A stretch of DNA of 64,000 nucleotides from an uncultured virus (IMG/VR IMGVR_UViG_3300037466_001622) (IMGVR_UViG_3300037466_001622), one strand, 5' to 3'. Counted from the stretch's first letter, positions 1 through 64,000 are shown. Notes: generated by a model not told the origin, from the sequence alone. Numbers and translations are program-made.

Positions 1-54
1 GTCCTAGGAGCGCCTGCACCCAAAGATGGATAGGGGGGGGGGGGGGTGGGGCGT

Positions 55-387
55 TTATATAGGCCATCCATCCACTCCATATGTCACGACCTGCTTGCCG
101 TGGTCTTCCATCTGGCCGCGGCTTGAGTGGCACGGCTTGCATGTGCTGATGAATGGACCCGACCAGAACTTGGCTACATCACCTTTGTGGCCGCCGTCCG
201 CATGATGGACCTCTGTTGCGGGCTCAACTATCTCTCGCTCGAGACACCACTCACATAGCGGATTCTGCGCTAGCTTAGATAGACGTAAGCGCTGCCAGCG
301 TGCCGTGTGATACAGACGCCTATATTCAACAGCTAGGCCGGACCTGGCGTCACGCCGCTTCGCACTTGAACTTGTTGACATTGTCAT
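55..387 (-). CDS. Packaging-associated HNH endonuclease (HK97 gp74-like)
   Basis: Y..ARWQRLR...NPLCEWC...ATEVHH...CKPCHS...GVDGWP pattern; terminal position upstream of the terminase on the circular map; start approximate. Confidence 0.85.
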   Translation of the reverse strand: MTMSTSSSAKRRDARSGLAVEYRRLYHTARWQRLRLSKLAQNPLCEWCLEREIVEPATEVHHADGGHKGDVAKFWSGPFISTCKPCHSSRGQMEDHGKQVVTYGVDGWPI

Positions 388-979
388 TTGCAGCGTTGAA
401 TAGGCGCAGTAGGAATGGATCATCCTTATGCTTGATGACCCAATGCATGAATAGACCTCTGTTCGCGTTGCACTGATGGCACGATGGAACGAGATTGGAT
501 ATGCAATTGTTCTCCTTGTCATTGTCAAGGTGGTCAACGACAAGCTTGCGTTTACCAATGGCACCCCATTCGACTATCTGAGCGCACCAATGACAAGAAT
601 GCTCACCTCCACCTATGGCGTCGTACAGCACCTGCCGGTGGTGATATAGAACTCCCGACTTCCCAGACATCGGATGTGATGGGCTATAAGAAATCACATA
701 TCCATGTGGCGCCACGAACTTGCGGCCAAATACCGGATCATCCGTTGTACCGTTTAGGTATCGCCTGTAGTAGTGCTTTTCGCACAGCTTTCCACCAATC
801 GTTCTAGATTGGTTATCGCATCCATCTATCGAACACGTAGCCCATATCCTTGCTGGCTTAGTAGGCAGGTCAAACGTTCCGTGCTTTAGCAGCCTTTGAT
901 AGTGCAGGCCACAAACGCTTGGTCCGTCACGGAACTTAGAGCGCGACTCTCTATCGCAATTTGGTGCTTCACACTTCAA
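350..979 (-). CDS. HNH homing-type endonuclease with N-terminal Cys/His repeats
   Basis: CxxxxC..C..HY repeats, then VVDHLDNDKENNCISNLVPSCHQCN. Confidence 0.85.
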   Translation of the reverse strand: MKCEAPNCDRESRSKFRDGPSVCGLHYQRLLKHGTFDLPTKPARIWATCSIDGCDNQSRTIGGKLCEKHYYRRYLNGTTDDPVFGRKFVAPHGYVISYSPSHPMSGKSGVLYHHRQVLYDAIGGGEHSCHWCAQIVEWGAIGKRKLVVDHLDNDKENNCISNLVPSCHQCNANRGLFMHWVIKHKDDPFLLRLFNAANDNVNKFKCEAA

Positions 980-1164
980 GGTCTCGACTCCTTGTCGACC
1001 TCATGTTGATAGCGGCGGACAGCATTAAGCCATCCGCCGCAGCGCTTACGAGAGGTCGAGAATCGCAAGCGGTTTAGTTGGTCGTCGGCGCCTATCGTAT
1101 GCACTCATGCGCCACCGTATGAACCACAACAGCAGCGCATTGAGCAGCCTCGATAATGATGATG

Positions 1165-1395
1165 TCACTCATCGTCGCCATCCCAATGCACCAACGCTTC
1201 CTCTGGATAGGCGTCGATGTTCATGCCTTTGTGGTCGTCATACCAAGCAACCTCAACGCACCCATGCTCGCATACGCTAAGCACTGTCATAAGCGGCGAG
1301 CCGGTAAGCAACTGCACGATGTCGCCAGGATAGAAGGCGTCGTCGGTAACGACAGGCTCAACGCTGAACCAAGGGCTGTTAATGTGTGCGTTCAT
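1165..1395 (-). CDS. YodC/DUF2158-like small protein
   Basis: FYPGDIVQLLTGSPLMTV...VAWYD...YPEEAL; RBS gaggag before ATG at 1395. Confidence 0.7.
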   Translation of the reverse strand: MNAHINSPWFSVEPVVTDDAFYPGDIVQLLTGSPLMTVLSVCEHGCVEVAWYDDHKGMNIDAYPEEALVHWDGDDE

Positions 1396-1825
1396 GTCCA
1401 ATCTCCTCTTGTGCCTTGGCGGGTTGTAAATGGTGCCGTTGCCGAGCATATCGGCTTGCCTGCTGCACGGCTGCAGCGCTCCACGGCGGCCAATACGCTA
1501 ACCGTACGGAGGAAGCGCGTGGCGTGGACGGGTCCGCATGACGCCGGTATCCGTACCCGGCTAAACGTCAGTGGCGGAGCACCGGCTCATAAGTTGGCCT
1601 TACGGCCAGAATTGAGCGCTGCCGGGAGCCTTTGTGTAAAAGCTCAACCGGCAGCGAAACCGCCTAACCGCAGCGAGAGGAGGCGCGCAGAAAGGCGATA
1701 GCTTTGAGGACCGTCGCGCGGACACATGCGAGCCTATAGCGTACCGCCAGCCGTACCGTTGCCTCAAACTGTTGGCAATCCTTGATTGCCTATATATAGG
1801 CAACCTGACGGCTATCTGTTACGTA

Positions 1826-2563
1826 TCAAGCGGCAATGTCCTTACGCGCTACAGGTCCAAGCGCATCGCGTATCGTTATTAGCGCTAGGTGGCATATGGC
1901 ACGTCCAGCGCCAGGCTTTCCGTCTCTGCTTGACGCGCCACTGGCGGCACCAACCTCCGCAAGCGTAGCTCCGTCGACGCATGCCATTTCGAACGGCTCG
2001 AGCGTCGGGCCAAGCAGCGACTGAAGCCAGGCTAGTTTTTCACGCGCGTCGATCGCATCGTTGATGGCTCTGTCGCCGGTCCACGGCTTAGGAACCGGCG
2101 CAGCGTTCTTTTTGCTGTCTGGGTTGGTCGGCGTGGATCTTGTAGGCGGAATGTCGGACGAGGCTCCTTTGCGCACAACCTCGCCGCCGTAAGAAATGCG
2201 TCCAGTGCTTTCGTCAATCGAACTGCGATGCACGATTGTCATGTCTGCGCTAGGCTGGCCCTTGATGCCAATAAGAACCTCGCTCTTTGCCATCTCGTAT
2301 GTCCTGCGGTAGGCCATAGCGTATTTCAGCAGTTCCGCATTGCCTTCCGCAAGGAGCGCCTTTGCTAGCGGCCAGTTGATATTGTCGTTATCGGCGGTGC
2401 CGTCCCAATCCTTGCCGAATGAGGCTCGCACAGCCAGGCGACGCTTCTGCGCATGAATGCCCGCCCGCTCGTCATCGCCATATGTCATGCGAGCCGGCAA
2501 TTCGTCGCCATATCCGAATACAATGCGCGTTCTCTTGTTGTCGCTTGTTGAGGCTGACGACAT
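1826..2563 (-). CDS. Putative late-gene transcription regulator (C-terminal HTH)
   Basis: C-terminal CVDGATLAEVG helix-turn-helix-like segment; position between replication and late genes; own operator-controlled promoter. Confidence 0.5.
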   Translation of the reverse strand: MSSASTSDNKRTRIVFGYGDELPARMTYGDDERAGIHAQKRRLAVRASFGKDWDGTADNDNINWPLAKALLAEGNAELLKYAMAYRRTYEMAKSEVLIGIKGQPSADMTIVHRSSIDESTGRISYGGEVVRKGASSDIPPTRSTPTNPDSKKNAAPVPKPWTGDRAINDAIDAREKLAWLQSLLGPTLEPFEMACVDGATLAEVGAASGASSRDGKPGAGRAICHLALITIRDALGPVARKDIAA

Positions 2564-2605
2564 TGTGTCCCCAAGATGTTGTGATTAGATTCGGGCTTGA
2601 CACAA

Positions 2606-2634
2606 CGTATAGGCGGAATCGCCTATAATGTCAA
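2606..2634 (-). promoter_or_regulatory. Sigma70-type promoter with operator in the spacer
   Basis: TTGACA-17-TATACG on minus; palindrome TAGGCGGAATCGCCTA at 2610-2625. Confidence 0.75.
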
Positions 2635-2637
2635 GCC

Positions 2638-2832
2638 TTAAGGCCGCTGAGGGCGCCAGCCACTATCTAGCGCCTGCATGACTAGCGCCAACAGGCGCGG
2701 CACTGGTCGAGGATTGGTTGTGCGTTCGAATTCGCTAACGCGCATGGGCGAGCCGTAGTCAAGAAACGCAGCAAGCTCCGCTTGGGTCATTCCCAAACGG
2801 AGCCGGATTTCGCGGAATTCTTGGTTGGTCAT
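2638..2832 (-). CDS. XRE-family HTH protein
   Basis: MTNQEFREIRLRLGMTQAELAAFLDY...VSEFE. Confidence 0.8.
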   Translation of the reverse strand: MTNQEFREIRLRLGMTQAELAAFLDYGSPMRVSEFERTTNPRPVPRLLALVMQALDSGWRPQRP

Positions 2833-3035
2833 GCGGCGACCAAGGAACAAATTACAGATCCGTCGACAGTCCTGTCTGATGAAACCGGTAGCATGTAACT
2901 TGAACCGTTTGCTTTTGTGATGCGCAATAATGTCGCCGACCCTCGTACAGCGTTTGCGCGAACCTCTCGCATTGCGAGTCCTGCTTCGCGCAGTTGGCGT
3001 TTAGCTTGCCGCAAGGTGATTTGCATTTTTGCCAT
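2829..3035 (-). CDS. Hypothetical protein
   Basis: RBS aagga, ATGA overlap with the downstream HTH gene. Confidence 0.55.
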   Translation of the reverse strand: MAKMQITLRQAKRQLREAGLAMREVRANAVRGSATLLRITKANGSSYMLPVSSDRTVDGSVICSLVAA

Positions 3036-3037
3036 CC

Positions 3038-3259
3038 TTAGTTGGCGCCGATGCGTGAGCGAACGACATAGCGAACGTTCTTTTCATAAATGCGCGTTTG
3101 CGAGAAGTAGAGGTAGTCCAGATCGTTGCCATACTTCTTTTCGAAGGCTGCAACCGCCTTTTCTCCGTCAAAGGTGTGAAGGCCAACAACCGCCTTTGCA
3201 TCGCGCAGGAGGGCCGCCTTGATGTCGTTGAACTTCGCGGTGGCGGCTTCGTTGGTCAT
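3038..3259 (-). CDS. Hypothetical protein
   Basis: RBS aaggag before ATG 3259; tight spacing to the next ORF. Confidence 0.65.
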   Translation of the reverse strand: MTNEAATAKFNDIKAALLRDAKAVVGLHTFDGEKAVAAFEKKYGNDLDYLYFSQTRIYEKNVRYVVRSRIGAN

Positions 3260-3320
3260 TTCCGTATCTCCTTCGTTGTTGAGATACTTGTAGCGCATCT
3301 GCGTTAGTAGCGCAATAGCG

Positions 3321-3821
3321 TTATGCAGCTTTTTTCAAACTATTTTCGTTGCCGCTTATTGAGGCCAACCATCCCCGCACAATCGCCTCGCTAGCGTCGG
3401 CGCATTCCGCAGCGCTCTCAGCCTTGACCAATTCGACCTTATGGCCGATCGCGGCTAGCGCCGCATGCCTGTGCGTCTGCTCCGGCGACAGACGACCCTT
3501 TGCCGCCTTGTACTCAATCAAGCCACAGCGACCGCCAGGCAAGAACACGGTCAGGTCGGGATGGCCAGCCGTCAAGCCGGTAGCTAGCGCCTTGGCCGCC
3601 TCGTTGCGTCCGCGCTTGCCGGCCTCCATGCCGCCAACAAGAAGGAACTGCCTGCCGTACTCATCCATGCCACGCAGCCTACGCACCGCGGCCGCCTGTA
3701 ATTCCCACTCGAGCGGCGCTGCCGGCTTAACCGTGACCTTGCCGTTGCGGGTGGTGAGCCGAACGCGGGCGCCGTTGATGCGGACGGTTTGGATGGTGGT
3801 GGATTTGGTCGATGTTTTCAT
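3321..3821 (-). CDS. VRR-NUC domain nuclease
   Basis: GLTAGHPDL...LIEYKAAKGRLSPEQ motif. Confidence 0.9.
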   Translation of the reverse strand: MKTSTKSTTIQTVRINGARVRLTTRNGKVTVKPAAPLEWELQAAAVRRLRGMDEYGRQFLLVGGMEAGKRGRNEAAKALATGLTAGHPDLTVFLPGGRCGLIEYKAAKGRLSPEQTHRHAALAAIGHKVELVKAESAAECADASEAIVRGWLASISGNENSLKKAA

Positions 3822-3844
3822 TTCTTTCTTTCCCCCTACAAGCA

Positions 3845-4107
3845 CCCATACACGACACCCCTCCTAAAGGAGGGGGTGTGTATGTATGGGTTGATGCTCA
3901 GGTTTAATATATGGCCATACATCAATGTATGGGTGTGTATGGGTTGATTGATAAGTTGTTGTTTTCTCTTTATTTATTGCCCATACATACACACATACAC
4001 ACCCATACACGCAATCGCTTGATATGCTGAATTTTGCTATACGCAACCGCTGATATTGTATGGGATGGTTTGTGCAACTCTAGATGATGTATGTATGGGT
4101 GTATGGC
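3845..4107. repeat. Iteron-like CCATAC/GTATGG cluster; putative replication origin
   Basis: About ten CCATAC copies in both orientations around an AT-rich core, directly downstream of the primase-helicase. Confidence 0.65.
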
Positions 4108-4119
4108 TGCGTGTACGGT

Positions 4120-6267
4120 CTAAGCGCGTTCGATTGTGGGCCAGACCCAAATACTGCTCTCTCCCACCTTCTTCTTCTTAATGAGGCTCTTGCTTACGCG
4201 CTTGAACGTCGCCTGCTTGGTGGGTTGCAGCATATCGCCTAGCGCCTCGTAAAAGGCATCGCGCCAAGCATCGCAGGAGACCAATTTCGTGTCTTCCGGC
4301 AAGCCGTGCATACCCGGCGATTCTTCTCCATCTTCCTGCATTTCCATCAGCAGAATTAGCGCTCGCTCTTCATGCGACGATGCCTCCGCCAGGCTTTTCG
4401 CCGCACCATCTGACGCCACCTTAAGCACGACCGGTGCTGTCGTCGGTTCGCCATCCTCATCAACGCCAAGCCCGACAGACTTCATTGCAAACGCCAACAC
4501 TTCGCCCTCTTCGCCGTCGTTTGTTCCATCACAAACCAGCTTGTAGGATCCGCCACTCTTCTTCACCATGAAACTGGCATCGACGGCCCCATCTAGGTCA
4601 ATAGCTCCCTTTCCGCGGTCGCCTGACCATGACGAGTGATGAATGGCTGTAACGTGCGCTTTTGTTTCCATCAGGATTTCATCGCATGAACTGACAAACT
4701 TGGTCATGTCTTTGGATGCATTCTGATCGCCGCCTCCAAACACGCGCGTAAGCGTGTCGATAATAACCCACACGCATTCAGTATTGGTCTCTATTTCTGC
4801 CTTCTTGATCTCGGCAATTAGCTCGCGAACATCCTTTAGGTCTTTCGTGAAGTCGAGTCGCCCTCCTATGACCAGCAATGGAACATCCTGCACCCCGTGT
4901 TCCTTACGGAACGCCATCATGCGCCGCTCTGTTAGCTTCTTGCGCTCAGCCGCGACGTAAACGACCAATCCTGGTTTTACTCGTCTACCGTGCCAATCCT
5001 TGCCGCACGCAACGTGGCAAGCCATGTCGGTAACAATGACGCTCTTGCCGGTGCCTGGCAGGCCGCTAATCGTGGTGAATTCTCGCTCACCAAGAACGCC
5101 CTTGATAAACGTTACCTTCGGCTCGCCTTCTTTTATGTTGTCAAACCATGTCAGATCGAACCGTTCGCGCTTCTTTGGCGCCGTCCCTTGCGGTGAATCC
5201 TCCCTGGGCTCATCCTCCGGCGCGCTTTCCGTAGGCGCCTCGTCCTGCGCGTCCGTCTTCTTGTTTTTTGCCAGGAGCTTGGACGTGTCCATTAGCTTGG
5301 TGTTGTCGTTCTGATATTCTCGTTCCTTGATGACGCGGGGAGCCTTGATGCCGTCATCCAGGCCGCGCTTGATACGCGCGAGCGTCTGTTTTTCACCGTC
5401 CTTTCGCAGCACACCGTTGTGCGCTGCGCCGCGGTAGAGCTCGTCCTCGGCAATATCTCGAGACAAGACGCCAGCGCCGACCAACTGCCCAAGAGAATAC
5501 GCAGAGGCGTTCAATTGCGACCCGCGATTGCCAACCGTCGCAGAAGCGAGTTTGGAGATTTCAGACTCCATCGCCGTGTTCACATACGGCGCAAGATCGC
5601 GCTGCGTATAGGTGTAGTCGCGGCGTGGCTGCTCCACTTCCTTCTTTGGCAAAAGCAGGTCGAGTAGCCACTGCGGCGTATCGGCAAAGTCCGGAATGCC
5701 AAACGGCTCGTATGGTTGCCCGTCAGCGTCTATCCATGTGTATTTGCGACCGTCAGCCATGACGGATCCGGGCCCAACGATGTACCCATCTTGGCCTCTC
5801 GTGTCCACGCCCGGCGCTATGGCGGCGCGGTTGCGAATTCCTTCCACGTTCTTGAAAAATACGTGCGTTCCGCCGTTCGCCGTCCGCGCCCTGGCTGTTT
5901 CCGGCAACGCGCCATGCTTGGTCTCCATATCGGCAAGCCACGCATGGCCGTCGCGATCGCCGTGCTTGTCAAGATCAAGCACCCACGCCCCTAACGGCTC
6001 GCCAGTAGGGAGTCCAATGAGCGCGTTTGGGTGTCGCTCGTTAAACCAAATGCCGACGATGCGCTCGGAACGCGTGGCGCCCTTCAGGCCATTGGACGTG
6101 TAGGGTGATTTTTCTGGCCGCGTGATGATCTCGCCGGTTGCCTGGTCGACTTCGTCTATCTCTACCTCATGGCAAGGGAAGACGGGGATACCGGCCGCGA
6201 TGTAGGAGCGAGCGACATCATATGGCGTTTCGACACCTGACGGCACCTTGAAGTTGATTTTTGCCAT
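4120..6267 (-). CDS. Bifunctional primase-polymerase fused to RecA-type (AAA_25) helicase
   Basis: N-terminal VFPC...VLDLD...TANGGTHVFF prim-pol motifs; Walker A GLPGTGKS; Walker B IIDT. Confidence 0.92.
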   Translation of the reverse strand: MAKINFKVPSGVETPYDVARSYIAAGIPVFPCHEVEIDEVDQATGEIITRPEKSPYTSNGLKGATRSERIVGIWFNERHPNALIGLPTGEPLGAWVLDLDKHGDRDGHAWLADMETKHGALPETARARTANGGTHVFFKNVEGIRNRAAIAPGVDTRGQDGYIVGPGSVMADGRKYTWIDADGQPYEPFGIPDFADTPQWLLDLLLPKKEVEQPRRDYTYTQRDLAPYVNTAMESEISKLASATVGNRGSQLNASAYSLGQLVGAGVLSRDIAEDELYRGAAHNGVLRKDGEKQTLARIKRGLDDGIKAPRVIKEREYQNDNTKLMDTSKLLAKNKKTDAQDEAPTESAPEDEPREDSPQGTAPKKRERFDLTWFDNIKEGEPKVTFIKGVLGEREFTTISGLPGTGKSVIVTDMACHVACGKDWHGRRVKPGLVVYVAAERKKLTERRMMAFRKEHGVQDVPLLVIGGRLDFTKDLKDVRELIAEIKKAEIETNTECVWVIIDTLTRVFGGGDQNASKDMTKFVSSCDEILMETKAHVTAIHHSSWSGDRGKGAIDLDGAVDASFMVKKSGGSYKLVCDGTNDGEEGEVLAFAMKSVGLGVDEDGEPTTAPVVLKVASDGAAKSLAEASSHEERALILLMEMQEDGEESPGMHGLPEDTKLVSCDAWRDAFYEALGDMLQPTKQATFKRVSKSLIKKKKVGESSIWVWPTIERA

Positions 6268-6863
6268 TAGGCTGCGGTCCTTGTCGCTTCAATGATGTGC
6301 GAAATTGCGGTGTTTGCGCTAATCGCGAACCATTCTCCGTTCCTTCGCTTATTGGCGAAGTGGATGTGCGCGGCGCCCTCTATCTCATTCGCGTTCTTGG
6401 CGTATCTGGTGAATTCAAGACGCAGCGAATGCGGGCTTGATGTCGACAACGTCTGCAAACGCTTCTCAGGCGAGCGAGCAATACCAATCTTGCAAAGTGT
6501 GTCGCCGCTATCCTGGCACGATATCACATAGACGAAGCGGCCGCTTTTCTCTGGCTTCTCCTCCTGTTTGGCTGCGGCAACCACTGGTTTCGGTCTACGC
6601 TTAGGCGCAGGGTTTAGTATCAGTTCAACAATATCCCATGCCGCAGCACTTATCGTCTTCCCGTGGAAGTCAGATGTGTCGTCAGGTGACGGAACCTCGC
6701 AGGCTACTGACAGGTAAGAAAACGCCTTTTGTCCCTTCTCTTGCATGTGCGCGATCGGGTGCTCTAGTGTAATCTCAAGCACCTTTCCGCACGCCGTCTT
6801 GAAGCGTGCTATTGAAAGGTTGGGCGCCGGTTTCTCGAATTCGGAATCCACTATCTCATACAT
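6267..6863 (-). CDS. GIY-YIG-like (T5orf172/Mug113) nuclease domain protein
   Basis: FVYVI...KIGIARSPEKRLQTL...E..AH...NGEWF. Confidence 0.85.
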   Translation of the reverse strand: MYEIVDSEFEKPAPNLSIARFKTACGKVLEITLEHPIAHMQEKGQKAFSYLSVACEVPSPDDTSDFHGKTISAAAWDIVELILNPAPKRRPKPVVAAAKQEEKPEKSGRFVYVISCQDSGDTLCKIGIARSPEKRLQTLSTSSPHSLRLEFTRYAKNANEIEGAAHIHFANKRRNGEWFAISANTAISHIIEATRTAA

Positions 6864-6864
6864 T

Positions 6865-8001
6865 CTATGCTGCTGCCTTTGCGGCTTGTGGTGCGTTGTC
6901 GTTGGCGGCTGTGGGCGAGATGGCCGTTAACGCGCGCTCTACGCGCAAGATTGCGCGGCCGATTGCTTCGGGGATTTGCGGGAGGACTGCGTCGCCGAAG
7001 GCTTCGACGATGAGACCAGCTGCAGATGTCCCTCTTGGACCGCCGACTGCAATGCGCGACTGAGCCACCCACTCGGATAGCCCATCATCCACCCGTGGGT
7101 GATAGGCAAGGCCGCCGTTCCAGTCAGCCCATGGCTCTGGAGTAGGCTTGCCAGCGCCCTCGCGCCCGCCCATTTCGCCATCGACGGAGCCGTGAGGTTG
7201 CCCTTCGCTGTTGGGGTTAGGGACAGTTGATGCCGTACCGTCCCCATGCGACCCGTGTCGCCGTGACCGCCCGCCTTCATGTCCGACGCCCTGGGCGCCG
7301 GCATTCCCGCATGTTTCGACGGGTAGCCCCTCAACTGGCTCAACACGTCGCCGCGACCACCCCTGTCCGCATCCGTCTTGCGAGGCGTTGCTCGCAACGC
7401 CTCTTTCCCTGTCAGCAGGGAATTCAGCGACGGCCTCACCGGTCCAGTCCGGCCAGCCGCTCCGCCCTGATCGCTCCCGTACGAAGTTGCGGTCAGCGTC
7501 GGCAATTGAGAATCCAATGAGCCAGGATCGCTTGCGCTCGTGGTTGGCCCCGACGTCTCCAGCACTAACCACGAATGGCCAGCAGGTGTAGCCGATTGCC
7601 GCCAATGCATCGATGATCCGGTCTGCGCCTCGAGTTCTGAGATTAGCGCTATTTTCAAGAGCGAACCAACGAGGTCGGCATTCGTCAATGAGCCGGACGG
7701 CTTCGAAGTAGAGTCCGCTCCGCTCGCCGTCGACGCCTTTGCCTTTTGTGTTGGCGCTTGAGATATCCTGGCACGGAGGCGAGCCGACGATGACGTCGGG
7801 AAGTCCAACACCATCCCGAATAAGTCTGCCTGCGGTAAGTGTGGTGACGTCGTCATAGACCGGCACTCCTGGGTTGTTCTGTGAGTAGAGCGCGCGTCGC
7901 CAATCAATGACTTCGCAAGCCGCGATCGTGCAAAAGCCGGCGCGATGCATCCCAAGGGACCACCCACCGGCTGCCGCGCTGAATAGGTCTAGGACTTTCA
8001 A
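6865..8001 (-). CDS. DNA (cytosine-5) methyltransferase, alpha polypeptide
   Basis: LDLFS..GG (I), PPCQDIS (IV), LENS (VI), HERKR (VIII), GDAVLPQ (X); TTG start with ggagg RBS overlapping the upstream stop. Confidence 0.9.
   Translation of the reverse strand: MKVLDLFSAAAGGWSLGMHRAGFCTIAACEVIDWRRALYSQNNPGVPVYDDVTTLTAGRLIRDGVGLPDVIVGSPPCQDISSANTKGKGVDGERSGLYFEAVRLIDECRPRWFALENSANLRTRGADRIIDALAAIGYTCWPFVVSAGDVGANHERKRSWLIGFSIADADRNFVRERSGRSGWPDWTGEAVAEFPADRERGVASNASQDGCGQGWSRRRVEPVEGLPVETCGNAGAQGVGHEGGRSRRHGSHGDGTASTVPNPNSEGQPHGSVDGEMGGREGAGKPTPEPWADWNGGLAYHPRVDDGLSEWVAQSRIAVGGPRGTSAAGLIVEAFGDAVLPQIPEAIGRAILRVERALTAISPTAANDNAPQAAKAAA
6939..7856 (-). CDS. Overlapping-frame methyltransferase beta polypeptide (motif IX carrier)
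   Basis: 305-codon nested ORF with AGGAG RBS; GWMMGYPSGW resembles motif IX, which is missing from the alpha frame. Confidence 0.7.
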   Translation of the reverse strand: MTTSPHLPQADLFGMVLDFPTSSSARLRARISQAPTQKAKASTASGADSTSKPSGSLTNADLVGSLLKIALISELEAQTGSSMHWRQSATPAGHSWLVLETSGPTTSASDPGSLDSQLPTLTATSYGSDQGGAAGRTGPVRPSLNSLLTGKEALRATPRKTDADRGGRGDVLSQLRGYPSKHAGMPAPRASDMKAGGHGDTGRMGTVRHQLSLTPTAKGNLTAPSMAKWAGARALASLLQSHGLTGTAALPITHGWMMGYPSGWLSRALQSAVQEGHLQLVSSSKPSATQSSRKSPKQSAAQSCA

Positions 8002-8339
8002 AACGGCGCCTCCGTCCTCACCAACCGCCTCAATTCCGCGGCGCATCCATCCCAAATCGTGCCGCAGAACTTCAGCACCTGCTCTTCCGACCATTCGGCC
8101 AGGTCGCTGCCCCACTCCTCGACAAGCGGGCCAGCCGCGGCCATGCCGCCTTGTCTTGCGCGGATTTCGTAGGCGTCGGCGCGCCTGATCTTCTTGAAGT
8201 CCTCGAGGATTAGCGAGCATTCAGCGCAGAGCCACTTTGGGTCGGTATCGCGGCTATGCGTGAAACCGATCCCGATGCCGATGGCGTGCTTGCCGCAGAA
8301 GTGGCAGTCGGCTGGTGTGTGTTTGTCGGTGGTTGTCAT
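7998..8339 (-). CDS. Cys-motif hypothetical phage protein (DUF6511-like)
   Basis: CHFC...CAEC, DLAEWSEEQ; coupled to both neighbours. Confidence 0.65.
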   Translation of the reverse strand: MTTTDKHTPADCHFCGKHAIGIGIGFTHSRDTDPKWLCAECSLILEDFKKIRRADAYEIRARQGGMAAAGPLVEEWGSDLAEWSEEQVLKFCGTIWDGCAAELRRLVRTEAPF

Positions 8340-9142
8340 GCTGCCTCCTGTTGCTGCGCAACCGGAGGGTTGTCGTTCGCAAACATGTCGAGCGGCTTCA
8401 CCTTCTTGGGTCGGTCAGCAAACATGTCGCCCTGCGCATATGCTTTAGTGATGCGCTCGCACGCGACGTCGAAGTACTTGGCGTCCAGTTCAATGCCGAT
8501 GAACTTGCGGCCCATCCTGGCGCAGGCAACTCCGGTCGTGCCGCTGCCCATGAACGGGTCGAGGATGGTTTCGCCGACACTGGTGAAGTCGGCCAGCAGT
8601 TCTGCCATGAGGCGCCATGGCTTCTCCGTCGGATGGCGATGATCCCTATCGGATGGATTTGTCAGGTGCGTGTAGACACCGCGCTTGCCGCCAGCGTTCC
8701 AGCGCGCATGACCCTTGCCAGCCCAAGCGCAGACAAAGTTTTCGGCACCCATGGCCGGACCCTGGCCGTTAAGTTGCGGCGTGCCGTCCGGCTTTATCCA
8801 AACGCAGGCGCGCTTGTATTTCATCGTGCTTGCGTTGACGGCGTCGGCCCACCTTCCGACGCCTTCTGGCGTGCAAAAGACAATAAACCATCCGCCGCAA
8901 AGTTTCTCTGCAGCCTTAATGAATGGCTCGCGGATGCCGTCAATGGAAGCGAAGTTTAGAGCCTCGAGTTCGTTGCCGCCATCGGTGCGTAAATGCTTCC
9001 GATGCCTGAATTTTGCTTCGTGCATAAACGCTTCATACGGCGGATCCGAAATCACATGGCTAACCGAGCCAAGCGTCGTCATCACCTCAAGGCAATCACC
9101 ATTGTACAGCGTGCAATCGCCGATGGTTTCAACGCGCATCAA
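8336..9142 (-). CDS. DNA N6-adenine/N4-cytosine methyltransferase (beta class)
   Basis: SDPPY, HPTEKP, ILDPFMGSGTT. Confidence 0.95.
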   Translation of the reverse strand: MMRVETIGDCTLYNGDCLEVMTTLGSVSHVISDPPYEAFMHEAKFRHRKHLRTDGGNELEALNFASIDGIREPFIKAAEKLCGGWFIVFCTPEGVGRWADAVNASTMKYKRACVWIKPDGTPQLNGQGPAMGAENFVCAWAGKGHARWNAGGKRGVYTHLTNPSDRDHRHPTEKPWRLMAELLADFTSVGETILDPFMGSGTTGVACARMGRKFIGIELDAKYFDVACERITKAYAQGDMFADRPKKVKPLDMFANDNPPVAQQQEAA

Positions 9143-9651
9143 ACAACCCTCACAACAACAGTATCCTCGCCGGTCTTAAGCGCGGCGCCAGGCACGTTTT
9201 TGTTATCGGCAAGCCGCTCCATGATCGCCTTCTTGTCTGGCTGCTTGACCACCTTCACTGCCCACTTTGGCAGCCTCTGCTCGTCCGTGATGTCGACGCT
9301 ATCGCGACCCTTGCCTACGCTGACCGTCGCCTCGACAAGCGGCGCCTTTTGAATGCCGCCAGCACGCATTATGCGTAGCATAAGGACGCGCATTGCTTCC
9401 TTGCGCCTTTCTGCTACCGCCTTGCGCGCCTGTAGCGCCTGGATGCGCTCCGCCACAGCCTTGGCCATGCTGTCTGCGTCGCGTTCGATGTTCACGAGCC
9501 GCGTAAGCACGTCGAAAGCGGCTGTGCTGCCTTCCAACATGTCGGCGCGCAGTTCCGCGTCGTCGGCCAGTTCTGGATAGGCGGTAAGCAGGCCGTCAAT
9601 GTGGGCCAGCAAATTGGCGACGTCGTTCTGGAGAAATTGGGGTTTGGTCAT
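9139..9651 (-). CDS. Siphovirus Gp157 family protein
   Basis: Coiled coil followed by PDKKAI...VPGA.L. Confidence 0.85.
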   Translation of the reverse strand: MTKPQFLQNDVANLLAHIDGLLTAYPELADDAELRADMLEGSTAAFDVLTRLVNIERDADSMAKAVAERIQALQARKAVAERRKEAMRVLMLRIMRAGGIQKAPLVEATVSVGKGRDSVDITDEQRLPKWAVKVVKQPDKKAIMERLADNKNVPGAALKTGEDTVVVRVV

Positions 9652-9689
9652 GCCTCGCTCCTATGCGCTTGTGCGTATATTCTTTGCTT

Positions 9690-9890
9690 TTATGCGGCTT
9701 CGCGTATATCGGCCCGCGCATGCGCCTGCGCCAACCTAATTGCGTCATCTCTCACCACAATCCATCCAGCCGCACGCAGCGCGCTAACGCACTGCACCGC
9801 TAGTGCCGGCGCGCCGACATAGCCGTCAACGCAGCCGCGTAGCGTGTCGGTAAGGACTTCGGTTGGGGTTCGATCAGAACGGAATGTCAT
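9690..9890 (-). CDS. Hypothetical protein
   Basis: Overlaps helicase end, same strand. Confidence 0.45.
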   Translation of the reverse strand: MTFRSDRTPTEVLTDTLRGCVDGYVGAPALAVQCVSALRAAGWIVVRDDAIRLAQAHARADIREAA

Positions 9891-11634
9891 CGTCCAAAAC
9901 CTCTCTCATGCCTGGCGAATATTTGTCGTTGTCAGATGGTTGGTCGTTATCGTTAGCGTGCTGTCTTGTGGTCCCTGCGCGGTAGTCGGTAACGGTCCAG
10001 TATTTGGGATTTTGCTTATTGGGTGCGACGCTGATCTCTTCGGTGTCTGTTAACTCGGATTGGCGATCAAGGAACTCAAGGACGCTTTTTGGCATCGGGC
10101 GTCGGCCTCCATGCCTTACCCAAAACCGATCAGTCTTTGCCTTGAAGAAGCCGTCATGTCCCGGTCCGAGCCAATCGTTGATTACGGTAAGGCCGCATGT
10201 GTATCCGACTTTGATGCTATCTTTTTTGCCCGGCTTGGCCTCGTGAAAGTAAAACCTACGGCCAGTCACAGTTCGCCACCTCGCGGCCTCCGTACTCAGT
10301 ACGGGAGCATCGCCAGCAGTTGCAGTAATCTTCACCTCATCCGATGGCGGGAACACATAGCCGCAGCAGTGGCAGGTGCGCGCTGAGGCGTGGACAATCT
10401 CACCGCATCCGAAGTTGCCATTTACGTCTCTAACCGCGCCTGGCGAGTTTTCATCAGGACACAGGCGTTTCGGCGCCTCGCCATCACCCTCGCCTGGTGC
10501 CTTTGGCCGTATCTGATCGATCGGACCATGGAACGCCAGGTTCTTGCCGTGGTCGGCAATCAGGCAGTCCTCTTTACCGGGAAAATTGCGCGTTCCGCGG
10601 CCAAGTATCTGGACGAGTTTGCCTGGCGATTTGGTCGACAGGATGAGGCTTATGAAATCAACCCATGGGAAATTTGTTCCTGTGGTGATCATGCTCACCG
10701 ACGAAATGGCCCAATACTTTCCGGCCTTGAAGCCTTCGAATATCTCCTTTGTCTGGTGCGCGTTGTCACTCGTCAGGACAGCGCACGGTCGGCCATGGCG
10801 CTTAACGCACTCCGCGATGTGCCTGGCGTTCTCTTTGCTGGTGCTAAAGAACAGTCCGCCGCGGCGCCCCTCGGACATAGCCATGTCTTCCGCCACCGCG
10901 TCTTCAATGATCTTTTCGGCTGCCTCTGAAAGCTGACCGGGGATGTACTCGCCGCCGCGTGTTCCGACTCCCTTCAAGTCGATCTTAGCGGTTGTCTTGT
11001 GACTGGTTAGCCTGGTCAGATATCCTTGCTCGATTAGGTCTGTAATCTTAGCCTCGTATACGACATCATCGAACAGTTTCAGCCGCAGCGGATTGCCTTC
11101 GTCATCAACCTCGCCATCTGACTCCATGTCATCGGTAAGCCGCCCGCTATCCATGCGATAGTCGGTTGCCGTCGTCCCCATGACGCGGCTGTCCGGATTG
11201 CGCCTCTTGATGCCTTTGAAGAATGCGCCGTATTGCGTGTTCGCGTTGCGGCTGATGGCGTGCGCCTCGTCAACAATCACAAGATCCACATCGCCAATCT
11301 CTTCGGTGCGCTTATATACCGACTGTATGCCGCAAAACAGGATTTGCGCTCGGCTGTCGCGACGTCCAAGGCTAGCAGAGTAGATTCCTGCCGGGGCAAA
11401 CGGCGATAGGCCGATGAACTCCTTGAAGTTCTGCTCAACAAGGGGCGCCGAATGCGTCACGTTGACAATGCGCATGTCGGGATAGTCAGTCAGCAACTCC
11501 TCAATAATCTTAGCGATTACGAGCGCCTTGCCGGCCCCGGTCGGGAGCACGATAAGACCATTGCCGCCACCGTTCGCCCAATAGGCGTACAGGGCGTCGA
11601 TGCTTTCTCTTTGATATTGTCTCAGTTCAAGCAT
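9874..11634 (-). CDS. Superfamily 2 DEAH helicase (RadD/YejH-like)
   Basis: LRQYQ, LPTGAGK, DEAH, TAT, QILGRGTR, C-terminal Cys cluster. Confidence 0.93.
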   Translation of the reverse strand: MLELRQYQRESIDALYAYWANGGGNGLIVLPTGAGKALVIAKIIEELLTDYPDMRIVNVTHSAPLVEQNFKEFIGLSPFAPAGIYSASLGRRDSRAQILFCGIQSVYKRTEEIGDVDLVIVDEAHAISRNANTQYGAFFKGIKRRNPDSRVMGTTATDYRMDSGRLTDDMESDGEVDDEGNPLRLKLFDDVVYEAKITDLIEQGYLTRLTSHKTTAKIDLKGVGTRGGEYIPGQLSEAAEKIIEDAVAEDMAMSEGRRGGLFFSTSKENARHIAECVKRHGRPCAVLTSDNAHQTKEIFEGFKAGKYWAISSVSMITTGTNFPWVDFISLILSTKSPGKLVQILGRGTRNFPGKEDCLIADHGKNLAFHGPIDQIRPKAPGEGDGEAPKRLCPDENSPGAVRDVNGNFGCGEIVHASARTCHCCGYVFPPSDEVKITATAGDAPVLSTEAARWRTVTGRRFYFHEAKPGKKDSIKVGYTCGLTVINDWLGPGHDGFFKAKTDRFWVRHGGRRPMPKSVLEFLDRQSELTDTEEISVAPNKQNPKYWTVTDYRAGTTRQHANDNDQPSDNDKYSPGMREVLDDDIPF

Positions 11635-11950
11635 TCAGTTCTTCCCAAATTCTCGCCACGGCTGCCGGTATGTATGAGGCGCGCTTTGCCGACATCTTGG
11701 CCATGTGACAGTTTTTCTCGCTAAGGCCGGTCACACGGCGTAATGCTGCATAAGCCTCAGCGCGCGTCATTGTGCCCGTTTTCCAAAGCGGATCGAAAGC
11801 ATCGTGCGCGGCCTTTCTGGCTTCATGCGTTTCTCGATCGACAAGCGGCTTATCTCCCCACGACCACAAATCGCAGCACTCATTGCGCATGCCGTATTGT
11901 GTGGGCCGACGCATTGCCGGCATGCCGCACTTCGGGCAGCGGATTATCAA
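11627..11950 (-). CDS. Zinc-finger protein (DUF3268-like)
   Basis: CPKCG...RKAAHDAFDPLWK...RAEAY...CHMA. Confidence 0.75.
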   Translation of the reverse strand: MIIRCPKCGMPAMRRPTQYGMRNECCDLWSWGDKPLVDRETHEARKAAHDAFDPLWKTGTMTRAEAYAALRRVTGLSEKNCHMAKMSAKRASYIPAAVARIWEELNA

Positions 11951-12447
11951 GCCGCCACCTTCATCAGGCTCTCACGCGCCCGCTCGGTAAGCTGCCGCAC
12001 GCGCTCGTGACAGAGACCGCGGCGCTTACCAACCTCGATAAGCGTCTCGCCGCTGCCGATGCGCACCAACATGCGGCCTTCTCGAGTGCGCGACAGGCGA
12101 CGCACGATCTGGTTTGCGTAAACGATGTTCTCCTGGCTGGCAGGCGTTGCCGATGCGACAAGAGCGGATAGCGGCTCACGCGGCATGTTCTTCTTTGCGT
12201 TGGCCGCGACCTGGCGCTTGCCCTGTGCGATAGAGCGCATGTTGAGCGTGAGCCAGTTGTACATGCCGTTCTTCGGAGCGGGCGGGTCGTTGCGGAAATT
12301 GGTCCAATGGCTGAACGCATAGACCATGGTGTCCTGCACGAGCTCGTCGCGCGCATCGGCTGTGTTGGTCAGTTTTCGCGCCAGTTTCTTAAGGCCTGGA
12401 ATGTAGGCCATAACGGCGGCGTCGAATGCTTCTGGTCTTTTGGTCAT
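11947..12447 (-). CDS. ECF-like RNA polymerase sigma factor
   Basis: LARKLT...DELVQDT...WL (region 2); TLIEVG...ERVRQ (region 4). Confidence 0.85.
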   Translation of the reverse strand: MTKRPEAFDAAVMAYIPGLKKLARKLTNTADARDELVQDTMVYAFSHWTNFRNDPPAPKNGMYNWLTLNMRSIAQGKRQVAANAKKNMPREPLSALVASATPASQENIVYANQIVRRLSRTREGRMLVRIGSGETLIEVGKRRGLCHERVRQLTERARESLMKVAA

Positions 12448-13397
12448 GCTGCTTCCTCTGTTGCGCCGTCTGTCCAAATGCGTCCGTCGTGCATGCGGTA
12501 GGTCACCGTTTCGGCGTCCTCATCCGCGTCGATCTGTTCGCCGGCAACGAGGCCGGGAATTGTTAAATGGGCGGGACAGCCCGCGGCTTGTTCGGCAATG
12601 CTGAGCGGTTTGCTAAAGCGAGCGCAGGACCACGACCCGCCATCCTCTGGCGTTGAGTAGAGGCACGTCCTGCAGTTGACGCGAGCCGTTGCATGCTCGT
12701 GGCAAACAGCCTTGTGCCGACACCAGCCGCAGGCGAATGCCATCTTATGGCTTGGATCCTCGTGCAGTTTCGCTGGCGGCTCGTTTGCGTCGATAATCCG
12801 CTGCGCCCTGGCAAGCAGGCGCACGACGTATTCAAGGTCCAACTCAAGGCGCTCGGCGTAGAGCTCGTCGGTGTCCTTGCAGACGGCAAGATAGATGCCG
12901 CGCTCGCGTCCGCGCCGATACATGTATGTCTGTATCTGGCCGTAGTGCAGCGGCTTGCTTTTGCGCACGCCTTCCTTCAGGAGCTTGGCAAACGACTTGG
13001 CATTGTGCGACTTGATTTCGCCGACATGGATTGTCTTAGGAGACTCCGGCAAGCCGAGGATTTCGGAGTCGAGGTAGCCGCGCACATGGCCGCCGCAAGC
13101 CTCGACCATGATCTGCTTGCCGTCGTCATCGCGGTCAACAACCTCGCATCCGATCATGCGCAGATTTTCAATCCAGCGCTCTTCCTCGATATTGCCAGAC
13201 TCGAAAATGCGCAGCGTGCGACCGTTGATTTGCTCCTGCGGTGAAACCCACCGGAAATCATAATAAAGCTTGCGCTCGCATTCCTCGGCCAGCGTGCTTA
13301 CGGATATGGAACGTCCGTCACGCGACTCGGAGTTGTCCTCATACGCCTTGTAGATCGCGCGCACGGTGCTTGCGGTTGGCTTCGGCAACGGTGCCAC
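12444..13397 (-). CDS. PD-(D/E)XK / Cas4-like exonuclease
   Basis: CERKLYY, GYLD, EIKS, QIQTYM, CGWC...C cluster. Confidence 0.85.
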   Translation of the reverse strand: MAPLPKPTASTVRAIYKAYEDNSESRDGRSISVSTLAEECERKLYYDFRWVSPQEQINGRTLRIFESGNIEEERWIENLRMIGCEVVDRDDDGKQIMVEACGGHVRGYLDSEILGLPESPKTIHVGEIKSHNAKSFAKLLKEGVRKSKPLHYGQIQTYMYRRGRERGIYLAVCKDTDELYAERLELDLEYVVRLLARAQRIIDANEPPAKLHEDPSHKMAFACGWCRHKAVCHEHATARVNCRTCLYSTPEDGGSWSCARFSKPLSIAEQAAGCPAHLTIPGLVAGEQIDADEDAETVTYRMHDGRIWTDGATEEAA

Positions 13398-13883
13398 TCA
13401 ACACACCTCCACAACGAACGGCGCCCGCACAGCACCGCAATGCGCCTCTGCTGCGGCCAGCGCGGCCACCACACGCTGTTCCGGCGCGCCGAGGCTTCCG
13501 TGCATGCGGCCAAGCGCATACGGCTCGCCCTGGCCCGCTGCGGCGTAAGTCGGGTACTCGGCAACGCTGTAGTCGGACGAGATTTTGAACAGGCGGCCTT
13601 GGTAGCCTATAAGTATCTCGTCGGTTTCTTTGCCGGCGATTCCTTTGATGACCGGCACAACGCGCAGGACGATATGCTCCATTGCGTCGCCGTATGGCTC
13701 CGAGAAGTGCGCATACTGCAACAACTGCCCGACACGGAACGAGCCGGTAAAGCCAATCACAAAGTCTCCGTTGCGGAAGACCTTGCGGTTGGTGCGGACT
13801 TCAACGGAGTCGCCTGCAACGGCGGCACTGTCGCCGCCGATAAACACGCGGTCGTTGTCAATGAGGCCGACTAGACAGGTCAT
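13398..13883 (-). CDS. HslV/proteasome-like Ntn peptidase
   Basis: MTCLVG...GGDS...RKV...GFTGS...AAGQG; Thr2 nucleophile position. Confidence 0.75.
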   Translation of the reverse strand: MTCLVGLIDNDRVFIGGDSAAVAGDSVEVRTNRKVFRNGDFVIGFTGSFRVGQLLQYAHFSEPYGDAMEHIVLRVVPVIKGIAGKETDEILIGYQGRLFKISSDYSVAEYPTYAAAGQGEPYALGRMHGSLGAPEQRVVAALAAAEAHCGAVRAPFVVEVC

Positions 13884-14038
13884 GCGGACTCCTTGCTGGC
13901 TGCAGCCACCTTCTCGCAATCGAAAGCCACGCGCTCGAGGTCGTAGCTTTCGATCCGGTAGCCCTTGCCTCGCACGATAAGCGCGGCCTCGCGTAGCCAC
14001 TGTGCGGCTACCTCAAGTTGGGTTGCGGCGGTGGTCAT
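13880..14038 (-). CDS. Hypothetical protein
   Basis: ATGA overlaps on both sides, ggag RBS. Confidence 0.5.
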   Translation of the reverse strand: MTTAATQLEVAAQWLREAALIVRGKGYRIESYDLERVAFDCEKVAAASKESA

Positions 14039-14307
14039 GGAAACAACTCCAATGTGTACGGGCAGCGCGGCTCTGGCTTTGCTTTGCCAGGCTCGAACGG
14101 CGCGAATGCCGAGCAGTGCCCGCAGCCGCCGCGCCATGTCCATTCCTTCGGCTGCACGCCAAAGAACGAGTTCGATAGGATTTCGCAGTAATCCTCGTTC
14201 TCTTCATCGTCGTGGGCGCAACCTGCGCACCACGAGTCGATGAAGTCGGCGCCCTCCGTGCCGTTGGCCGGCATGTATGGCGTGCCGTCTGCGGGTGGCC
14301 AGGCCAT
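14035..14307 (-). CDS. Cys-rich hypothetical phage protein
   Basis: YMPANGTEG..F...WC..C; in operon. Confidence 0.65.
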   Translation of the reverse strand: MAWPPADGTPYMPANGTEGADFIDSWCAGCAHDDEENEDYCEILSNSFFGVQPKEWTWRGGCGHCSAFAPFEPGKAKPEPRCPYTLELFP

Positions 14308-14309
14308 CG

Positions 14310-15368
14310 CTACACCCGCCGCGGCATCAGTACGGCAAGCAATCCCGGCGCAGCGTCGCTTGTGAACAGAACAGGCGAGCCGCCATCTGCAAGCGCCATC
14401 TTGACGTCGCCAGAAGGGAAGATGCCAAGCAACTCGCCGAGGTATGACGCATTGAAGCCAACCGTCAGCGCATCGGCGTTGCTTTCCAACCCGCTACACG
14501 GCACTGCATCGAACGCCTCGCCGGCACCGCGAACCGACAACGCAATCTCATCTGCGTCGATTTCGAGCTTGGCGGCCGGCTCGCGGTCGGTAGCAACAAC
14601 TGCAACGCGGCCAGCAGCGCGGATCATTTCAGGAATGTTGAACGTGACGACGCGATCGTTACCTTTCGGAATGACGCGCTCGTAGTCGGGGAACGTGCCG
14701 TCGATCAGTTTCGACGTAATGAGCGCGTCCGCGGTTTCGAACTGGATCTTGGCATCCGACAGGCGAACCGTGACCGCACCCTTCGGCACCAGGCCAACAG
14801 CCTTGCGCGGAATGATGATGCCGGCGAACTCGCCAACCGGCTCGCCGTTGTGGCGCGACAGGCGATGGCCGTCCGTTGCAACGGCTGTGAGTTCCGTCTT
14901 GCCTCCAGCCAGGTAAATGCCGTTCAGGTAATAGCGCGTCTCCTCCGTACTGATGGCAAACGAGACAGGCGCGAACAGCGCGGCCAAGTCTGCCTTGAAT
15001 TCGGTCGGCAACTTGCCTGCCGCCATTGTCGGGAAGTCATCGATCGGAAGCGTCTGCAGTTGATAGCGGCTGCGGCCAGCCTTCAGCGTTGCGCCATCAT
15101 CCGTTGCTTCGATGGTGATTTCGTCGCCGGCAATCTTGCTGACGATGCCAACAAGAAGCTTGGCGTCGATGCACGCGGCGAATGCTTCCGGCGTTTCCGC
15201 GTCGATCATGCCGCTGATTTCGATGTCGAGATCGCTGGCCGTTGCGTTCAGTTTGCCGTCGCCAGCAATCAGGCGGACGGTCGACAAAATCGGAATGGTG
15301 TTACGGCTCTCGACAACCTTCGTGACGCTGGCGAGTAGGCGTGCAAAGTCGTGGCGCAATAGGCGCAT
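14310..15368 (-). CDS. dnaN: DNA polymerase III beta sliding clamp
   Basis: RNTIPILS, ETRYYLNG, ATDGHRL, LIDGTFPDY, VLMPRRV. Confidence 0.96.
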   Translation of the reverse strand: MRLLRHDFARLLASVTKVVESRNTIPILSTVRLIAGDGKLNATASDLDIEISGMIDAETPEAFAACIDAKLLVGIVSKIAGDEITIEATDDGATLKAGRSRYQLQTLPIDDFPTMAAGKLPTEFKADLAALFAPVSFAISTEETRYYLNGIYLAGGKTELTAVATDGHRLSRHNGEPVGEFAGIIIPRKAVGLVPKGAVTVRLSDAKIQFETADALITSKLIDGTFPDYERVIPKGNDRVVTFNIPEMIRAAGRVAVVATDREPAAKLEIDADEIALSVRGAGEAFDAVPCSGLESNADALTVGFNASYLGELLGIFPSGDVKMALADGGSPVLFTSDAAPGLLAVLMPRRV

Positions 15369-15434
15369 GAATTGCTCCTCTTGTGGAAGGGTGGCGGGCC
15401 GAAGCCCGCCGTTAGGTTGGCGCGCTAGGCGTCG

Positions 15435-16028
15435 CTACTTTTTCGCCCAAGGACGATTTCCAGCCGCGGCAGGCTTAGCCGCCTGCGTGTTCTGGTTGGC
15501 CGCGGGCCGAGCGTTGTTGTTGGCTGCTACCGGCTTGGCAGCAGGCTGCACCTCATCGATTGCCGGCTCGGGAAGAGCACCCTCGTCGGGATAAAAGTAA
15601 CGCTTCACCTCCATCCTGGCGGGGTACTGCGGCGTGCCGTCAGCATTGAGCTTCTTGCTCGGCCTACCGAGACCAAGTTTGACAGTGTATGTGTGGAAAT
15701 GAAGATCCTCGCTGTCTTCCACTTCGGATATGCCGATGGCGCGGCAGAGGCAGGCAAATTCCTTCTGACCAATTTCTTGGGCCTGCGCGTTGACATTCTC
15801 GAGGTTGATGAAGCCAAAGAACTTGCGACCCTTAATTTCATCCGGCGCGATAACAGACGATGTGTACTTCAGACCCTTGCCGGTGCGGGCGCCCTCGGGG
15901 CCGGTTTCGACAACGTCGCTAGCTTCCATCTCCAACTGCATGATGCCGGCTGGCAGTTCTTCGTAGTCACCGCCCTGCTTGTCGGTGTCGTGTTTAGTAG
16001 CATCGAATTTTTGTCCAAGAGCGGCCAA
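15435..16028 (-). CDS. Putative single-stranded DNA-binding protein (DUF669-like)
   Basis: YEELPAG...AQEIG...LCRAIG...DSEDLH, Ala/Pro tail ending PWAKK; adjacent to Sak4-like ATPase. Confidence 0.75.
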   Translation of the reverse strand: MAALGQKFDATKHDTDKQGGDYEELPAGIMQLEMEASDVVETGPEGARTGKGLKYTSSVIAPDEIKGRKFFGFINLENVNAQAQEIGQKEFACLCRAIGISEVEDSEDLHFHTYTVKLGLGRPSKKLNADGTPQYPARMEVKRYFYPDEGALPEPAIDEVQPAAKPVAANNNARPAANQNTQAAKPAAAGNRPWAKK

Positions 16029-16068
16029 TGTGTTCTCCTAAAGGTGTGCTGGTTTGGTGGTGGTTTGG

Positions 16069-16875
16069 TTAGGCGGCAGCAGGCAGATACTTCGCCAATT
16101 CCTCGTAGCCCTGCCCTTTGCGATAGGTGATGGTGTCGGGCATGGAATAACGGTTCTTGGCGACGAACCCGGCGCCCTCGACCAGATGGATTTGGCGCTC
16201 TTTGCCGCCCTCTGCGTGCGTCACCTTCTTCTTGATGCCGACTTCCTTCTCCTTGAGCGTGACGCGGTAATTCATGAAGGCGACGATGTCGGAGCGCTCG
16301 CGAATGATGGCGGCTGCGCGCTTGCGAAGCTTGATCTGATAGCGGTCGTATGGATCCGTGACTGGACTATCGAATCGCTTGATCTCTGGATGCGCCAGGA
16401 GAACGACGTTGATGCCGACTGCGGCTAGGTCGTCGCACGCATCCATGAACTGGTCCCACTCGACGTCGGCCTGCACGTCGCCGCGGCCAAAAGCGGCCGG
16501 TGAGCCTTTGTCGTTGCTATCGATGGAGTCGGCACCAATGCGAGCGCACGTCACCGCGTTCATGATCGGCTCGAGGCCGTCCATGCTGTCGATGATGAGC
16601 GTGCGGCGATCGTGCGCAAGTTCACCGTTTTCATTGGTCTCCATCAACTCGCCGATGATGCCCCACAGGTCATCAATCGTTTCGAGCGTGCCGGGAGTAG
16701 GCAGGTCCAAATCAGCCGGCGCGCGTTCGCCTGCCGTTGGCAGGTACAGCGGCGCAGGATACTCGGCGGCAAGCGACGTCTTGCCCACACCATCAACACC
16801 ATAAAGAAGCGTGATAGGCGCGCGCTCTGCGGCCTGCTGTTTTGTCGACTTCAATGATGAAAGACTAATAGCCAA
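16069..16875 (-). CDS. Sak4-like AAA ATPase (AAA_24), single-strand annealing
   Basis: LYGVDGVGKTSLA, IIDS, LLAH, AKNRY; start approximate. Confidence 0.88.
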   Translation of the reverse strand: MAISLSSLKSTKQQAAERAPITLLYGVDGVGKTSLAAEYPAPLYLPTAGERAPADLDLPTPGTLETIDDLWGIIGELMETNENGELAHDRRTLIIDSMDGLEPIMNAVTCARIGADSIDSNDKGSPAAFGRGDVQADVEWDQFMDACDDLAAVGINVVLLAHPEIKRFDSPVTDPYDRYQIKLRKRAAAIIRERSDIVAFMNYRVTLKEKEVGIKKKVTHAEGGKERQIHLVEGAGFVAKNRYSMPDTITYRKGQGYEELAKYLPAAA

Positions 16876-17084
16876 AGCCAATGCTCCATGCTGCAATGAG
16901 TGTCAGGACGATAAGGCCAAGCAACCAGGCCGGTGGGTAGTTGAGAGCGGTGGTCATTTGAGGAGCCACCACACGACTAGCGGCACGATGACGATTGCGG
17001 CGGTAAGCCAAACAGCCATGTAACGCTGCGCGGCTGGCGGAATTTCTTCCGGGTGCAGTTCCGGGTCGTAAGTGTCGGTGTAGG

Positions 17085-17372
17085 TCATGCGGACTCCAAT
17101 GTGCGGCGAGCGTGGCTGTGCATAAACTGCGGCGCGCGAACTTCGCCCACCTTGGCCATCGCCTTTGCTCTCGCGGCACGTTTACGCTGGCCGCGCGTCT
17201 TGCCTTGCGCATCCTTGCGCGGCTCAAGCGGCGGCACAGGAAAGCCGTGCGTGCCAGTCATGGTGGCCATCGCATTCATGCGACGATGAAATGCAGCCGA
17301 GTTCTCAGATGGATTGCCAAGCCTCGTTGCAGCAGAAGCCTCTGCGGCAAGCACCTTATTGAAAGCATTCAA
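17085..17372 (-). CDS. Hypothetical basic protein
   Basis: ggagg RBS, coupled ORF in early operon. Confidence 0.5.
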   Translation of the reverse strand: MNAFNKVLAAEASAATRLGNPSENSAAFHRRMNAMATMTGTHGFPVPPLEPRKDAQGKTRGQRKRAARAKAMAKVGEVRAPQFMHSHARRTLESA

Positions 17373-17542
17373 GACGCAGCCCTCCTTGCGCATTCCTGTT
17401 TTCCGTTAGCCTCGTAGCGCTTTCCGGAAACGTGGTCCGGCCGGTACTTCGCCTCCGGATACTTTCTGCCGGCCGCCTCAGCCCTTGCCACCTTGGCCTC
17501 ATGTCGTTCGGTGGCTCGCCTTACTTGTCTGCTGTCAGTCAT
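17369..17542 (-). CDS. Hypothetical protein (57 aa, not in ORF track)
   Basis: aggaggg RBS; MTDSRQVRR...ARRAAS. Confidence 0.55.
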   Translation of the reverse strand: MTDSRQVRRATERHEAKVARAEAAGRKYPEAKYRPDHVSGKRYEANGKQECARRAAS

Positions 17543-17600
17543 AGTCCCTCCTGACTGCTGCGCGTATGCGCAGCAGTGTGGTGGTTGCGGTGCGGGTTGG

Positions 17601-18773
17601 TTAGGCGGCTTCCGCGAAGTCGTAGACGATGCGGCGAGCCTGCGCGGTGGTGCAGCCGGTCAGCCTCTTGAACTCGGCAATTGCGTCCGACTTCGTCGGC
17701 TTGACCGCCAACCGCTGCCACTCATGGTCAAATGTGCGCTCGACCTTCTTGACTTCGCCGAGCGTGTAGACGCCGAATTCCTTGCCCTTGTGGACGTTGG
17801 CGAGGCGGGTGGCTTCTGTGGCCGCCAGGTAGGTAGAGCCATGCACAAACGGCACGGTCGACGGCTTCGGCTTGCCGTTCTCAAGCAGGCAGACGATCGC
17901 GGTTCCGGTCTGGCTGTGGCGCGCTACGATGTCGGCAATGGAGGTGGGAGCCGCCACCATATCGCTGTCATAATCGGTGCAGTAGCCGTACCAAGTGTCG
18001 GCGTAATTCACCTGATATTCGCCGTCGCCGCGAACTTCAGTTACGGTGCCAACGCCAGCCTCCGGAACTTTGGTGTTCTTGACCTTATCGCCAACCTTGA
18101 ACTTGGCGCCGCCAGCTGTTGCGGCAGGCTCGTCGGTCCATTCGGCGACGAGGTTGGGCGAGTAATGGCTGGTGCCATCGTCACGCCAGATATCGCCGCC
18201 TCCGTTGAAGTTGTTGCTGCCACCTACCTCCTGCCACTTGTGCGTTACCGCGCTGTCCCAAGCCTCCATCGGCCCGACCTTCCGCCCGTCGCGCGTCTTG
18301 TAGAACTTGCCGGCCTGGATCTGCAGCGTTGCGGTTGCTGGCGCAACGGCAACGTGTTCGAAGTTGATGGCGTTGCCGTCCTCGCCACCTTCAAATTCGA
18401 GGTAGTCATCGTCGCAGTATTTCTTAAGCTTGGCGACGGTCCATTCTGTGCCGACGACCATGGTGGGATTGTTGTCGTGATTGATGCGCCGCACACGGTC
18501 CCCAACCTTGAACTTCGCCTTCGGCGCCCCATATTCGGCGGCCAGGTTGTCGACTTCGGCTGCGGCGCAGGAGGAGTAGAGGTACGCGAGTTCGGACTCG
18601 GCATAAGAATTTGTCATCAGCGAACCAAGCGGCGCGCCATACTCGACAGACACGGTTAGCCCTGAGAATGCATCGGGATTGTTGCCAATCACGGTTCCGG
18701 TTTTGCCGTGCTGACTCTCGCCCCAATTCATCGTCGCGACTCGAACCCTATCACCCACCTTAAACTTGCTCAT
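17601..18773 (-). CDS. Mosaic protein with three KOW/SH3-like repeats
   Basis: KFKVGD(R/K)V occurs three times; GKFYKTRDGRKVGP module. Confidence 0.8.
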   Translation of the reverse strand: MSKFKVGDRVRVATMNWGESQHGKTGTVIGNNPDAFSGLTVSVEYGAPLGSLMTNSYAESELAYLYSSCAAAEVDNLAAEYGAPKAKFKVGDRVRRINHDNNPTMVVGTEWTVAKLKKYCDDDYLEFEGGEDGNAINFEHVAVAPATATLQIQAGKFYKTRDGRKVGPMEAWDSAVTHKWQEVGGSNNFNGGGDIWRDDGTSHYSPNLVAEWTDEPAATAGGAKFKVGDKVKNTKVPEAGVGTVTEVRGDGEYQVNYADTWYGYCTDYDSDMVAAPTSIADIVARHSQTGTAIVCLLENGKPKPSTVPFVHGSTYLAATEATRLANVHKGKEFGVYTLGEVKKVERTFDHEWQRLAVKPTKSDAIAEFKRLTGCTTAQARRIVYDFAEAA

Positions 18774-18976
18774 GCCATCCTCCTGAATTCGATAACATTG
18801 CCCTCGGCCTCGCGGCCCTCGAAACTCACTTCGCCGGCCTGAAACCAGCGCTCCTGCGGCCCGCTACTGTCGCGGTAGCGGACGGCAAACCTGTCCATCT
18901 CGCCTAGATAAGTGCGGCGACCCACGACGACGCCGCTCAGTTCCGTGCCGACAATCAAGCAGCGCGAGCCGATCAT
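18770..18976 (-). CDS. Small beta-barrel-like hypothetical protein
   Basis: Coupled ORF; resembles the upstream neighbour (G.V...Y....E.WF). Confidence 0.6.
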   Translation of the reverse strand: MIGSRCLIVGTELSGVVVGRRTYLGEMDRFAVRYRDSSGPQERWFQAGEVSFEGREAEGNVIEFRRMA

Positions 18977-19176
18977 TCTTCGCCTCCGTCAGCGGCTTCT
19001 CCGTCAAGGTCCAGGTCGTCCAGCGCGAACCATTCGCTTACGGTGCGACCCTTGCGCTCGTATTCGACAAGGTAGGTGACGCCGCCGCCAGCAAAGCGCG
19101 TCGAGGCGATGACGGTGCCCTCGATCGTTACGCGATCGCCGAGCGCCAATTCTTCCTCTTGCTGCGGTTCGCTCAT
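18973..19176 (-). CDS. Small beta-barrel-like hypothetical protein
   Basis: LGDRVTIEGTV...YLVEY...SEWF; ATGA overlap. Confidence 0.6.
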   Translation of the reverse strand: MSEPQQEEELALGDRVTIEGTVIASTRFAGGGVTYLVEYERKGRTVSEWFALDDLDLDGEAADGGEE

Positions 19177-19418
19177 GACGCCGCTCCATGAAGGGCCGCT
19201 ATGCGCGGCATGGAAATGGCGATCTGGCCCGACATCGTGGAGCATCCACCATTGACTGTGTGATGGCGAACGACGGTCTTTGTTGTCTCGGCCAGGTTGC
19301 GCTCGACGTCGCCAGCGCACTTGTAGGCCCATTGCTTTCCGATATTCAGCGCCGCCGCAATGCGGTCAAAGCTATCCCCCTCCGCCCGCATTGCGCGAGC
19401 GCGACCCCTGGCATCCAT
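19173..19418 (-). CDS. Cro-position HTH protein
   Basis: ARAMRAEGDSFDRIAAALNIGKQWAY; first gene divergent from cI. Confidence 0.7.
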   Translation of the reverse strand: MDARGRARAMRAEGDSFDRIAAALNIGKQWAYKCAGDVERNLAETTKTVVRHHTVNGGCSTMSGQIAISMPRIAALHGAAS

Positions 19419-19491
19419 TTTGTGATTTCCTCTTTGGGATTGTGGAGCCGGCAGAAACCACTTCGCGCCGACTCGTTAACTACGGTTTTGA

Positions 19492-19543
19492 GTTATAGGC
19501 GTTTTCGCCTTGCGTGTCAAGTTTCAATATGCGAAACCGCCTA
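19492..19543 (-). promoter_or_regulatory. Early leftward promoter with two operators
   Basis: TTGACA-17-TATAAC; operators at 19496-19511 and 19528-19543. Confidence 0.85.
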
Positions 19544-19630
19544 CAAATACGCCAACGCACCAAAAACAGCAGCCCGTTTCCGCGATTAACTAAACGTGAA
19601 TGGAACCAAAGGCGTTTTAGTCTATTTGTA

Positions 19631-19659
19631 TTGCCAAAATAGGCGCTTTCGCATATATG
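19631..19659 (+). promoter_or_regulatory. Repressor-gene promoter with operator
   Basis: TTGCCA-17-TATATG; TAGGCGCTTTCGCATA at 19640-19655. Confidence 0.75.
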
Positions 19660-19708
19660 GCGATTCGTTGGGGAACGGCTGGCGGGCCAGCAGACAAGAG
19701 AATTGAGG

Positions 19709-20377
19709 ATGACCATGGAAAGCATGGCCGAAAAGATCAAGGCGCTACGGGCTAAGCTCGGAATCGACCAAAAAGAACTGAGCGCCAGGATTGGCGTCGA
19801 TCAGTCGACCGTATCTAAATATGAGCGCGGCGTGCAGGAGCCGAAGCGCGAGCCGAGCATGAAACTGGCGGAACTTGCCGGCGTGCCGTTCGGCGAGTGG
19901 GTTGGCGTCGAGCCGGTGACGACCAAGAATGTCAGGGCGCGAATGGTGCCGGTAGTTGGCGAGCTCTGCGCCGGCCAGTGGCGGGAAGCTATAGAGTTCG
20001 ACCCCGCCGACCGCGAGATGGTTCCGGTTCTGCTGGATCCTGACATGCCGGGCTATCAGCTTGAGGGCTACATTGTGCGCGGCACGTCAATGAATCGATT
20101 TTATCCGGATGGGTCGATCGTGTTTGCCGCTGCGACGATATCCAACGGCCTGCAGCCGTCAAACGGCGACCATGTGCTGGTGAGCCGCCGCAACAAGAAG
20201 GGACTCTATGAAGCATCCCTGAAGGAGTACGTCGTTGAAGCGGACGGTTCGAAGTGGCTCTGGCCGCGCTCGAGCGACCCGCAGCACCAGGCGCCGCTTC
20301 ACATGGGCGGCTCTGAGGAAGTCACCATTACCGGCATTGTGCGCGCCAGCTTCGTTAGCGGACCGCGCAAGGCGTGA
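19709..20377 (+). CDS. cI: CI-type repressor (XRE HTH plus S24 peptidase)
   Basis: HTH QKELS...QSTVSKYE; Ala-Gly site LCAG; catalytic GTSM and LKEY. Confidence 0.93.
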   Translation: MTMESMAEKIKALRAKLGIDQKELSARIGVDQSTVSKYERGVQEPKREPSMKLAELAGVPFGEWVGVEPVTTKNVRARMVPVVGELCAGQWREAIEFDPADREMVPVLLDPDMPGYQLEGYIVRGTSMNRFYPDGSIVFAAATISNGLQPSNGDHVLVSRRNKKGLYEASLKEYVVEADGSKWLWPRSSDPQHQAPLHMGGSEEVTITGIVRASFVSGPRKA

Positions 20378-20411
20378 CTGCTGCTGTTGCAGAATATTTA
20401 TTGCGATTTTA

Positions 20412-20462
20412 TAGGCGCTTTCGCATATCGGTGTTGACTTTATAGGCGAAAGCGCCTATTAC
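20412..20462 (+). promoter_or_regulatory. Early rightward promoter with two operators
   Basis: TTGACT-17-TATTAC; operators at 20412-20427 and 20443-20458. Confidence 0.85.
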
Positions 20463-20513
20463 TGATTCCTGTAGCCGCCTAGTGCGGCCTGGCTCCGAAG
20501 CGGAGTTACGGGA

Positions 20514-20699
20514 ATGTCTACAGCATCGACTTATGCGCGCGACCCGCGCCGCACCATCCTTGTCAACGGCGCCGCATACCAGCGCCAGATTAACCGCAAG
20601 CCTGAACCTGACATTACGCTTGTGCAGTCGTTGATTGCCGGCGTTGTTATCGCCTGCTTTTCGCTGGCGGTGCTTGCGCTTGCGGTGCATGTGTCGTGA
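20514..20699 (+). CDS. Small membrane protein
   Basis: ggag RBS; C-terminal hydrophobic helix. Confidence 0.6.
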   Translation: MSTASTYARDPRRTILVNGAAYQRQINRKPEPDITLVQSLIAGVVIACFSLAVLALAVHVS

Positions 20700-20884
20700 T
20701 AACCGCAGCCGCCGAGGCCGAGCTTCGCGCCATAACCTCGTTAGCAAGAGGCTGCGAGAAGAGCCACGGCAAGAAACAGACCGCGCTTCTGTTTAGCGCG
20801 CTTGCCGACAGACTTGACAACTTTCTGGAACAGCACGGCGAAACCGCCTGGCGGAATCGCATCAACAGCGCCGACGCGCGCTAG
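20696..20884 (+). CDS. Hypothetical protein
   Basis: GTGA overlap with the upstream gene. Confidence 0.5.
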   Translation: MITAAAEAELRAITSLARGCEKSHGKKQTALLFSALADRLDNFLEQHGETAWRNRINSADAR

Positions 20885-20895
20885 AGGAGATTACA

Positions 20896-21075
20896 ATGAA
20901 GCGTTTGCTTATGGTTGCATGCCTTCTGGCGTGCGCATTCACTGTCGGCTGCACTACGACTGGCGGCGGCTACAGTAGCGGTAGCGGCAACCGAGATTAT
21001 GCGCGCAACTGCGGCTATGCGATGGACGAACTGCTGCTGTGCAACGGCAGCTATGTCGGCCCGCACGAGTTCTGA
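20896..21075 (+). CDS. Small lipoprotein (59 aa, not in ORF track)
   Basis: gaggag RBS; MKRLLMVACLLACAFTVG-C lipobox-like signal. Confidence 0.7.
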   Translation: MKRLLMVACLLACAFTVGCTTTGGGYSSGSGNRDYARNCGYAMDELLLCNGSYVGPHEF

Positions 21076-21101
21076 GCGGCAAGCGGTAGAGGACGAGGAC
21101 A

Positions 21102-21287
21102 ATGGCCGCGCTTATCGACACCATTAACAGCGCCGACCGTATCGCCAAGTTCTGGCGGTGCGGCAACATACCAGCCATAAGCGCACAGGAGCGCTTGGTG
21201 GATTTGGGGTTCTATGCCGTAACGGTCGGCGAGCGCAGCATAGTGGGATACCTGCGCGGCTGCAGGTTTGAGATGCCGGCTATCTGA
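21102..21287 (+). CDS. Hypothetical protein
   Basis: gagga RBS. Confidence 0.55.
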   Translation: MAALIDTINSADRIAKFWRCGNIPAISAQERLVDLGFYAVTVGERSIVGYLRGCRFEMPAI

Positions 21288-21303
21288 ATAAGCCGCAAGG
21301 CAA

Positions 21304-21381
21304 CTGCGTGTAGGTGAGCCTGGTTACACTGCCTGATTTGGAGTCAGGAGATCGCTGGTTCGAATCCAGCCACGCAGACCA
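21304..21381 (+). tRNA. tRNA-Pro(TGG)
   Basis: Acceptor CTGCGTG/CACGCAG, A73, encoded CCA; anticodon arm CCTGA-TTTGGAG-TCAGG; T arm GCTGG-TTCGAAT-CCAGC. Confidence 0.93.
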
Positions 21382-21397
21382 TTTTGAGAGGGAACGC

Positions 21398-22345
21398 ATG
21401 TTCGTAATTTTCGATCTCGACGGCACGATTGCCAACATCGACCACCGAACGCACTTCGTGCGGGGCGGCAGGCGCGATTGGGACTCGTTCTTTAGGGCAT
21501 GCGTCTTCGACAAAGGCGTCGATCACGTCATCAAGACGTTTCACGCTCATTTGGACGCGGGCCACAAGGTTCGCATCTGGTCAGCACGCAGCGACATCGT
21601 GCGCACCGAAACCGAAAACTGGCTTTCGGATATGGGCATCGACCCTTGCCTCCTGCAACATATGCGTGCCGCAGACGACAACACGCCTGACGTTGAGTTG
21701 AAGCGATACTGGCTCAGCCAGGAATACGAGCGTCCAGACCTTGTTTACGATGACCGCCAGCGCGTGGTCGATATGTGGCGCGCCGAGGGCATTCCGTGCT
21801 TTCAGGTGGTGGCGAATTGGGAGGATGCGAGTGCGCATCGGGTAATTGATCCGGTGCGTGATGGACCATTGCTGACGCTTATGGTGGGACCGAGTGGCGC
21901 CGGTAAGTCGACTTGGGCGGAAGGCTATAGATCGGCGCACGGCAATTGGCCCGACATGATCCTGTCGAGTGATCGGCTGCGCCACCAGTATTGCGGATCG
22001 CCTCAATCGCAGGAGCGCAATGACGACGTGTTCTTGGCTCTGCATCGTCTCGCAAAAGCGCGGCTGGATAGCGGATTGCGCGTCGTCATCGACGCCACCA
22101 ATCTGCGGCGCCGCGATCGCTTGGCTTGTGTTGCGCTCGCGCCCTACGGCTCGCCAATCCAATACGTCGTCATCGATCGACCTCTTGCCGACAAACTCGC
22201 AACGCGCGGCTGGCGCCCCGAAGAACTGGTGCGCAAACACCATGAGCGCATGCAGTCCGCGCTTAAGGACATCTTGGCCGGCGACGGGCTGCCCAATGTC
22301 ACGGTGGATGACTGCCGCCAGGCCGTCGAGAGGGCTGCAGCATGA
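21398..22345 (+). CDS. Polynucleotide 3'-phosphatase/5'-kinase (HAD plus P-loop)
   Basis: IFDLDGT, WSAR, YDDRQRVVDMWR; then GPSGAGKST, SSDRLR, IDATN; ATG 21398 just after the tRNA. Confidence 0.9.
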   Translation: MFVIFDLDGTIANIDHRTHFVRGGRRDWDSFFRACVFDKGVDHVIKTFHAHLDAGHKVRIWSARSDIVRTETENWLSDMGIDPCLLQHMRAADDNTPDVELKRYWLSQEYERPDLVYDDRQRVVDMWRAEGIPCFQVVANWEDASAHRVIDPVRDGPLLTLMVGPSGAGKSTWAEGYRSAHGNWPDMILSSDRLRHQYCGSPQSQERNDDVFLALHRLAKARLDSGLRVVIDATNLRRRDRLACVALAPYGSPIQYVVIDRPLADKLATRGWRPEELVRKHHERMQSALKDILAGDGLPNVTVDDCRQAVERAAA

Positions 22346-23451
22346 CCCATTATAGCATCAGCCACATTGACGACGTCCTGCCGCACATCGAAGGCCGCAC
22401 AGACTTTGTTGTTGCGCACAAGGACGGTTATAGCGTCATAGACTACGTATTTGCCGGCACCGACACTTTCGACCATCCGGCGCGCATAGAGTGCCGTGGC
22501 CTCAAGTTCGCACCCGATGGAAGCATCCTGGCTCGGCCGCTGCACAAGTTCTTCAATGTCGGCGAGAAGCCTGAGACACAGGCGACTACCATCGACTTCG
22601 GCCAGCCGCACACCATCATGGACAAGCTCGATGGCTCGATGATTCATCCGGCGATTGTCGACGGTGAGGTGGTGTTTATGACCCGCATGGGGCGCACCGA
22701 CGTTGCGCGCAAGGCTGAGCGGCATTTGACGCCTGCCGTGCGTGAGTGGGTTGTCGCCAACCCTGACCTTACAGCCGTCTTTGAGTGGACGGCGCCGGAT
22801 AACCGGATAGTCGTTCGCTATGACGACAGTCGGCTTACGCTGCTTGCCATTCGCGAGAATGTAGACGGTGGCTATGCTTGGCCTGAGAGCCTAGATGCGC
22901 ACGCGGCTGAGATGGGTGTTGATTTGGTCGGGACGCATCCATCGCGTCACGCCAACGCCAGCGACTTCCTTGCCTACGCTCGAGCCATACAGGGCGCCGA
23001 GGGCTTCGTCGTGCGGTTCGACAGCGGCCTGTGGGTCAAGGCCAAAGGCGAAGATTACGTCCTGAAGCACAAGGCAAAGGACGGCATCACGCAGGAAAAA
23101 AACATCCTCGCGCTAGTGTTGAGCGGCGGGCTGGACGATGTCCTTCCTCTTCTTGATGAGGCAGACGCAACCGCGGCGCGCGAGTATGCGGCAAGTGTAG
23201 AGGCTGGCATATTGCGGCAAGCATCCGCGCTTGATGACCTTGTGGGCGACGGCAAATTCATGGCGCAAAAGGATTTCGCATTGCGCATTGTTGCGCGGCA
23301 ACAGGACGCAATCAGACCGCTCTTGTTTCAAGTGCGCGCCGGCAAGCCGTCCGCTCAAGCTGTTCGCGAACGCATCGCCGCCAACACCAATTCACAGTCT
23401 CAAGTCGACGCCAACCGCGCCTTGCACGGCGCAACATGGAGAATCGCATGA
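22342..23451 (+). CDS. RNA ligase 1 (T4 RnlA family)
   Basis: ECRGL, HKFFN.GE, KLDGS (I), FEW (III), EGFVV (IV), VKAK (V). Confidence 0.92.
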   Translation: MTHYSISHIDDVLPHIEGRTDFVVAHKDGYSVIDYVFAGTDTFDHPARIECRGLKFAPDGSILARPLHKFFNVGEKPETQATTIDFGQPHTIMDKLDGSMIHPAIVDGEVVFMTRMGRTDVARKAERHLTPAVREWVVANPDLTAVFEWTAPDNRIVVRYDDSRLTLLAIRENVDGGYAWPESLDAHAAEMGVDLVGTHPSRHANASDFLAYARAIQGAEGFVVRFDSGLWVKAKGEDYVLKHKAKDGITQEKNILALVLSGGLDDVLPLLDEADATAAREYAASVEAGILRQASALDDLVGDGKFMAQKDFALRIVARQQDAIRPLLFQVRAGKPSAQAVRERIAANTNSQSQVDANRALHGATWRIA

Positions 23452-23708
23452 CCGCCATCAACATCATCACCGCCGCCGAAGCCCTTGCACAAGGCTCGAC
23501 GCCATCGACCTTCTTCAGCATCGCGCGCTTCAATGAGCGCGTTGGCGATAACGCAACCGGCCAAGTGGCGCGCCGTGTCGGTCGCGAGCTTGCTAAATTG
23601 TTGGGAATGGATCTTGGTGGGCGCCGTCGTCCTGCGGCTGCAAACGCGAACAGCAAGCAGTACAGCAAGCAGTACGGTAAGCCGCGCAGCGAACGGAGGG
23701 CGGCGTGA
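23448..23708 (+). CDS. Hypothetical protein
   Basis: ATGA overlap with the ligase, ggag RBS. Confidence 0.55.
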   Translation: MTAINIITAAEALAQGSTPSTFFSIARFNERVGDNATGQVARRVGRELAKLLGMDLGGRRRPAAANANSKQYSKQYGKPRSERRAA

Positions 23709-24688
23709 AGCCAGCAGACCAAAACCCCACTGCCGCCGAAACTGCTCTTCCGAACAGCACAGGAGCCATCGCCATGACCACTCTCCCCGATCTGGAGCCG
23801 GCTGGCATGGAAGCCGCAAGAAGGAAAGGCCGCGAGCTTGCCGGCAACCAGCCAGATGCACTGGTCGAAGCGTTCGCGGAGATCGCCGCTGCGGGCGCTG
23901 TCGCCTACCTCTCCTCCGCCCGTTCCGCACCGGAAGCGGGGAAAGCGGTGGTGAAGCCGCTGGAGTGGGAAGAAATCCACCAGAAGCGAAGCGACGAAGA
24001 CCCATCCACCGAAGTTGTCGGATGGGAGGCGGATGCCGGCTTTGCTGCCTATTACACCGTAGAGCTTACTGGTGGCGGTGCGTCAATGACCGACCCCGAC
24101 TACGACGAAAAGCACTTCGACGATCCAGAAGCAGCCATCGCCGCAGCGCAAGCCGACTACGAACAGCGCGTCCTCTCCGCCCTCGCATCCGTAGCCCCAT
24201 CAGGAGCGGAGTCGGCCATCCCATGTCACCATTGCGGCGCATCAGTCATATCCACGCTGCCCCCACAGGCGGTACCGGCAGAGGATATCGCGAAGATCGA
24301 AGACGCGTTGCTGAAGCTGTCCAAGGTAGGCTTCGGGTATGACCTCAATCCGCGCGACAAATGGGCCCTGAAGCAAGCCGCCGCCGCGCTCACCAGCCTC
24401 TCTGCCCGACTGGACGCCACAGAAACGGCACGCTACGTCGCCGCAACCAACTATCTCGACCTTGTCAAATACAAGGAGTGCCCCGAAGCAGAAGCCGCCT
24501 CCCTGCGCAGGAAGCTGGAGGAGGCGCCGAACGAGGCCGACATCTACGACCAAGCCGCCACGCTCGCGGTTCCGGCAAGGGATGGTGGAACTTATTTCGA
24601 CGGCATCGAAGCATACCGTCTGCAGTTGACGCTGAAGGCTGCATTGCTGCGCGTCAATGGCGTCTCCCTCTCAGGAGCATCCGAATGA
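23705..24688 (+). CDS. Mosaic hypothetical phage protein
   Basis: Long ORF with VKPLEW and AAAQADYEQR segments typical of alphaproteobacterial phage early proteins; start uncertain. Confidence 0.7.
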   Translation: MKPADQNPTAAETALPNSTGAIAMTTLPDLEPAGMEAARRKGRELAGNQPDALVEAFAEIAAAGAVAYLSSARSAPEAGKAVVKPLEWEEIHQKRSDEDPSTEVVGWEADAGFAAYYTVELTGGGASMTDPDYDEKHFDDPEAAIAAAQADYEQRVLSALASVAPSGAESAIPCHHCGASVISTLPPQAVPAEDIAKIEDALLKLSKVGFGYDLNPRDKWALKQAAAALTSLSARLDATETARYVAATNYLDLVKYKECPEAEAASLRRKLEEAPNEADIYDQAATLAVPARDGGTYFDGIEAYRLQLTLKAALLRVNGVSLSGASE

Positions 24689-25065
24689 GCGCCAGGATTA
24701 CAGAGGCTATGCGCGATGCCGCTGCCAACATTCTCGCGCAGGCTGACGGCTGTCAGTACGTGTTCGCGAAACACTTCGATCTTGCTGAGATGGTCCTCGC
24801 CGCAGCCTTCTCAACAGAGCCAGGAGAGGCGGAGGGGTGGCAACCGATCGAGACGGCCAGCAAGAAGCCCATGGAGCGCATCTTGCTGGCCTTCGCGGGT
24901 GGTCGGGTTTGCGAAGGATATTGGGGCGCCTCCAACTACAATCGCTCTACGAGGCTATGGGAACAGGATTGGGTGACCAGCCCTCATAGCGGGCCGGTTA
25001 GGCCAACGTATTGGCGTCCGCTCCCCGCCCCACCCCTCCCCGAGGATACCCATCATGGCCGGTAA
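24685..25065 (+). CDS. DUF551-like protein
   Basis: GWQPIETA...PTYWRPLPAPP. Confidence 0.75.
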   Translation: MSARITEAMRDAAANILAQADGCQYVFAKHFDLAEMVLAAAFSTEPGEAEGWQPIETASKKPMERILLAFAGGRVCEGYWGASNYNRSTRLWEQDWVTSPHSGPVRPTYWRPLPAPPLPEDTHHGR

Positions 25066-25288
25066 GCTGACAGCCGCACAACGGAGAGTGTTGAATGCCT
25101 ACGCCGATGGCCAGGTCATGTCAGCCGCATACGCGGCTAAGCGGTTGAATATTCCTTGGCCGGCTTCAGGCAATTTCGGCAAAACTGTCAGGAAGCTGAT
25201 GCTCATGGTTCTCTTGTCCTTCAATAGCTTGACTACTGCTTATCAGATCACTCCAGCGGGCCGCACCGCACTGGAGGACAAGCCATGA
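25055..25288 (+). CDS. Winged-helix-like small protein
   Basis: KLTAAQRRVL...YQITPAGRTAL. Confidence 0.65.
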   Translation: MAGKLTAAQRRVLNAYADGQVMSAAYAAKRLNIPWPASGNFGKTVRKLMLMVLLSFNSLTTAYQITPAGRTALEDKP

Positions 25289-25725
25289 GCATCGAGAAGA
25301 TCGAGCGGGAGCTTCGCGAGAACCTTGATGGCGTGACCAAGGGGCCATGGCGACCCGGCCACCTCGCGAACGATGACCATTCCTGCGACTGTGGCTTTGT
25401 GTTCGATAGCCTAGACCGCCAAGGCAGCATCGCAACCGTCAACATGGACGACGGCGGCCAGTTCGGCAAGGAGTACCCGTCGCGAGACGAAGCCAAGGCG
25501 AACCTTAAGCACATCGTCGCCGCGCAGCCCGAGAATATCCGCGCCCTTCTGGACGAACTCTCCCGGCTGAGGGGAGTGGTGGAAGCCGCCGACGCGATAC
25601 GCGCTGCACAGAGAGCCTACATGGCAGATCGCGGCAATGAGGCAAAGGGAAAAGCTGTTGGTGAGGCTGCTGCAGCCTATGACCGCCTGCGCGTCCTCTT
25701 CGAGCGGGAGGGGCAGGATGGGTGA
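25285..25725 (+). CDS. Ead/Ea22-like protein
   Basis: VTKGPW...AN..HIVAAQPENIRALLDE. Confidence 0.7.
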   Translation: MSIEKIERELRENLDGVTKGPWRPGHLANDDHSCDCGFVFDSLDRQGSIATVNMDDGGQFGKEYPSRDEAKANLKHIVAAQPENIRALLDELSRLRGVVEAADAIRAAQRAYMADRGNEAKGKAVGEAAAAYDRLRVLFEREGQDG

Positions 25726-26074
25726 GGCGGCGAATGATAATATCGCGCCAGGCCAGGTCTACAAGTTGGACGAGGCTGCGGCGCACCTGCGGTTGACGAA
25801 CCGCGGAGTTGCGAAGCTTGCCAGGCGACACGGCCTTTGCATGGTGCGCGGGCGAGATATTCTGCTTACAGGAAAAGACATCGAAGCAATCAAGGACGTC
25901 TTGCGATGCCCCTCAAACTATACGAACGTGGAAGCACTTGGTGGATATCGGGGACCGTCAAAGGAATTGGACCTGACGGGAAAAAGCAAAGCGTCAGTAT
26001 CCGACAAAGCGCGCAGACTTGTGATCGAACGGTCGCGGAAGCCACACGCGCAAAAACTGAAAGCCGCATCCTAG
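25718..26074 (+). CDS. Putative excisionase (HTH)
   Basis: YKLDEAAAHLRL...; overlaps integrase 5' end. Confidence 0.65.
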   Translation: MGEAANDNIAPGQVYKLDEAAAHLRLTNRGVAKLARRHGLCMVRGRDILLTGKDIEAIKDVLRCPSNYTNVEALGGYRGPSKELDLTGKSKASVSDKARRLVIERSRKPHAQKLKAAS

Positions 26075-27078
26075 ACGAAATTGCCTACGGCAAGGCAAAG
26101 GTCGTTACATTCCGCGAGGCGGCAGAATCCTATCTCGAATCTGGTGGATCCGGTCGGTTCATACTGGATGTCCACCAGGACGGGAGCGAGTCAGGCCTCA
26201 TGGTCCACTTTGGCGAGACGCGGCTTACCGATATCAAGCAGAAGGAACTCGACGCCGCCGCCCTGGCTTTGTTCCCAACCGCGCAACCAGAGACGCGCAA
26301 TCGCCAGTGCTACACGCCGTTCATCGCGGTTTGGAACCATGCCGTCAAAAACGGTTGGGCCGAAGTTCGCATGTGGCAGAGGCCACGGAAGCCAAAAGGC
26401 ACAAACGTTGTTCGCTTAAAATCTGAGCGCAGCGGTCAGCGCCCGGTCGACTACGAGCGCGCCGCCGCTTTTGTCGCGAAGATGTCTCCAGCGCCGGCCA
26501 TGCTGATGACAGCGCTTTTTTACACCGGACTGCGACCTATCGAGGCTTTCGCGCTTACCGGCGCCGACGTCGACCTGGTTGGCCGGTGGCTTGTCGTGCG
26601 CAAGTCCAAAACCGGTGAGCCTCGAGGCGTGCCGCTGCATTCGTTCCTATGCGAGTGGCTGGCGCCGCTTGTCGAACGGGCGAAAGATGGTGGCGCTTTG
26701 TTCCGCACGCCGCGCGGCCAGCAGTACACTGAGGTTCAAGACGGTGGCGGCGGACTTAAGACCGCAATCAGCGGTGCGCGTCGGCGTTCCGGCATCAAGG
26801 ACGTGTCACCTTACACCGGCCGCCATACCGTATCGACTGGCTTGGTGATTGCTGGGGTTCATCCGCACGTCAAGGACCAGATCCTCGGCCACGCGGTCAG
26901 CGACATGAGCCGCCATTACACCAACGTGCCGCAGGCACCGCTTATCGAGGCGATCGACAAACTGCCTGTACCAGGCGCGTGGCGAAAATTGCCGTGGCTG
27001 GCCGCGCCGCAGGAGTGGTGGTCGCGGTTGGCCGAAGGAACTGGAAAGAGGACGGATTTGGAGAGGGCGAAGGGATGA
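25906..27078 (+). CDS. int: Tyrosine integrase
   Basis: YTGLRPIE (R), KSK, PYTGRHT (variant of HxxR), ILGH, HY. Confidence 0.93.
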   Translation: MPLKLYERGSTWWISGTVKGIGPDGKKQSVSIRQSAQTCDRTVAEATRAKTESRILDEIAYGKAKVVTFREAAESYLESGGSGRFILDVHQDGSESGLMVHFGETRLTDIKQKELDAAALALFPTAQPETRNRQCYTPFIAVWNHAVKNGWAEVRMWQRPRKPKGTNVVRLKSERSGQRPVDYERAAAFVAKMSPAPAMLMTALFYTGLRPIEAFALTGADVDLVGRWLVVRKSKTGEPRGVPLHSFLCEWLAPLVERAKDGGALFRTPRGQQYTEVQDGGGGLKTAISGARRRSGIKDVSPYTGRHTVSTGLVIAGVHPHVKDQILGHAVSDMSRHYTNVPQAPLIEAIDKLPVPGAWRKLPWLAAPQEWWSRLAEGTGKRTDLERAKG

Positions 27079-27326
27079 ATGAGCGCAATGCTGATTTTTG
27101 GCGAGGCGTCAAATGGGCTGCAGATCAAGCTGAGGACGAGGCGCGCGATCTGCAAGAAATTCGAGACAGTTATATCGAAGCCAGGAAAACCGGAACTCAT
27201 GGCGGTAGGCGCATCAGCGACGAGATGGCAAAGCAGTTTGCGCAACAATTCCGTGAGCGGTCTGATGCATTATTCCTATTCGCGGAACGCATTGGCCGAG
27301 CCGATTCGGAAGTGAACGCAGCATGA
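27075..27326 (+). CDS. Hypothetical protein
   Basis: ATGA overlap with the integrase stop. Confidence 0.55.
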   Translation: MNERNADFWRGVKWAADQAEDEARDLQEIRDSYIEARKTGTHGGRRISDEMAKQFAQQFRERSDALFLFAERIGRADSEVNAA

Positions 27327-27453
27327 ACGACACTGTACAGATTTTGTACGTATTCGAGCGCAAACACGTACAATTTCGCGCTTTGTTCCGCACACCAAAT
27401 CCGGCTCACGTAAACCGCAAAGCGTCTAACGTATTGTTTTTGTTGTAGAAAAC

Positions 27454-27501
27454 TGGTGCTGCGAGAGAGGATTGAACTCTCGACCTCTCCCTTACCAAGG
27501 G
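27454..27501 (-). other. attP core: 3' part of tRNA-Thr(GGT)
   Basis: Minus strand CCCTTGGTAAGGGAGAGGTCGAGAGTTCAATCCTCTCTCGCAGCACCA = anticodon loop, T arm, acceptor 3' strand and CCA; no 5' half. Confidence 0.92.
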
Positions 27502-27849
27502 AAAGGTTTATGGTATCAAGCATCATGTAACCTCATGTTTTCAAAGTGTTTTTTCCTGTATTAGCGTGCGCGCATATAAAGGTTGTACGGGAAACGTACA
27601 AAGAACATCAGAAGCGCCTTGTTAGCGTTGTTGAAAAAATAGAGAAACAGAAACAATAGGTTGCGGGCTACGCGTTACCCCGCGTTACCAATGGCGTTAC
27701 GGCCATGAAAGGATGACACATTGAGCGACCTCAAATCGGCCATAGAGGCTGGCCGGTCCCTAGGAAAATTGGCGCTGTATTTCGGTTGTTGGGATGGGGC
27801 TGGCCACTATCTGCATCGCGCCAACGGAACGAAGATTTGGAATGCCAAG

Positions 27850-29276
27850 GATCGTGTCCCGCCGCGTGGTGTAGCTCGGCGGTGGCGAAGTCGCTCGCGA
27901 GCGCGCCGTCAACAGCGCTGTAGCGAGCGAGCGGCGATAGCAGCGGTCATCGATGTTCCCCGGTAGGGTCGGGTTGCTGAGACCAACCTGATTCGAAGGA
28001 ACGACCGATGACCGACGACATGATGAACCTGCGCGCGCTCGTGGAGAAGACCCCCGACACCGATCTTTTGCGCGAGATGATCGGCTTTGCCGCCGAGCGG
28101 CTGATGGAGTTGGAGGTGGGTGCCGCGACGGGCGCCGGCTATGGCGAGAAGAGCGCGCTGCGGACCGCCCAGCGCAATGGCTACCGCGACAGGGACTGGG
28201 AGACTCGGGCGGGAACGGTAGAGCTGCGCATCCCCAAGCTCAGGAAGGGCTCTTACTTCCCCTCGTTCCTAGAGCCGCGGCGCATGGCCGAGAAGGCGCT
28301 CACCGCGGTGATCCAGGAAGCCTACATCCAGGGCATCTCAACCCGCTCGGTCGATGATCTGGTCAAGGCGATGGGAATGAGCGGCATTTCCAAGAGCCAG
28401 GTCAGCCGACTCTGCGAGGAGATCGACGGTAAGGTGAAGGCCTTCCTCGAACGCCCGATCGAAGGCGACTGGCCATACCTATGGATTGATGCCACCTACC
28501 TGAAGGTGCGCCGCGGTGGCCGCATCGTCTCGGTCGCCGTCATCATTGCCGTGGGCGTCAACGCCGACGGCCGACGCGAGGTGCTGGGCATGGAGATCGG
28601 CACCTCGGAAGCCGAACCGATCTGGACGGAGTTCCTGCGCAAGTTGACCCGGCGCGGCCTCAGAGGTGTCAAGCTGGTCGTCTCCGATGCTCACGAAGGC
28701 ATCAAGGCAGCGGTCTCCAAGGTGCTGTGCGCCACCTGGCAACGCTGCAGGGTTCATTTCGCCCGCAATGTGCTGGCCCATGCCGGCAAGAGCGGCCGTC
28801 GCGTCGTCTCGGCCTTCATCGCCACCGCCTTCGCCCAGGAGACAGCAGAAGCCGCCAGCCTGCAGTGGCGCGCCGTCGCCGACCAGATCCGGCCGAAGGT
28901 GCCGAAGCTCGCCGCCATCATGGATGAGGCCGAGCATGATGTGCTCGCCTATATGAGCTTCCCCAAGGAGCATCGTGTCAAACTGCACAGCATCAACCCG
29001 ATCGAGCGGCTCAACGGTGAGATCAAGCGGAGGACCGAGGTCGTCGGCATCTTTCCCAACGACGACGCCATCGTCCGCCTCGTCGGCGCGTTGCTGCTTG
29101 AACAGAATGATGAATGGGCCGTCCAGCGTGCCCGCTACATGACGCTTGAGACGATCAGCCAGATGAGTGATGATCCGCTCGTCAGCCTGCCGGCAGTGGC
29201 GCGCTGATCATTCCGGCCCATGCCGGAGAGCACGGCGACCAATGCCGTCAGCTACACCACCTCAGTGGGCACGATC
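27850..29276 (+). mobile_element. IS256-family insertion sequence
   Basis: 27-bp imperfect terminal inverted repeats GATCGTG...GTGGTGTAGCT; 8-bp target duplication ATGCCAAG at 27842-27849 and 29277-29284. Confidence 0.96.
28008..29207 (+). CDS. IS256-family DDE transposase
   Basis: [44 protein letters not shown]. Confidence 0.97.
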
Positions 29277-29638
29277 ATGCCAAGCGCGACCTGCCGGATA
29301 TCCCGTGGTCTGATAGCCTAATGGACAGCGGGCTTCTGAGGAACGGCCGGAGACCAGACCGATACGACGGCAAGGTCTTTTGGACATGTGGCGGCTTAGC
29401 TTTCTGGTATGCCTTCTATTGGTGGGACAACTCCGTAGACACGCGGGGTGCGTCAAACTCGGGCTTTTATGTGAGAGGGTTCGGTTGGCCTGAAGCGCAG
29501 TCGGCGTTCGATTATGCGTGCACTCAGTTTCCCAAAGTTGTCGCCAGGCAGAGGCAGCCGCTCATGCTGCAGAATCCTGCGCCGATCGCATCCGCCGCCT
29601 AGGCAGCGTTATGGCGCGTTACTGATGGCGTTATCGCC

Positions 29639-29690
29639 TAGGCGGTTTCGCATTTTTCCTGTTGACTCTATAGGCGCTTTAGCCTAAAAC
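29639..29690 (+). promoter_or_regulatory. Promoter with two operators
   Basis: TTGACT-17-TAAAAC; operators at 29639-29654 and 29671-29686. Confidence 0.8.
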
Positions 29691-29715
29691 GGTCTCAACA
29701 ACAGGAGACGGACAC

Positions 29716-29964
29716 ATGAACACCTCGGCCCACGACACCGCGACAAAAGAGACGATGCCTTTCGTGTTCTTCAAGTCATCGGTTGCTGAGCGCGCTGGCC
29801 TCCCGGTCGAAACCGTCGAAGTTTTCAGCGACCGCCTGATCACTGCCTACGACATGGGCGAAGCAGTTTGGATGATCGCCGATGAACTCAAGCTGCGCGC
29901 CGCTGCTCCTCGTAAGCATAAGACGCCGCGCCAGTTGGCGGTGCGGGTCATGGAAATCCGCTAA
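29716..29964 (+). CDS. Hypothetical protein
   Basis: aggag RBS after the promoter. Confidence 0.65.
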   Translation: MNTSAHDTATKETMPFVFFKSSVAERAGLPVETVEVFSDRLITAYDMGEAVWMIADELKLRAAAPRKHKTPRQLAVRVMEIR

Positions 29965-30016
29965 CCCCATCACCCCACGCATCGCCCTCGGGCCGATGGT
30001 CAGCAAGGAGAGAAGA

Positions 30017-30292
30017 ATGAACAGCGCAGTCGAATGCCTTGAGGAAGCGGCCAGGATTGCGGATGGCGTTTCATCCAAGGCTCGCCAATCTCTCCTCCGC
30101 GCAAAGCGCAGGCAGGCAAACTCCGAACTGCTCAACGCCGTCGGATACCAAGGCGACCCAGACTTCGAAGTCTGCGAACTGACGACAATTGCCGAGACGG
30201 CCGAGGCTATCGCTGCGGAAATCCGAAACATGGCGATCCTCGCGGGTGCCTACACACACCCACCCCTCCCAAGCAAGACGGCTCCGGCCTGA
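30017..30292 (+). CDS. Hypothetical protein
   Basis: aaggag RBS before ATG 30017. Confidence 0.6.
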   Translation: MNSAVECLEEAARIADGVSSKARQSLLRAKRRQANSELLNAVGYQGDPDFEVCELTTIAETAEAIAAEIRNMAILAGAYTHPPLPSKTAPA

Positions 30293-30316
30293 TCTGGGAA
30301 ATAGGAGAATACGCAG

Positions 30317-30562
30317 ATGACAAAGCGAGAGACGACACAAACGCTTTTCGTTCGCGTCTGCCGGGACAGCGGTTTCCAACTCGATGCCGTGAGGGCAGCG
30401 CAGCTTACAGCCTCGATGGTCGGCTGCCACCCTCTTGAGGTCTGGCTGGCAATGCCAAGCCTGACGGTCATGAACGAAATCGCTGCCGGTACTCATCCAG
30501 CAGCTGGTCGCGCCGCCCTCCACCCCACCCAACAACCACCGCATGCGGGAGAAACGCCGTGA
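30317..30562 (+). CDS. Hypothetical protein
   Basis: aggag RBS. Confidence 0.6.
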   Translation: MTKRETTQTLFVRVCRDSGFQLDAVRAAQLTASMVGCHPLEVWLAMPSLTVMNEIAAGTHPAAGRAALHPTQQPPHAGETP

Positions 30563-30774
30563 CTGGCGCTCGGAGGGAAGTGATGGAGTATGATATAGAA
30601 AAACTCCTGCAAGATGCGATTGCTGCGTTCAGGTCAATGCCGCGCGAGCGGCAAGCCGTTATGGAGCGCGAACAAGCCATAAGTTTTGTGTACGGAAACG
30701 TGGCGATCGAAAACGAACTCATCACGCGCGAGATGGTGGAGCGGGCATGCGATAAATGCGCCACGTCGTCCTAG
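30559..30774 (+). CDS. Hypothetical protein
   Basis: REQAISFVYGN...ITREMV; coupled ORF. Confidence 0.6.
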   Translation: MTGARREVMEYDIEKLLQDAIAAFRSMPRERQAVMEREQAISFVYGNVAIENELITREMVERACDKCATSS

Positions 30775-31394
30775 ACACGGAAACAACCGGCTTCGATTTC
30801 AAGCGCGACCGCCTGGTCGAAGTCGGCGCCGTCGAGATTATCGACCTGTCGCCGCGGCGCACATTTCACGCCTACATCAATCCCGGCATTCCTGTGCCGC
30901 AGGAGGCTACGGACGTTCACGGCCTGACGGACGCATTCCTGGCCGACAAGCCGCCGTTTGCTGCAATTGCCGGCTCGTTAAAAGACTTCCTGGCGGACAG
31001 CCAGATCGTTGCGCATAACGCGTCGTTTGACGCTGGATTCCTTGCTGCGGCGTTCGGCGAACCTCTCCCCAATCCCTTTATAGACAGCCTGGCGATGGCT
31101 CGAGCCAAACACCCCGGCTCGCCATGCTCGCTCGACGCGCTCTGCCGGCGTTATGGCATCGACAATACCCGCCGCACCAAGCACGGCGCGCTGCTTGACG
31201 CGGAGCTTCTTGCGGCCGTATACGCTGAGCTCATTGGGCGGCAAAGCGCGCTGGATCTTGTCAAGGCAGTTGCGCAGACAGCCGACGACATTGTTCTACC
31301 AGCGCGGCCCGCACAGCTACCAGCCAGGCTTGCCGCGGCCGACATTGAAGCGCATAAAGCAATGATGAGTGAGATTGCCGCGCGACGGGTATAG
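30756..31394 (+). CDS. dnaQ: DNA polymerase III epsilon-like DEDDh exonuclease
   Basis: VLDTETTG, AHNASFD, SLDALCRRYGIDN, HGALLDAELLA. Confidence 0.95.
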   Translation: MRHVVLDTETTGFDFKRDRLVEVGAVEIIDLSPRRTFHAYINPGIPVPQEATDVHGLTDAFLADKPPFAAIAGSLKDFLADSQIVAHNASFDAGFLAAAFGEPLPNPFIDSLAMARAKHPGSPCSLDALCRRYGIDNTRRTKHGALLDAELLAAVYAELIGRQSALDLVKAVAQTADDIVLPARPAQLPARLAAADIEAHKAMMSEIAARRV

Positions 31395-31845
31395 CGCGAA
31401 CTATACACAGCACTCGCTAATATTAGCCCACATTAATAACCCAATAAGTTGCTCCACTAAACGGGAGCGCGAACATTGTAACATGTCATTTACCACCAGA
31501 AATGTTCCGTTATTTTTCTGTTGGTCCTACCAATTAGCACTTGCGCGCATTAGGGAAATATAACAGTGTGCGTTCGGGCTTGATAACCCTGATTGGAATA
31601 GGCGCGAAAGGGCGCCGAAATGTGCGCCTGCTTGGCGGCGGCGTATCACCTGGCCTTCGGCCGGGAGCGGTGCGCCATGTCCAAGCTTCGGCCAAAAGCC
31701 ATCGGCTCGTCTTCCAACGAGATATCAACTCCCGGCTTGCCGCAAGGTACGACGGCAGGGCGACGAAGCATTGAGATTCAGAACTGGCGCACTGCGCCGA
31801 AAAAGAAAGGGACCGTCACACCTTAAGGAAGTGGGTTTGGGAATT

Positions 31846-32175
31846 ATGACTGAAATGATGCGGCCGTCCGCTACCGGTTCTGCAGTAGCGGTGTTCTTGG
31901 AGACCGAGCCGATCGCCATTCAAACGAGGAAGGAATGGCGTTTTGAACTCGGACAGTGCATATCGCATAAAGACCAGGCGATGCCGTCGCTTGTGGTCGA
32001 TAGAGCGCGTACAAGCAAAGGACGAGAGGTGTATGTCGCCAGGTCATACGCCTTGGTGGATCCTGTCGGTGACAGGATGATGCTTGCCGACGTTCTGGTC
32101 GACGTAGTGCCAGGCAGCGAGCCGTGTATGGGCTGCGCGCTGTTTCGCACGGCTATGTGTCCAGCCAGGAGGTAG
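31846..32175 (+). CDS. Hypothetical protein
   Basis: Open frame with FELGQ.I.HK and a C-terminal CxxC; start uncertain. Confidence 0.5.
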   Translation: MTEMMRPSATGSAVAVFLETEPIAIQTRKEWRFELGQCISHKDQAMPSLVVDRARTSKGREVYVARSYALVDPVGDRMMLADVLVDVVPGSEPCMGCALFRTAMCPARR

Positions 32176-32234
32176 ACTCTTGCGGCACGCCAGTCGCTAG
32201 CGTATAGGCCATGCATTAATCGAGGGACAAATGC

Positions 32235-32642
32235 ATGGCCGTTACCGACGTTAAGAAACTGCGTCCAGAGCTTTTGGACCTAAGCGTTGCCGAACTCGAG
32301 CGGCGCCGCAACGAGATCGACATGGCCATCGCCGAAAAGGCTCGAGCCGAAGAAATCAAAGCCAAGGAAGCGCTTGCCGCTGAGGCTGGCGAGCGCGTCG
32401 AGCGCGTCGTTGCCGACGTCAAATGGCTTCACGACAACGGACTGCTGCCGGAGCGCGTAGCGCAAGGCTTTAGCCGCGGCGACGGCATGTTTGTGCCTAG
32501 CATGATCCTGCGCGCGCCGACAGCGGAGTCGTTGGTTGGTGGGCGAGCCGCGCCTGCCGGCGAGAAGAAGCGGCGACGCAGGCGCGATCCCGTTACCGGT
32601 GAGTGGGTAGAGTCAAAGGCTGCGCAGAAGGCAAAAAAATAG
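32235..32642 (+). CDS. Basic coiled-coil protein, weakly H-NS-like
   Basis: LSVAEL...coiled coil; C-terminal KKRRRRRDPVTGEW. Confidence 0.55.
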   Translation: MAVTDVKKLRPELLDLSVAELERRRNEIDMAIAEKARAEEIKAKEALAAEAGERVERVVADVKWLHDNGLLPERVAQGFSRGDGMFVPSMILRAPTAESLVGGRAAPAGEKKRRRRRDPVTGEWVESKAAQKAKK

Positions 32643-32660
32643 CCCGCCTAGTGCGGGCTA
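32634..32660. terminator. Intrinsic terminator between convergent operons
   Basis: A-run then TAGCCCGC-ctagt-GCGGGCTA hairpin. Confidence 0.65.
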
Positions 32661-32694
32661 TAAGAAGTGTCTGAAAAATGTATAGCGGTTCGGA

Positions 32695-33324
32695 CTAGGC
32701 TCCGCCCATCATCTGCTGCACCATCCGTCTGGCCTCACGCTCAAGCTCTCCGACCGTTGACGCGGAAATAGTAACGTCAGCCGCCACAGCGGCCTGCACA
32801 GCATCGCTCTCAACGCCGGCCGGCCCTTCATGCCCCGGCCGCTCCAAGCGCACCACGCGCCCGCCCTGAGCCTGAAACCAGCCAGACTCGTACACGACCG
32901 ACTCTACCACGATCGGAGCGCGCGGATTGCGCTTACGGGTTAGCGCAATCTCCATTCCGAGTGTCCAATCAACGCCCATCGTCGCGCCCATGAAGTGGCC
33001 GAACTTCTCCATAAAGAAGCGCGGCGATTGTCCGCATGGCAACAATGACGACGGCTTGTCCTTAAGCATGCCGTAGACCATGTCCTCGGCAATGACCGGG
33101 TCGCCGGTGACATACTGGAACCATGCGCGGGAAGCCTCCTTGCCGCCTTCGAAGGCGTGGATCCTGGCAAAGCCAAATTCCTGCTCCAAGAGGTTGGCGA
33201 CAGTCGACTTGCCGACGTTACGCTTGCCGGTGAGGCCGATCATTATTGGCCTGCCGAGCATCGGCCGGTTATCGTTGGCGGCTAGGTCGTGTCCGCCCCA
33301 AGGTGAATAGGCAAGCGCGGTCAT
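32695..33324 (-). CDS. Deoxynucleoside monophosphate kinase-like
   Basis: IGLTGKRNVGKSTVA, SPR..ME.FG, GRVVRLER. Confidence 0.8.
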   Translation of the reverse strand: MTALAYSPWGGHDLAANDNRPMLGRPIMIGLTGKRNVGKSTVANLLEQEFGFARIHAFEGGKEASRAWFQYVTGDPVIAEDMVYGMLKDKPSSLLPCGQSPRFFMEKFGHFMGATMGVDWTLGMEIALTRKRNPRAPIVVESVVYESGWFQAQGGRVVRLERPGHEGPAGVESDAVQAAVAADVTISASTVGELEREARRMVQQMMGGA

Positions 33325-33800
33325 GCTGCTTCCTCGTCGGCCACATAGCCAAGACGTTCGGCGGTATTGTACAAGATGGACCGCAGTGGCTCGCGCACGT
33401 CGTACTTGTGGCAGGCAGCAGATAACCGCATACACGAGTCCTTGCCCCGCTCGCTTGCAGCCTTCCAATCGAAGAACATTTCAACGATGTCGAATAGGTC
33501 CATGCCAGCAACGCCTAGCGGATAGTGTTCTGGATGATGGCTGTTTTTGGCGCGATGGTGGGTGATCATATCCCCAAGCATGTCGGTGCGTCGTTTGTAT
33601 TCCTCAGTGCCAAACTGCGCCGGCCCCTCCGCATCGATAATTGCCTGCATCTTGGCAAGCGGCTCTAATTCGACCAGCTCAAACTTGGAAGCATCATGAC
33701 GGTCGCCGCGCTTGATCATCTCAATGGCGAAACCATTTAGCAGTTCCCGCACTCGCGAGATGTGCTTATGCGTCACAATTTCTGCGTTGCGAGTATCCAT
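33321..33800 (-). CDS. HD-like protein (DUF5662-like)
   Basis: KHI..V, RHDASK, HH...NSHHPEHY, EMFFDWKAA. Confidence 0.8.
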   Translation of the reverse strand: MDTRNAEIVTHKHISRVRELLNGFAIEMIKRGDRHDASKFELVELEPLAKMQAIIDAEGPAQFGTEEYKRRTDMLGDMITHHRAKNSHHPEHYPLGVAGMDLFDIVEMFFDWKAASERGKDSCMRLSAACHKYDVREPLRSILYNTAERLGYVADEEAA

Positions 33801-34208
33801 TCAAACCTCCTCCTTAACCTTGCGCCTCGGCGCGCCTTCTCTTGTTGGGCGATCGCGCACCGGACCATTTGGTGCCGCAGGCTTGTAGCCGTCAGGGTCG
33901 GCGGCGATATTCTTGAGCGATGCCAGCGGGTCGTTTACGACCGGACGGAATCGCGACGCGCGAAACGGCAAGTCGTGATAGCCGAATTCCGGATCCTCTC
34001 CGCGGTCCAATCCCTCGACCTTGATGCCGAGATATTCGCCGTCGAGGTAGTGCACGAAGACGCCAAGCCACCTAACCTTATAAACGGCGCCAAGCACCAG
34101 TTCGCACGGCAGGCTTACGCGCTGCTCCGGCCTATATCCGTTGTCGACACAGACCACGTCCTGGCCGACATAGAACTTGTGCGTTGGGTCGAAGTTGTCG
34201 GTGGTCAT
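33801..34208 (-). CDS. Hypothetical protein
   Basis: FYVGQDVVCVD...ASRFRP; in operon. Confidence 0.65.
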   Translation of the reverse strand: MTTDNFDPTHKFYVGQDVVCVDNGYRPEQRVSLPCELVLGAVYKVRWLGVFVHYLDGEYLGIKVEGLDRGEDPEFGYHDLPFRASRFRPVVNDPLASLKNIAADPDGYKPAAPNGPVRDRPTREGAPRRKVKEEV

Positions 34209-34429
34209 GCGCCACCCATTATGGCTGCGCCAACGTTATCGACCTCATCGACGGCAAGCGCGTTGCTTGTAACGAGGATAGAAGCCGCAGCATGTGCGCA
34301 CCGTTTGCGTTCTGCCAGGATGGCGCGAGAGATTATCTGCATCCCTACTAATGAGCCAATCCATCCATCTATGCCTTCGGTGACGAGCCTTGCCGTCAGC
34401 GTTATATCGTCTGGAATTATTTCGCTCAC
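34205..34429 (-). CDS. Hypothetical protein
   Basis: RAILAERKRCA; coupled ORF. Confidence 0.55.
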   Translation of the reverse strand: MSEIIPDDITLTARLVTEGIDGWIGSLVGMQIISRAILAERKRCAHAAASILVTSNALAVDEVDNVGAAIMGGA

Positions 34430-35262
34430 GCCGCCTCCTTCGCCATCTGATAAGCGCGGTCAGCCGCAGACGCCACGCGGTCTTGCTCGTGGTAGTGGTC
34501 GTCGGTGGATGGCCTACCCAACTGCCGCAAACTTGCGAACGTCTCGAGAAACGCAGCCTCCGCCTCCTCCGGCGACCAGAATTGCAACTCGACGCCAAGC
34601 GGGTCGCTGTGCTTTGCGTGCCAAGCCATCGGTGCCATGTTGACGAGCTCGTCGGCGATGATGCGATTGTCGGCATCATGCACGACGTCGGGCATGACTT
34701 CCGGCAAGCTGTAGCGCGCTGCGATAACCTTCCAGAGCGCAGCCTCGTGCATCCGGTACTCATGCATGCTGCGCTTAACGGGGCGCGGCATATCCACCAA
34801 ATAGGCTTCGGTTGCGTCGTGCATCAGGCCGCACAGCGCGTCGGCGGCCGAGCCGTGCCACCATATCCAATTGGCTATCAGCACGGAATGTTCGGCAACC
34901 GAATAGAAGCGCTTGCAGTGGCCGGCGTACCGGCACTGCAGGCTCAAACTGTGCGCGATGTCCTCGATATGCACCTCGTCGGGCCGAGCGTCCAACGGCC
35001 AGAACTGGCGAGCCGACCAAGTCTGCATGAAGTCGCCAGTACGGTTGTCGTTTGCGGCCCGCCAGTAAGCCGTCTTGTCGCCATCTGGCGCGCCAAGGTC
35101 TATCCCAACGAAAACAGGCGCTGCGTCTAACGCCTCGCGCGTCATCGGCCCAAACGTCTCCTGCGCCGTTGTGTCGTGCTCAACGTAGCAGCGGGCTACG
35201 GAGTCCCAATGGAGGTCTGGTTCACGAAGCTTTTCAAAGGCGATTCCGTCAAGCAACCCCAT
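34426..35262 (-). CDS. HD-domain phosphohydrolase (YfbR/YfdR-like)
   Basis: IEDIAHSLS..CRYAGH, YSVAEHS, LMHDATEAY..DMPRPVK. Confidence 0.9.
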   Translation of the reverse strand: MGLLDGIAFEKLREPDLHWDSVARCYVEHDTTAQETFGPMTREALDAAPVFVGIDLGAPDGDKTAYWRAANDNRTGDFMQTWSARQFWPLDARPDEVHIEDIAHSLSLQCRYAGHCKRFYSVAEHSVLIANWIWWHGSAADALCGLMHDATEAYLVDMPRPVKRSMHEYRMHEAALWKVIAARYSLPEVMPDVVHDADNRIIADELVNMAPMAWHAKHSDPLGVELQFWSPEEAEAAFLETFASLRQLGRPSTDDHYHEQDRVASAADRAYQMAKEAA

Positions 35263-36538
35263 GCATCATCTCCTTCGGCTCGTTGTCGTTGGCTGCGGTG
35301 CGCCATCCGCCAACCATGCCAGGTGTGAGCGTCAGCCGCGCAACCTCGCCATGGTTCTTGCTGTAGGTGATGACCTTCGCGGAGCGGCCAGACAGCCACC
35401 CGCCGTTGGCCGCATAGGCGTCCGCCGCGGCAAGCGTTTCGTGCCGCTCGACCTTCATCAGGTTTGTCGACTTGAGCTCGTCGCTGTGCAGGTGGCCAAG
35501 GTGCGCATAGCTGAATTTGGTCTGGCCGTACATTTCGCGGAACTTGCCCGCGAACACGGTATCGACGTTGCCGATCTTGCGCTTGTGTCCGTGATGGACG
35601 AATAGCGACACGTCGCCATGCTTGTAGCCGTAATAGGTGCTCGCCGAGCTATCGACAGTCACGCGCGGCTCGTTGTCATAGAACGCTGCGAACATCTCGC
35701 GCAGCCACGCCTCACTTGCCGGGTCGTGGTTGGCGTCGGCCATGATGACGTGCACAAACTTGTGCTTCTCGAGCAGCATGGCGATGACGCGCCGCAACGT
35801 GCGAATGACGACCCGGATAACCTTCGGCAGGCGGCTGTCCGCATCCAAGATATGGCCACTCGTTGGTGTCTTGGACTCAAAGCCGTCATAGTGGAGAAGG
35901 TCGCCAATCTGCGCAAAGATTGCCGTCTCGGCAGGCGGCGCAAGGTCGATTGCCGCCGCGAACCAATCCAGCAGAAGCTTTTCGGCGATCGGCAGGTCGT
36001 AGTCTGCGCCGGTCTCCTCGCGCCAGGACAGCATCCCGAAATGCGCGTCGGTAACTGCGTAGAGATTCAACAATTCGCCAATTGTGGATCCCGGCGCCGG
36101 AGTGGGATCGATGCGCGGAACTTCCTCCTTGAGCGCGTCGACAACGGCGCGCATGACGGCAAGTTGCGCCTCGCGGTCAGCGTCAGTCTTGATCCACTTG
36201 ATAATCTCGCGGCCATACGGATCGACAAGCGCGCTGACGCCCTTGATCTTTTGGCCGGCAGGCATCTCAAAGACTTCGCCGCGTTCCGGCTTCTGCTGGA
36301 TAAACTCGGCGCGCAGATTGCCGTCGCCGTCATAGACGGCGGTTTCTTGGCTTATGCGAAATCCATGCATAACCGGCTCGGTGCCGATCAGCCCTCGCTC
36401 CGCAGCTTGCCGCAAGTGTCGCTGCACTGTCTCACGCGATACGCCGAGCGCCTTGGCGGTTGCCGTCTGGTTTTCATTGTTGGCTAGATACGCAGCATGT
36501 GTTGCAAGCAGCGTTTCGTTAGGTGTGGCGGGAGTCAA
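35249..36538 (-). CDS. HTH plus calcineurin-like metallophosphoesterase
   Basis: N-terminal TAKALGVSRETV; DAHFG, GDLLH, ANHD, HHGH, GHLH. Confidence 0.88.
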   Translation of the reverse strand: MTPATPNETLLATHAAYLANNENQTATAKALGVSRETVQRHLRQAAERGLIGTEPVMHGFRISQETAVYDGDGNLRAEFIQQKPERGEVFEMPAGQKIKGVSALVDPYGREIIKWIKTDADREAQLAVMRAVVDALKEEVPRIDPTPAPGSTIGELLNLYAVTDAHFGMLSWREETGADYDLPIAEKLLLDWFAAAIDLAPPAETAIFAQIGDLLHYDGFESKTPTSGHILDADSRLPKVIRVVIRTLRRVIAMLLEKHKFVHVIMADANHDPASEAWLREMFAAFYDNEPRVTVDSSASTYYGYKHGDVSLFVHHGHKRKIGNVDTVFAGKFREMYGQTKFSYAHLGHLHSDELKSTNLMKVERHETLAAADAYAANGGWLSGRSAKVITYSKNHGEVARLTLTPGMVGGWRTAANDNEPKEMMHGVA

Positions 36539-36716
36539 TGGGCAGATTCCTTTGTAGGTGGCGGTCGAACGCCATCATTAGAAACAGGGCTGCGATTCCG
36601 GAGCAGACAAGAAACGGAGAGATATATCCACCTACGTCGAATAGCATGGCGGCAAAGATGAACACGAAAGCGAGCGCGTACCTGTGCCAGGTCTCCATCT
36701 TTGAAATGATACTCAT
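36519..36716 (-). CDS. Small membrane protein
   Basis: Two hydrophobic helices; ATGA overlap. Confidence 0.55.
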   Translation of the reverse strand: MSIISKMETWHRYALAFVFIFAAMLFDVGGYISPFLVCSGIAALFLMMAFDRHLQRNLPIDSRHT

Positions 36717-36898
36717 GCGCGCTCGACCCAATGCGTGCCAGCGCCGTAATCGCGGTTCATCCCGGCAGCCAGGCGTTCGGCGAACCTCTTGGTGTGTGGA
36801 GATTCGCGGCCCTTCAGATGTGTTCCGCGTCCCGCAATGAAATCCCAAACCAGCGCGTACTTGTTGACGCCAAGCGCATCCTTAAGCCACTCAATCAT
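36713..36898 (-). CDS. Hypothetical protein
   Basis: ATGA overlaps. Confidence 0.5.
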   Translation of the reverse strand: MIEWLKDALGVNKYALVWDFIAGRGTHLKGRESPHTKRFAERLAAGMNRDYGAGTHWVERA

Positions 36899-37110
36899 TC
36901 CGTCTCTTCCTTTGTGCCAATCATTGCGGCGCCGACAGCAAAGCTGACAATGGCGAGAGGCAAGAGCGCCGGCCACAGATTGCCCTCGTGCTGCCAAAAC
37001 CACGGCACAAGCGTCCCGAACCAGAACCAAATAGCTTGGCCGACCCCAACGCCGAACACGAACAATGCGGCCAACAAGAGTACCTGGCCAATGGTGTTCT
37101 TCATAATCAC
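36895..37110 (-). CDS. Small two-TM membrane protein
   Basis: ggagg RBS; two hydrophobic helices. Confidence 0.6.
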   Translation of the reverse strand: MIMKNTIGQVLLLAALFVFGVGVGQAIWFWFGTLVPWFWQHEGNLWPALLPLAIVSFAVGAAMIGTKEETE

Positions 37111-37529
37111 CCTCCAACGTTCAGTTGCGGCTGCTCAGCCTGCTTGTTCTCCTCGCCAGAAACAGGCGGGTCGCCGTCATAAGCAACGCCGCCTTCCGTG
37201 CCGACTTCGGCCTTGACGCCGTTGCCGCCGTCCATGGCCGCCTGCAGCGCGTTAGCTTGCGCCGTGCTGTACGGCAGGCGGTAGAGCATTGCTGGATGGC
37301 CTTCCGGCTTAAGCAGCGCGTCAATGTATTGATCGACCACGATGTCGGCGCCAAGCACCTGATACTTGCCCTGCGGCGGCGTCGTAAGGCGCGGCGTGCC
37401 GCTAGGCACCCACATGGCCGCCGTGGCAGCAAGCACGAGCGCAGGCAGCACGTAAGGCGTGCGGTAAGCGAACCATGCGTAGGCACACAGTGCGAGCGCA
37501 AGCGCGAGCCAGGTTGATGCAATGGTCAT
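37107..37529 (-). CDS. Membrane-anchored protein associated with the MotA/B-like pair
   Basis: Two N-terminal TM segments, soluble domain with LYRLPYS. Confidence 0.7.
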   Translation of the reverse strand: MTIASTWLALALALCAYAWFAYRTPYVLPALVLAATAAMWVPSGTPRLTTPPQGKYQVLGADIVVDQYIDALLKPEGHPAMLYRLPYSTAQANALQAAMDGGNGVKAEVGTEGGVAYDGDPPVSGEENKQAEQPQLNVGG

Positions 37530-37720
37530 TCTTCGCGCCCCGCAACAAAGCCGCACGCAGCCGCGTTCGCCGCGAAAAGGGATGCCGCACACAGTACGAC
37601 TAGCGAGCGTGCAAAATCACCGTCGGCGAGCGCGCGCCCCGCATGTGAACCAAGGGAACCTGCTGGCACCAGATTGATTGCACACGGCACATAGAAGAAC
37701 CACCTAACGGGAAACTTCAT
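37526..37720 (-). CDS. Small membrane protein
   Basis: Hydrophobic, ATGA overlap. Confidence 0.45.
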   Translation of the reverse strand: MKFPVRWFFYVPCAINLVPAGSLGSHAGRALADGDFARSLVVLCAASLFAANAAACGFVAGREE

Positions 37721-37814
37721 TCCACTTCTCCCATCCACCAAAGGCCGAAGGCGCTGAACGAGCAGGCCGCCAAGAGGAACACCGCGAATGCGGCGCAAGC
37801 CCATGCGAAGGAGG

Positions 37815-38048
37815 TCATTTGCACGGCCCCATCTTGCTGCCGCCACAAGTCGGCTCCTTACCCGTGGACGGAATGCATGAGAAATTCGCGGAGTTGCCGC
37901 CCTCGTAAAGCCGTTGAAAATTCTGCTGCGCTGCCGTTCCTACGGCAAAGCATTCCTCAAGCGTCGGCCAGGCTGTCACCTCGATTCCGCTGCCTGCGAA
38001 ATTGGTGTGGCCAACCGTAATCCACGTAATGATGAGCACCCACTTCAC
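37815..38048 (-). CDS. Small exported protein
   Basis: MKWVLIITWI...TLEEC...FSCIP; ggagg RBS. Confidence 0.6.
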   Translation of the reverse strand: MKWVLIITWITVGHTNFAGSGIEVTAWPTLEECFAVGTAAQQNFQRLYEGGNSANFSCIPSTGKEPTCGGSKMGPCK

Positions 38049-38057
38049 GGTCCCCTC

Positions 38058-38615
38058 CTACTTGTTCGCCGAACGCAGCGGCGCATAAACCTCATTGCTG
38101 CCCGTCACATTGCCTGCCGCGTCGAGCGTGAACCGCACAACGGTGCGCTCCTGCTTCGGCTTCAGATCCATGTTGCGCGACACCAGCAACTTGCCGTTAA
38201 TGGCAATCTCTACGTGGACCGTTACGCCCTCTGCTGGAACTGAATAGGCGTGGACGTTGGCGATGTATTCTCCGGCCGGCAGTGCGCGACAAAAGACGTT
38301 CTCAGCGTTAATCGGACTGCTGTCGTTTGTCGTACCGAGATCGTCGCGCAGCAAAGCGCATACTGTTCCGTCCTTGCGACTGTAGCCGACCGGCAAGTTG
38401 TCGTCAGGCGACTTGAACCACAAATCAGCGTCTATGTTACCCTGCGGCCAAGCCGCGAACACGGCTATGTTGCCAGGAGGCGGCATAGCTTCAGGGTTGT
38501 CCTTGGCTGGCGGGTGCGCCATGAGCGCCACCGCATAGAGCGCGCCGGCAAGCAATGCACCAAGCGACAAGAGCATGTCGACAAAGGCAAAGAGCCATTT
38601 GAACTGGCCGACCAT
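38058..38615 (-). CDS. MotB/ExbD/TolR-like single-pass protein with YfaP-like periplasmic domain
   Basis: TM with Asp (AFVDMLL); W....DADLW...P...LLRDDLG...EN...GEY.ANVH.Y. Confidence 0.7.
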   Translation of the reverse strand: MVGQFKWLFAFVDMLLSLGALLAGALYAVALMAHPPAKDNPEAMPPPGNIAVFAAWPQGNIDADLWFKSPDDNLPVGYSRKDGTVCALLRDDLGTTNDSSPINAENVFCRALPAGEYIANVHAYSVPAEGVTVHVEIAINGKLLVSRNMDLKPKQERTVVRFTLDAAGNVTGSNEVYAPLRSANK

Positions 38616-39106
38616 CAGATGGCGTCCAGTTCGCGCAGCGAAAGCCGCGTGTTGATGGCCTGCGCGTTAGCTGTCGTCCACAGCGCAAGCGCCGTGCCGA
38701 TGACGGTTGCACCAAATGTCGTACTGATACCGGCAAGAACCTGCGCAGCGAACTTGGCGCCGCCCTCGGCCGTCATAAGCGAGCCAGCGCTGATGCCGTC
38801 GAAGCCAGCGATAAGTCCTTTGGCATTGCCGATGATGCCGAGCATGAACATGGCTGCGACAGCCGTCCCGATATGCTCAGCGCGGATCCTGGCGCGCTTA
38901 AGGTCGATTGCGCTTGCCGCCCTATCGATCTCTCTGGCGCGAAAGAATGCCGATGCCGTGATAGCTAGGAACAGAGCGAGGATGAACAAGCCAAAATGCG
39001 ACGAGTCAGCCCTTGCGAATTGTTGTATTGAACCATTCCACCAAGCCCATACGGCAAGGCAGGCGCCGGCAAAGTTGACGATGAACAGGCGTGCGGTGAG
39101 GGTCAT
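38615..39106 (-). CDS. MotA/TolQ/ExbB proton-channel family protein
   Basis: Four hydrophobic segments; MLGIIGNAKGLIAGF and LAGISTTFGATVIG match the last two family helices. Confidence 0.75.
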   Translation of the reverse strand: MTLTARLFIVNFAGACLAVWAWWNGSIQQFARADSSHFGLFILALFLAITASAFFRAREIDRAASAIDLKRARIRAEHIGTAVAAMFMLGIIGNAKGLIAGFDGISAGSLMTAEGGAKFAAQVLAGISTTFGATVIGTALALWTTANAQAINTRLSLRELDAI

Positions 39107-39426
39107 TTCGTCACCTTGATTCCGAGGTGGGCGCCCCAATACAGCGGCCACAAGACTGCCGCATAGGCTGCAGGAAACCCCGCGTCGAATTTGGTTGTTC
39201 CCGAGCCTATCGCTTCAATATTGGACTTCCTGCAGTTCCAATAAGCGTCCCAATCGCCGCTCATAACTTTGGGCATAACGCCGCAATCAACTACAGGTGT
39301 TGGCTCAACATAGTTCTCGTTGAACACATATCCGAACGTCAGGAATGCAGCGATCGCGTATCCAGCGGCGATTAAGCCGGCGCCTGTCGATCCAGACTTG
39401 TTGCTATCAATCGTTTCGTTGCTCAT
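39103..39426 (-). CDS. Membrane protein
   Basis: Two hydrophobic segments, AAVLWPLYW. Confidence 0.6.
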   Translation of the reverse strand: MSNETIDSNKSGSTGAGLIAAGYAIAAFLTFGYVFNENYVEPTPVVDCGVMPKVMSGDWDAYWNCRKSNIEAIGSGTTKFDAGFPAAYAAVLWPLYWGAHLGIKVTK

Positions 39427-39617
39427 TTGCCGTAACCTTTGTCAACGCATTCGTAATGAATGCTAGCCACGCCAGGAATCTTGGAAAGGATGTCCTTTGC
39501 CAACGATGCGCCCTGCAATTGGCATCGGTACTCGTTGGCCACCTCGTATCGAAGCACATCGAATGAGTAGCCCGGTGCATTCAACGTAAGCGTCATGATC
39601 AATAGCGTTTTCATCAC
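39423..39617 (-). CDS. Small exported protein
   Basis: Signal-like N-terminus, two Cys. Confidence 0.55.
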   Translation of the reverse strand: MMKTLLIMTLTLNAPGYSFDVLRYEVANEYRCQLQGASLAKDILSKIPGVASIHYECVDKGYGK

Positions 39618-40315
39618 GCCCTCCCAAGCAGGCCGCAGACCACCTTCGACGGAACGGCAAAGCCCATGCCGCCCTGCGCTGGCTGCCCCTGCGCGCTGTG
39701 CGGGTCAAATGCTCCGACCGTGATGCCGATAACGTCGCCCGTACCGTCATAGATACCGCCCCCGCTCATGCCCGAAATCACGGTCATGTCGGTGACAAAT
39801 CCAGACTTCCAGTTGGGCAAGAAAGGCCGCGGCTCGCCTGACACATAGCCATGCATCTGGATAAACTGCACGCCGACCGGGTTGCCTTCCGCCATCAGCG
39901 CCTCGCCCAACGCCGGCTCGCGGCAAGCCAGGTTGGCAGCCGTGAAGCGCCGCTCGTTGGTCGGGCGCACAGCGGCAATGTCATAGTCCTTGTTGATCCA
40001 GAGGACTTCGCCGTCTTGCTTGTCTCCTTGATCCGAGACAAGCTTGACGGTCGGCGGGCCGAACACGGCAGCCTTGCCGTCTGCGTCTCGCTCGAGAACC
40101 GGACGGATGGCACTATCCACCACATGAGCCGCCGTGATAATCACGCCGTTGCCGATATAGACGCCCGACCCAAGTCCGTTGACGAGCTCAATGCGAACTG
40201 AGGATCCTGCTGGTTTGACTTGCGATTGGACGCCGCTGGTGACGACGCCATCAACGGCGCACGCGCTTAGCGCGGTACCGGCGAGCAAAAGGGTTGCGGC
40301 AAGCATGCGGCGCAT
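39614..40315 (-). CDS. Trypsin-like serine protease, lipoprotein
   Basis: Lipobox LSAC; TAAHV, YDIA, GMSGGG triad; ggagg RBS. Confidence 0.92.
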   Translation of the reverse strand: MRRMLAATLLLAGTALSACAVDGVVTSGVQSQVKPAGSSVRIELVNGLGSGVYIGNGVIITAAHVVDSAIRPVLERDADGKAAVFGPPTVKLVSDQGDKQDGEVLWINKDYDIAAVRPTNERRFTAANLACREPALGEALMAEGNPVGVQFIQMHGYVSGEPRPFLPNWKSGFVTDMTVISGMSGGGIYDGTGDVIGITVGAFDPHSAQGQPAQGGMGFAVPSKVVCGLLGRA

Positions 40316-40377
40316 TGATGGTCCTCCGGTTGTGGTGCTGTGGTTTGATTGAACGCGGTATGCGACTCTCAACAAGC

Positions 40378-40428
40378 ACTATAGGCGTTTTCGCCTACCA
40401 AGTCAAGCAGAATATGCGAAACCGCCTA
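40378..40428 (-). promoter_or_regulatory. Promoter of accessory operon with two operators
   Basis: TTGACT-17-TATAGT; operators at 40382-40397 and 40413-40428. Confidence 0.85.
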
Positions 40429-41079
40429 AATCGCCAGCGATGGCTGAAAACCGCCATCAAATGTAGCCCATTTCTTTCTATTCTCGTCAGCCCAAAGCGG
40501 CTGCAGATTTGAAAGGGACCAACAACGCTTGAAATCTATGTGCTCTGGACTTTCATAATTGAAGATTGACTTTGGTATTATGTGATCTATTTCCCATCCG
40601 TTTTTGCCGTAATTCCCCCACGTCATTCCATCCGAGAATTGCTTTTCCAAATGCGACATGAGTTCATCAATCGTATAGCCGACCAATGACTCCCACGACC
40701 TGCCGGACTTGGATCCATTCTTAAGGCATTGATTGATGCTCGATGAGATAGACGCGTCCACTTTGGCGCGAGGTGCGGCCCTGCGAGCGGCCTCGTAATC
40801 TATCTTCCACTGGCGGTTTCTCGAAAGCCAATCATTCACCCATCCTCGCACTTTTTCGGTATTCCTGGCGGCCCAATCGGATTTTTGCTTTGCTAGTTTT
40901 TCTGGGTTGGCCTTCCGCCAAGCCGCGGCGTAGCCTGGGTTTTTGGCTTTCCAGTTTCTATGCTTTTCTCTGGCGCAAGCCTTGCATGTAAGGCTAACCC
41001 CATCGTCGCGTCGGCTATCTTTTCCGAAGTCCTCGATCGGCTTTGTGGTTTGACATTTTTTGCAACATCTTGTCTGCAC
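40426..41079 (-). CDS. HNH endonuclease
   Basis: N-terminal CKKC...CKAC; WEIDHIIP...NLQPLWADEN. Confidence 0.88.
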   Translation of the reverse strand: MQTRCCKKCQTTKPIEDFGKDSRRDDGVSLTCKACAREKHRNWKAKNPGYAAAWRKANPEKLAKQKSDWAARNTEKVRGWVNDWLSRNRQWKIDYEAARRAAPRAKVDASISSSINQCLKNGSKSGRSWESLVGYTIDELMSHLEKQFSDGMTWGNYGKNGWEIDHIIPKSIFNYESPEHIDFKRCWSLSNLQPLWADENRKKWATFDGGFQPSLAI

Positions 41080-41100
41080 GGTTGGGATCCTCCATTATAT

Positions 41101-41129
41101 TATATAGGCGAAAACGCCTACAGGATCAA
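41101..41129 (-). promoter_or_regulatory. Promoter with operator upstream of HNH gene
   Basis: TTGATC-17-TATATA; TAGGCGAAAACGCCTA at 41105-41120. Confidence 0.75.
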
Positions 41130-41142
41130 GTTTGCAGAACGC

Positions 41143-41179
41143 AAAAAAGCCCCGCTGCCGGTCAGGGCAACGGGGCTTT
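41143..41179 (-). terminator. Intrinsic terminator ending the late/lysis operon
   Basis: AAAGCCCCGcTGCC/GGCAaCGGGGCTTT stem with T-run on minus. Confidence 0.8.
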
Positions 41180-41183
41180 GAAA

Positions 41184-41489
41184 CTATTTGGAAACGCGCG
41201 GCCTCGGCGGGCCGCTATACATGGAATCAATGCGGCCGCCCAAGTGATCTACCGCACCCTTGACGCCTTGGATGGCGTCCATGATCTCTTCCTTGACCTC
41301 ACGCATTCCGGCCTTGGTGATGTAGGTCTCCGCGACGTGCAGGCGGTGGTCGGCAATCTGCGTCAACGCCTTATCAGCCTTATCTTCGGCACCCTTAACC
41401 TTGCCTTCGATGCGCCACCAGATGCCCCACAGCGCGCCGGATACCAACACGAAGAACGCAATGGCGCCCATGATCTGCTCAGGCGTCAT
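41184..41489 (-). CDS. Single-TM coiled-coil protein of the lysis cassette
   Basis: N-terminal TM, HVAETYITK, coiled coil. Confidence 0.7.
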   Translation of the reverse strand: MTPEQIMGAIAFFVLVSGALWGIWWRIEGKVKGAEDKADKALTQIADHRLHVAETYITKAGMREVKEEIMDAIQGVKGAVDHLGGRIDSMYSGPPRPRVSK

Positions 41490-41785
41490 TTCTTTGCATC
41501 TCCGCGGATAGCCGCATCGCGCTCGGCATAGAATTCTTTCAGGCCGCGCAAGCGCCGGCCGCAGTCGATCAGCGCCTTGCGGTCGGAGATCCACAACCGC
41601 TCGACATCGCCCTGCTTGAGTTCGCCTTTCGGCAGGCGCACAGGCCCAAGGCACGCCTTAACCAGCGCGCGGTCAGGCTCGCTCAGCGTAGGCGGCGGCA
41701 AGACCTTAATGGACTGAGTCGATACGCATCCCGCTGCCATTAGACAGGCAAACGCGATCGCGGTCAGGGTCAGCGTTCGCTGCAT
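41486..41785 (-). CDS. Putative o-spanin (Rz1-like lipoprotein)
   Basis: Lipobox AAGC, Pro-rich, overlaps the Rz-like gene. Confidence 0.7.
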   Translation of the reverse strand: MQRTLTLTAIAFACLMAAGCVSTQSIKVLPPPTLSEPDRALVKACLGPVRLPKGELKQGDVERLWISDRKALIDCGRRLRGLKEFYAERDAAIRGDAKK

Positions 41786-42080
41786 CTGAGAGTTCCTTGA
41801 TTTTCTGTTCCAGAGCGGCGTTGGCCGCATCCATTTCTGCGAGCCGCCGCGCTTCTGCGGCCTTGGCTAGCGCGTTGGCCTGCGCCTGGCGGCTAGCCTC
41901 TGCCGCCGTAGCCTTAGCAATGTCGGCCTCGCGCTTGTCGTACTTGGCCGACCATGTAGCAGTCGCGTGCGCCGAACCAAGATGATAGGTGTAGCCGAAT
42001 GCGCCAACGATAAGCGCGGCGAGCAAGCCGTATTTAATCAGCGAGGCGTAGCCACCCGTAACGGTGTCGAGCCAGTTCAT
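41706..42080 (-). CDS. Putative i-spanin (Rz-like)
   Basis: N-terminal TM, Ala-rich coiled coil, C-terminal Cys. Confidence 0.75.
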   Translation of the reverse strand: MNWLDTVTGGYASLIKYGLLAALIVGAFGYTYHLGSAHATATWSAKYDKREADIAKATAAEASRQAQANALAKAAEARRLAEMDAANAALEQKIKELSDAANADPDRDRVCLSNGSGMRIDSVH

Positions 42081-42174
42081 GAAGGCATCCCTCTAACGTA
42101 TCCAGAAATCACCTTGACGCACACGGCGGCGCCAAGTGCTCCGCCGAGCAACAGGCACGCGTAGCCAACCCACA

Positions 42175-42750
42175 TCATTGAAGACCCGAAACGCAAAGCT
42201 CGGCCTCCCCGATGCGCTGCGCGTCGCCCATCTCGCGGCGCTTGACGAGGCCGGCAACCATCTTGCCGCCAGCCTTGTTGAACGCCGTAGCCGCGATGCA
42301 ACTGTCGTGATATTTGCCCTGCCGACCGAACCCCGCGGCCCGCGACTTGCACGCGGCGTGCGTGCCGACGTTGTAGGAAAGCGAAATCATCATCGCGCGC
42401 CAGGACAGCGGCTTGGCGTCGTAATTGGCGATGCACCGCTCCAAGCCGGGCTTGAAGTCTTTGGTAAGGCGCTTCTGCAGGCGGGCGTCGCAGCCTGCCG
42501 GCGTCTCGACCATGCCCATGTGCACGTTTTCGGTATCGCCATCGCAGATGGTGACGACGCCTACGATGTCGCGATAGGCGCGAAGCTCTCGGCCCTCCCA
42601 CGGGCGCACTAGCGCTGTTGACGCCAGAAGCACGTCATCGGCAACCGGCGCGCCGCCAGGCAGCATTGCGTAGCCGCCGACGCATGCCGCCACGACCGCG
42701 GCAATAGCCGCCTTGCCGCGCTTGGTTGCGACAATTCTATTTATCGGCAT
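42175..42750 (-). CDS. Endolysin, GH24 lysozyme with SAR-like N-terminus
   Basis: E-x8-D-x5-T (WEG...YRD..GVVT), SYNVG, GLVKRR. Confidence 0.93.
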   Translation of the reverse strand: MPINRIVATKRGKAAIAAVVAACVGGYAMLPGGAPVADDVLLASTALVRPWEGRELRAYRDIVGVVTICDGDTENVHMGMVETPAGCDARLQKRLTKDFKPGLERCIANYDAKPLSWRAMMISLSYNVGTHAACKSRAAGFGRQGKYHDSCIAATAFNKAGGKMVAGLVKRREMGDAQRIGEAELCVSGLQ

Positions 42751-42994
42751 CTTCTGCCTCCTTGTCAGACTGCCAAACGAGGCGTGCCGCCCACGCACCG
42801 CCAAGCAGCACGAGCGTCGCCCACCACGGTAGGAAATCCATTGATGGCACTGTGTTCAGGATGATGTCGACCAGCGCCGCGAGCTCAATGAACCGCAGCG
42901 ACCAGGCGCGTTTAAGCGTATGCTCAACATCTGGAATCAGGTGCGCACGAATGCGCACCCAAGCGCGCGCGAGCGCGTCGGGTAGCAATTTCAT
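42737..42994 (-). CDS. Putative holin
   Basis: LKRAWSLR...two TM...ARLVWQ, immediately upstream of the endolysin. Confidence 0.7.
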   Translation of the reverse strand: MKLLPDALARAWVRIRAHLIPDVEHTLKRAWSLRFIELAALVDIILNTVPSMDFLPWWATLVLLGGAWAARLVWQSDKEAEDADK

Positions 42995-43012
42995 GGATTA
43001 TCCTTTTTAGGG

Positions 43013-43222
43013 CTAGCCGTATCGCAGCCGCCTCGCACAGTGCATGCCGCGGCGTTCCCACCGCGCCATCTCGCGCGCGCAGTGGTTTGGTTCTACACGC
43101 TCCATCAACCGACAGAACCGGCAATCAACGCGCCACGCAGCTATGCGAGCGCATAGCGTTTGGTTCTTGCGTCCGCCCGTCATGCGGTTTATCAAGCGGG
43201 AGATGTTGCCAAGAGTGGTCAT
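43013..43222 (-). CDS. Hypothetical phage protein
   Basis: SRLIN..TGG..NQTLCAR...EPNHC. Confidence 0.55.
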   Translation of the reverse strand: MTTLGNISRLINRMTGGRKNQTLCARIAAWRVDCRFCRLMERVEPNHCAREMARWERRGMHCARRLRYG

Positions 43223-43300
43223 GGTGTCTCTGTTGGTCTGGCGGAGTCGGCAATAACCTGTTAATGTAGTCCACTGCAGCGGCGCCACAGGGAGGCAATC

Positions 43301-44116
43301 TTGGGTTTGTTAAAGCGATTTTTGAATCAGCCCGATGCGGAAGAGGCGCTTCCGACTAAGACAATTACCATTGCTGGGCATGATGTGCAGATTTGCGGAA
43401 GCCCTACTGATGGTTACTTCGAGCACCTGCAGGGCCAGGCGAACGAAAACGCATTTTTGGAACGTGTAGTTTCAGAGAACCTAAGCAGCGATGCTACTAT
43501 TTTTGATGTCGGGGCGAATATCGGTCTCACTACCGCCATGCTTGCCAAACATGCGCCCAATGGCACGGTAACGAGCTTCGAGCCATCTCCGGTTGCCTTC
43601 CGGTACCTGAAGGGCACAGTGGCGGCGAATAACCTTAAGAACGTCAAGGTGGTGAACGTAGCTATTGGGTCTTCAGAGGGAGAGTTGCCTTTTTCGGACA
43701 ATCCGCAGTCCGCCACAGCAAGCCACCTCAACATTGATGGGTCGCTAGGCGAGACTACGCACACAGTATCCGTTCAAAGACTTGACGATATCGCACCCCA
43801 ATACGCTCCACAAAAACTCGACTTCATAAAGATAGATGTCGAGGGGCATGAAAGGGGCGTATTGGAAGGAGGAATGGCTACCATCAAGTCACGTCAGCCA
43901 CTGGTATTCATGGAGTTCAACAGCTTCACACTGCTGGCATACGGAAACCAGAATCCGCGGGCGTTCCTAGAATGCCTTCAAACGCTGTTTTCAGATATCC
44001 AATTTTACGATGCTGGTGTGGTGAAGCACATCAATACGAAGACTGAATTGCTGCACTTCATCCACACCAATCTAATCAGTCACCATTGCGTGTCTGACCT
44101 TCTTTGCATTCCTTAA
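43301..44116 (+). CDS. FkbM-family SAM-dependent methyltransferase (moron)
   Basis: FDVGANIG, SFEPSP, FIKIDVEGHE; opposite strand to late genes. Confidence 0.93.
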   Translation: MGLLKRFLNQPDAEEALPTKTITIAGHDVQICGSPTDGYFEHLQGQANENAFLERVVSENLSSDATIFDVGANIGLTTAMLAKHAPNGTVTSFEPSPVAFRYLKGTVAANNLKNVKVVNVAIGSSEGELPFSDNPQSATASHLNIDGSLGETTHTVSVQRLDDIAPQYAPQKLDFIKIDVEGHERGVLEGGMATIKSRQPLVFMEFNSFTLLAYGNQNPRAFLECLQTLFSDIQFYDAGVVKHINTKTELLHFIHTNLISHHCVSDLLCIP

Positions 44117-46470
44117 GACCAGTCACCCACGGCATCAGCTGAGTTTGGCCCGACACCCCAGATTTCGAAGAAGCTGTCGAAGTCCACTTCGCATGTACCG
44201 GTCGGTCCAGCCGAGAACGATATCTGCGGGATGATCGTTCCCGCGGCGTTTATGCGCATCTCACCCTCTATCAGGATGTCTGTACGCGTGGCCGTTGAAG
44301 CCGCACAGAGCGTTGTGGCTCCAGCGCCGCTTCCACTAACCATTTGCGGAGTGGATATAACGCCAAGTGCCGCCGATGTCGTTGAAGCACTATAGCCCAA
44401 TGCGGTAAACGTCGCAGTGCCACCCAGGCTAAACGCGGTCGAGTGTGACGTCGCCCCTGTGTTCAGCCCAATGCGCGCCCTGAAGCGATAAGTGGTGGCC
44501 GCCTTCAGCGTCAGCGTATCATTTGCCGCAGTGAAGATTGCCTGTTCCGTTGTGATGCTGTTCGTCAAGGCTGTCTTTGCGCTCTTGATAGACGCGATCT
44601 GCATATCCGGGACGATGCGGGGAACGCCGATGTTCGAGCGCAGGATGGCGGTTGGGCTCGGTGCCAGCGTCGTATTGATCGGCCCACTGGTATTGCCAGA
44701 CAGGTTGACGCTGGAAATCTCGAAATTGTCGCTCGTTCCAACAAGATTGATGCCATAGCCGGTGTTGCCGGTCAGACCATACCCGTCGCCGACCTTGCCG
44801 CCAATGATACGGTATTTATTGACTCCCGAGGCGAATTTCAGGCCATCGCCAGTGTTCTGGCAGACTGCCGGATTGATGAAAGAAACGTTGGTCACACCGC
44901 TATCGTTGACGAAAGCGCCGCCTCCGCCATTGAGGAAGATATGTGGATTGATGAAATCCATGCCGTCGATCGTGCCGCCCGCCGATGTCGCCAAGCGGAT
45001 ACCTTCGTTTGTGGACGAGGAGAACCAGCATTCATCGAAGATGCAGCGGGCGATAGCGCCACCAGCCGCGTTGCCATAGAGACCGCGCGTACTGTTGTCG
45101 AAGAAGGTGTTGTTGGCAAAAACAGAGGTGATTGTCTGCCCCACACCAGGGTTTAGATAAAGCGCCTGGCCGGCATGCAGGAGTTGGCAATCCTCAATGC
45201 TGACATCGCCGGCATTGTCGATGTAGATGCCGGCGAACGGCTGAGAGCCGCCCGCAGCATCGGTGCAAATATCCGCTAGCGTTATGTCAAGACCACCGTC
45301 TATGCGGATAGGTATTCCGGTGGCCGCTACCGTGTTGAATATCTTCCCCCCGCGGATGGTAGGAGACGACACGCCGTTAACTATAGCTATTCCCTGAAAG
45401 GGAGCTGCCATGTGAAAATTGCGCAGTTCAAATCGATGCGCTGCTGCCCCGACATTGACGAAGTTCCCACCCGATCTAGTAACGGAAGCGGCCATCTGGA
45501 TGTCGCGGATGGTAACAAAGGCGGCGGCCACGTCGAAGATGTTCGCCGTTGCCGATGTCGTGCGGATGATGGTCGCCTCACCCTCACCAGCAATCGTGCA
45601 GTTCGCGGCAAGCGGGATAACAGTACTGTCCACATCAAACTGGCCAGATAGCAATTCAATAAGAGCACCATTAGCGCCGGCCGCGTTAACTGCGTTGTTT
45701 ATGGCGGCCCTGTTAACGGCAGCGGAGGCAGAAGGGTCAGCGCCGAAGCGCGCTGCGCGAATGCGCTCCTTAAGGATGGTAAACAACGGGAACACGCCGC
45801 CTCCCGTTCCCGTCTGTGTGTATGAGAGATCGGTGGAGTCGATGGCGGTGATGGCGTCGTAGGCCGTGTTGCCAGCGTTGCGCTTTAGAAAGGTGCTTGC
45901 GACCGGAGTTGGCAGTGGACTAGTGGCACTGATAACAGGAATAGCCGGGTTGGTGTTGTCGATGGTGACATTGCTGCCGGCTACGATGCTGCTAACGCCT
46001 CCCGTAGCAACAGCATTAGCAACCGCAAAAGGCCCATCCCAAGCGGTGCCGTTCCATCGGTAGAAGGCGAACGCCACGCCTATCTCGGCATGCAAGAACA
46101 GAAAGCCCTTGTCGCCAACGGCAAGCGTAAGCGCGTCGCGCTCAGCAATGGTTCCCGATGCATCTGGCGTAATGCCGGCGAGCGACAGGTTCACGAGTAC
46201 GCGGCTAAGCTTGTCGTTCAGGTCGACAATATCCGCCGCCTCGCTGTTCTCGCGCGCGATCGCATAGACGGCGCCGGCTGCAGTCGTGCCCGGCCAGGCA
46301 TAAGCCAGCGTAAGCGAGGTGTCGCTGTCGACCGACAGGATAGGCACGGACACGCCAGCGCTCGAGAACATGCCGCCCGTAACGAGCGACACAGCCCAAG
46401 CGGTGCCGCTGCCCGTAACCACAGCATTGCCATTCGTCACGGAAACCGTGCCGGTGTTATAGATGGTCAT
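44113..46470 (-). CDS. Tail spike/receptor-binding protein with beta-helix (pectate lyase-like) domain
   Basis: N-terminal YNTGTVSVTNG..VTGSGTAW anchor; FGA.....NRAAINNA; Gly/Asn-rich beta repeats. Confidence 0.85.
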   Translation of the reverse strand: MTIYNTGTVSVTNGNAVVTGSGTAWAVSLVTGGMFSSAGVSVPILSVDSDTSLTLAYAWPGTTAAGAVYAIARENSEAADIVDLNDKLSRVLVNLSLAGITPDASGTIAERDALTLAVGDKGFLFLHAEIGVAFAFYRWNGTAWDGPFAVANAVATGGVSSIVAGSNVTIDNTNPAIPVISATSPLPTPVASTFLKRNAGNTAYDAITAIDSTDLSYTQTGTGGGVFPLFTILKERIRAARFGADPSASAAVNRAAINNAVNAAGANGALIELLSGQFDVDSTVIPLAANCTIAGEGEATIIRTTSATANIFDVAAAFVTIRDIQMAASVTRSGGNFVNVGAAAHRFELRNFHMAAPFQGIAIVNGVSSPTIRGGKIFNTVAATGIPIRIDGGLDITLADICTDAAGGSQPFAGIYIDNAGDVSIEDCQLLHAGQALYLNPGVGQTITSVFANNTFFDNSTRGLYGNAAGGAIARCIFDECWFSSSTNEGIRLATSAGGTIDGMDFINPHIFLNGGGGAFVNDSGVTNVSFINPAVCQNTGDGLKFASGVNKYRIIGGKVGDGYGLTGNTGYGINLVGTSDNFEISSVNLSGNTSGPINTTLAPSPTAILRSNIGVPRIVPDMQIASIKSAKTALTNSITTEQAIFTAANDTLTLKAATTYRFRARIGLNTGATSHSTAFSLGGTATFTALGYSASTTSAALGVISTPQMVSGSGAGATTLCAASTATRTDILIEGEMRINAAGTIIPQISFSAGPTGTCEVDFDSFFEIWGVGPNSADAVGDWS

Positions 46471-46515
46471 TTGGTATCCTTGGAAGGTGCGCTAAGCGTG
46501 GCGTATCGCGGGGCG

Positions 46516-46962
46516 CTAGTCCTCAACCGTGTTGCGGAAGACCCAATATCGCCAGTCAGCGGGTCGGGCCGGATTCTGAAAGTAGCTCGACTTGTTGACG
46601 TACAGTTCGAAGCCGGTTGTCGATGTTATGATCTGGTAAACCGGCTCGTTCGCAGCTATGCCGCTACTGTCTGACGCAAACGTGCCGACAATATTCGTTA
46701 TGTCGACACCGCCATCTGCAAACTGCCCTGCAGCCATAACAATGGGAGGCTTCGCGAATGCAGACGGAAACGTTACCGTCGCCCGCTTATAGTAGGTGTC
46801 CATATAGCCGGTGTAATTGGCTACTGTGACAATGCCCTTAAGCACCAACTGCATCGCCACAAAAGCCGGCGAGAAGTTCATTTTGTTGAGCGGTGCGGTG
46901 TCGACGTCGTAACCGGCTTTGGCAATCGCGATGCCTGTTTCGTCAATGCGAACTCTCGTCAT
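46516..46962 (-). CDS. Minor tail protein
   Basis: IAKAGYDV motif; in tail operon. Confidence 0.7.
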   Translation of the reverse strand: MTRVRIDETGIAIAKAGYDVDTAPLNKMNFSPAFVAMQLVLKGIVTVANYTGYMDTYYKRATVTFPSAFAKPPIVMAAGQFADGGVDITNIVGTFASDSSGIAANEPVYQIITSTTGFELYVNKSSYFQNPARPADWRYWVFRNTVED

Positions 46963-47423
46963 GTCAGGTCAGGACTTCTCATAAGGATCAGGTAGGCGCC
47001 CTGCGGAGATTTCTTGCTGTTGCCGGGTTTATAGAAGCGAACGTCTACCTGCGTGGAACTGATAATCTGATGACTCACCGTGAAATTATTGATGCTGAAT
47101 CCGCTGCCACTGCTTCCTGAGCCGAGGCCCTTTTGCGCCGGGAACGAAATAAGACTGTCTGAATCGACAACCTCAAGTATGATGACAGGAGTGCTTGTCA
47201 CATCAGGAACGGTAACGTGGACTGTCTGGTCCTGTATGCTGGTGCCCGTGTAGCCAGCAAAAGGACAGGTAACGAATGCCGAGTAATATGGCTGCGAATA
47301 GAGCGCGCTTTCGTGCAACAGGAAGTCGAGCGTTGTGGCTGCATCAACATCTACGCCAGGCTTAGAAATGCGTATTTTCTCGACGCCGGTTGCGAATTGG
47401 ATGATGCCCCGTTTGGTTGTCAT
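46959..47423 (-). CDS. Minor tail protein
   Basis: RISKPGVDV motif. Confidence 0.7.
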   Translation of the reverse strand: MTTKRGIIQFATGVEKIRISKPGVDVDAATTLDFLLHESALYSQPYYSAFVTCPFAGYTGTSIQDQTVHVTVPDVTSTPVIILEVVDSDSLISFPAQKGLGSGSSGSGFSINNFTVSHQIISSTQVDVRFYKPGNSKKSPQGAYLILMRSPDLT

Positions 47424-47848
47424 GCTCCATCCCGCGCGTCAATTGCCAAAGCCGTCCAATGCATCACTATGTATCCACCAAAGAGCGAATCGATTGGCGA
47501 GAATTGCGTGTACAGGCCGTCTAGCGCCGACTTCACAAAACGCGGATAACTGCTCTCAGTGGTGGTAAGCGCGGGCCGGCGCCAAACCTCATTGTACTGC
47601 CAATGGATTATGCACAGAGGCACAAATCCGTAATCCCATGTGCTGACCTTAGTAAGTCCGGAGTTGGTGAAGTTCGACCAGGTGTAGGAACCTGTTTCAA
47701 GGATCGCCACCGTCGCGATATTGTTGCTGTCAAAAATAACCTTGTTGGGCGGCACGCTCTCGTCTGTGGCGTCATAGCCGTCCTTGACAAAGCGGAGGCG
47801 CTTGGCGCCCCCGCTCGTCTTCAGGTAGCCCTTGTTCATTCCGACCAT
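47420..47848 (-). CDS. Minor tail protein
   Basis: RFVKDGYDA...IFDS motif. Confidence 0.7.
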   Translation of the reverse strand: MVGMNKGYLKTSGGAKRLRFVKDGYDATDESVPPNKVIFDSNNIATVAILETGSYTWSNFTNSGLTKVSTWDYGFVPLCIIHWQYNEVWRRPALTTTESSYPRFVKSALDGLYTQFSPIDSLFGGYIVMHWTALAIDARDGA

Positions 47849-47871
47849 TGTGGCTCCAAGTTCTGTCGTCC

Positions 47872-50589
47872 TTACGGATCAAACCACTCGATTTTGCCGT
47901 CCGACAACGTGATCTGGAAAAGGTTGTCTGGCGACTTCAGCAAGCCAGCAATCACGGTGCCGATGTTAGCGACAAGCAACTTCATTTCGCCGCCTTCGAA
48001 CGTAAGCGGTGTGCCTGTGTTCGTGCCGTCCGTGATCGTAAACTTGTCCGTGGTGATGACGAAGTTTGAGAAAGGCGCGGCAGGATTGCCGCCCAAGAAT
48101 CCAGCCTCAATCACCCAACCGGCAGACACCCACGCATCGCTCACCGTGGCGCGAACCTCGGCAACCATGCGCGACACCACATCGCCCGTTCCGGCCTCTG
48201 CGCGAAGCTGGAACAGACCGCTGGCCGACACATTGTCGACGGACGCCTGAACGGCTGTAACCGCGCTAGCAAGCGCAGTGACGTTACCGTCTACCTCCGT
48301 AATGCTTGCCTCAAGCGAAGTCAGCGCGGCAGCGTTAGCGCGATTGGTGCGCACCGCCACTGCGTTATCCTGCACCTGACGGCCTGCTGCGTCGACCGCA
48401 GACGCCGCCACTTGAGCGACCTTATCGCGGATCTCCTGCAGGCTAGCCGACACGCTCGTCAGGAATTGAATAACATCCTGCTGCTGTTGTGCCAGGCCGA
48501 CCGACACGTCTGAATTTTCGGCAAGCGTGTTGATCGCCGTCCAGTTCGTAAAGAATGTCGTCCGCGGCGGCGAAGTGATGATGCGATGCCGATAGAGGAA
48601 CTGCTTGTTAGGCAGCACACCTTCCGAGACGGTAAGCACCTGAATCGGCATCTCTGCGCGCTTCACGATGCTGTCCACATAACCGTTGTGCACGCCGTCC
48701 TGCGTACCGCTCGTCGCTATTTCGACGCCGCCAGGCGTCAACGACGCAGTGAACTGCGCTGAGTTGAGCACCGTCTTGACGTAAAGCGGGCTATTGGCCG
48801 TCAAGCCAGTAGGCAGATTGCCGCTCGTGTCGAGATAGAAGATGTCGCCGGCCGACAGGCTGTGTGAAGGCCATGTGATGACGGCAGGATCCGCAATCGA
48901 TACAGTCACGGCAACGGCATGCGGCCGATACTCGACGTCGACAGCGGTAACCGTCACGTCATCGAACGCATCCCACGAAAAGCGTATTGCCGACTTCTGC
49001 GTCGTCGTATTTGGCGCCTGCAGCAGAACCGGAATAGCCCTGAAGTTTGCGGCCGCCGCCGCATAGTCCGGAGTTCCTGGCGTGTCGGCCTCGACCGGAA
49101 CGGTAACGTAGGCCGTGCTGTCAAATATGCTCTCGCTAACCTCCTGAAGCGTCAGGTAGATGTTGCGCGTGGCCTTGTCGCCAAATGGACCAAGTCGCTT
49201 TTCCGTAATCTGGAACGTGCGCGTGCCGAATGACGCAGAATCCCACTCCACCCATCGGCCAACCTGCGCGTCAGCGAGGAACCGCGGATGAATGCAAATC
49301 TCGCCGTTGGCCTGGTAGCGGCTTGCCTTGAACTGTATGTCAGCCAGGCGGTCGGCAACCACCGACCTATTGACTGCATCAAGCGGTATCGAGACCGCAA
49401 GTCGCTCACCGTCCTCGGCAAGTGCAACGGCATCCACGCGTACGGCGAACGGCGTCTGCTCATAGAAGTTGGTCGGCTCGAAATACGTGCCGGATAGCGT
49501 GTTGATCAGTTCCGACTTGGTGCGCTTGACCGAGAACCTGAAAGACTCATCGACCATGATGTCATCGTCGGTAAATGTGAACGCGATAGACTGCGCTGCG
49601 CCGACGATCGGATATTCTCCGCTAGCATCCTCAACCCACGTCGAGGCGCATGCCTCAAGCAAAGGCTGCATGTTCTGGTCGTGCGTAACGCCAGAACCGG
49701 CAGCAGGTATAAGGCCGGCCGTGTAGCGCTTGGCGAGCGGGTCGCCAACGAGCTCGTCGCATATGTTGGCGGCAACGGTCCATTCGGCAATGGGCAGGCG
49801 GGACGCAGTGACTCCCTTGCCAACCATCATTTCGGTGCCGTTGAATATGCCACGCTCGAGCGCGTAGGCCATCAGGATCGGATTTTCGCTGAACTCCCAC
49901 GTAGACTGGTCGTTCCAGCGATGGCTGCCTGACCCGCCGATGGAGCTATCCTTGCGCCAGTCGTAGAGCGGAGCGCCCTCAACCTCAAAGAAGGCTTCCC
50001 ACGGCTGCTGCAAGTGCTCTCGATCAAGAACCTGAGACACCACCGCGTAAGCGATGCCGGCGCCGCGGTGGTCGGTCGTCCAGCGCCCAGACGGGTTTGC
50101 CTGCGCGATTAGACCGGCGTCCGCGGTCTGCGTCATGGTGCCGATATAGACCTTGACCCAAATCTTGGAGTCGATGTCTAGGATTCTGCGCCCCATGGTT
50201 GGGTCTTCAACGGGGTCAAGGTTGTGCCATTCGCCCTTGTAGCGAACGCGCGTCACGCCATTGATGCGGAAATTGGAAAGGATGTAGACGTCTTGAATCT
50301 TGCGGTTGCCGGAGCTGTAGGCGTTTCGGTAGACCAGATGGCCAGCCGTCCCCACCTTGCCCATGATAACGGAGCGCGCCAGGTCCTCGCCGTAAGCCGT
50401 TTCAAGCTGCGAGGTTTGTGCCTGCTGCTTCGGCTGCGGAATAAGACTGCCGATAAGATACTTTGCCGCAAGGCCAAGGCCAAAGCGCGCAAGGCCGGCA
50501 AGAATGGTCGACCCGCCGAGCCACGACGCAACGCCGCCCAACCCGACCGCGCCAAGCACGGACGTGAAGATCGGGACTAGAAATCCCAT
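47872..50589 (-). CDS. Tail tip/central fibre (host specificity J-like)
   Basis: LYDWRKDS..GGSG.HRW.DQSTW..SENP; C-terminal coiled coil and DUF1983-like end. Confidence 0.85.
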   Translation of the reverse strand: MGFLVPIFTSVLGAVGLGGVASWLGGSTILAGLARFGLGLAAKYLIGSLIPQPKQQAQTSQLETAYGEDLARSVIMGKVGTAGHLVYRNAYSSGNRKIQDVYILSNFRINGVTRVRYKGEWHNLDPVEDPTMGRRILDIDSKIWVKVYIGTMTQTADAGLIAQANPSGRWTTDHRGAGIAYAVVSQVLDREHLQQPWEAFFEVEGAPLYDWRKDSSIGGSGSHRWNDQSTWEFSENPILMAYALERGIFNGTEMMVGKGVTASRLPIAEWTVAANICDELVGDPLAKRYTAGLIPAAGSGVTHDQNMQPLLEACASTWVEDASGEYPIVGAAQSIAFTFTDDDIMVDESFRFSVKRTKSELINTLSGTYFEPTNFYEQTPFAVRVDAVALAEDGERLAVSIPLDAVNRSVVADRLADIQFKASRYQANGEICIHPRFLADAQVGRWVEWDSASFGTRTFQITEKRLGPFGDKATRNIYLTLQEVSESIFDSTAYVTVPVEADTPGTPDYAAAAANFRAIPVLLQAPNTTTQKSAIRFSWDAFDDVTVTAVDVEYRPHAVAVTVSIADPAVITWPSHSLSAGDIFYLDTSGNLPTGLTANSPLYVKTVLNSAQFTASLTPGGVEIATSGTQDGVHNGYVDSIVKRAEMPIQVLTVSEGVLPNKQFLYRHRIITSPPRTTFFTNWTAINTLAENSDVSVGLAQQQQDVIQFLTSVSASLQEIRDKVAQVAASAVDAAGRQVQDNAVAVRTNRANAAALTSLEASITEVDGNVTALASAVTAVQASVDNVSASGLFQLRAEAGTGDVVSRMVAEVRATVSDAWVSAGWVIEAGFLGGNPAAPFSNFVITTDKFTITDGTNTGTPLTFEGGEMKLLVANIGTVIAGLLKSPDNLFQITLSDGKIEWFDP

Positions 50590-50606
50590 ATGCTATCCAA
50601 TCACTG

Positions 50607-51026
50607 CTAGCCGACCTTAAAGGCCGCCTTGATCTCGGTTTGGGGCACGAACGACAGGCCGCGCTCATCCTTCACAGCAAAGCCTCGGTCACAGACAAAG
50701 CCGCACGAAAGCACGCCCTCGCGCTCCACGACGCCAACGTCGCCGCGCTGCGCCATAAGCGGCGCAATGGGCGGGAACAGGCTTGCAAGAGCCGCCTCGA
50801 CGTCAGCCAGTCCGCGCTTCAGCAGGATCTTCGTAGCGCCTGCCGGCGTGCTGTACTTGCCGCCACGGATATCCTCCGCGGGGTCGAAGCCGGTAACGGC
50901 AACAACTGCATCCATCACGGTAAGCAGGCAGTCGGAAACTCCCCACTCGCCTGGCGTCTTTCTGTGCTCATTGACCACGCGCGCAAGGCGCCGGTCCCAA
51001 TCGGGCAACCGGTTCAGGGTAAGCAT
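50607..51026 (-). CDS. Tail assembly protein, NlpC/P60-like (DUF6950-like)
   Basis: WGVSDC...AVTGFD...AQRGDVG. Confidence 0.75.
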   Translation of the reverse strand: MLTLNRLPDWDRRLARVVNEHRKTPGEWGVSDCLLTVMDAVVAVTGFDPAEDIRGGKYSTPAGATKILLKRGLADVEAALASLFPPIAPLMAQRGDVGVVEREGVLSCGFVCDRGFAVKDERGLSFVPQTEIKAAFKVG

Positions 51027-51055
51027 GCATTGTCCTTGGTTGCTTGGCTGAGCCG

Positions 51056-51622
51056 CTAGTCGAACGTGATGTCGAAGCTCTCATGCTTCACCTTGCTGGC
51101 GTACTGGAAAAACTTGTCGTCGGCAGACACCAACTGCTGATCCTCGTAGCTTGCCGTGCGGTAGCCGTCGCGGTGGTTTGCGATCGCTCCTGAGCGCACG
51201 TTGGCAATCAACTTCGACTCGCCACCGTCGCGCGAATGGTCGACCGTATCGATGTAGCCGTAAGCGCCCGGCTCGGCATGCAGGAACGAGCGGTCGTCTG
51301 GGTCAAAGTAGAAGTCATAGACCGTGACCGGCGCGTCCTTGTAGCCCTCGCTTTCAATCAGCAAGAGTTTGTCAGGCGTCAGGCCGGAGTCGCGCTGCGC
51401 GACGAGCTCCGCCGTAAAGGTCGACGCCGCCGTGCCTAGACCATAAACAGGCTCCGACACGGTAATCAGCGCGTTCGGCCAATATGTCAGGCCATCAACA
51501 ACGATATCGCCTTTGCCGTTCCAGAAGCCATAGGTGCCCGTCGTGCAGACGATCTTGATGCCGGAGCGGATAATTGCCCGCCCCTCATCAAGCACCTCTT
51601 GCAGGCGCGTTGGGAAACTCAC
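51056..51622 (-). CDS. Tail hub/minor tail protein
   Basis: YGFWNG...GYID...DQQ...DDKFF; synteny. Confidence 0.7.
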   Translation of the reverse strand: MSFPTRLQEVLDEGRAIIRSGIKIVCTTGTYGFWNGKGDIVVDGLTYWPNALITVSEPVYGLGTAASTFTAELVAQRDSGLTPDKLLLIESEGYKDAPVTVYDFYFDPDDRSFLHAEPGAYGYIDTVDHSRDGGESKLIANVRSGAIANHRDGYRTASYEDQQLVSADDKFFQYASKVKHESFDITFD

Positions 51623-52227
51623 TTAGGTATCTCCACAAGCGTGAAAGACGCAGTCGGAAACAGCCCGTCATCGATCGAGAATGACCCCGGAAGCACACGC
51701 ATGTTGGCGACCGGATTCTTAAACGCGATGACGGCGCCCGCGGTGATGTATGCAGGCACAGTCGGCTCGACCGTGATGGTGATGCTGTTGCTTGCCGCAA
51801 CGCCACCCGTCTGCACGCGAAACAGCGCATTATAGCCGCCAGTCGTCGCCGAAATCAGGTCGCCAGGTCCAAGCGTCAAGCCGTTGTCGACGCTGTTAAT
51901 CACCAGCGAGTTGCCGGTGATCGAGACGAGATTGCCGGCATTGGCGAGCGCCGCGTTGCTCGCGTCGCCCCAATAGGCTTTGGGCACGCACATATGTTGC
52001 GGCGTATAGGCGACGGTTGTTAGACCGCCGCGGGCAGCGTCACGAAATGCCTCAACAAGCAACCGCTGCGCCGCGCTGAGCGGAACCGTCTTCATCTGGA
52101 TTGACCAGTATGCGTCGGCATACTCAACGAACGACATCGCGCGCGTGCCGCTACGCGATACCGAGACCGACTCCACCAGTTGCGGATAGGACGCCTGAAA
52201 GGGGACGGCTGGAAGGTTTATAGCCAC
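51619..52227 (-). CDS. Distal tail protein
   Basis: Directly after the tape measure gene; synteny. Confidence 0.7.
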   Translation of the reverse strand: MAINLPAVPFQASYPQLVESVSVSRSGTRAMSFVEYADAYWSIQMKTVPLSAAQRLLVEAFRDAARGGLTTVAYTPQHMCVPKAYWGDASNAALANAGNLVSITGNSLVINSVDNGLTLGPGDLISATTGGYNALFRVQTGGVAASNSITITVEPTVPAYITAGAVIAFKNPVANMRVLPGSFSIDDGLFPTASFTLVEIPK

Positions 52228-54578
52228 TACACCATCCCCCTAGTCTTAGCTTCCTTGATCGCTTTGACGACCTTCGGCGTAAACTCGCGATCGAACTTCT
52301 TGAGCGCGGCAGTCACCTGCTCGCCCGCGTCGTTGCCGCCGCCCTGTACCGATATAACCGGCGCGAAGGTCACACTCGTATCACCACCACGCGCAGGAGC
52401 ATTAATCGACGGCATCTGCGGCGCGCTAATAGCCCTGCCGCGGCGCAGTGCCTCGACGGCAGCCACGCCGCCGTTGCGCGCGATATCGTCCTGGCTGAAA
52501 ACCACCTCGCCCTTGTGCACCAGGCCAGCGACGTCCTTCTTGCCGCCAGGACCGGTATAGCCGCCCGTGTCCCATAAGCCGACACCGCCCCAAGTGCCGC
52601 CACCGCTAGGCGCGGCGGGAAAGGCACCCGAAGAGCCGCTTCCAGTCAGGAAGCTAAGAATGCTGCCAAGACCACCGCCGCCACTCGCCGAGTTGGCCTG
52701 CATGATGCTGTCGATAAGATCGTTCTCTATTTTGTCGATGATCTTATCGAGCGCATTGAGCGCGATCTTCTGGAAGTCCTGCCAGTCAAGCTTGCCGTCG
52801 TCTAGCGCTGAGCGCAGGTCGTCAAATGCACCCTTCAGCAAGTCTTGCTGAAGCTGCTGCATCTCCTGCGCCTTCTTGAGCGCATCGGCTTGCCGCGCGT
52901 ACGCTTCTGACACTGCGTCAATCTGCGCGATCTGCTGCGGCGACAACTGCGCATTCTGCCAGTCCGCGTCGCCCTTCTTTCGGGCTTCCTCGCGGACTTG
53001 CTTCAACGCCTGCTGCTCGAGGTCGAGAGCCGTCTTGCGCTTGGTTTGCTCCTCGTAGGAAAGCCCAAGCGCCGCCATTTCTTCATTCAGGGCCGCAGTG
53101 CGGTCCTTGATGGCCTGCAGGTCGTTTGAGAACTGGTCATCGGCGGTGATTTTCGGTGCATGGAATCTATGTTTCCGCGCATATGCTGCAGCCGCCTTAT
53201 CGCTAGATGCGCCAAGGTCTTCCTTATTCGGGAAGGACGGTATTGGTATTTCTACGCCGTCCGGAACTCGTTGCGGGCTTTCGTGCCTTCCATTTGGAGA
53301 TCCGCCACTGTTAGCATAAACAGAATTAACCGCATCGCTGGCGTTTCTGGCAGCGATAATAATCTTTCCGATCGATGCGATTATTGACGAGAAGTCAGGA
53401 TTTGCCTGCTCAAGTCTGGCTAGAGCTTGGTTGATTTCATCAAGACTTTCCGTGCCATCTTTTGCCTTGGCGAAAAGGTCTTCCAATTCTTTTTGAAGTG
53501 GCTTTGACGAAATGCCGTCAACCATCTGCTGAAACTGTGCGACAGTATCGACAACTCCGGACACCGCCTGAGTCACAACAGGAAGCGACGCAGCCGTGTC
53601 TGCTGCCGCAGCAGTCAATCCAAGAAGAACATCTCGAGTGCCGTCAAGATTTTTGGGGTCTGCTTTTGCGAGGTTTGTCACCTCGTCACGAAACGCCTTA
53701 ACATCAGGAGTTCCGTTCCTCGCCCCTTCGGCAAGCTTCTCAATTGCAGTCCTAAATGGCTCAAATGTAGAAATTAGGGATTTTGAAAGCGGTCCCTGAT
53801 TGCCGCCGCCTGCACCGATCGTCTTATAAAGGTCATCAAGCACACCCTTAAGTTGGGCGCCCAGCGCGGCCTTTATGTCTTTTACAGATTTTTCATTGAG
53901 GGCATTTACGGTGTTTGCCGTATCGGAGGCGTATTTATGCTGCTTTCCGGCAACCTCGTCGTAGGCGTCACCGAGCCTCTTGATGTTGGCTTCGTGCGTC
54001 TTGAGTATCTCGTCAAGTGACTTTATGTTATTGCCACCGAGAGTCTCGTAAGCAATGAACGCAGCTGCGGCAACACCAACGGCAATTGCAACCTCGGGAA
54101 AGGCCGCAATCATGGCTAGCGCCTTGGTTTTTATCTCTCCGAACGCCGCGGTGATACCGCCTGGCTGCGAGGCGACAAAACTTAAGTGCGAAAGCTGACC
54201 GGTTAGCGCTTGAGTTGGCGATATGCCAAGAGCAAGCTGCTCGCCCACCGAACGCACAGAATGCAGCATCGCCTGCATGGAGGCGCTTGTTCCGGACGCT
54301 GCGTGGCTTGTCTTATCTAGTCCATTTGCGGCGTCGGCAAGCGCACCCTTCCACTCCTTTAGCGGCTTAGCACCAGTGCTTGCGATGCCCATCATGTCAT
54401 TGATGCGCTTCTGAATAGGCGTCAACGACTGATCGATACCCTTGCCAAGTCCGTCAAACTGCTTCTGGATCCCAGAGGTGGTCTGACCTATGTCCTGACC
54501 GAGTTGCTTAAGCTGTCTTTTGATGGTAGTAAGGTCGGTGCTTACCGAGATAAGAAGGTCGTCGGTTCTATCGGCCAT
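52227..54578 (-). CDS. Tail tape measure protein
   Basis: Long helical protein; C-terminal GGYTGPGGK..AGLVHKGEVVFSQ. Confidence 0.9.
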   Translation of the reverse strand: MADRTDDLLISVSTDLTTIKRQLKQLGQDIGQTTSGIQKQFDGLGKGIDQSLTPIQKRINDMMGIASTGAKPLKEWKGALADAANGLDKTSHAASGTSASMQAMLHSVRSVGEQLALGISPTQALTGQLSHLSFVASQPGGITAAFGEIKTKALAMIAAFPEVAIAVGVAAAAFIAYETLGGNNIKSLDEILKTHEANIKRLGDAYDEVAGKQHKYASDTANTVNALNEKSVKDIKAALGAQLKGVLDDLYKTIGAGGGNQGPLSKSLISTFEPFRTAIEKLAEGARNGTPDVKAFRDEVTNLAKADPKNLDGTRDVLLGLTAAAADTAASLPVVTQAVSGVVDTVAQFQQMVDGISSKPLQKELEDLFAKAKDGTESLDEINQALARLEQANPDFSSIIASIGKIIIAARNASDAVNSVYANSGGSPNGRHESPQRVPDGVEIPIPSFPNKEDLGASSDKAAAAYARKHRFHAPKITADDQFSNDLQAIKDRTAALNEEMAALGLSYEEQTKRKTALDLEQQALKQVREEARKKGDADWQNAQLSPQQIAQIDAVSEAYARQADALKKAQEMQQLQQDLLKGAFDDLRSALDDGKLDWQDFQKIALNALDKIIDKIENDLIDSIMQANSASGGGGLGSILSFLTGSGSSGAFPAAPSGGGTWGGVGLWDTGGYTGPGGKKDVAGLVHKGEVVFSQDDIARNGGVAAVEALRRGRAISAPQMPSINAPARGGDTSVTFAPVISVQGGGNDAGEQVTAALKKFDREFTPKVVKAIKEAKTRGMV

Positions 54579-54608
54579 ATTGAACCTTCTTACTGAAAGG
54601 GGAATAAA

Positions 54609-54863
54609 ATGAAGTGGCAGATTGGTGCTATATGCCTAACTGCGATTGCGGTAGGCGCTATCTACGCCGGGGCCAATGAACCTCCGGCAATTCATTACGA
54701 CGCAGCCGCTTGCGAAAATAGACTAAACGACTTGCGTCTTTTTAAACTTGGAATCGAACCTCGTGGCGCGCCATTTAGCGCTGCCGGTACGGCTCAATAT
54801 GTAGAAAGATGCGCATCATTGGATCGGCAGTTTGCAGCGGATGCTGCTGCAATCATCAACTAA
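54609..54863 (+). CDS. Small exported protein (moron)
   Basis: Signal-like N-terminus, two Cys, antisense within the tail operon. Confidence 0.65.
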   Translation: MKWQIGAICLTAIAVGAIYAGANEPPAIHYDAAACENRLNDLRLFKLGIEPRGAPFSAAGTAQYVERCASLDRQFAADAAAIIN

Positions 54864-55093
54864 CCGTACCGCTCCAGCAGCGCAGCCATATCCTCGTCGC
54901 TCGGCCCGGCATCTTTGTTCTCGCCGCCGTTCAACTCGTTAAAGCCGTCGATCGCCATCATGTACTCGGTGAGCGTCGACCGCCAGAAAACCTCGGGAGT
55001 CCAATGAAGGGCGCCAAACGCGCCCTTCATCCAATCCCGCCAAGGCCACGGCCTTTCTATCCCGCCGCCACCGGAGCGGCGTCGCCGTTTCCC
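54860..55093 (-). CDS. Tail assembly chaperone GT extension via -1 frameshift
   Basis: Slippery G GGA AAC at 55093-55087; -1 frame reads ...LHWTPEVFWRSTLTEY...LLERYG*. Confidence 0.8.
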   Translation of the reverse strand, partial: GKRRRRSGGGGIERPWPWRDWMKGAFGALHWTPEVFWRSTLTEYMMAIDGFNELNGGENKDAGPSDEDMAALLERYG

Positions 55094-55395
55094 TCGTCAT
55101 CCTTGAAATGATGAGAAAGCGCCAGCGCAAAGGCGTCGGCGCATGCCTTGAAGTGCTTGAGCTTAAGCTTGGCAGCGGCAGCCGCCGCGTCACCGCGCAC
55201 GGTCAGCAGTTCGATGGCGGCATTGGTTGCCGCCACCTCAACGCCAGACAGGCGCACAAACAGGTCCCCAAGCGACTTGCATTCCAGCCGCGTGGAGACC
55301 GCGGCAAGGCCCTGCATAGTGGCAGCAATTACGAGGTCAACGCCGCCCACGTTAAGTGCGACTTCCCCTCTCGCGCCGTTAACCTCTAATGCCAT
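55057..55395 (-). CDS. Tail assembly chaperone G
   Basis: VNGARGEVAL; follows the tail tube gene. Confidence 0.8.
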   Translation of the reverse strand: MALEVNGARGEVALNVGGVDLVIAATMQGLAAVSTRLECKSLGDLFVRLSGVEVAATNAAIELLTVRGDAAAAAAKLKLKHFKACADAFALALSHHFKDDEGNGDAAPVAAG

Positions 55396-55399
55396 TCAC

Positions 55400-55834
55400 T
55401 TACTCCGCAACAAACGAAAGGGCGCCGGCAGCATTGAAGGTGCCGTTAAAGCCCATGGTGCCTTCCTGCTCGCCAGTCAGTTCAAACGAGGTCACATACC
55501 AGGATCCGGTAAAGGTTCCGAGACCGGGGACGATGACCTTCGCGTTGAACGCCGTAGCGGCAGTGACGTAGCCCATAAAGGTGTTCTGAGCGTCGCCAGC
55601 AACGAACTTGCCCGACCCGGTAAAGGTGCGGTTCTTGATGCCGGGAACGCCAGTCTTTTGCGGCGTGTTGCCGGGATTGTCGCAGTCGGGGATGGTGGTG
55701 TCGACGTCGTTGGCCGACATATTGAAAGAGCGCGTCTGCAGGCCGCAGAGGTTGGTGAAGGTCTCAGGGCTGCCGCCGTCACCGATTTGGATAAGCAAAA
55801 GACGGCCAGTCTGCTGGCCGGGAGTAACTGCCAT
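55400..55834 (-). CDS. Major tail tube protein
   Basis: GRLLLIQIGDG..PETF...CGL...VDTTIPDC. Confidence 0.9.
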   Translation of the reverse strand: MAVTPGQQTGRLLLIQIGDGGSPETFTNLCGLQTRSFNMSANDVDTTIPDCDNPGNTPQKTGVPGIKNRTFTGSGKFVAGDAQNTFMGYVTAATAFNAKVIVPGLGTFTGSWYVTSFELTGEQEGTMGFNGTFNAAGALSFVAE

Positions 55835-55873
55835 TTTAGGCTCCTATAGAGGGGATTGTGGTTTGGTCGCGGT

Positions 55874-56302
55874 CTAGGATTCGATTACCGCTTCGAAGTC
55901 GATGACCGCATGGCCAGTCACGCCGTCTTGGTCATAGAACACCCGCTCGCCGCGGTGCTCCAGCGTCACTAGCCGCTTGCTTGGCAGTGCTAGTGGGTAG
56001 TCATGCAGTGCGTTGGCAATCTCATAAGCGATTGCCCTGGCGTCCTGCAGCGCGCCCCCGGTATTCGGAAGCGGATTGCTTTCGTCGGTCCAGACGTGGA
56101 TTGCCAGATCGACAATCGTGCCGCTAACGCATTGCATGTCGGCTCGCCTTGTAGTGGCGTCATCGACAGTCACATAAGGCGGCGAGAATGACGCTGGCGG
56201 CCGATAGAAAATCTTGCTGGCCGGAACCAGGCTTGTCAGCGCAGTGTAGTTGCGCAGTCTTGCCGTCGCTACGCCGACGAGCTCGTGTGCCGGAGCGGAC
56301 AT
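55874..56302 (-). CDS. Tail terminator (DUF3168-like)
   Basis: PYVT, IHVW, DGVTGHAV; synteny. Confidence 0.8.
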   Translation of the reverse strand: MSAPAHELVGVATARLRNYTALTSLVPASKIFYRPPASFSPPYVTVDDATTRRADMQCVSGTIVDLAIHVWTDESNPLPNTGGALQDARAIAYEIANALHDYPLALPSKRLVTLEHRGERVFYDQDGVTGHAVIDFEAVIES

Positions 56303-56311
56303 GGCATTTCC

Positions 56312-56815
56312 TTACTTGCTGCTAGCAGCCTTGACTGCTTTGCTTATGGCGCGGCTAATTTTGGCCTTGGCAGCCTTGCGCATGGCCTTCCAAGTGTAGA
56401 AAACGAATGGCTGCGCGCGGGAGCCGGGATGGTCGACGGATGGCGTGGAGACGCGCGTGCCGTCCTTAGCCGTAAACACAAGGTTGTTTCCGTTGCGCCC
56501 CGTTATCTTGTGGGGAGCCGTTCCATGCTCGACAAATTTCCATGTGAAGTCAGCGTAGACACCGGTTGCATCCGGATCCTTGGACGGATTGCCGCCAATC
56601 GCCTTTGCGCCAGGCATATCGGCCTGCCGCGCACCGATGATACTGTCTTTCAACGCTCCGGTCGCGCCAGTCGGTGCCCTTGATGCAATGCGGCTGGCCG
56701 CCTCTCGAGCAACCTCAAGCTTCGCCTGCGCTGCTGCCGCGGTAGCCTCTGGCACCAACTCGTCAAGTCGTCGCTGCAATGCTTCGCGGCCGATAATCTT
56801 GGTTTGGAATGCCAC
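56312..56815 (-). CDS. HK97 gp10-like tail completion protein
   Basis: AP...TGALKDSI, FVEHGT, HPGSRAQPF. Confidence 0.85.
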   Translation of the reverse strand: MAFQTKIIGREALQRRLDELVPEATAAAAQAKLEVAREAASRIASRAPTGATGALKDSIIGARQADMPGAKAIGGNPSKDPDATGVYADFTWKFVEHGTAPHKITGRNGNNLVFTAKDGTRVSTPSVDHPGSRAQPFVFYTWKAMRKAAKAKISRAISKAVKAASSK

Positions 56816-57198
56816 TACGATGCCTCGCCTTCGACACATAGCATCTCAAGATAGGCGCCCTGCTCATCCGGGTTGATGATCGTCTTGATGTTCCAGAGTC
56901 GCGCAGGCTTGCCGTCTACGATGCCCTTTCGAGCATCATAGAAGCGCCAGTCAGCGCGCACGGCGCGCGTGTCCGCGCATCCGCGCACCGTGAGATTATA
57001 AGGCTGCAGAGATGCGAGGCGCGCCGCTGTGACGGTCTCTGAGGTCAAGCGTGGCGCGATTGGCGCGAGCCGAGCAGAGATGGTGAACACGTCGACAAAG
57101 TCGCCAGTGACGTCGTTGCCGTACTCGTCCTGCACCACCGCGCGCCGCTGAAACGTCACTTTGCAGTTTAGGGAGCCTGCGCCGCTTCGCTTGGCCAT
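56815..57198 (-). CDS. Head closure/head-tail adaptor
   Basis: AGSL..KVTFQ...DEYGN. Confidence 0.8.
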   Translation of the reverse strand: MAKRSGAGSLNCKVTFQRRAVVQDEYGNDVTGDFVDVFTISARLAPIAPRLTSETVTAARLASLQPYNLTVRGCADTRAVRADWRFYDARKGIVDGKPARLWNIKTIINPDEQGAYLEMLCVEGEAS

Positions 57199-57377
57199 TC
57201 TTGCGGATCCACTTCTATCGGAGTCGCGTCCTTGCTGGCCTTGCGCAGCCGAATAGCTACGCCCGCAGCAGTCGCCTTGTCGGCGCAATCTCGCGTCACG
57301 TTGAAATCGCCAACCGGGTACGCAATGGTAAATCCCGGCTGGCGATAATCCCAAGGCTGGCTAAACCGCACCCACAT
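57168..57377 (-). CDS. Hypothetical virion-module protein
   Basis: MWVRF...DY...TIAYP.G; coupled. Confidence 0.6.
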   Translation of the reverse strand: MWVRFSQPWDYRQPGFTIAYPVGDFNVTRDCADKATAAGVAIRLRKASKDATPIEVDPQEWPSEAAQAP

Positions 57378-57784
57378 TACAGCGCGGCGTCGGGCGCCTG
57401 AATATCGACATTGATGCTGGTGGCGCTGGTGGCCATGCCGATAAACGCAGGATGGTCGCCGGTCGTCAGGTCGCCAACGGGCACAATGGCACCCGGCGTG
57501 CCGCCGAGGTAATAGGCGACGCCAGGCGTAACGGTCGCGCCAATCGTGATGGCGCCGCTAGTCAGAACGGCAAGCGGCTGGCCGGAAGCGGCGGCATGCA
57601 GTGCAATACCTTTCGGCTTGCGCACGATCGCCGAGGCGTCGTTGGTGTCGGCAAGCTTGTAGGTGTTGTCCGCCGCCTTATAGACGACCTGGCCGGCCGT
57701 CACAGAGGCACCAGCGGTGCCGTTGTCGCGCGTAGAGTTCGCGCCGGCCAGGACACTGGCCGCGGTGATGGTAAGTGCCGTCAA
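57377..57784 (-). CDS. Putative capsid cement/decoration protein
   Basis: AGASVTAGQVVY...GIALHAA..GQP. Confidence 0.65.
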   Translation of the reverse strand: MTALTITAASVLAGANSTRDNGTAGASVTAGQVVYKAADNTYKLADTNDASAIVRKPKGIALHAAASGQPLAVLTSGAITIGATVTPGVAYYLGGTPGAIVPVGDLTTGDHPAFIGMATSATSINVDIQAPDAAL

Positions 57785-57802
57785 TGCGGCCTCCTGTTTG
57801 TT

Positions 57803-58390
57803 TTAACTAGGCCAAAATCTTAGTGGCATAAGCAGCGCGTCGACGCCTTTTGGCATCTCCGACAGGCTGATTTCAGCCGCGTTCTCACGATGCTCATACC
57901 ATTGCGCCACAAGCAGCATGATTGCGTGCTTAACGACTGGAGGAGTTGTCTCGTATCCGGCTGTAAACGTGATTTTTACGGATTCTGGCTCAAGCCTTGT
58001 GTTCGGCCAGGTCGACCCGAATGCCGGCAGCACGAAACCGGCAGAGTTGACGGAATCTATGCCAAACTCCCTAAAATCAGATATCGTCTGCGTCGTTCCG
58101 TTGATGTCGACATACTCAATGGCATCAACAGACCGGAGCGGCGGAAGCGGAAGCGCTATCTTGCCGCACTTATCTGACGGAAAGCCGTCTAAAATCAATT
58201 GCCACTTGCGCTCCGCTATGCTTCGCCCAAGCCAGGCCGGATCAGGTCCGTCAACGTGACTGGCGGCGACGGCAATTAGCGACTCAAGATAGGCATCATC
58301 GTCATCGAAGTCGACGGCGCGGACCTGGCTTTTAATCTCTGCCGCTGTAACGAGTGGCGCCGAAGCGTCAGTTATCAACTTCAGCGCCAT
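57803..58390 (-). CDS. Head-tail connector (gp6-like)
   Basis: VTAAEIK...DDAYL...AIMLLVAQWYEHRE. Confidence 0.9.
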   Translation of the reverse strand: MALKLITDASAPLVTAAEIKSQVRAVDFDDDDAYLESLIAVAASHVDGPDPAWLGRSIAERKWQLILDGFPSDKCGKIALPLPPLRSVDAIEYVDINGTTQTISDFREFGIDSVNSAGFVLPAFGSTWPNTRLEPESVKITFTAGYETTPPVVKHAIMLLVAQWYEHRENAAEISLSEMPKGVDALLMPLRFWPS

Positions 58391-58395
58391 TTCGC

Positions 58396-58647
58396 CTATT
58401 TCCTACGTCTGCGATTATCAACGCGGTTTTCAGGGGCCACAAACATTGCCCCAACCTCTGGCTCGACTGCGACTGCCTCATCGACATCATCGATAGGATT
58501 CAGCGGGGCCGCTTCCTCAATGTACTTTTCGAAGAGAAGGCCATCGGTTGACGAGCCAAAATCCTCACGCTCGTCGCCGATAATCAGCTCGACGGCGTGA
58601 ATGCCGTCCGCATAATATGCGAACGGCCTCACAACTTTATACGCCAT
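58396..58647 (-). CDS. Hypothetical head-module protein
   Basis: Coupled ORF, APENR C-terminus. Confidence 0.6.
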   Translation of the reverse strand: MAYKVVRPFAYYADGIHAVELIIGDEREDFGSSTDGLLFEKYIEEAAPLNPIDDVDEAVAVEPEVGAMFVAPENRVDNRRRRK

Positions 58648-59081
58648 TACGCGGGCGGGTTAGCCGAAGGCTTACTGCGCGCGTTGCCAAGCAGCCAGAC
58701 GCCCGCGACGCAGGCGTTGCCGGTGTTGTTGGCGGGGGTAATGGTCACGCGCACATAGCGCTTCGGGCCGATATAGCCGATCTTGAACACCTTGTCGTCG
58801 TCGGCGAAGGTGAAGCCGGCAAGCACTTCCGTGCCAAGCAGGAAGGTGTCGGCAACCGCAGAGGCGTCCGACAGATTTGACGCGTCGCCATCCTCAACCA
58901 GGACGGTGAAAGTCGCGTCGGCATCAGCCAGCGAACCGGTCAGGATCAAGAATTCGACCGAAGAGTAACCGGACGTGTCGACAATCTGCGAAACGATCGC
59001 GGTGTTATCGGTCTGCGCCGCTGCGACCGGCGAAATGCCGCGCTTGGGCGCAATGTTATTGTGAAGGTCTTTCGAAGCCAT
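58647..59081 (-). CDS. Putative head decoration protein
   Basis: VDTSGY...IGYIG.KRYVR; follows the capsid gene. Confidence 0.7.
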   Translation of the reverse strand: MASKDLHNNIAPKRGISPVAAAQTDNTAIVSQIVDTSGYSSVEFLILTGSLADADATFTVLVEDGDASNLSDASAVADTFLLGTEVLAGFTFADDDKVFKIGYIGPKRYVRVTITPANNTGNACVAGVWLLGNARSKPSANPPA

Positions 59082-59145
59082 ATGGCTTACTCCTTTTCAG
59101 AATGGGGTTGGGCGGCCACTAAGGACCGCCCGCCAATGGCCAAGA

Positions 59146-60435
59146 TTAGACCGAGCACTTCAGCTTGCGGATGGCTTCCGCCAGAGTGACCTGGCCGCCA
59201 AGACGCTTGCGGAAGATGAAGCGGATGTTACCCGCAGTCGCCTGCGTGTACGGGTCGCGCAGCATCGACATCTGAACGCGGTCAACCAGCGTGTACGCCT
59301 TGGCGAAGTCGCCGTAAGCGACCGGATAGGCGTTCGCGCCCTCGGACGGCATATCCGGCACCTCGACATAGGGGTCGCCATCAATGGTGTTCGGGCGGCC
59401 GAGCGCAATGCCAGGCATCCAGATGTAGTTCTTCTGCGCGTCCTTCAGCTTGCGCACCGAAGCGAGCGTGCTGCGGTTCAGCGCCCACGAAGCATTGCGG
59501 GTGTAAGCCGTCTTGATGCCGTACTTCAGCGAAAGCAGACCGTTGGCCTGGCCGTCCGAGTCAGCGATCGTCGCAGCGGTACCCGAAACGGTCTCCGCAA
59601 CGCCGGCAGCGGTCATCCAGCCTTCCGGCTTGCCGATGCCGTTGCCCGAAACAACTGCGGCGCCTTCGGCAACAGCGAACTGCTCGGTGGCTTCGCCGCT
59701 AATCTCGGCCTCCATGCTGAACGCCGAGTCCTCGAGGTTCTGCTCGCTGATATCGATCAGGGCATACATCTCGTGGGTCGGGATTTCCCACATGCCGTAA
59801 CGCAGGCCGTCCGTCTCGGCGCGAGTGCCCTGCTCGGCAACCCACTGAGCGGCAAACTGGCCGGTACGCTTCGGGATCAGGATGGCCTTGGAAGCGGTGG
59901 AACGAACGCGAACGAGCGAACGAACCGGGCTGATTTCCGTGACGCTCTTGATGATCTCGCGAACGTACTCCATCGGGGCCAGATAACCACCAGTCGTGTC
60001 GTTGCCGACCGACATGGCCTTATATTCGGCCTCGACTTCCTTGAACAGCTTCTGCTGATCAGCGGTCAGATTGGCAACGCCGTTGATGTTGGCGGAAACA
60101 ACGCCGCGCGCCCACGACTCGTGGCGCTTCTTCATCTCGGAAGCCTTGTCGGCCGGCGAACCGCCGCGGAGCTCAAGCTTGGCGAGCTTCTCTTCGATCT
60201 CGTCAACGTGCTTCTTCTCTTCGTCGGCGGCCTTCTTGGCCTCCAGCAGAGCGGCGGTCGCCTTCTGATTGGCGTCTTCGAACTTCTGCAGTTCGGTTTC
60301 GATCTTGCTGAGCTTCTCGGTCACGACCGGGTCAGCAACACCCTTCTTCTTGATTTCGGCGAGCGCGGCATCATTGGTGGCCTTGAATTCCTCAAAAGCC
60401 GTCATGACCTGCTCAATGGCAGTCTTCTCAGACAT
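59146..60435 (-). CDS. Major capsid protein, HK97 fold
   Basis: Delta-domain coiled coil, GGYLAP, LKDAQKNYIW, YGDF..AYT.VDR, LRDPYT. Confidence 0.97.
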   Translation of the reverse strand: MSEKTAIEQVMTAFEEFKATNDAALAEIKKKGVADPVVTEKLSKIETELQKFEDANQKATAALLEAKKAADEEKKHVDEIEEKLAKLELRGGSPADKASEMKKRHESWARGVVSANINGVANLTADQQKLFKEVEAEYKAMSVGNDTTGGYLAPMEYVREIIKSVTEISPVRSLVRVRSTASKAILIPKRTGQFAAQWVAEQGTRAETDGLRYGMWEIPTHEMYALIDISEQNLEDSAFSMEAEISGEATEQFAVAEGAAVVSGNGIGKPEGWMTAAGVAETVSGTAATIADSDGQANGLLSLKYGIKTAYTRNASWALNRSTLASVRKLKDAQKNYIWMPGIALGRPNTIDGDPYVEVPDMPSEGANAYPVAYGDFAKAYTLVDRVQMSMLRDPYTQATAGNIRFIFRKRLGGQVTLAEAIRKLKCSV

Positions 60436-60476
60436 GATATTTCCTTGTGAATTTGGATTGTTGACAGGCTGCCGCG

Positions 60477-61175
60477 TTATGCGGCGAGCGCCCGAATGCG
60501 TTCGGCAAGCGAGCGCAGTTCTGCCGACCCATCCTCGTCACGAGGAGCAGTTCCCGGCTCTGCTTCGTCGCGAAGCAGCATGCTTTTGAAGACCGCGACA
60601 GCTTTCACGCTATCCGACCGCGACAAGCCTGCTTCTCGCAGGCCGTCTTCGACAATTCGCGGATTGAATTCGTTCTTGACGCTGGTTATGCGAGCCTTTG
60701 TGTTAGCCGGGAACGTCACCAGGCTAACCTCCAGAAGGTCGACAGCGTTGAGCGTGCGGCGAGGCTCTTCAGGCTTCGTCTGCATGGCCCAATCAACCGC
60801 CCGAAAGCCGATCGACAAGCCGCTATAGGCTGGTCGCGGCGTCATCTTCAGGAGCTCATAAGCCTCTTTGCCCTTTTCCGTGTTGGCAAGCTTGCCCTCA
60901 ACGTAAAGGCCAACATCGTCCTCTCGCATCTCGGTCCAGACGCCGATAGGCGTGCAGTCCTCGCCGAACATGCCGCCGTGCTGCGACAGCATAGCCGGCC
61001 AAATGCCGCTCTTTTTGGCGTCCGCAAGCGTTTTCTTGAATGCGCCCTTGGCGATCACATCGCCATAGGAGTCGACGTTTCCAAAAACCGCGCCGTAGCC
61101 GGAAAAAGTCATATCGCCGTCTGCGCCAGCAAGTTTTACCTCGCCTAGCGATACGGACATGCGTTCAATCGTCAT
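60477..61175 (-). CDS. HK97-family prohead protease
   Basis: FSGYGAVFGNVD, GLSIGF, LLEVSLVTFPAN. Confidence 0.96.
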   Translation of the reverse strand: MTIERMSVSLGEVKLAGADGDMTFSGYGAVFGNVDSYGDVIAKGAFKKTLADAKKSGIWPAMLSQHGGMFGEDCTPIGVWTEMREDDVGLYVEGKLANTEKGKEAYELLKMTPRPAYSGLSIGFRAVDWAMQTKPEEPRRTLNAVDLLEVSLVTFPANTKARITSVKNEFNPRIVEDGLREAGLSRSDSVKAVAVFKSMLLRDEAEPGTAPRDEDGSAELRSLAERIRALAA

Positions 61176-62410
61176 TGATTGTTGCCCTTCGGCGGCTTGC
61201 CGCCATTGTCGCCGCCTGCGGGCGCCACATTTGTTGGCTTCGGAAGCTGTGAAGCGTCGCCGCCCATCGGGTTTAGACCCTCCTTGGCGCGCACTTCGTC
61301 TTGCGTCATCCATGCCGGCGAGCCACCGGATCCGAGAGCCTTGGTGAAGTACTCTGAGCGGTCCTTGGTCGCGCCGCGCTCAAGTGCCCACGAGTCGAAT
61401 TTAGCGCAGTAACCGTTGTCGAAATCGTCGCCAAGCAAATCGCAGTTGATCGACGCCTCGATGCGCTCCCACCATGGCAAAAGCGTATGCTTTATATGAG
61501 CATCAAAGAATGCCTCAGCGCTGGCAAAGGTCGACGTCTTGTCGGAGAAGCCAACCATCTGCGGAAAGACCTTGAAGGCGCTACAGATTTCAACAATCTG
61601 GTGCTTTCTGGTCTCAAGATGCTGCGCATCAACGCCGGTCATCGACCTTGGAGACCACTCCAGGCCGGAATCGATGACGAGCGGCTTGTGCTTGTTTGCA
61701 CCACCTACTTGGGCGGCAATCCACGCCTGAAGCTGCTTGTATTTTTCAGGATCGATCTTCTGGTCGCTCGAAAGCACGCCGGACATTTGCATGCCGTTGG
61801 CATGAAGCTCGCCCTGGGTCGCTTCAGTGGCCATCGCGAGGCCGATTGCCTCTCGAGCGCGCCGCGTGGCGTCCATTCCGAGCCACGTATTCCACGACGG
61901 GCCGCGCACGTGCCACACCAACTCCTGCGGCACAGTCATTGACTGACCGTTTACAGTCGTGACGTGGTATGTAAGCGAATAGTCATCGTTCCTGATTATG
62001 GAAACATTGCCAGGCTCAAGGGGTAGAAGCCCCTTGACCTTGCCGCGGACCATAACCTTAAGAAAAAAGGCATTTCCGGTTAGCATGAGATGGAAAATCA
62101 TAGTCTCACGCATGCCGAAACTGGTCTGCCAGTCGTTTGGCTTACGAAAAAGCACCGGATAAAGAGGATGTTCAGGCGCCGGCACACTTCCGTGCCCGCC
62201 GTCAGTCTCTTTCATGATCTGCAGCGGCACCTGAGCAACGCCATCAGCTACGGCGCGAACGCAAGCAAGCACAGTTGTGACGTCTAGCGCCGTGTCCCAA
62301 TCGACCGATGCGCCTGATTTCGTCGCCTTGCTTGCAAACCAGGAGTCGAATTCTGCGCTATACGTGACCTTCTTGGCCTCTCGGCCGAACAGCCTAGCCC
62401 AAATGCCCAT
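61172..62410 (-). CDS. HK97-family portal protein
   Basis: VLACV, KPNDWQT, LTGNA, VWHVR, MTQDEVRAKEGLNP. Confidence 0.96.
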   Translation of the reverse strand: MGIWARLFGREAKKVTYSAEFDSWFASKATKSGASVDWDTALDVTTVLACVRAVADGVAQVPLQIMKETDGGHGSVPAPEHPLYPVLFRKPNDWQTSFGMRETMIFHLMLTGNAFFLKVMVRGKVKGLLPLEPGNVSIIRNDDYSLTYHVTTVNGQSMTVPQELVWHVRGPSWNTWLGMDATRRAREAIGLAMATEATQGELHANGMQMSGVLSSDQKIDPEKYKQLQAWIAAQVGGANKHKPLVIDSGLEWSPRSMTGVDAQHLETRKHQIVEICSAFKVFPQMVGFSDKTSTFASAEAFFDAHIKHTLLPWWERIEASINCDLLGDDFDNGYCAKFDSWALERGATKDRSEYFTKALGSGGSPAWMTQDEVRAKEGLNPMGGDASQLPKPTNVAPAGGDNGGKPPKGNNQ

Positions 62411-62451
62411 GCGGCAATTCTCGCTTCTATGAAAATCGCCGCAAAATCGGC

Positions 62452-64000
62452 TTAAATTGGTGGCGGCTCAGCCATTATTGGCGCTGGTGATGAGTAGTCG
62501 ACTGCCGGGTCAAGGACTTCCCAAAAAGACTTGCCTTTTTCTATTGGCTTACCATCAACAGCAGCGCCGACCGCCATGCACAAGGCAACAGCCGGATCGA
62601 TGCGCACCGTTGACTTCTTTTTGCTGAGCCACTGGTTGCCCATAAGCGGGTCGGTCTCAACTTGTGTGCCCATAATCGCGCCCATTAGCACCGGGGAAGA
62701 CCGCAGCCTTATGCGGCCCTCGAGAATAAGAGTCTCGAGCGCGGACATAGATCCAGGCATCCATAATCCAAGCGGCGGATCATCGCCGTTGGCTTTTGCT
62801 TCCTCGACCTTGTCAGCATCTGGCTTGGCGCGCTTCTTGCCGCCTTGCGGATGCGCTACAGTCTTTAGCTCGACTCCGTATTCGTCAAGTTCCTGCTCAA
62901 ACTTATCAAACACGTAACGGTCATAAGCCAGCACGCCAATGCCATGCTCAGCATTGAGGCGCGCAAATAGTGCAGCAACATGGTCGTACCGTACGCGAGC
63001 GCCAGGAGGTGCATTGATGTACCCTTGCTCCATCCACAGTCGATAAGGCACATGGTCGACCTTGGACCGCTCATCCATCGTATCGTAAGGCGTAAACGCC
63101 TCAATCCACGCATCGTAAGTAGGCAAGTCAGCCTCGGTGCCGTCTGCGCGCGTAACGCGCTTTGTGCCGGTCTCCCTAATAAATGCGGCCGCGGTCAAGT
63201 CTTTGGCGCCGGAAAGGTCTAGCCCCGCGGCATCAATCTTGCCGGCCCCATCCTCGTACGGATCGAAATCCGCCATAACCTTTTCCACCAAGGGTCGAGG
63301 TATCCATGACGTATCGGCCTCGGTCCAGACGCAGAAATGCAGTCGCAAGATGCCGTTGCGCTTCGACGGAATGTCCTTTGCCTGCGCAACAACGCCAGCC
63401 AAGTAGTCATGCTTAAGCGTAACGCCGAAAAGCGGGTTTGCCTTCTGCCAGCAAGTCGGATCAGAGAACGGGTCATCGTCCTTGTCTAGCGCGCACACAT
63501 AACTGAATGTGCTGTCGCTGCCATCCCAAGTATCACCTACATAGGTGAAATCGTCGTCTGGGGTCTGCGTTCCTGCAGCCACCTTGACGGCGTATTGATG
63601 CTCATCCCAACAGATCGTGGTGCGATCGCTGCCGGAGTTCGTAATCATGAACAGCAGCGGTGAGCGGCGGAATTTAAAGCCGCGCTCTAGCATTTCTAGC
63701 ACCTTGCCGTCAGGGTGCTCATGGATCTCATCGCACAGGGCGATATATGGGCGCGGCCCGCTGTGTGCGCCCTCGCGAGAGATTGGGCGGAAGAAGCTGC
63801 GCTTCTTCATGTACGACAGATTCCAAACCGGATTGCCACCCGATTTAGTAAGTGTCGCCTTTAACTTCGGCGACTGCTCATACATCGCGACCGCGTCGCG
63901 AAATAGAACAAATGCCTGGTCCTTGTTGGCGGCCGCGGCGTAAATCTCTGCTGCTGCCTCTCCATCCGCAACCATGCCATAGTGGCCAATGCCACCGGCC
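62452..64000 (-). CDS. terL: Terminase large subunit (5' end outside window)
   Basis: AAANKDQA, Walker B CDEIHE, ITNSG, WQKANP, GLDLS, RIDPAVA. Confidence 0.96.
   Translation of the reverse strand, partial: AGGIGHYGMVADGEAAAEIYAAAANKDQAFVLFRDAVAMYEQSPKLKATLTKSGGNPVWNLSYMKKRSFFRPISREGAHSGPRPYIALCDEIHEHPDGKVLEMLERGFKFRRSPLLFMITNSGSDRTTICWDEHQYAVKVAAGTQTPDDDFTYVGDTWDGSDSTFSYVCALDKDDDPFSDPTCWQKANPLFGVTLKHDYLAGVVAQAKDIPSKRNGILRLHFCVWTEADTSWIPRPLVEKVMADFDPYEDGAGKIDAAGLDLSGAKDLTAAAFIRETGTKRVTRADGTEADLPTYDAWIEAFTPYDTMDERSKVDHVPYRLWMEQGYINAPPGARVRYDHVAALFARLNAEHGIGVLAYDRYVFDKFEQELDEYGVELKTVAHPQGGKKRAKPDADKVEEAKANGDDPPLGLWMPGSMSALETLILEGRIRLRSSPVLMGAIMGTQVETDPLMGNQWLSKKKSTVRIDPAVALCMAVGAAVDGKPIEKGKSFWEVLDPAVDYSSPAPIMAEPPPI

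Follow-up and report, generated by a model that had tools for sequence, protein, structure and literature searches.

Genome-encoded mimics of the tmRNA tag head in unrelated proteins of 16-3-like rhizobiophages as probable docking sites for the host adaptor SspB

The window, the whole 64,000-nucleotide stretch of DNA analyzed here, is a near-complete 16-3-like temperate phage of Rhizobium-type bacteria, and eight non-homologous proteins encoded in it carry the tetrapeptide ANDN, which is the head of the tmRNA tag in the hosts of related prophages. As judged from sequence, this motif and the tails that follow it probably hand many unrelated phage proteins to the host SspB-ClpXP protease, and it is fairly likely that the motif copies are genome-encoded SspB docking sites, often combined with weak ClpX degrons. 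Literature searches turned up no description of such genome-encoded tag mimics. The window contains integrase, repressor, and HK97-type head genes, and a tRNA-Thr-like 3' half after the integrase matches four of four host genomes. Its helicase shares 70% identity with that of RHph_X2_25 and 68% with that of 16-3. The gene set comprises 104 curated genes (19,896 amino acids) and is partly hand-curated, with 4 calls dropped or re-started and 15 added; on RHph_X2_25, the gene caller found all but 2 of the 79 stops in the annotation (77 of 79). The host background consists of the hosts of related prophages.

ANDN occurs in 8 of the 104 window proteins, compared with a mean of 0.18 in 2,000 per-protein shuffles (maximum, 3), and it is the top-ranked of all tetrapeptides in the window (Poisson 2e-11, or about 3e-6 once corrected for 160,000 tetrapeptides). 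The eight copies listed in the initial annotation, including the tails quoted there, are all present in the sequence and in frame, and the variants GNEN, DNDN (given earlier as ADNDN), and ANNN are also found. The family names given to the carriers agree with Pfam and PHROGs, with two qualifications: the "phosphoesterase" matches phrog_704, "DNA repair exonuclease," and the name "Xis" rests on a match to HTH_17 (E value, 2.5e-4), the only one obtained, plus the position before the integrase. Of the eight copies, six fall outside the family profiles that were matched; that of the kinase lies at the profile edge, and the copy in the HD protein is inside one family profile and outside another. 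The flanks of the motif are poorer in order-promoting residues (0.23 versus 0.31). Four copies stand at a tag-like distance of 13 to 14 residues from the C terminus, three of them before an AA end and one before a VA end, and the remaining four are not tag-spaced. Four of the eight proteins have a free C-terminal AA (in one of these the motif is distant from the C terminus); the other four lack it. The sequence AADDN inside the polynucleotide kinase-phosphatase is part of the HAD domain and was not counted as a motif copy.

AA ends were described earlier as a feature mostly of non-structural open reading frames and mostly missing from virion proteins, and the counts agree: 18 of 71 non-structural proteins end in AA, compared with 1 of 32 structural and lysis proteins (Fisher P = 0.006). 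Gene 55-564, tallied as structural in this test, is an HNH gene, and its reassignment changes nothing material. For ANDN itself, the difference between non-structural (8/71) and structural (0/32) proteins is not significant in the window alone (P = 0.055). The genes are listed in Table 1.

Table 1. Window genes with ANDN, a variant of it, or a C-terminal AA (family counts refer to the 16-3-like set)
Coordinates (strand)	Protein	Motif (nt)	Placement	C terminus	Family or remark
350..979 (-)	HNH endonuclease	ANDN (380-391)	13 residues from end	AA	Full tag-like tail
1826..2563 (-)	Protein without assigned function	DNDN (2381-2392)		AA	ANDN in 4/5 members
2829..3035 (-)	Small ORF	No ANDN		AA	Hand gene call, no family match
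3321..3845 (-)	VRR-NUC nuclease	Degenerate GNEN (3342-3353)	10 residues from end	AA	
4120..6267 (-)	Primase-polymerase/helicase	QNDN (5302-5313)	Interdomain linker		Relatives: ANDN at linker site or in tail
6267..6863 (-)	T5orf172/MUG113 protein	No ANDN		AA	
6865..8001 (-)	C5 cytosine methyltransferase	ANDN (6895-6906)	13 residues from end	AAA	Tail folded with SspB
8336..9139 (-)	N6/N4 methyltransferase	ANDN (8369-8380)	14 residues from end	AA	ANDN kept in 14/15 members despite differing tails
9690..9890 (-)	Small ORF	No ANDN		AA	
9874..11634 (-)	SF2 helicase	ANDN (9946-9957)	27 residues from end	DDDIPF, not AA	
11947..12447 (-)	Sigma-70-like factor	No ANDN		AA	ANDN in 10/32 members
12444..13397 (-)	Cas4-domain exonuclease	No ANDN		AA	ANDN in 6/30 members
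15435..16028 (-)	Single-strand-DNA-binding (SSB)-like protein	ANNN and ANQN (15489-15524)	Tail		
16069..16854 (-)	Sak4-like annealing ATPase			AA	
17601..18773 (-)	390-aa protein without assigned function			AA	AA end in 25/27 members
21398..22345 (+)	Polynucleotide kinase-phosphatase			AA	
23448..23708 (+)	Small ORF			AA	
25718..26074 (+)	Xis-like HTH protein	ANDN (25730-25741)	Residue 5	AAS	
26979..27326 (+)	ORF behind integrase			AA	Hand gene call, no family match
29321..29602 (+)	Small ORF			AA	Hand gene call, no family match
32695..33324 (-)	dNMP kinase	ANDN (33268-33279)	Residue 16	GGA	ANDN in 5/5 members
33321..33800 (-)	DUF5662 protein			AA	
34426..35262 (-)	HD-type 5'-deoxynucleotidase	ANDN (35044-35055)	Residue 70, N-terminal extension	AA	
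35249..36538 (-)	HTH + phosphoesterase/exonuclease	ANDN (35282-35293)	14 residues from end	VA	ANDN in 5/5 members
60477..61175 (-)	Prohead protease			LAA	Sole structural-module gene with AA end

The motif is not confined to the window. ANDN is the top tetrapeptide in all five near-complete 16-3-like genomes, with 46- to 122-fold enrichment, and the four named relatives of the window phage carry 15 to 19 copies each. The rhizobiophages RHph_X2_26 and RHph_N2, which have the same GC and Ala content, contain no copy, and nine non-rhizobial phages contain 0 or 1. RHph_N2 has an integrase, which indicates that temperate rhizobiophages can manage without the motif. The ANDN density in prophages is 55 to 80 times that of the host. 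In the 16-3-like set, ANDN is found in 65 of 531 protein families (counts exclude the duplicates L007, L019, and L022 and members above 90% identity). In the primase family it occupies two separate sites, and a quickly built 28-row tree requires at least five changes. The repressor family has no ANDN (0/24) and one AA end (1/24), and the small HTH gene divergent from the repressor has both in 18 of 19 members. Position 1 tolerates D, S, E, V, and T, with DNDN observed 29 times (1.2 expected) and SNDN 21 times (1.0 expected). The ANDE form of the tag head, also proposed in the initial annotation, is not enriched in the 16-3-like family (7 versus 4.2 expected), nor is ANDD.

ANDN and the AA end are associated. 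Among the non-structural proteins of the 16-3-like set, 118 of 243 with ANDN end in AA and 125 do not, compared with 235 AA ends in 942 proteins without the motif; by family, the counts are 27/47 and 69/435. When ANDN lies in the last 20 residues, with helicase and SSB excluded, 49 of 86 proteins end in AA and 74 of 86 in Ala. In the helicase and SSB tails, ANDN precedes PF or SK/KK ends. Among 1,306 non-redundant phage proteins, 58 of 290 copies are located 11 to 14 residues from the end; the tag spacing does not account for another peak at 17 or for the many copies farther away. Leu precedes AA in 1 of 66 NDN tails and in 22 of 287 others, a difference that is not significant (P = 0.09).

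The tmRNA tags of four of four rhizobial prophage hosts start with ANDN and end with LAA, with ANDN 12 to 13 residues from the end, so the proposed likeness to the host tag holds for these hosts. All four hosts also encode sspB, as do three of three Brevundimonas and two of two Stenotrophomonas hosts. An Agrobacterium SspB was used as a stand-in for structure prediction. The predicted complex of the SspB dimer with the methylase tail scored 0.64, compared with 0.02 for the best of three controls; among solved complexes, 116 of 157 attain the score mark, as do 2 of 215 mismatched pairs. At least 68% of the contacts are shared between runs, and the partner pLDDT is at least 52. In the model, the closest SspB contacts are residues 365 to 369 (A-A-N-D-N), and the AAA end is left free. 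The SspB-alpha structures 2QAS, 2QAZ, and 2NYS match the SspB used in the prediction, and 2QAS contains a tag peptide; the score of the predicted complex may reflect likeness to, or recall of, these solved structures.

These results fit a model in which [AP]-A-N-D-N serves as a short linear motif through which proteins dock onto the host adaptor SspB-alpha. The motif would imitate the head of the tmRNA tag of alphaproteobacteria and may have emerged repeatedly in the linkers and loose tails of a wide range of unrelated 16-3-like phage proteins. SspB would bind the motif, with binding in its groove as predicted, and tether the carrier to ClpX; the AA end (or VA, SA, or HA) would then be engaged by ClpX, and ClpP would degrade the carrier. 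A point against the model is that in E. coli a terminal AA by itself often works poorly as a degron (PMC10862746). Since the Leu of the host LAA is missing from most phage ends, these are probably weak degrons that are efficient only with SspB. The likely purpose would be a short lifetime for replication, recombination, methylation, nucleotide, and excision proteins, and the products of leaky or abortive expression in the lysogen may thereby be cleared. The initial annotation had proposed SspB/ClpXP degrons that time or clear the early proteome, or that titrate SspB. The degron part of that proposal is partly supported by the protein-level nature of the motif, its identity with the host tag head, the tag spacing, the association of ANDN with AA, the presence of host SspB, and the modeled groove fit. 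The scope "early" appears too narrow, because the gene map places three of the eight ANDN genes behind the lysis genes in late orientation and one in an HNH pair at the genome end, adjoining the packaging genes, and because portals account for 30 of 72 full-mimic proteins in a viral scan.

In principle, the pattern might reflect chance or biased composition, a motif acting in DNA or RNA, or captured pieces of tmRNA DNA, given that the motif was chosen after inspection of the sequence and has Ala- and Pro-rich flanks, but the frame and replication tests contradict this, and its probability is negligible. ANDN is again the top tetrapeptide in the four other genomes, and 322 of 341 DNA matches in 39 elements lie in frame in called genes; in the window, 8/8 matches for back-translated ANDN and 10/10 for the NDN pattern are in frame. 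Codon use within the motif is close to that of the genomes, the GCA codon that starts the four host tags shows no excess (0.19 versus 0.18), and no tmRNA was found in the window. The earlier statement that this is a protein-level motif and not a DNA repeat is borne out by the same frame and codon data. The AA ends, for their part, could be a side effect of gene overlap (a ribosome-binding site and a spacer, then ATGA) in GC-rich DNA, with only ANDN under selection. Among the 294 genes of the 16-3-like set that overlap the next gene by 4 bases, 141 end in AA, and 123 of these 141 end in GCATGA; among the 580 genes without a close downstream gene, 128 end in AA. However, only 4 of 41 overlapped genes end in AA in two control rhizobiophages, and the non-overlapped genes are still above the control (128/580 versus 7/81; P = 0.005). 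Start-codon overlaps thus probably inflate the AA-end count rather than create AA ends, and this explanation, which leaves ANDN unexplained, is very unlikely.

Two further alternatives accept the motif and change its role. The motif may bind SspB chiefly as a sink or shield, with abundant SSB and helicase soaking up SspB and altering the turnover of host tagged proteins, or being protected themselves, and with carrier degradation secondary. The most constant carriers, the SSB-like protein (27/28, every member but that of the window) and the helicase (29/34), rarely end in AA (6/28 and 1/34, respectively), and many of them have tandem copies; in addition, the SspB encoded by a Pseudomonas phage has been proposed to act as a competitor (PMC5587285). 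One abundant protein would suffice for such a function, however, rather than 65 families, and the AA-end link and tag-like spacing favor delivery to ClpX, which makes a sink or shield unlikely as the main role. It is also improbable, to a similar order, that ANDN is read by another protein, such as a phage adaptor or a non-SspB host hub, and that its likeness to the tag is incidental. The tolerance at position 1, the relaxed position 4 of the Brevundimonas form, and the presence of several conserved family proteins without assigned function are compatible with another reader, but the spacing and AA ends match the tag. No SspB homolog was detected in a six-frame scan of 41 phage sequences or in 5 phage records, which speaks against a phage-encoded SspB in that role. 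The window also encodes an HslV-like peptidase, but homologs of it are absent from the other 38 elements, and it therefore cannot be the motif reader.

Compared with the alphaproteobacterial ssrA tag, of which the Caulobacter version is quoted in PMC9393093, the best phage copies share the A-A-N-D-N head, the AA end, and the 12- to 14-residue spacing, and SspB is likewise present in the host, with the phage motif predicted in its groove. The tmRNA tag is added by trans-translation, whereas the phage motif is gene-encoded, in frame in ordinary genes; its tails have a free middle and almost no Leu before AA, and many copies are N-terminal or internal, without AA. Natural proteins exposing an ssrA-like C terminus are tabulated in PMC8138137: E. 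coli RseA 1-108 ends in VAA and is delivered by SspB, Caulobacter CtrA ends in AA, and the C-motif-1 class is listed as well. These are single host proteins, and no sequence listed there copies the SspB-binding head, unlike the dozens of unrelated viral families seen here. The same paper describes phage proteins under host proteases, namely, lambda O and MuA (ClpXP) and lambda CII (FtsH), in which host proteolysis similarly limits phage replication or regulatory proteins; those cases involve no more than two proteins per phage, each with a degron of its own, and in 16-3-like phages a tag mimic is shared proteome-wide. Pseudomonas phage pf16 (PMC5587285) also touches the SspB pathway, but it carries the adaptor, whereas the 16-3-like phages carry the ligand.

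If the SspB docking model is correct, the tmRNA-tag pathway would serve not only for faulty proteins but also, in this phage group, as built-in control of enzyme lifetime. To our knowledge, few natural SspB-alpha substrates are known, and the phage proteins would provide hundreds of natural ligands, a natural map of adaptor specificity in two host groups, and tunable degrons for rhizobia. Phage 16-3 and Sinorhizobium meliloti would be a classical pair in which to ask whether lysogen stability or the timing of lysis is set by the host adaptor.

More tentatively, and with rather less than even confidence, alphaproteobacterial temperate phages may repeatedly evolve mimics fitted to the host SspB groove across dozens of families (strict NDN in Rhizobiaceae, [AP]AND-x in Brevundimonas), bringing a large part of the non-virion proteome and in many cases the portal under a single adaptor, so that the SspB supply could act as a proteome-wide switch or safety catch on induction. 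A full-mimic search of 151 genomes drawn across the phylum gave matches in 39, with at most 4 per genome, and is uninformative about taxa. In a Stenotrophomonas prophage lineage, 69 of 214 proteins end in AA, compared with 8 of 286 in chromosomal control loci, with 7 of the 9 loci chosen by the pattern itself; [AP]AND was counted just 7 times in these prophages, spread over 3 families (1.4 copies expected), and a gammaproteobacterial dialect is not established. Brevundimonas prophages carry the relaxed motif [AP]AND-x. The Brevundimonas tmRNA tags read ANDN, yet just 4 of the 35 prophage [AP]AND copies have N as the fourth residue, indicating that the motif is not a letter-for-letter copy of the tag. 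The Brevundimonas SspB differs at three of the contact positions predicted by the model.

The tetrapeptide ANDN (Ala-Asn-Asp-Asn), which heads the alphaproteobacterial tmRNA (ssrA) tag, is the most enriched tetrapeptide of the window proteome. It occurs in 8 of the 104 proteins, compared with a mean of 0.18 and a maximum of 3 in 2,000 shuffles, and 8/8 DNA matches are in frame. Four copies lie 13 to 14 residues from the C terminus (HNH protein, both methylases, and a phosphoesterase-like protein) and the helicase copy lies 27 residues from it, while those of the Xis-like protein, dNMP kinase, and HD hydrolase are N terminal or internal. Half of these proteins (4/8) end in Ala-Ala (AA). Among the window genes, 18 of 71 that are nonstructural have an AA end, against 1 of 32 with a structural or lysis role (P = 0.006). 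Three carriers sit behind the lysis genes in late orientation, a placement that limits the putative "early" label of the initial annotation. That annotation had described ANDN in at least eight proteins and AA at the ends of more than 15 nonstructural ORFs and had proposed a comparison with shuffled proteomes; both counts are borne out, the comparison confirms the enrichment, and the observation is real, strong, and reproducible.

Judged from its sequence, the window is a temperate phage, nearly complete and of the same kind as Rhizobium phage 16-3, and encodes a repressor, an integrase, HK97-type head genes, lysis genes, and one tRNA-Pro; its helicase is 70% identical to that of RHph_X2_25 and 68% to that of 16-3. 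Genes were called by our own script, which recovered 77 of 79 annotated RHph_X2_25 stops, and the 104 window genes were curated by hand. ANDN enrichment is a trait of the 16-3-like family. RHph_X2_25, 16-3, RHph_TM3_3_14B, and NV1.1.1 each carry 15 to 19 copies (112- to 122-fold), ANDN being the top tetrapeptide every time, and 35/35 helicase-anchored loci contain 2 to 15 copies. No copy is present in RHph_X2_26 and RHph_N2, which have rhizobial hosts and equal GC (0.59), although RHph_N2 has an integrase; their AA ends number 4/130 and 7/74, versus 18 to 27 per 86 to 104 in the family. Nine nonrhizobial phages gave only 0 to 1 ANDN matches. In two host genomes, a prophage of 58 to 63 kb holds 13 of 34 and 23 of 54 DNA matches, at about 55 to 80 times the ANDN density of the remaining genome. 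In the Agrobacterium genome, 20 matches lie outside the prophage and tmRNA, only 6 of them in long frames, which indicates that the host core proteome does not share ANDN. Two of these six, a ParB-like protein and a phage capsid-protease, end in AA; the former raises the possibility that other mobile elements carry the mimic as well.

Across 39 elements, 322 of 341 ANDN-pattern matches are in frame and codon use in the motif is close to that of the genomes, in agreement with the earlier claim of a protein motif and not a DNA repeat. ANDN occurs 290 times versus 2.2 expected in 1,306 nonredundant proteins, and chance or a DNA motif is an exceedingly improbable explanation. The N, D, and N positions are strict; A is favored at the first position, with additional enrichment there of D, S, E, V, and T, and A or P precedes 242 of the 290 copies. 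The motif is found in 65 of 531 families and is variously N terminal, internal, or C terminal among homologs; in the primase family it occupies two separate sites, with at least five changes in a quick tree. These scattered sites and changes fit a short docking motif that has been repeatedly gained and lost.

The tmRNA tags of 4/4 prophage hosts begin with ANDN and end in LAA, spanning 12 to 13 residues from ANDN, and 4/4 encode SspB; tags and SspB were taken from hosts of related prophages. Within that scope, the likeness to the host tag expected by the initial annotation is present. Among the phage copies, 58 of 290 sit 11 to 14 residues from the protein end, and AA ends occur in 118 of 243 nonstructural proteins with ANDN versus 235 of 942 without it (27 of 47 versus 69 of 435 families). 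In 3/4 rhizobial and 3/3 Brevundimonas genomes (L056-L058, L507-L509), sspB and the tmRNA gene are neighbors, no more than about 0.7 kb apart. Unlike in the tmRNA system, in which tmRNA supplies the tag, the window motifs are gene encoded and the window contains no tmRNA gene, which rules out a tmRNA system.

In a structure prediction with an Agrobacterium SspB dimer, the C-terminal 32 residues of the C5 methylase gave a score of 0.64, compared with 0.02 for the best control. The mark it passes is attained by 116 of 157 solved complexes and by 2 of 215 mismatched pairs; at least 68% of contacts were shared between runs, and the partner pLDDT was at least 52. The closest predicted contacts involve methylase residues 365 to 369 (A-A-N-D-N), leaving the AAA end free. 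This pass may show only likeness to solved structures, because solved SspB-alpha structures exist. A reader of the motif other than SspB is doubtful. On sequence and prediction, the feature would work like an ssrA-type degron, and a tag-mimic mechanism is probable. We favor, with reasonable confidence, a model in which SspB-alpha would dock on the motif and tether the phage protein to ClpXP, which would engage the weak Ala-rich C terminus. The purpose is probably a short lifetime for DNA-handling and switch proteins; the repressor family lacks both ANDN and AA, and a small HTH gene divergent from the repressor, in the Cro position and putatively Cro, has both. SspB accelerates turnover of tagged proteins in work on the Caulobacter tag (PMC9393093), and a degron table (PMC8138137) and an SspB of phage pf16 (PMC5587285) have been published; related literature includes PMC5422525. 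In the genome paper on AP-16-3 (PMC10460002), the main text does not mention ANDN, ssrA, tmRNA, degron, or ClpX, and no description of phage-encoded tag mimics was found among the papers covered, which include few subscription journals.

About half of the ANDN proteins lack an AA end; helicase and SSB, which carry ANDN most constantly, are among them. An SspB sink or shield would leave such proteins intelligible and is conceivable; set beside the excess of AA ends among carriers, it is unlikely. Genes whose stop codon overlaps a following start more often end in AA (141 of 294, versus 128 of 580 genes free of a close downstream gene), as an artifact of gene overlap would predict, but overlapped genes of control phages show no rise (4/41) and nonoverlapped family genes still exceed the control (P = 0.005), so that this origin is very improbable. 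For the degron reading, a terminal AA is reported for E. coli to be necessary and often not sufficient, with an upstream Leu helping (PMC10862746). Leu is mostly missing upstream of AA in the phage tails, which fits weak, adaptor-dependent degrons and nonfunctional ones as well. Absence of the motif from virion proteins is a tendency (ANDN in 4 of 121 structural versus 76 of 407 other proteins of near-complete genomes); portals make up 30 of 72 proteins with ANDN-x6-AA among the matches listed in a viral scan.

Beyond the family, a genome scan found the full mimic, ANDN plus AA at tag-like spacing, in at least 80 named loci, mostly alphaproteobacterial and many of them tmRNAs; among the matches listed, prophage-like loci belong to Bradyrhizobium, Afipia, Consotaella, Pseudaminobacter, Hoeflea, and others. 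A separate viral scan with AND[DE]-x6-AA gave 39 loci and led to Brevundimonas prophages (L402-L410), where [AP]AND occurs 35 times versus 2.2 expected in 309 proteins and 20 families, in loci found via a motif-bearing protein. AA ends 20 of 34 carriers and 79 of the 309 proteins. The fourth residue is N in 4 of 35 copies versus 69 of 73 in rhizobial loci, yet 5/5 Brevundimonas tags begin with ANDN, and SspB differs at predicted contact positions (F40Y, S87K, and D90G; 3 versus 4 sequences). On these few sequences, we hypothesize that the mimic follows the adaptor's groove and not the tag's letters. Of 214 proteins of a Stenotrophomonas prophage lineage (L420, L421, and a subset of L243-L276), 69 end in AA, and [AP]AND enrichment in this lineage is weak. 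Related ANDN...AA tails occur in Paracoccaceae/Amylibacter records and repeatedly within one alphaproteobacterial genome (L101, L135, L153, L167, L171; L100, L129, L134); none of the four long frames scanned matched Pfam, and these loci are possibly other mobile elements.

Several further features accompany the motif in the window. The tRNA-Thr(GGT)-like half behind the integrase is probably the attP core; it matches 4/4 rhizobial genomes, most closely that of Agrobacterium (96%), with 94% in Brucella pituitosa. The PF-ending tails of the helicase and DUF6511 protein are a possible second host-motif mimic, the helicase end resembling the C-terminal tip of bacterial SSB.

Coordinates of features in the window and of one Agrobacterium gene (locus L088)
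Position (strand)	Feature	Observation
55-564 (-)	HNH frame	Overlaps the next by ~215 bases if its first start codon is used
350-979 (-)	HNH frame	
7998-8339 (-)	DUF6511 protein	PF end in 29/30 family members
9874-11634 (-)	Helicase	Ends DDDIPF; PF end in 31/34 family members
13398-13883 (-)	HslV-family peptidase (phrog_1040)	Within replication module; homolog absent from the other 38 elements
21304-23451 (+)	tRNA-Pro(TGG), then polynucleotide kinase-phosphatase and T4 Rnl1-like RNA ligase	RNA-repair pair
about 27453-27504 (-)	3' half of tRNA-Thr(GGT)-like sequence	Probable attP core
28008-29207 (+)	IS256-family transposase	Inserted into phage; nearest plasmid copies 87% identical (Sinorhizobium, Ensifer, Rhizobium)
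39614-40315 (-)	Trypsin-like peptidase	Signal-like N terminus; in 6/6 near-complete family genomes
43322-44116 (+)	FkbM-family methyltransferase	Opposite strand, behind tail-fibre gene
L088:497-2254 (-)	ParB-like protein, Agrobacterium	AANDN and AA end; outside prophage
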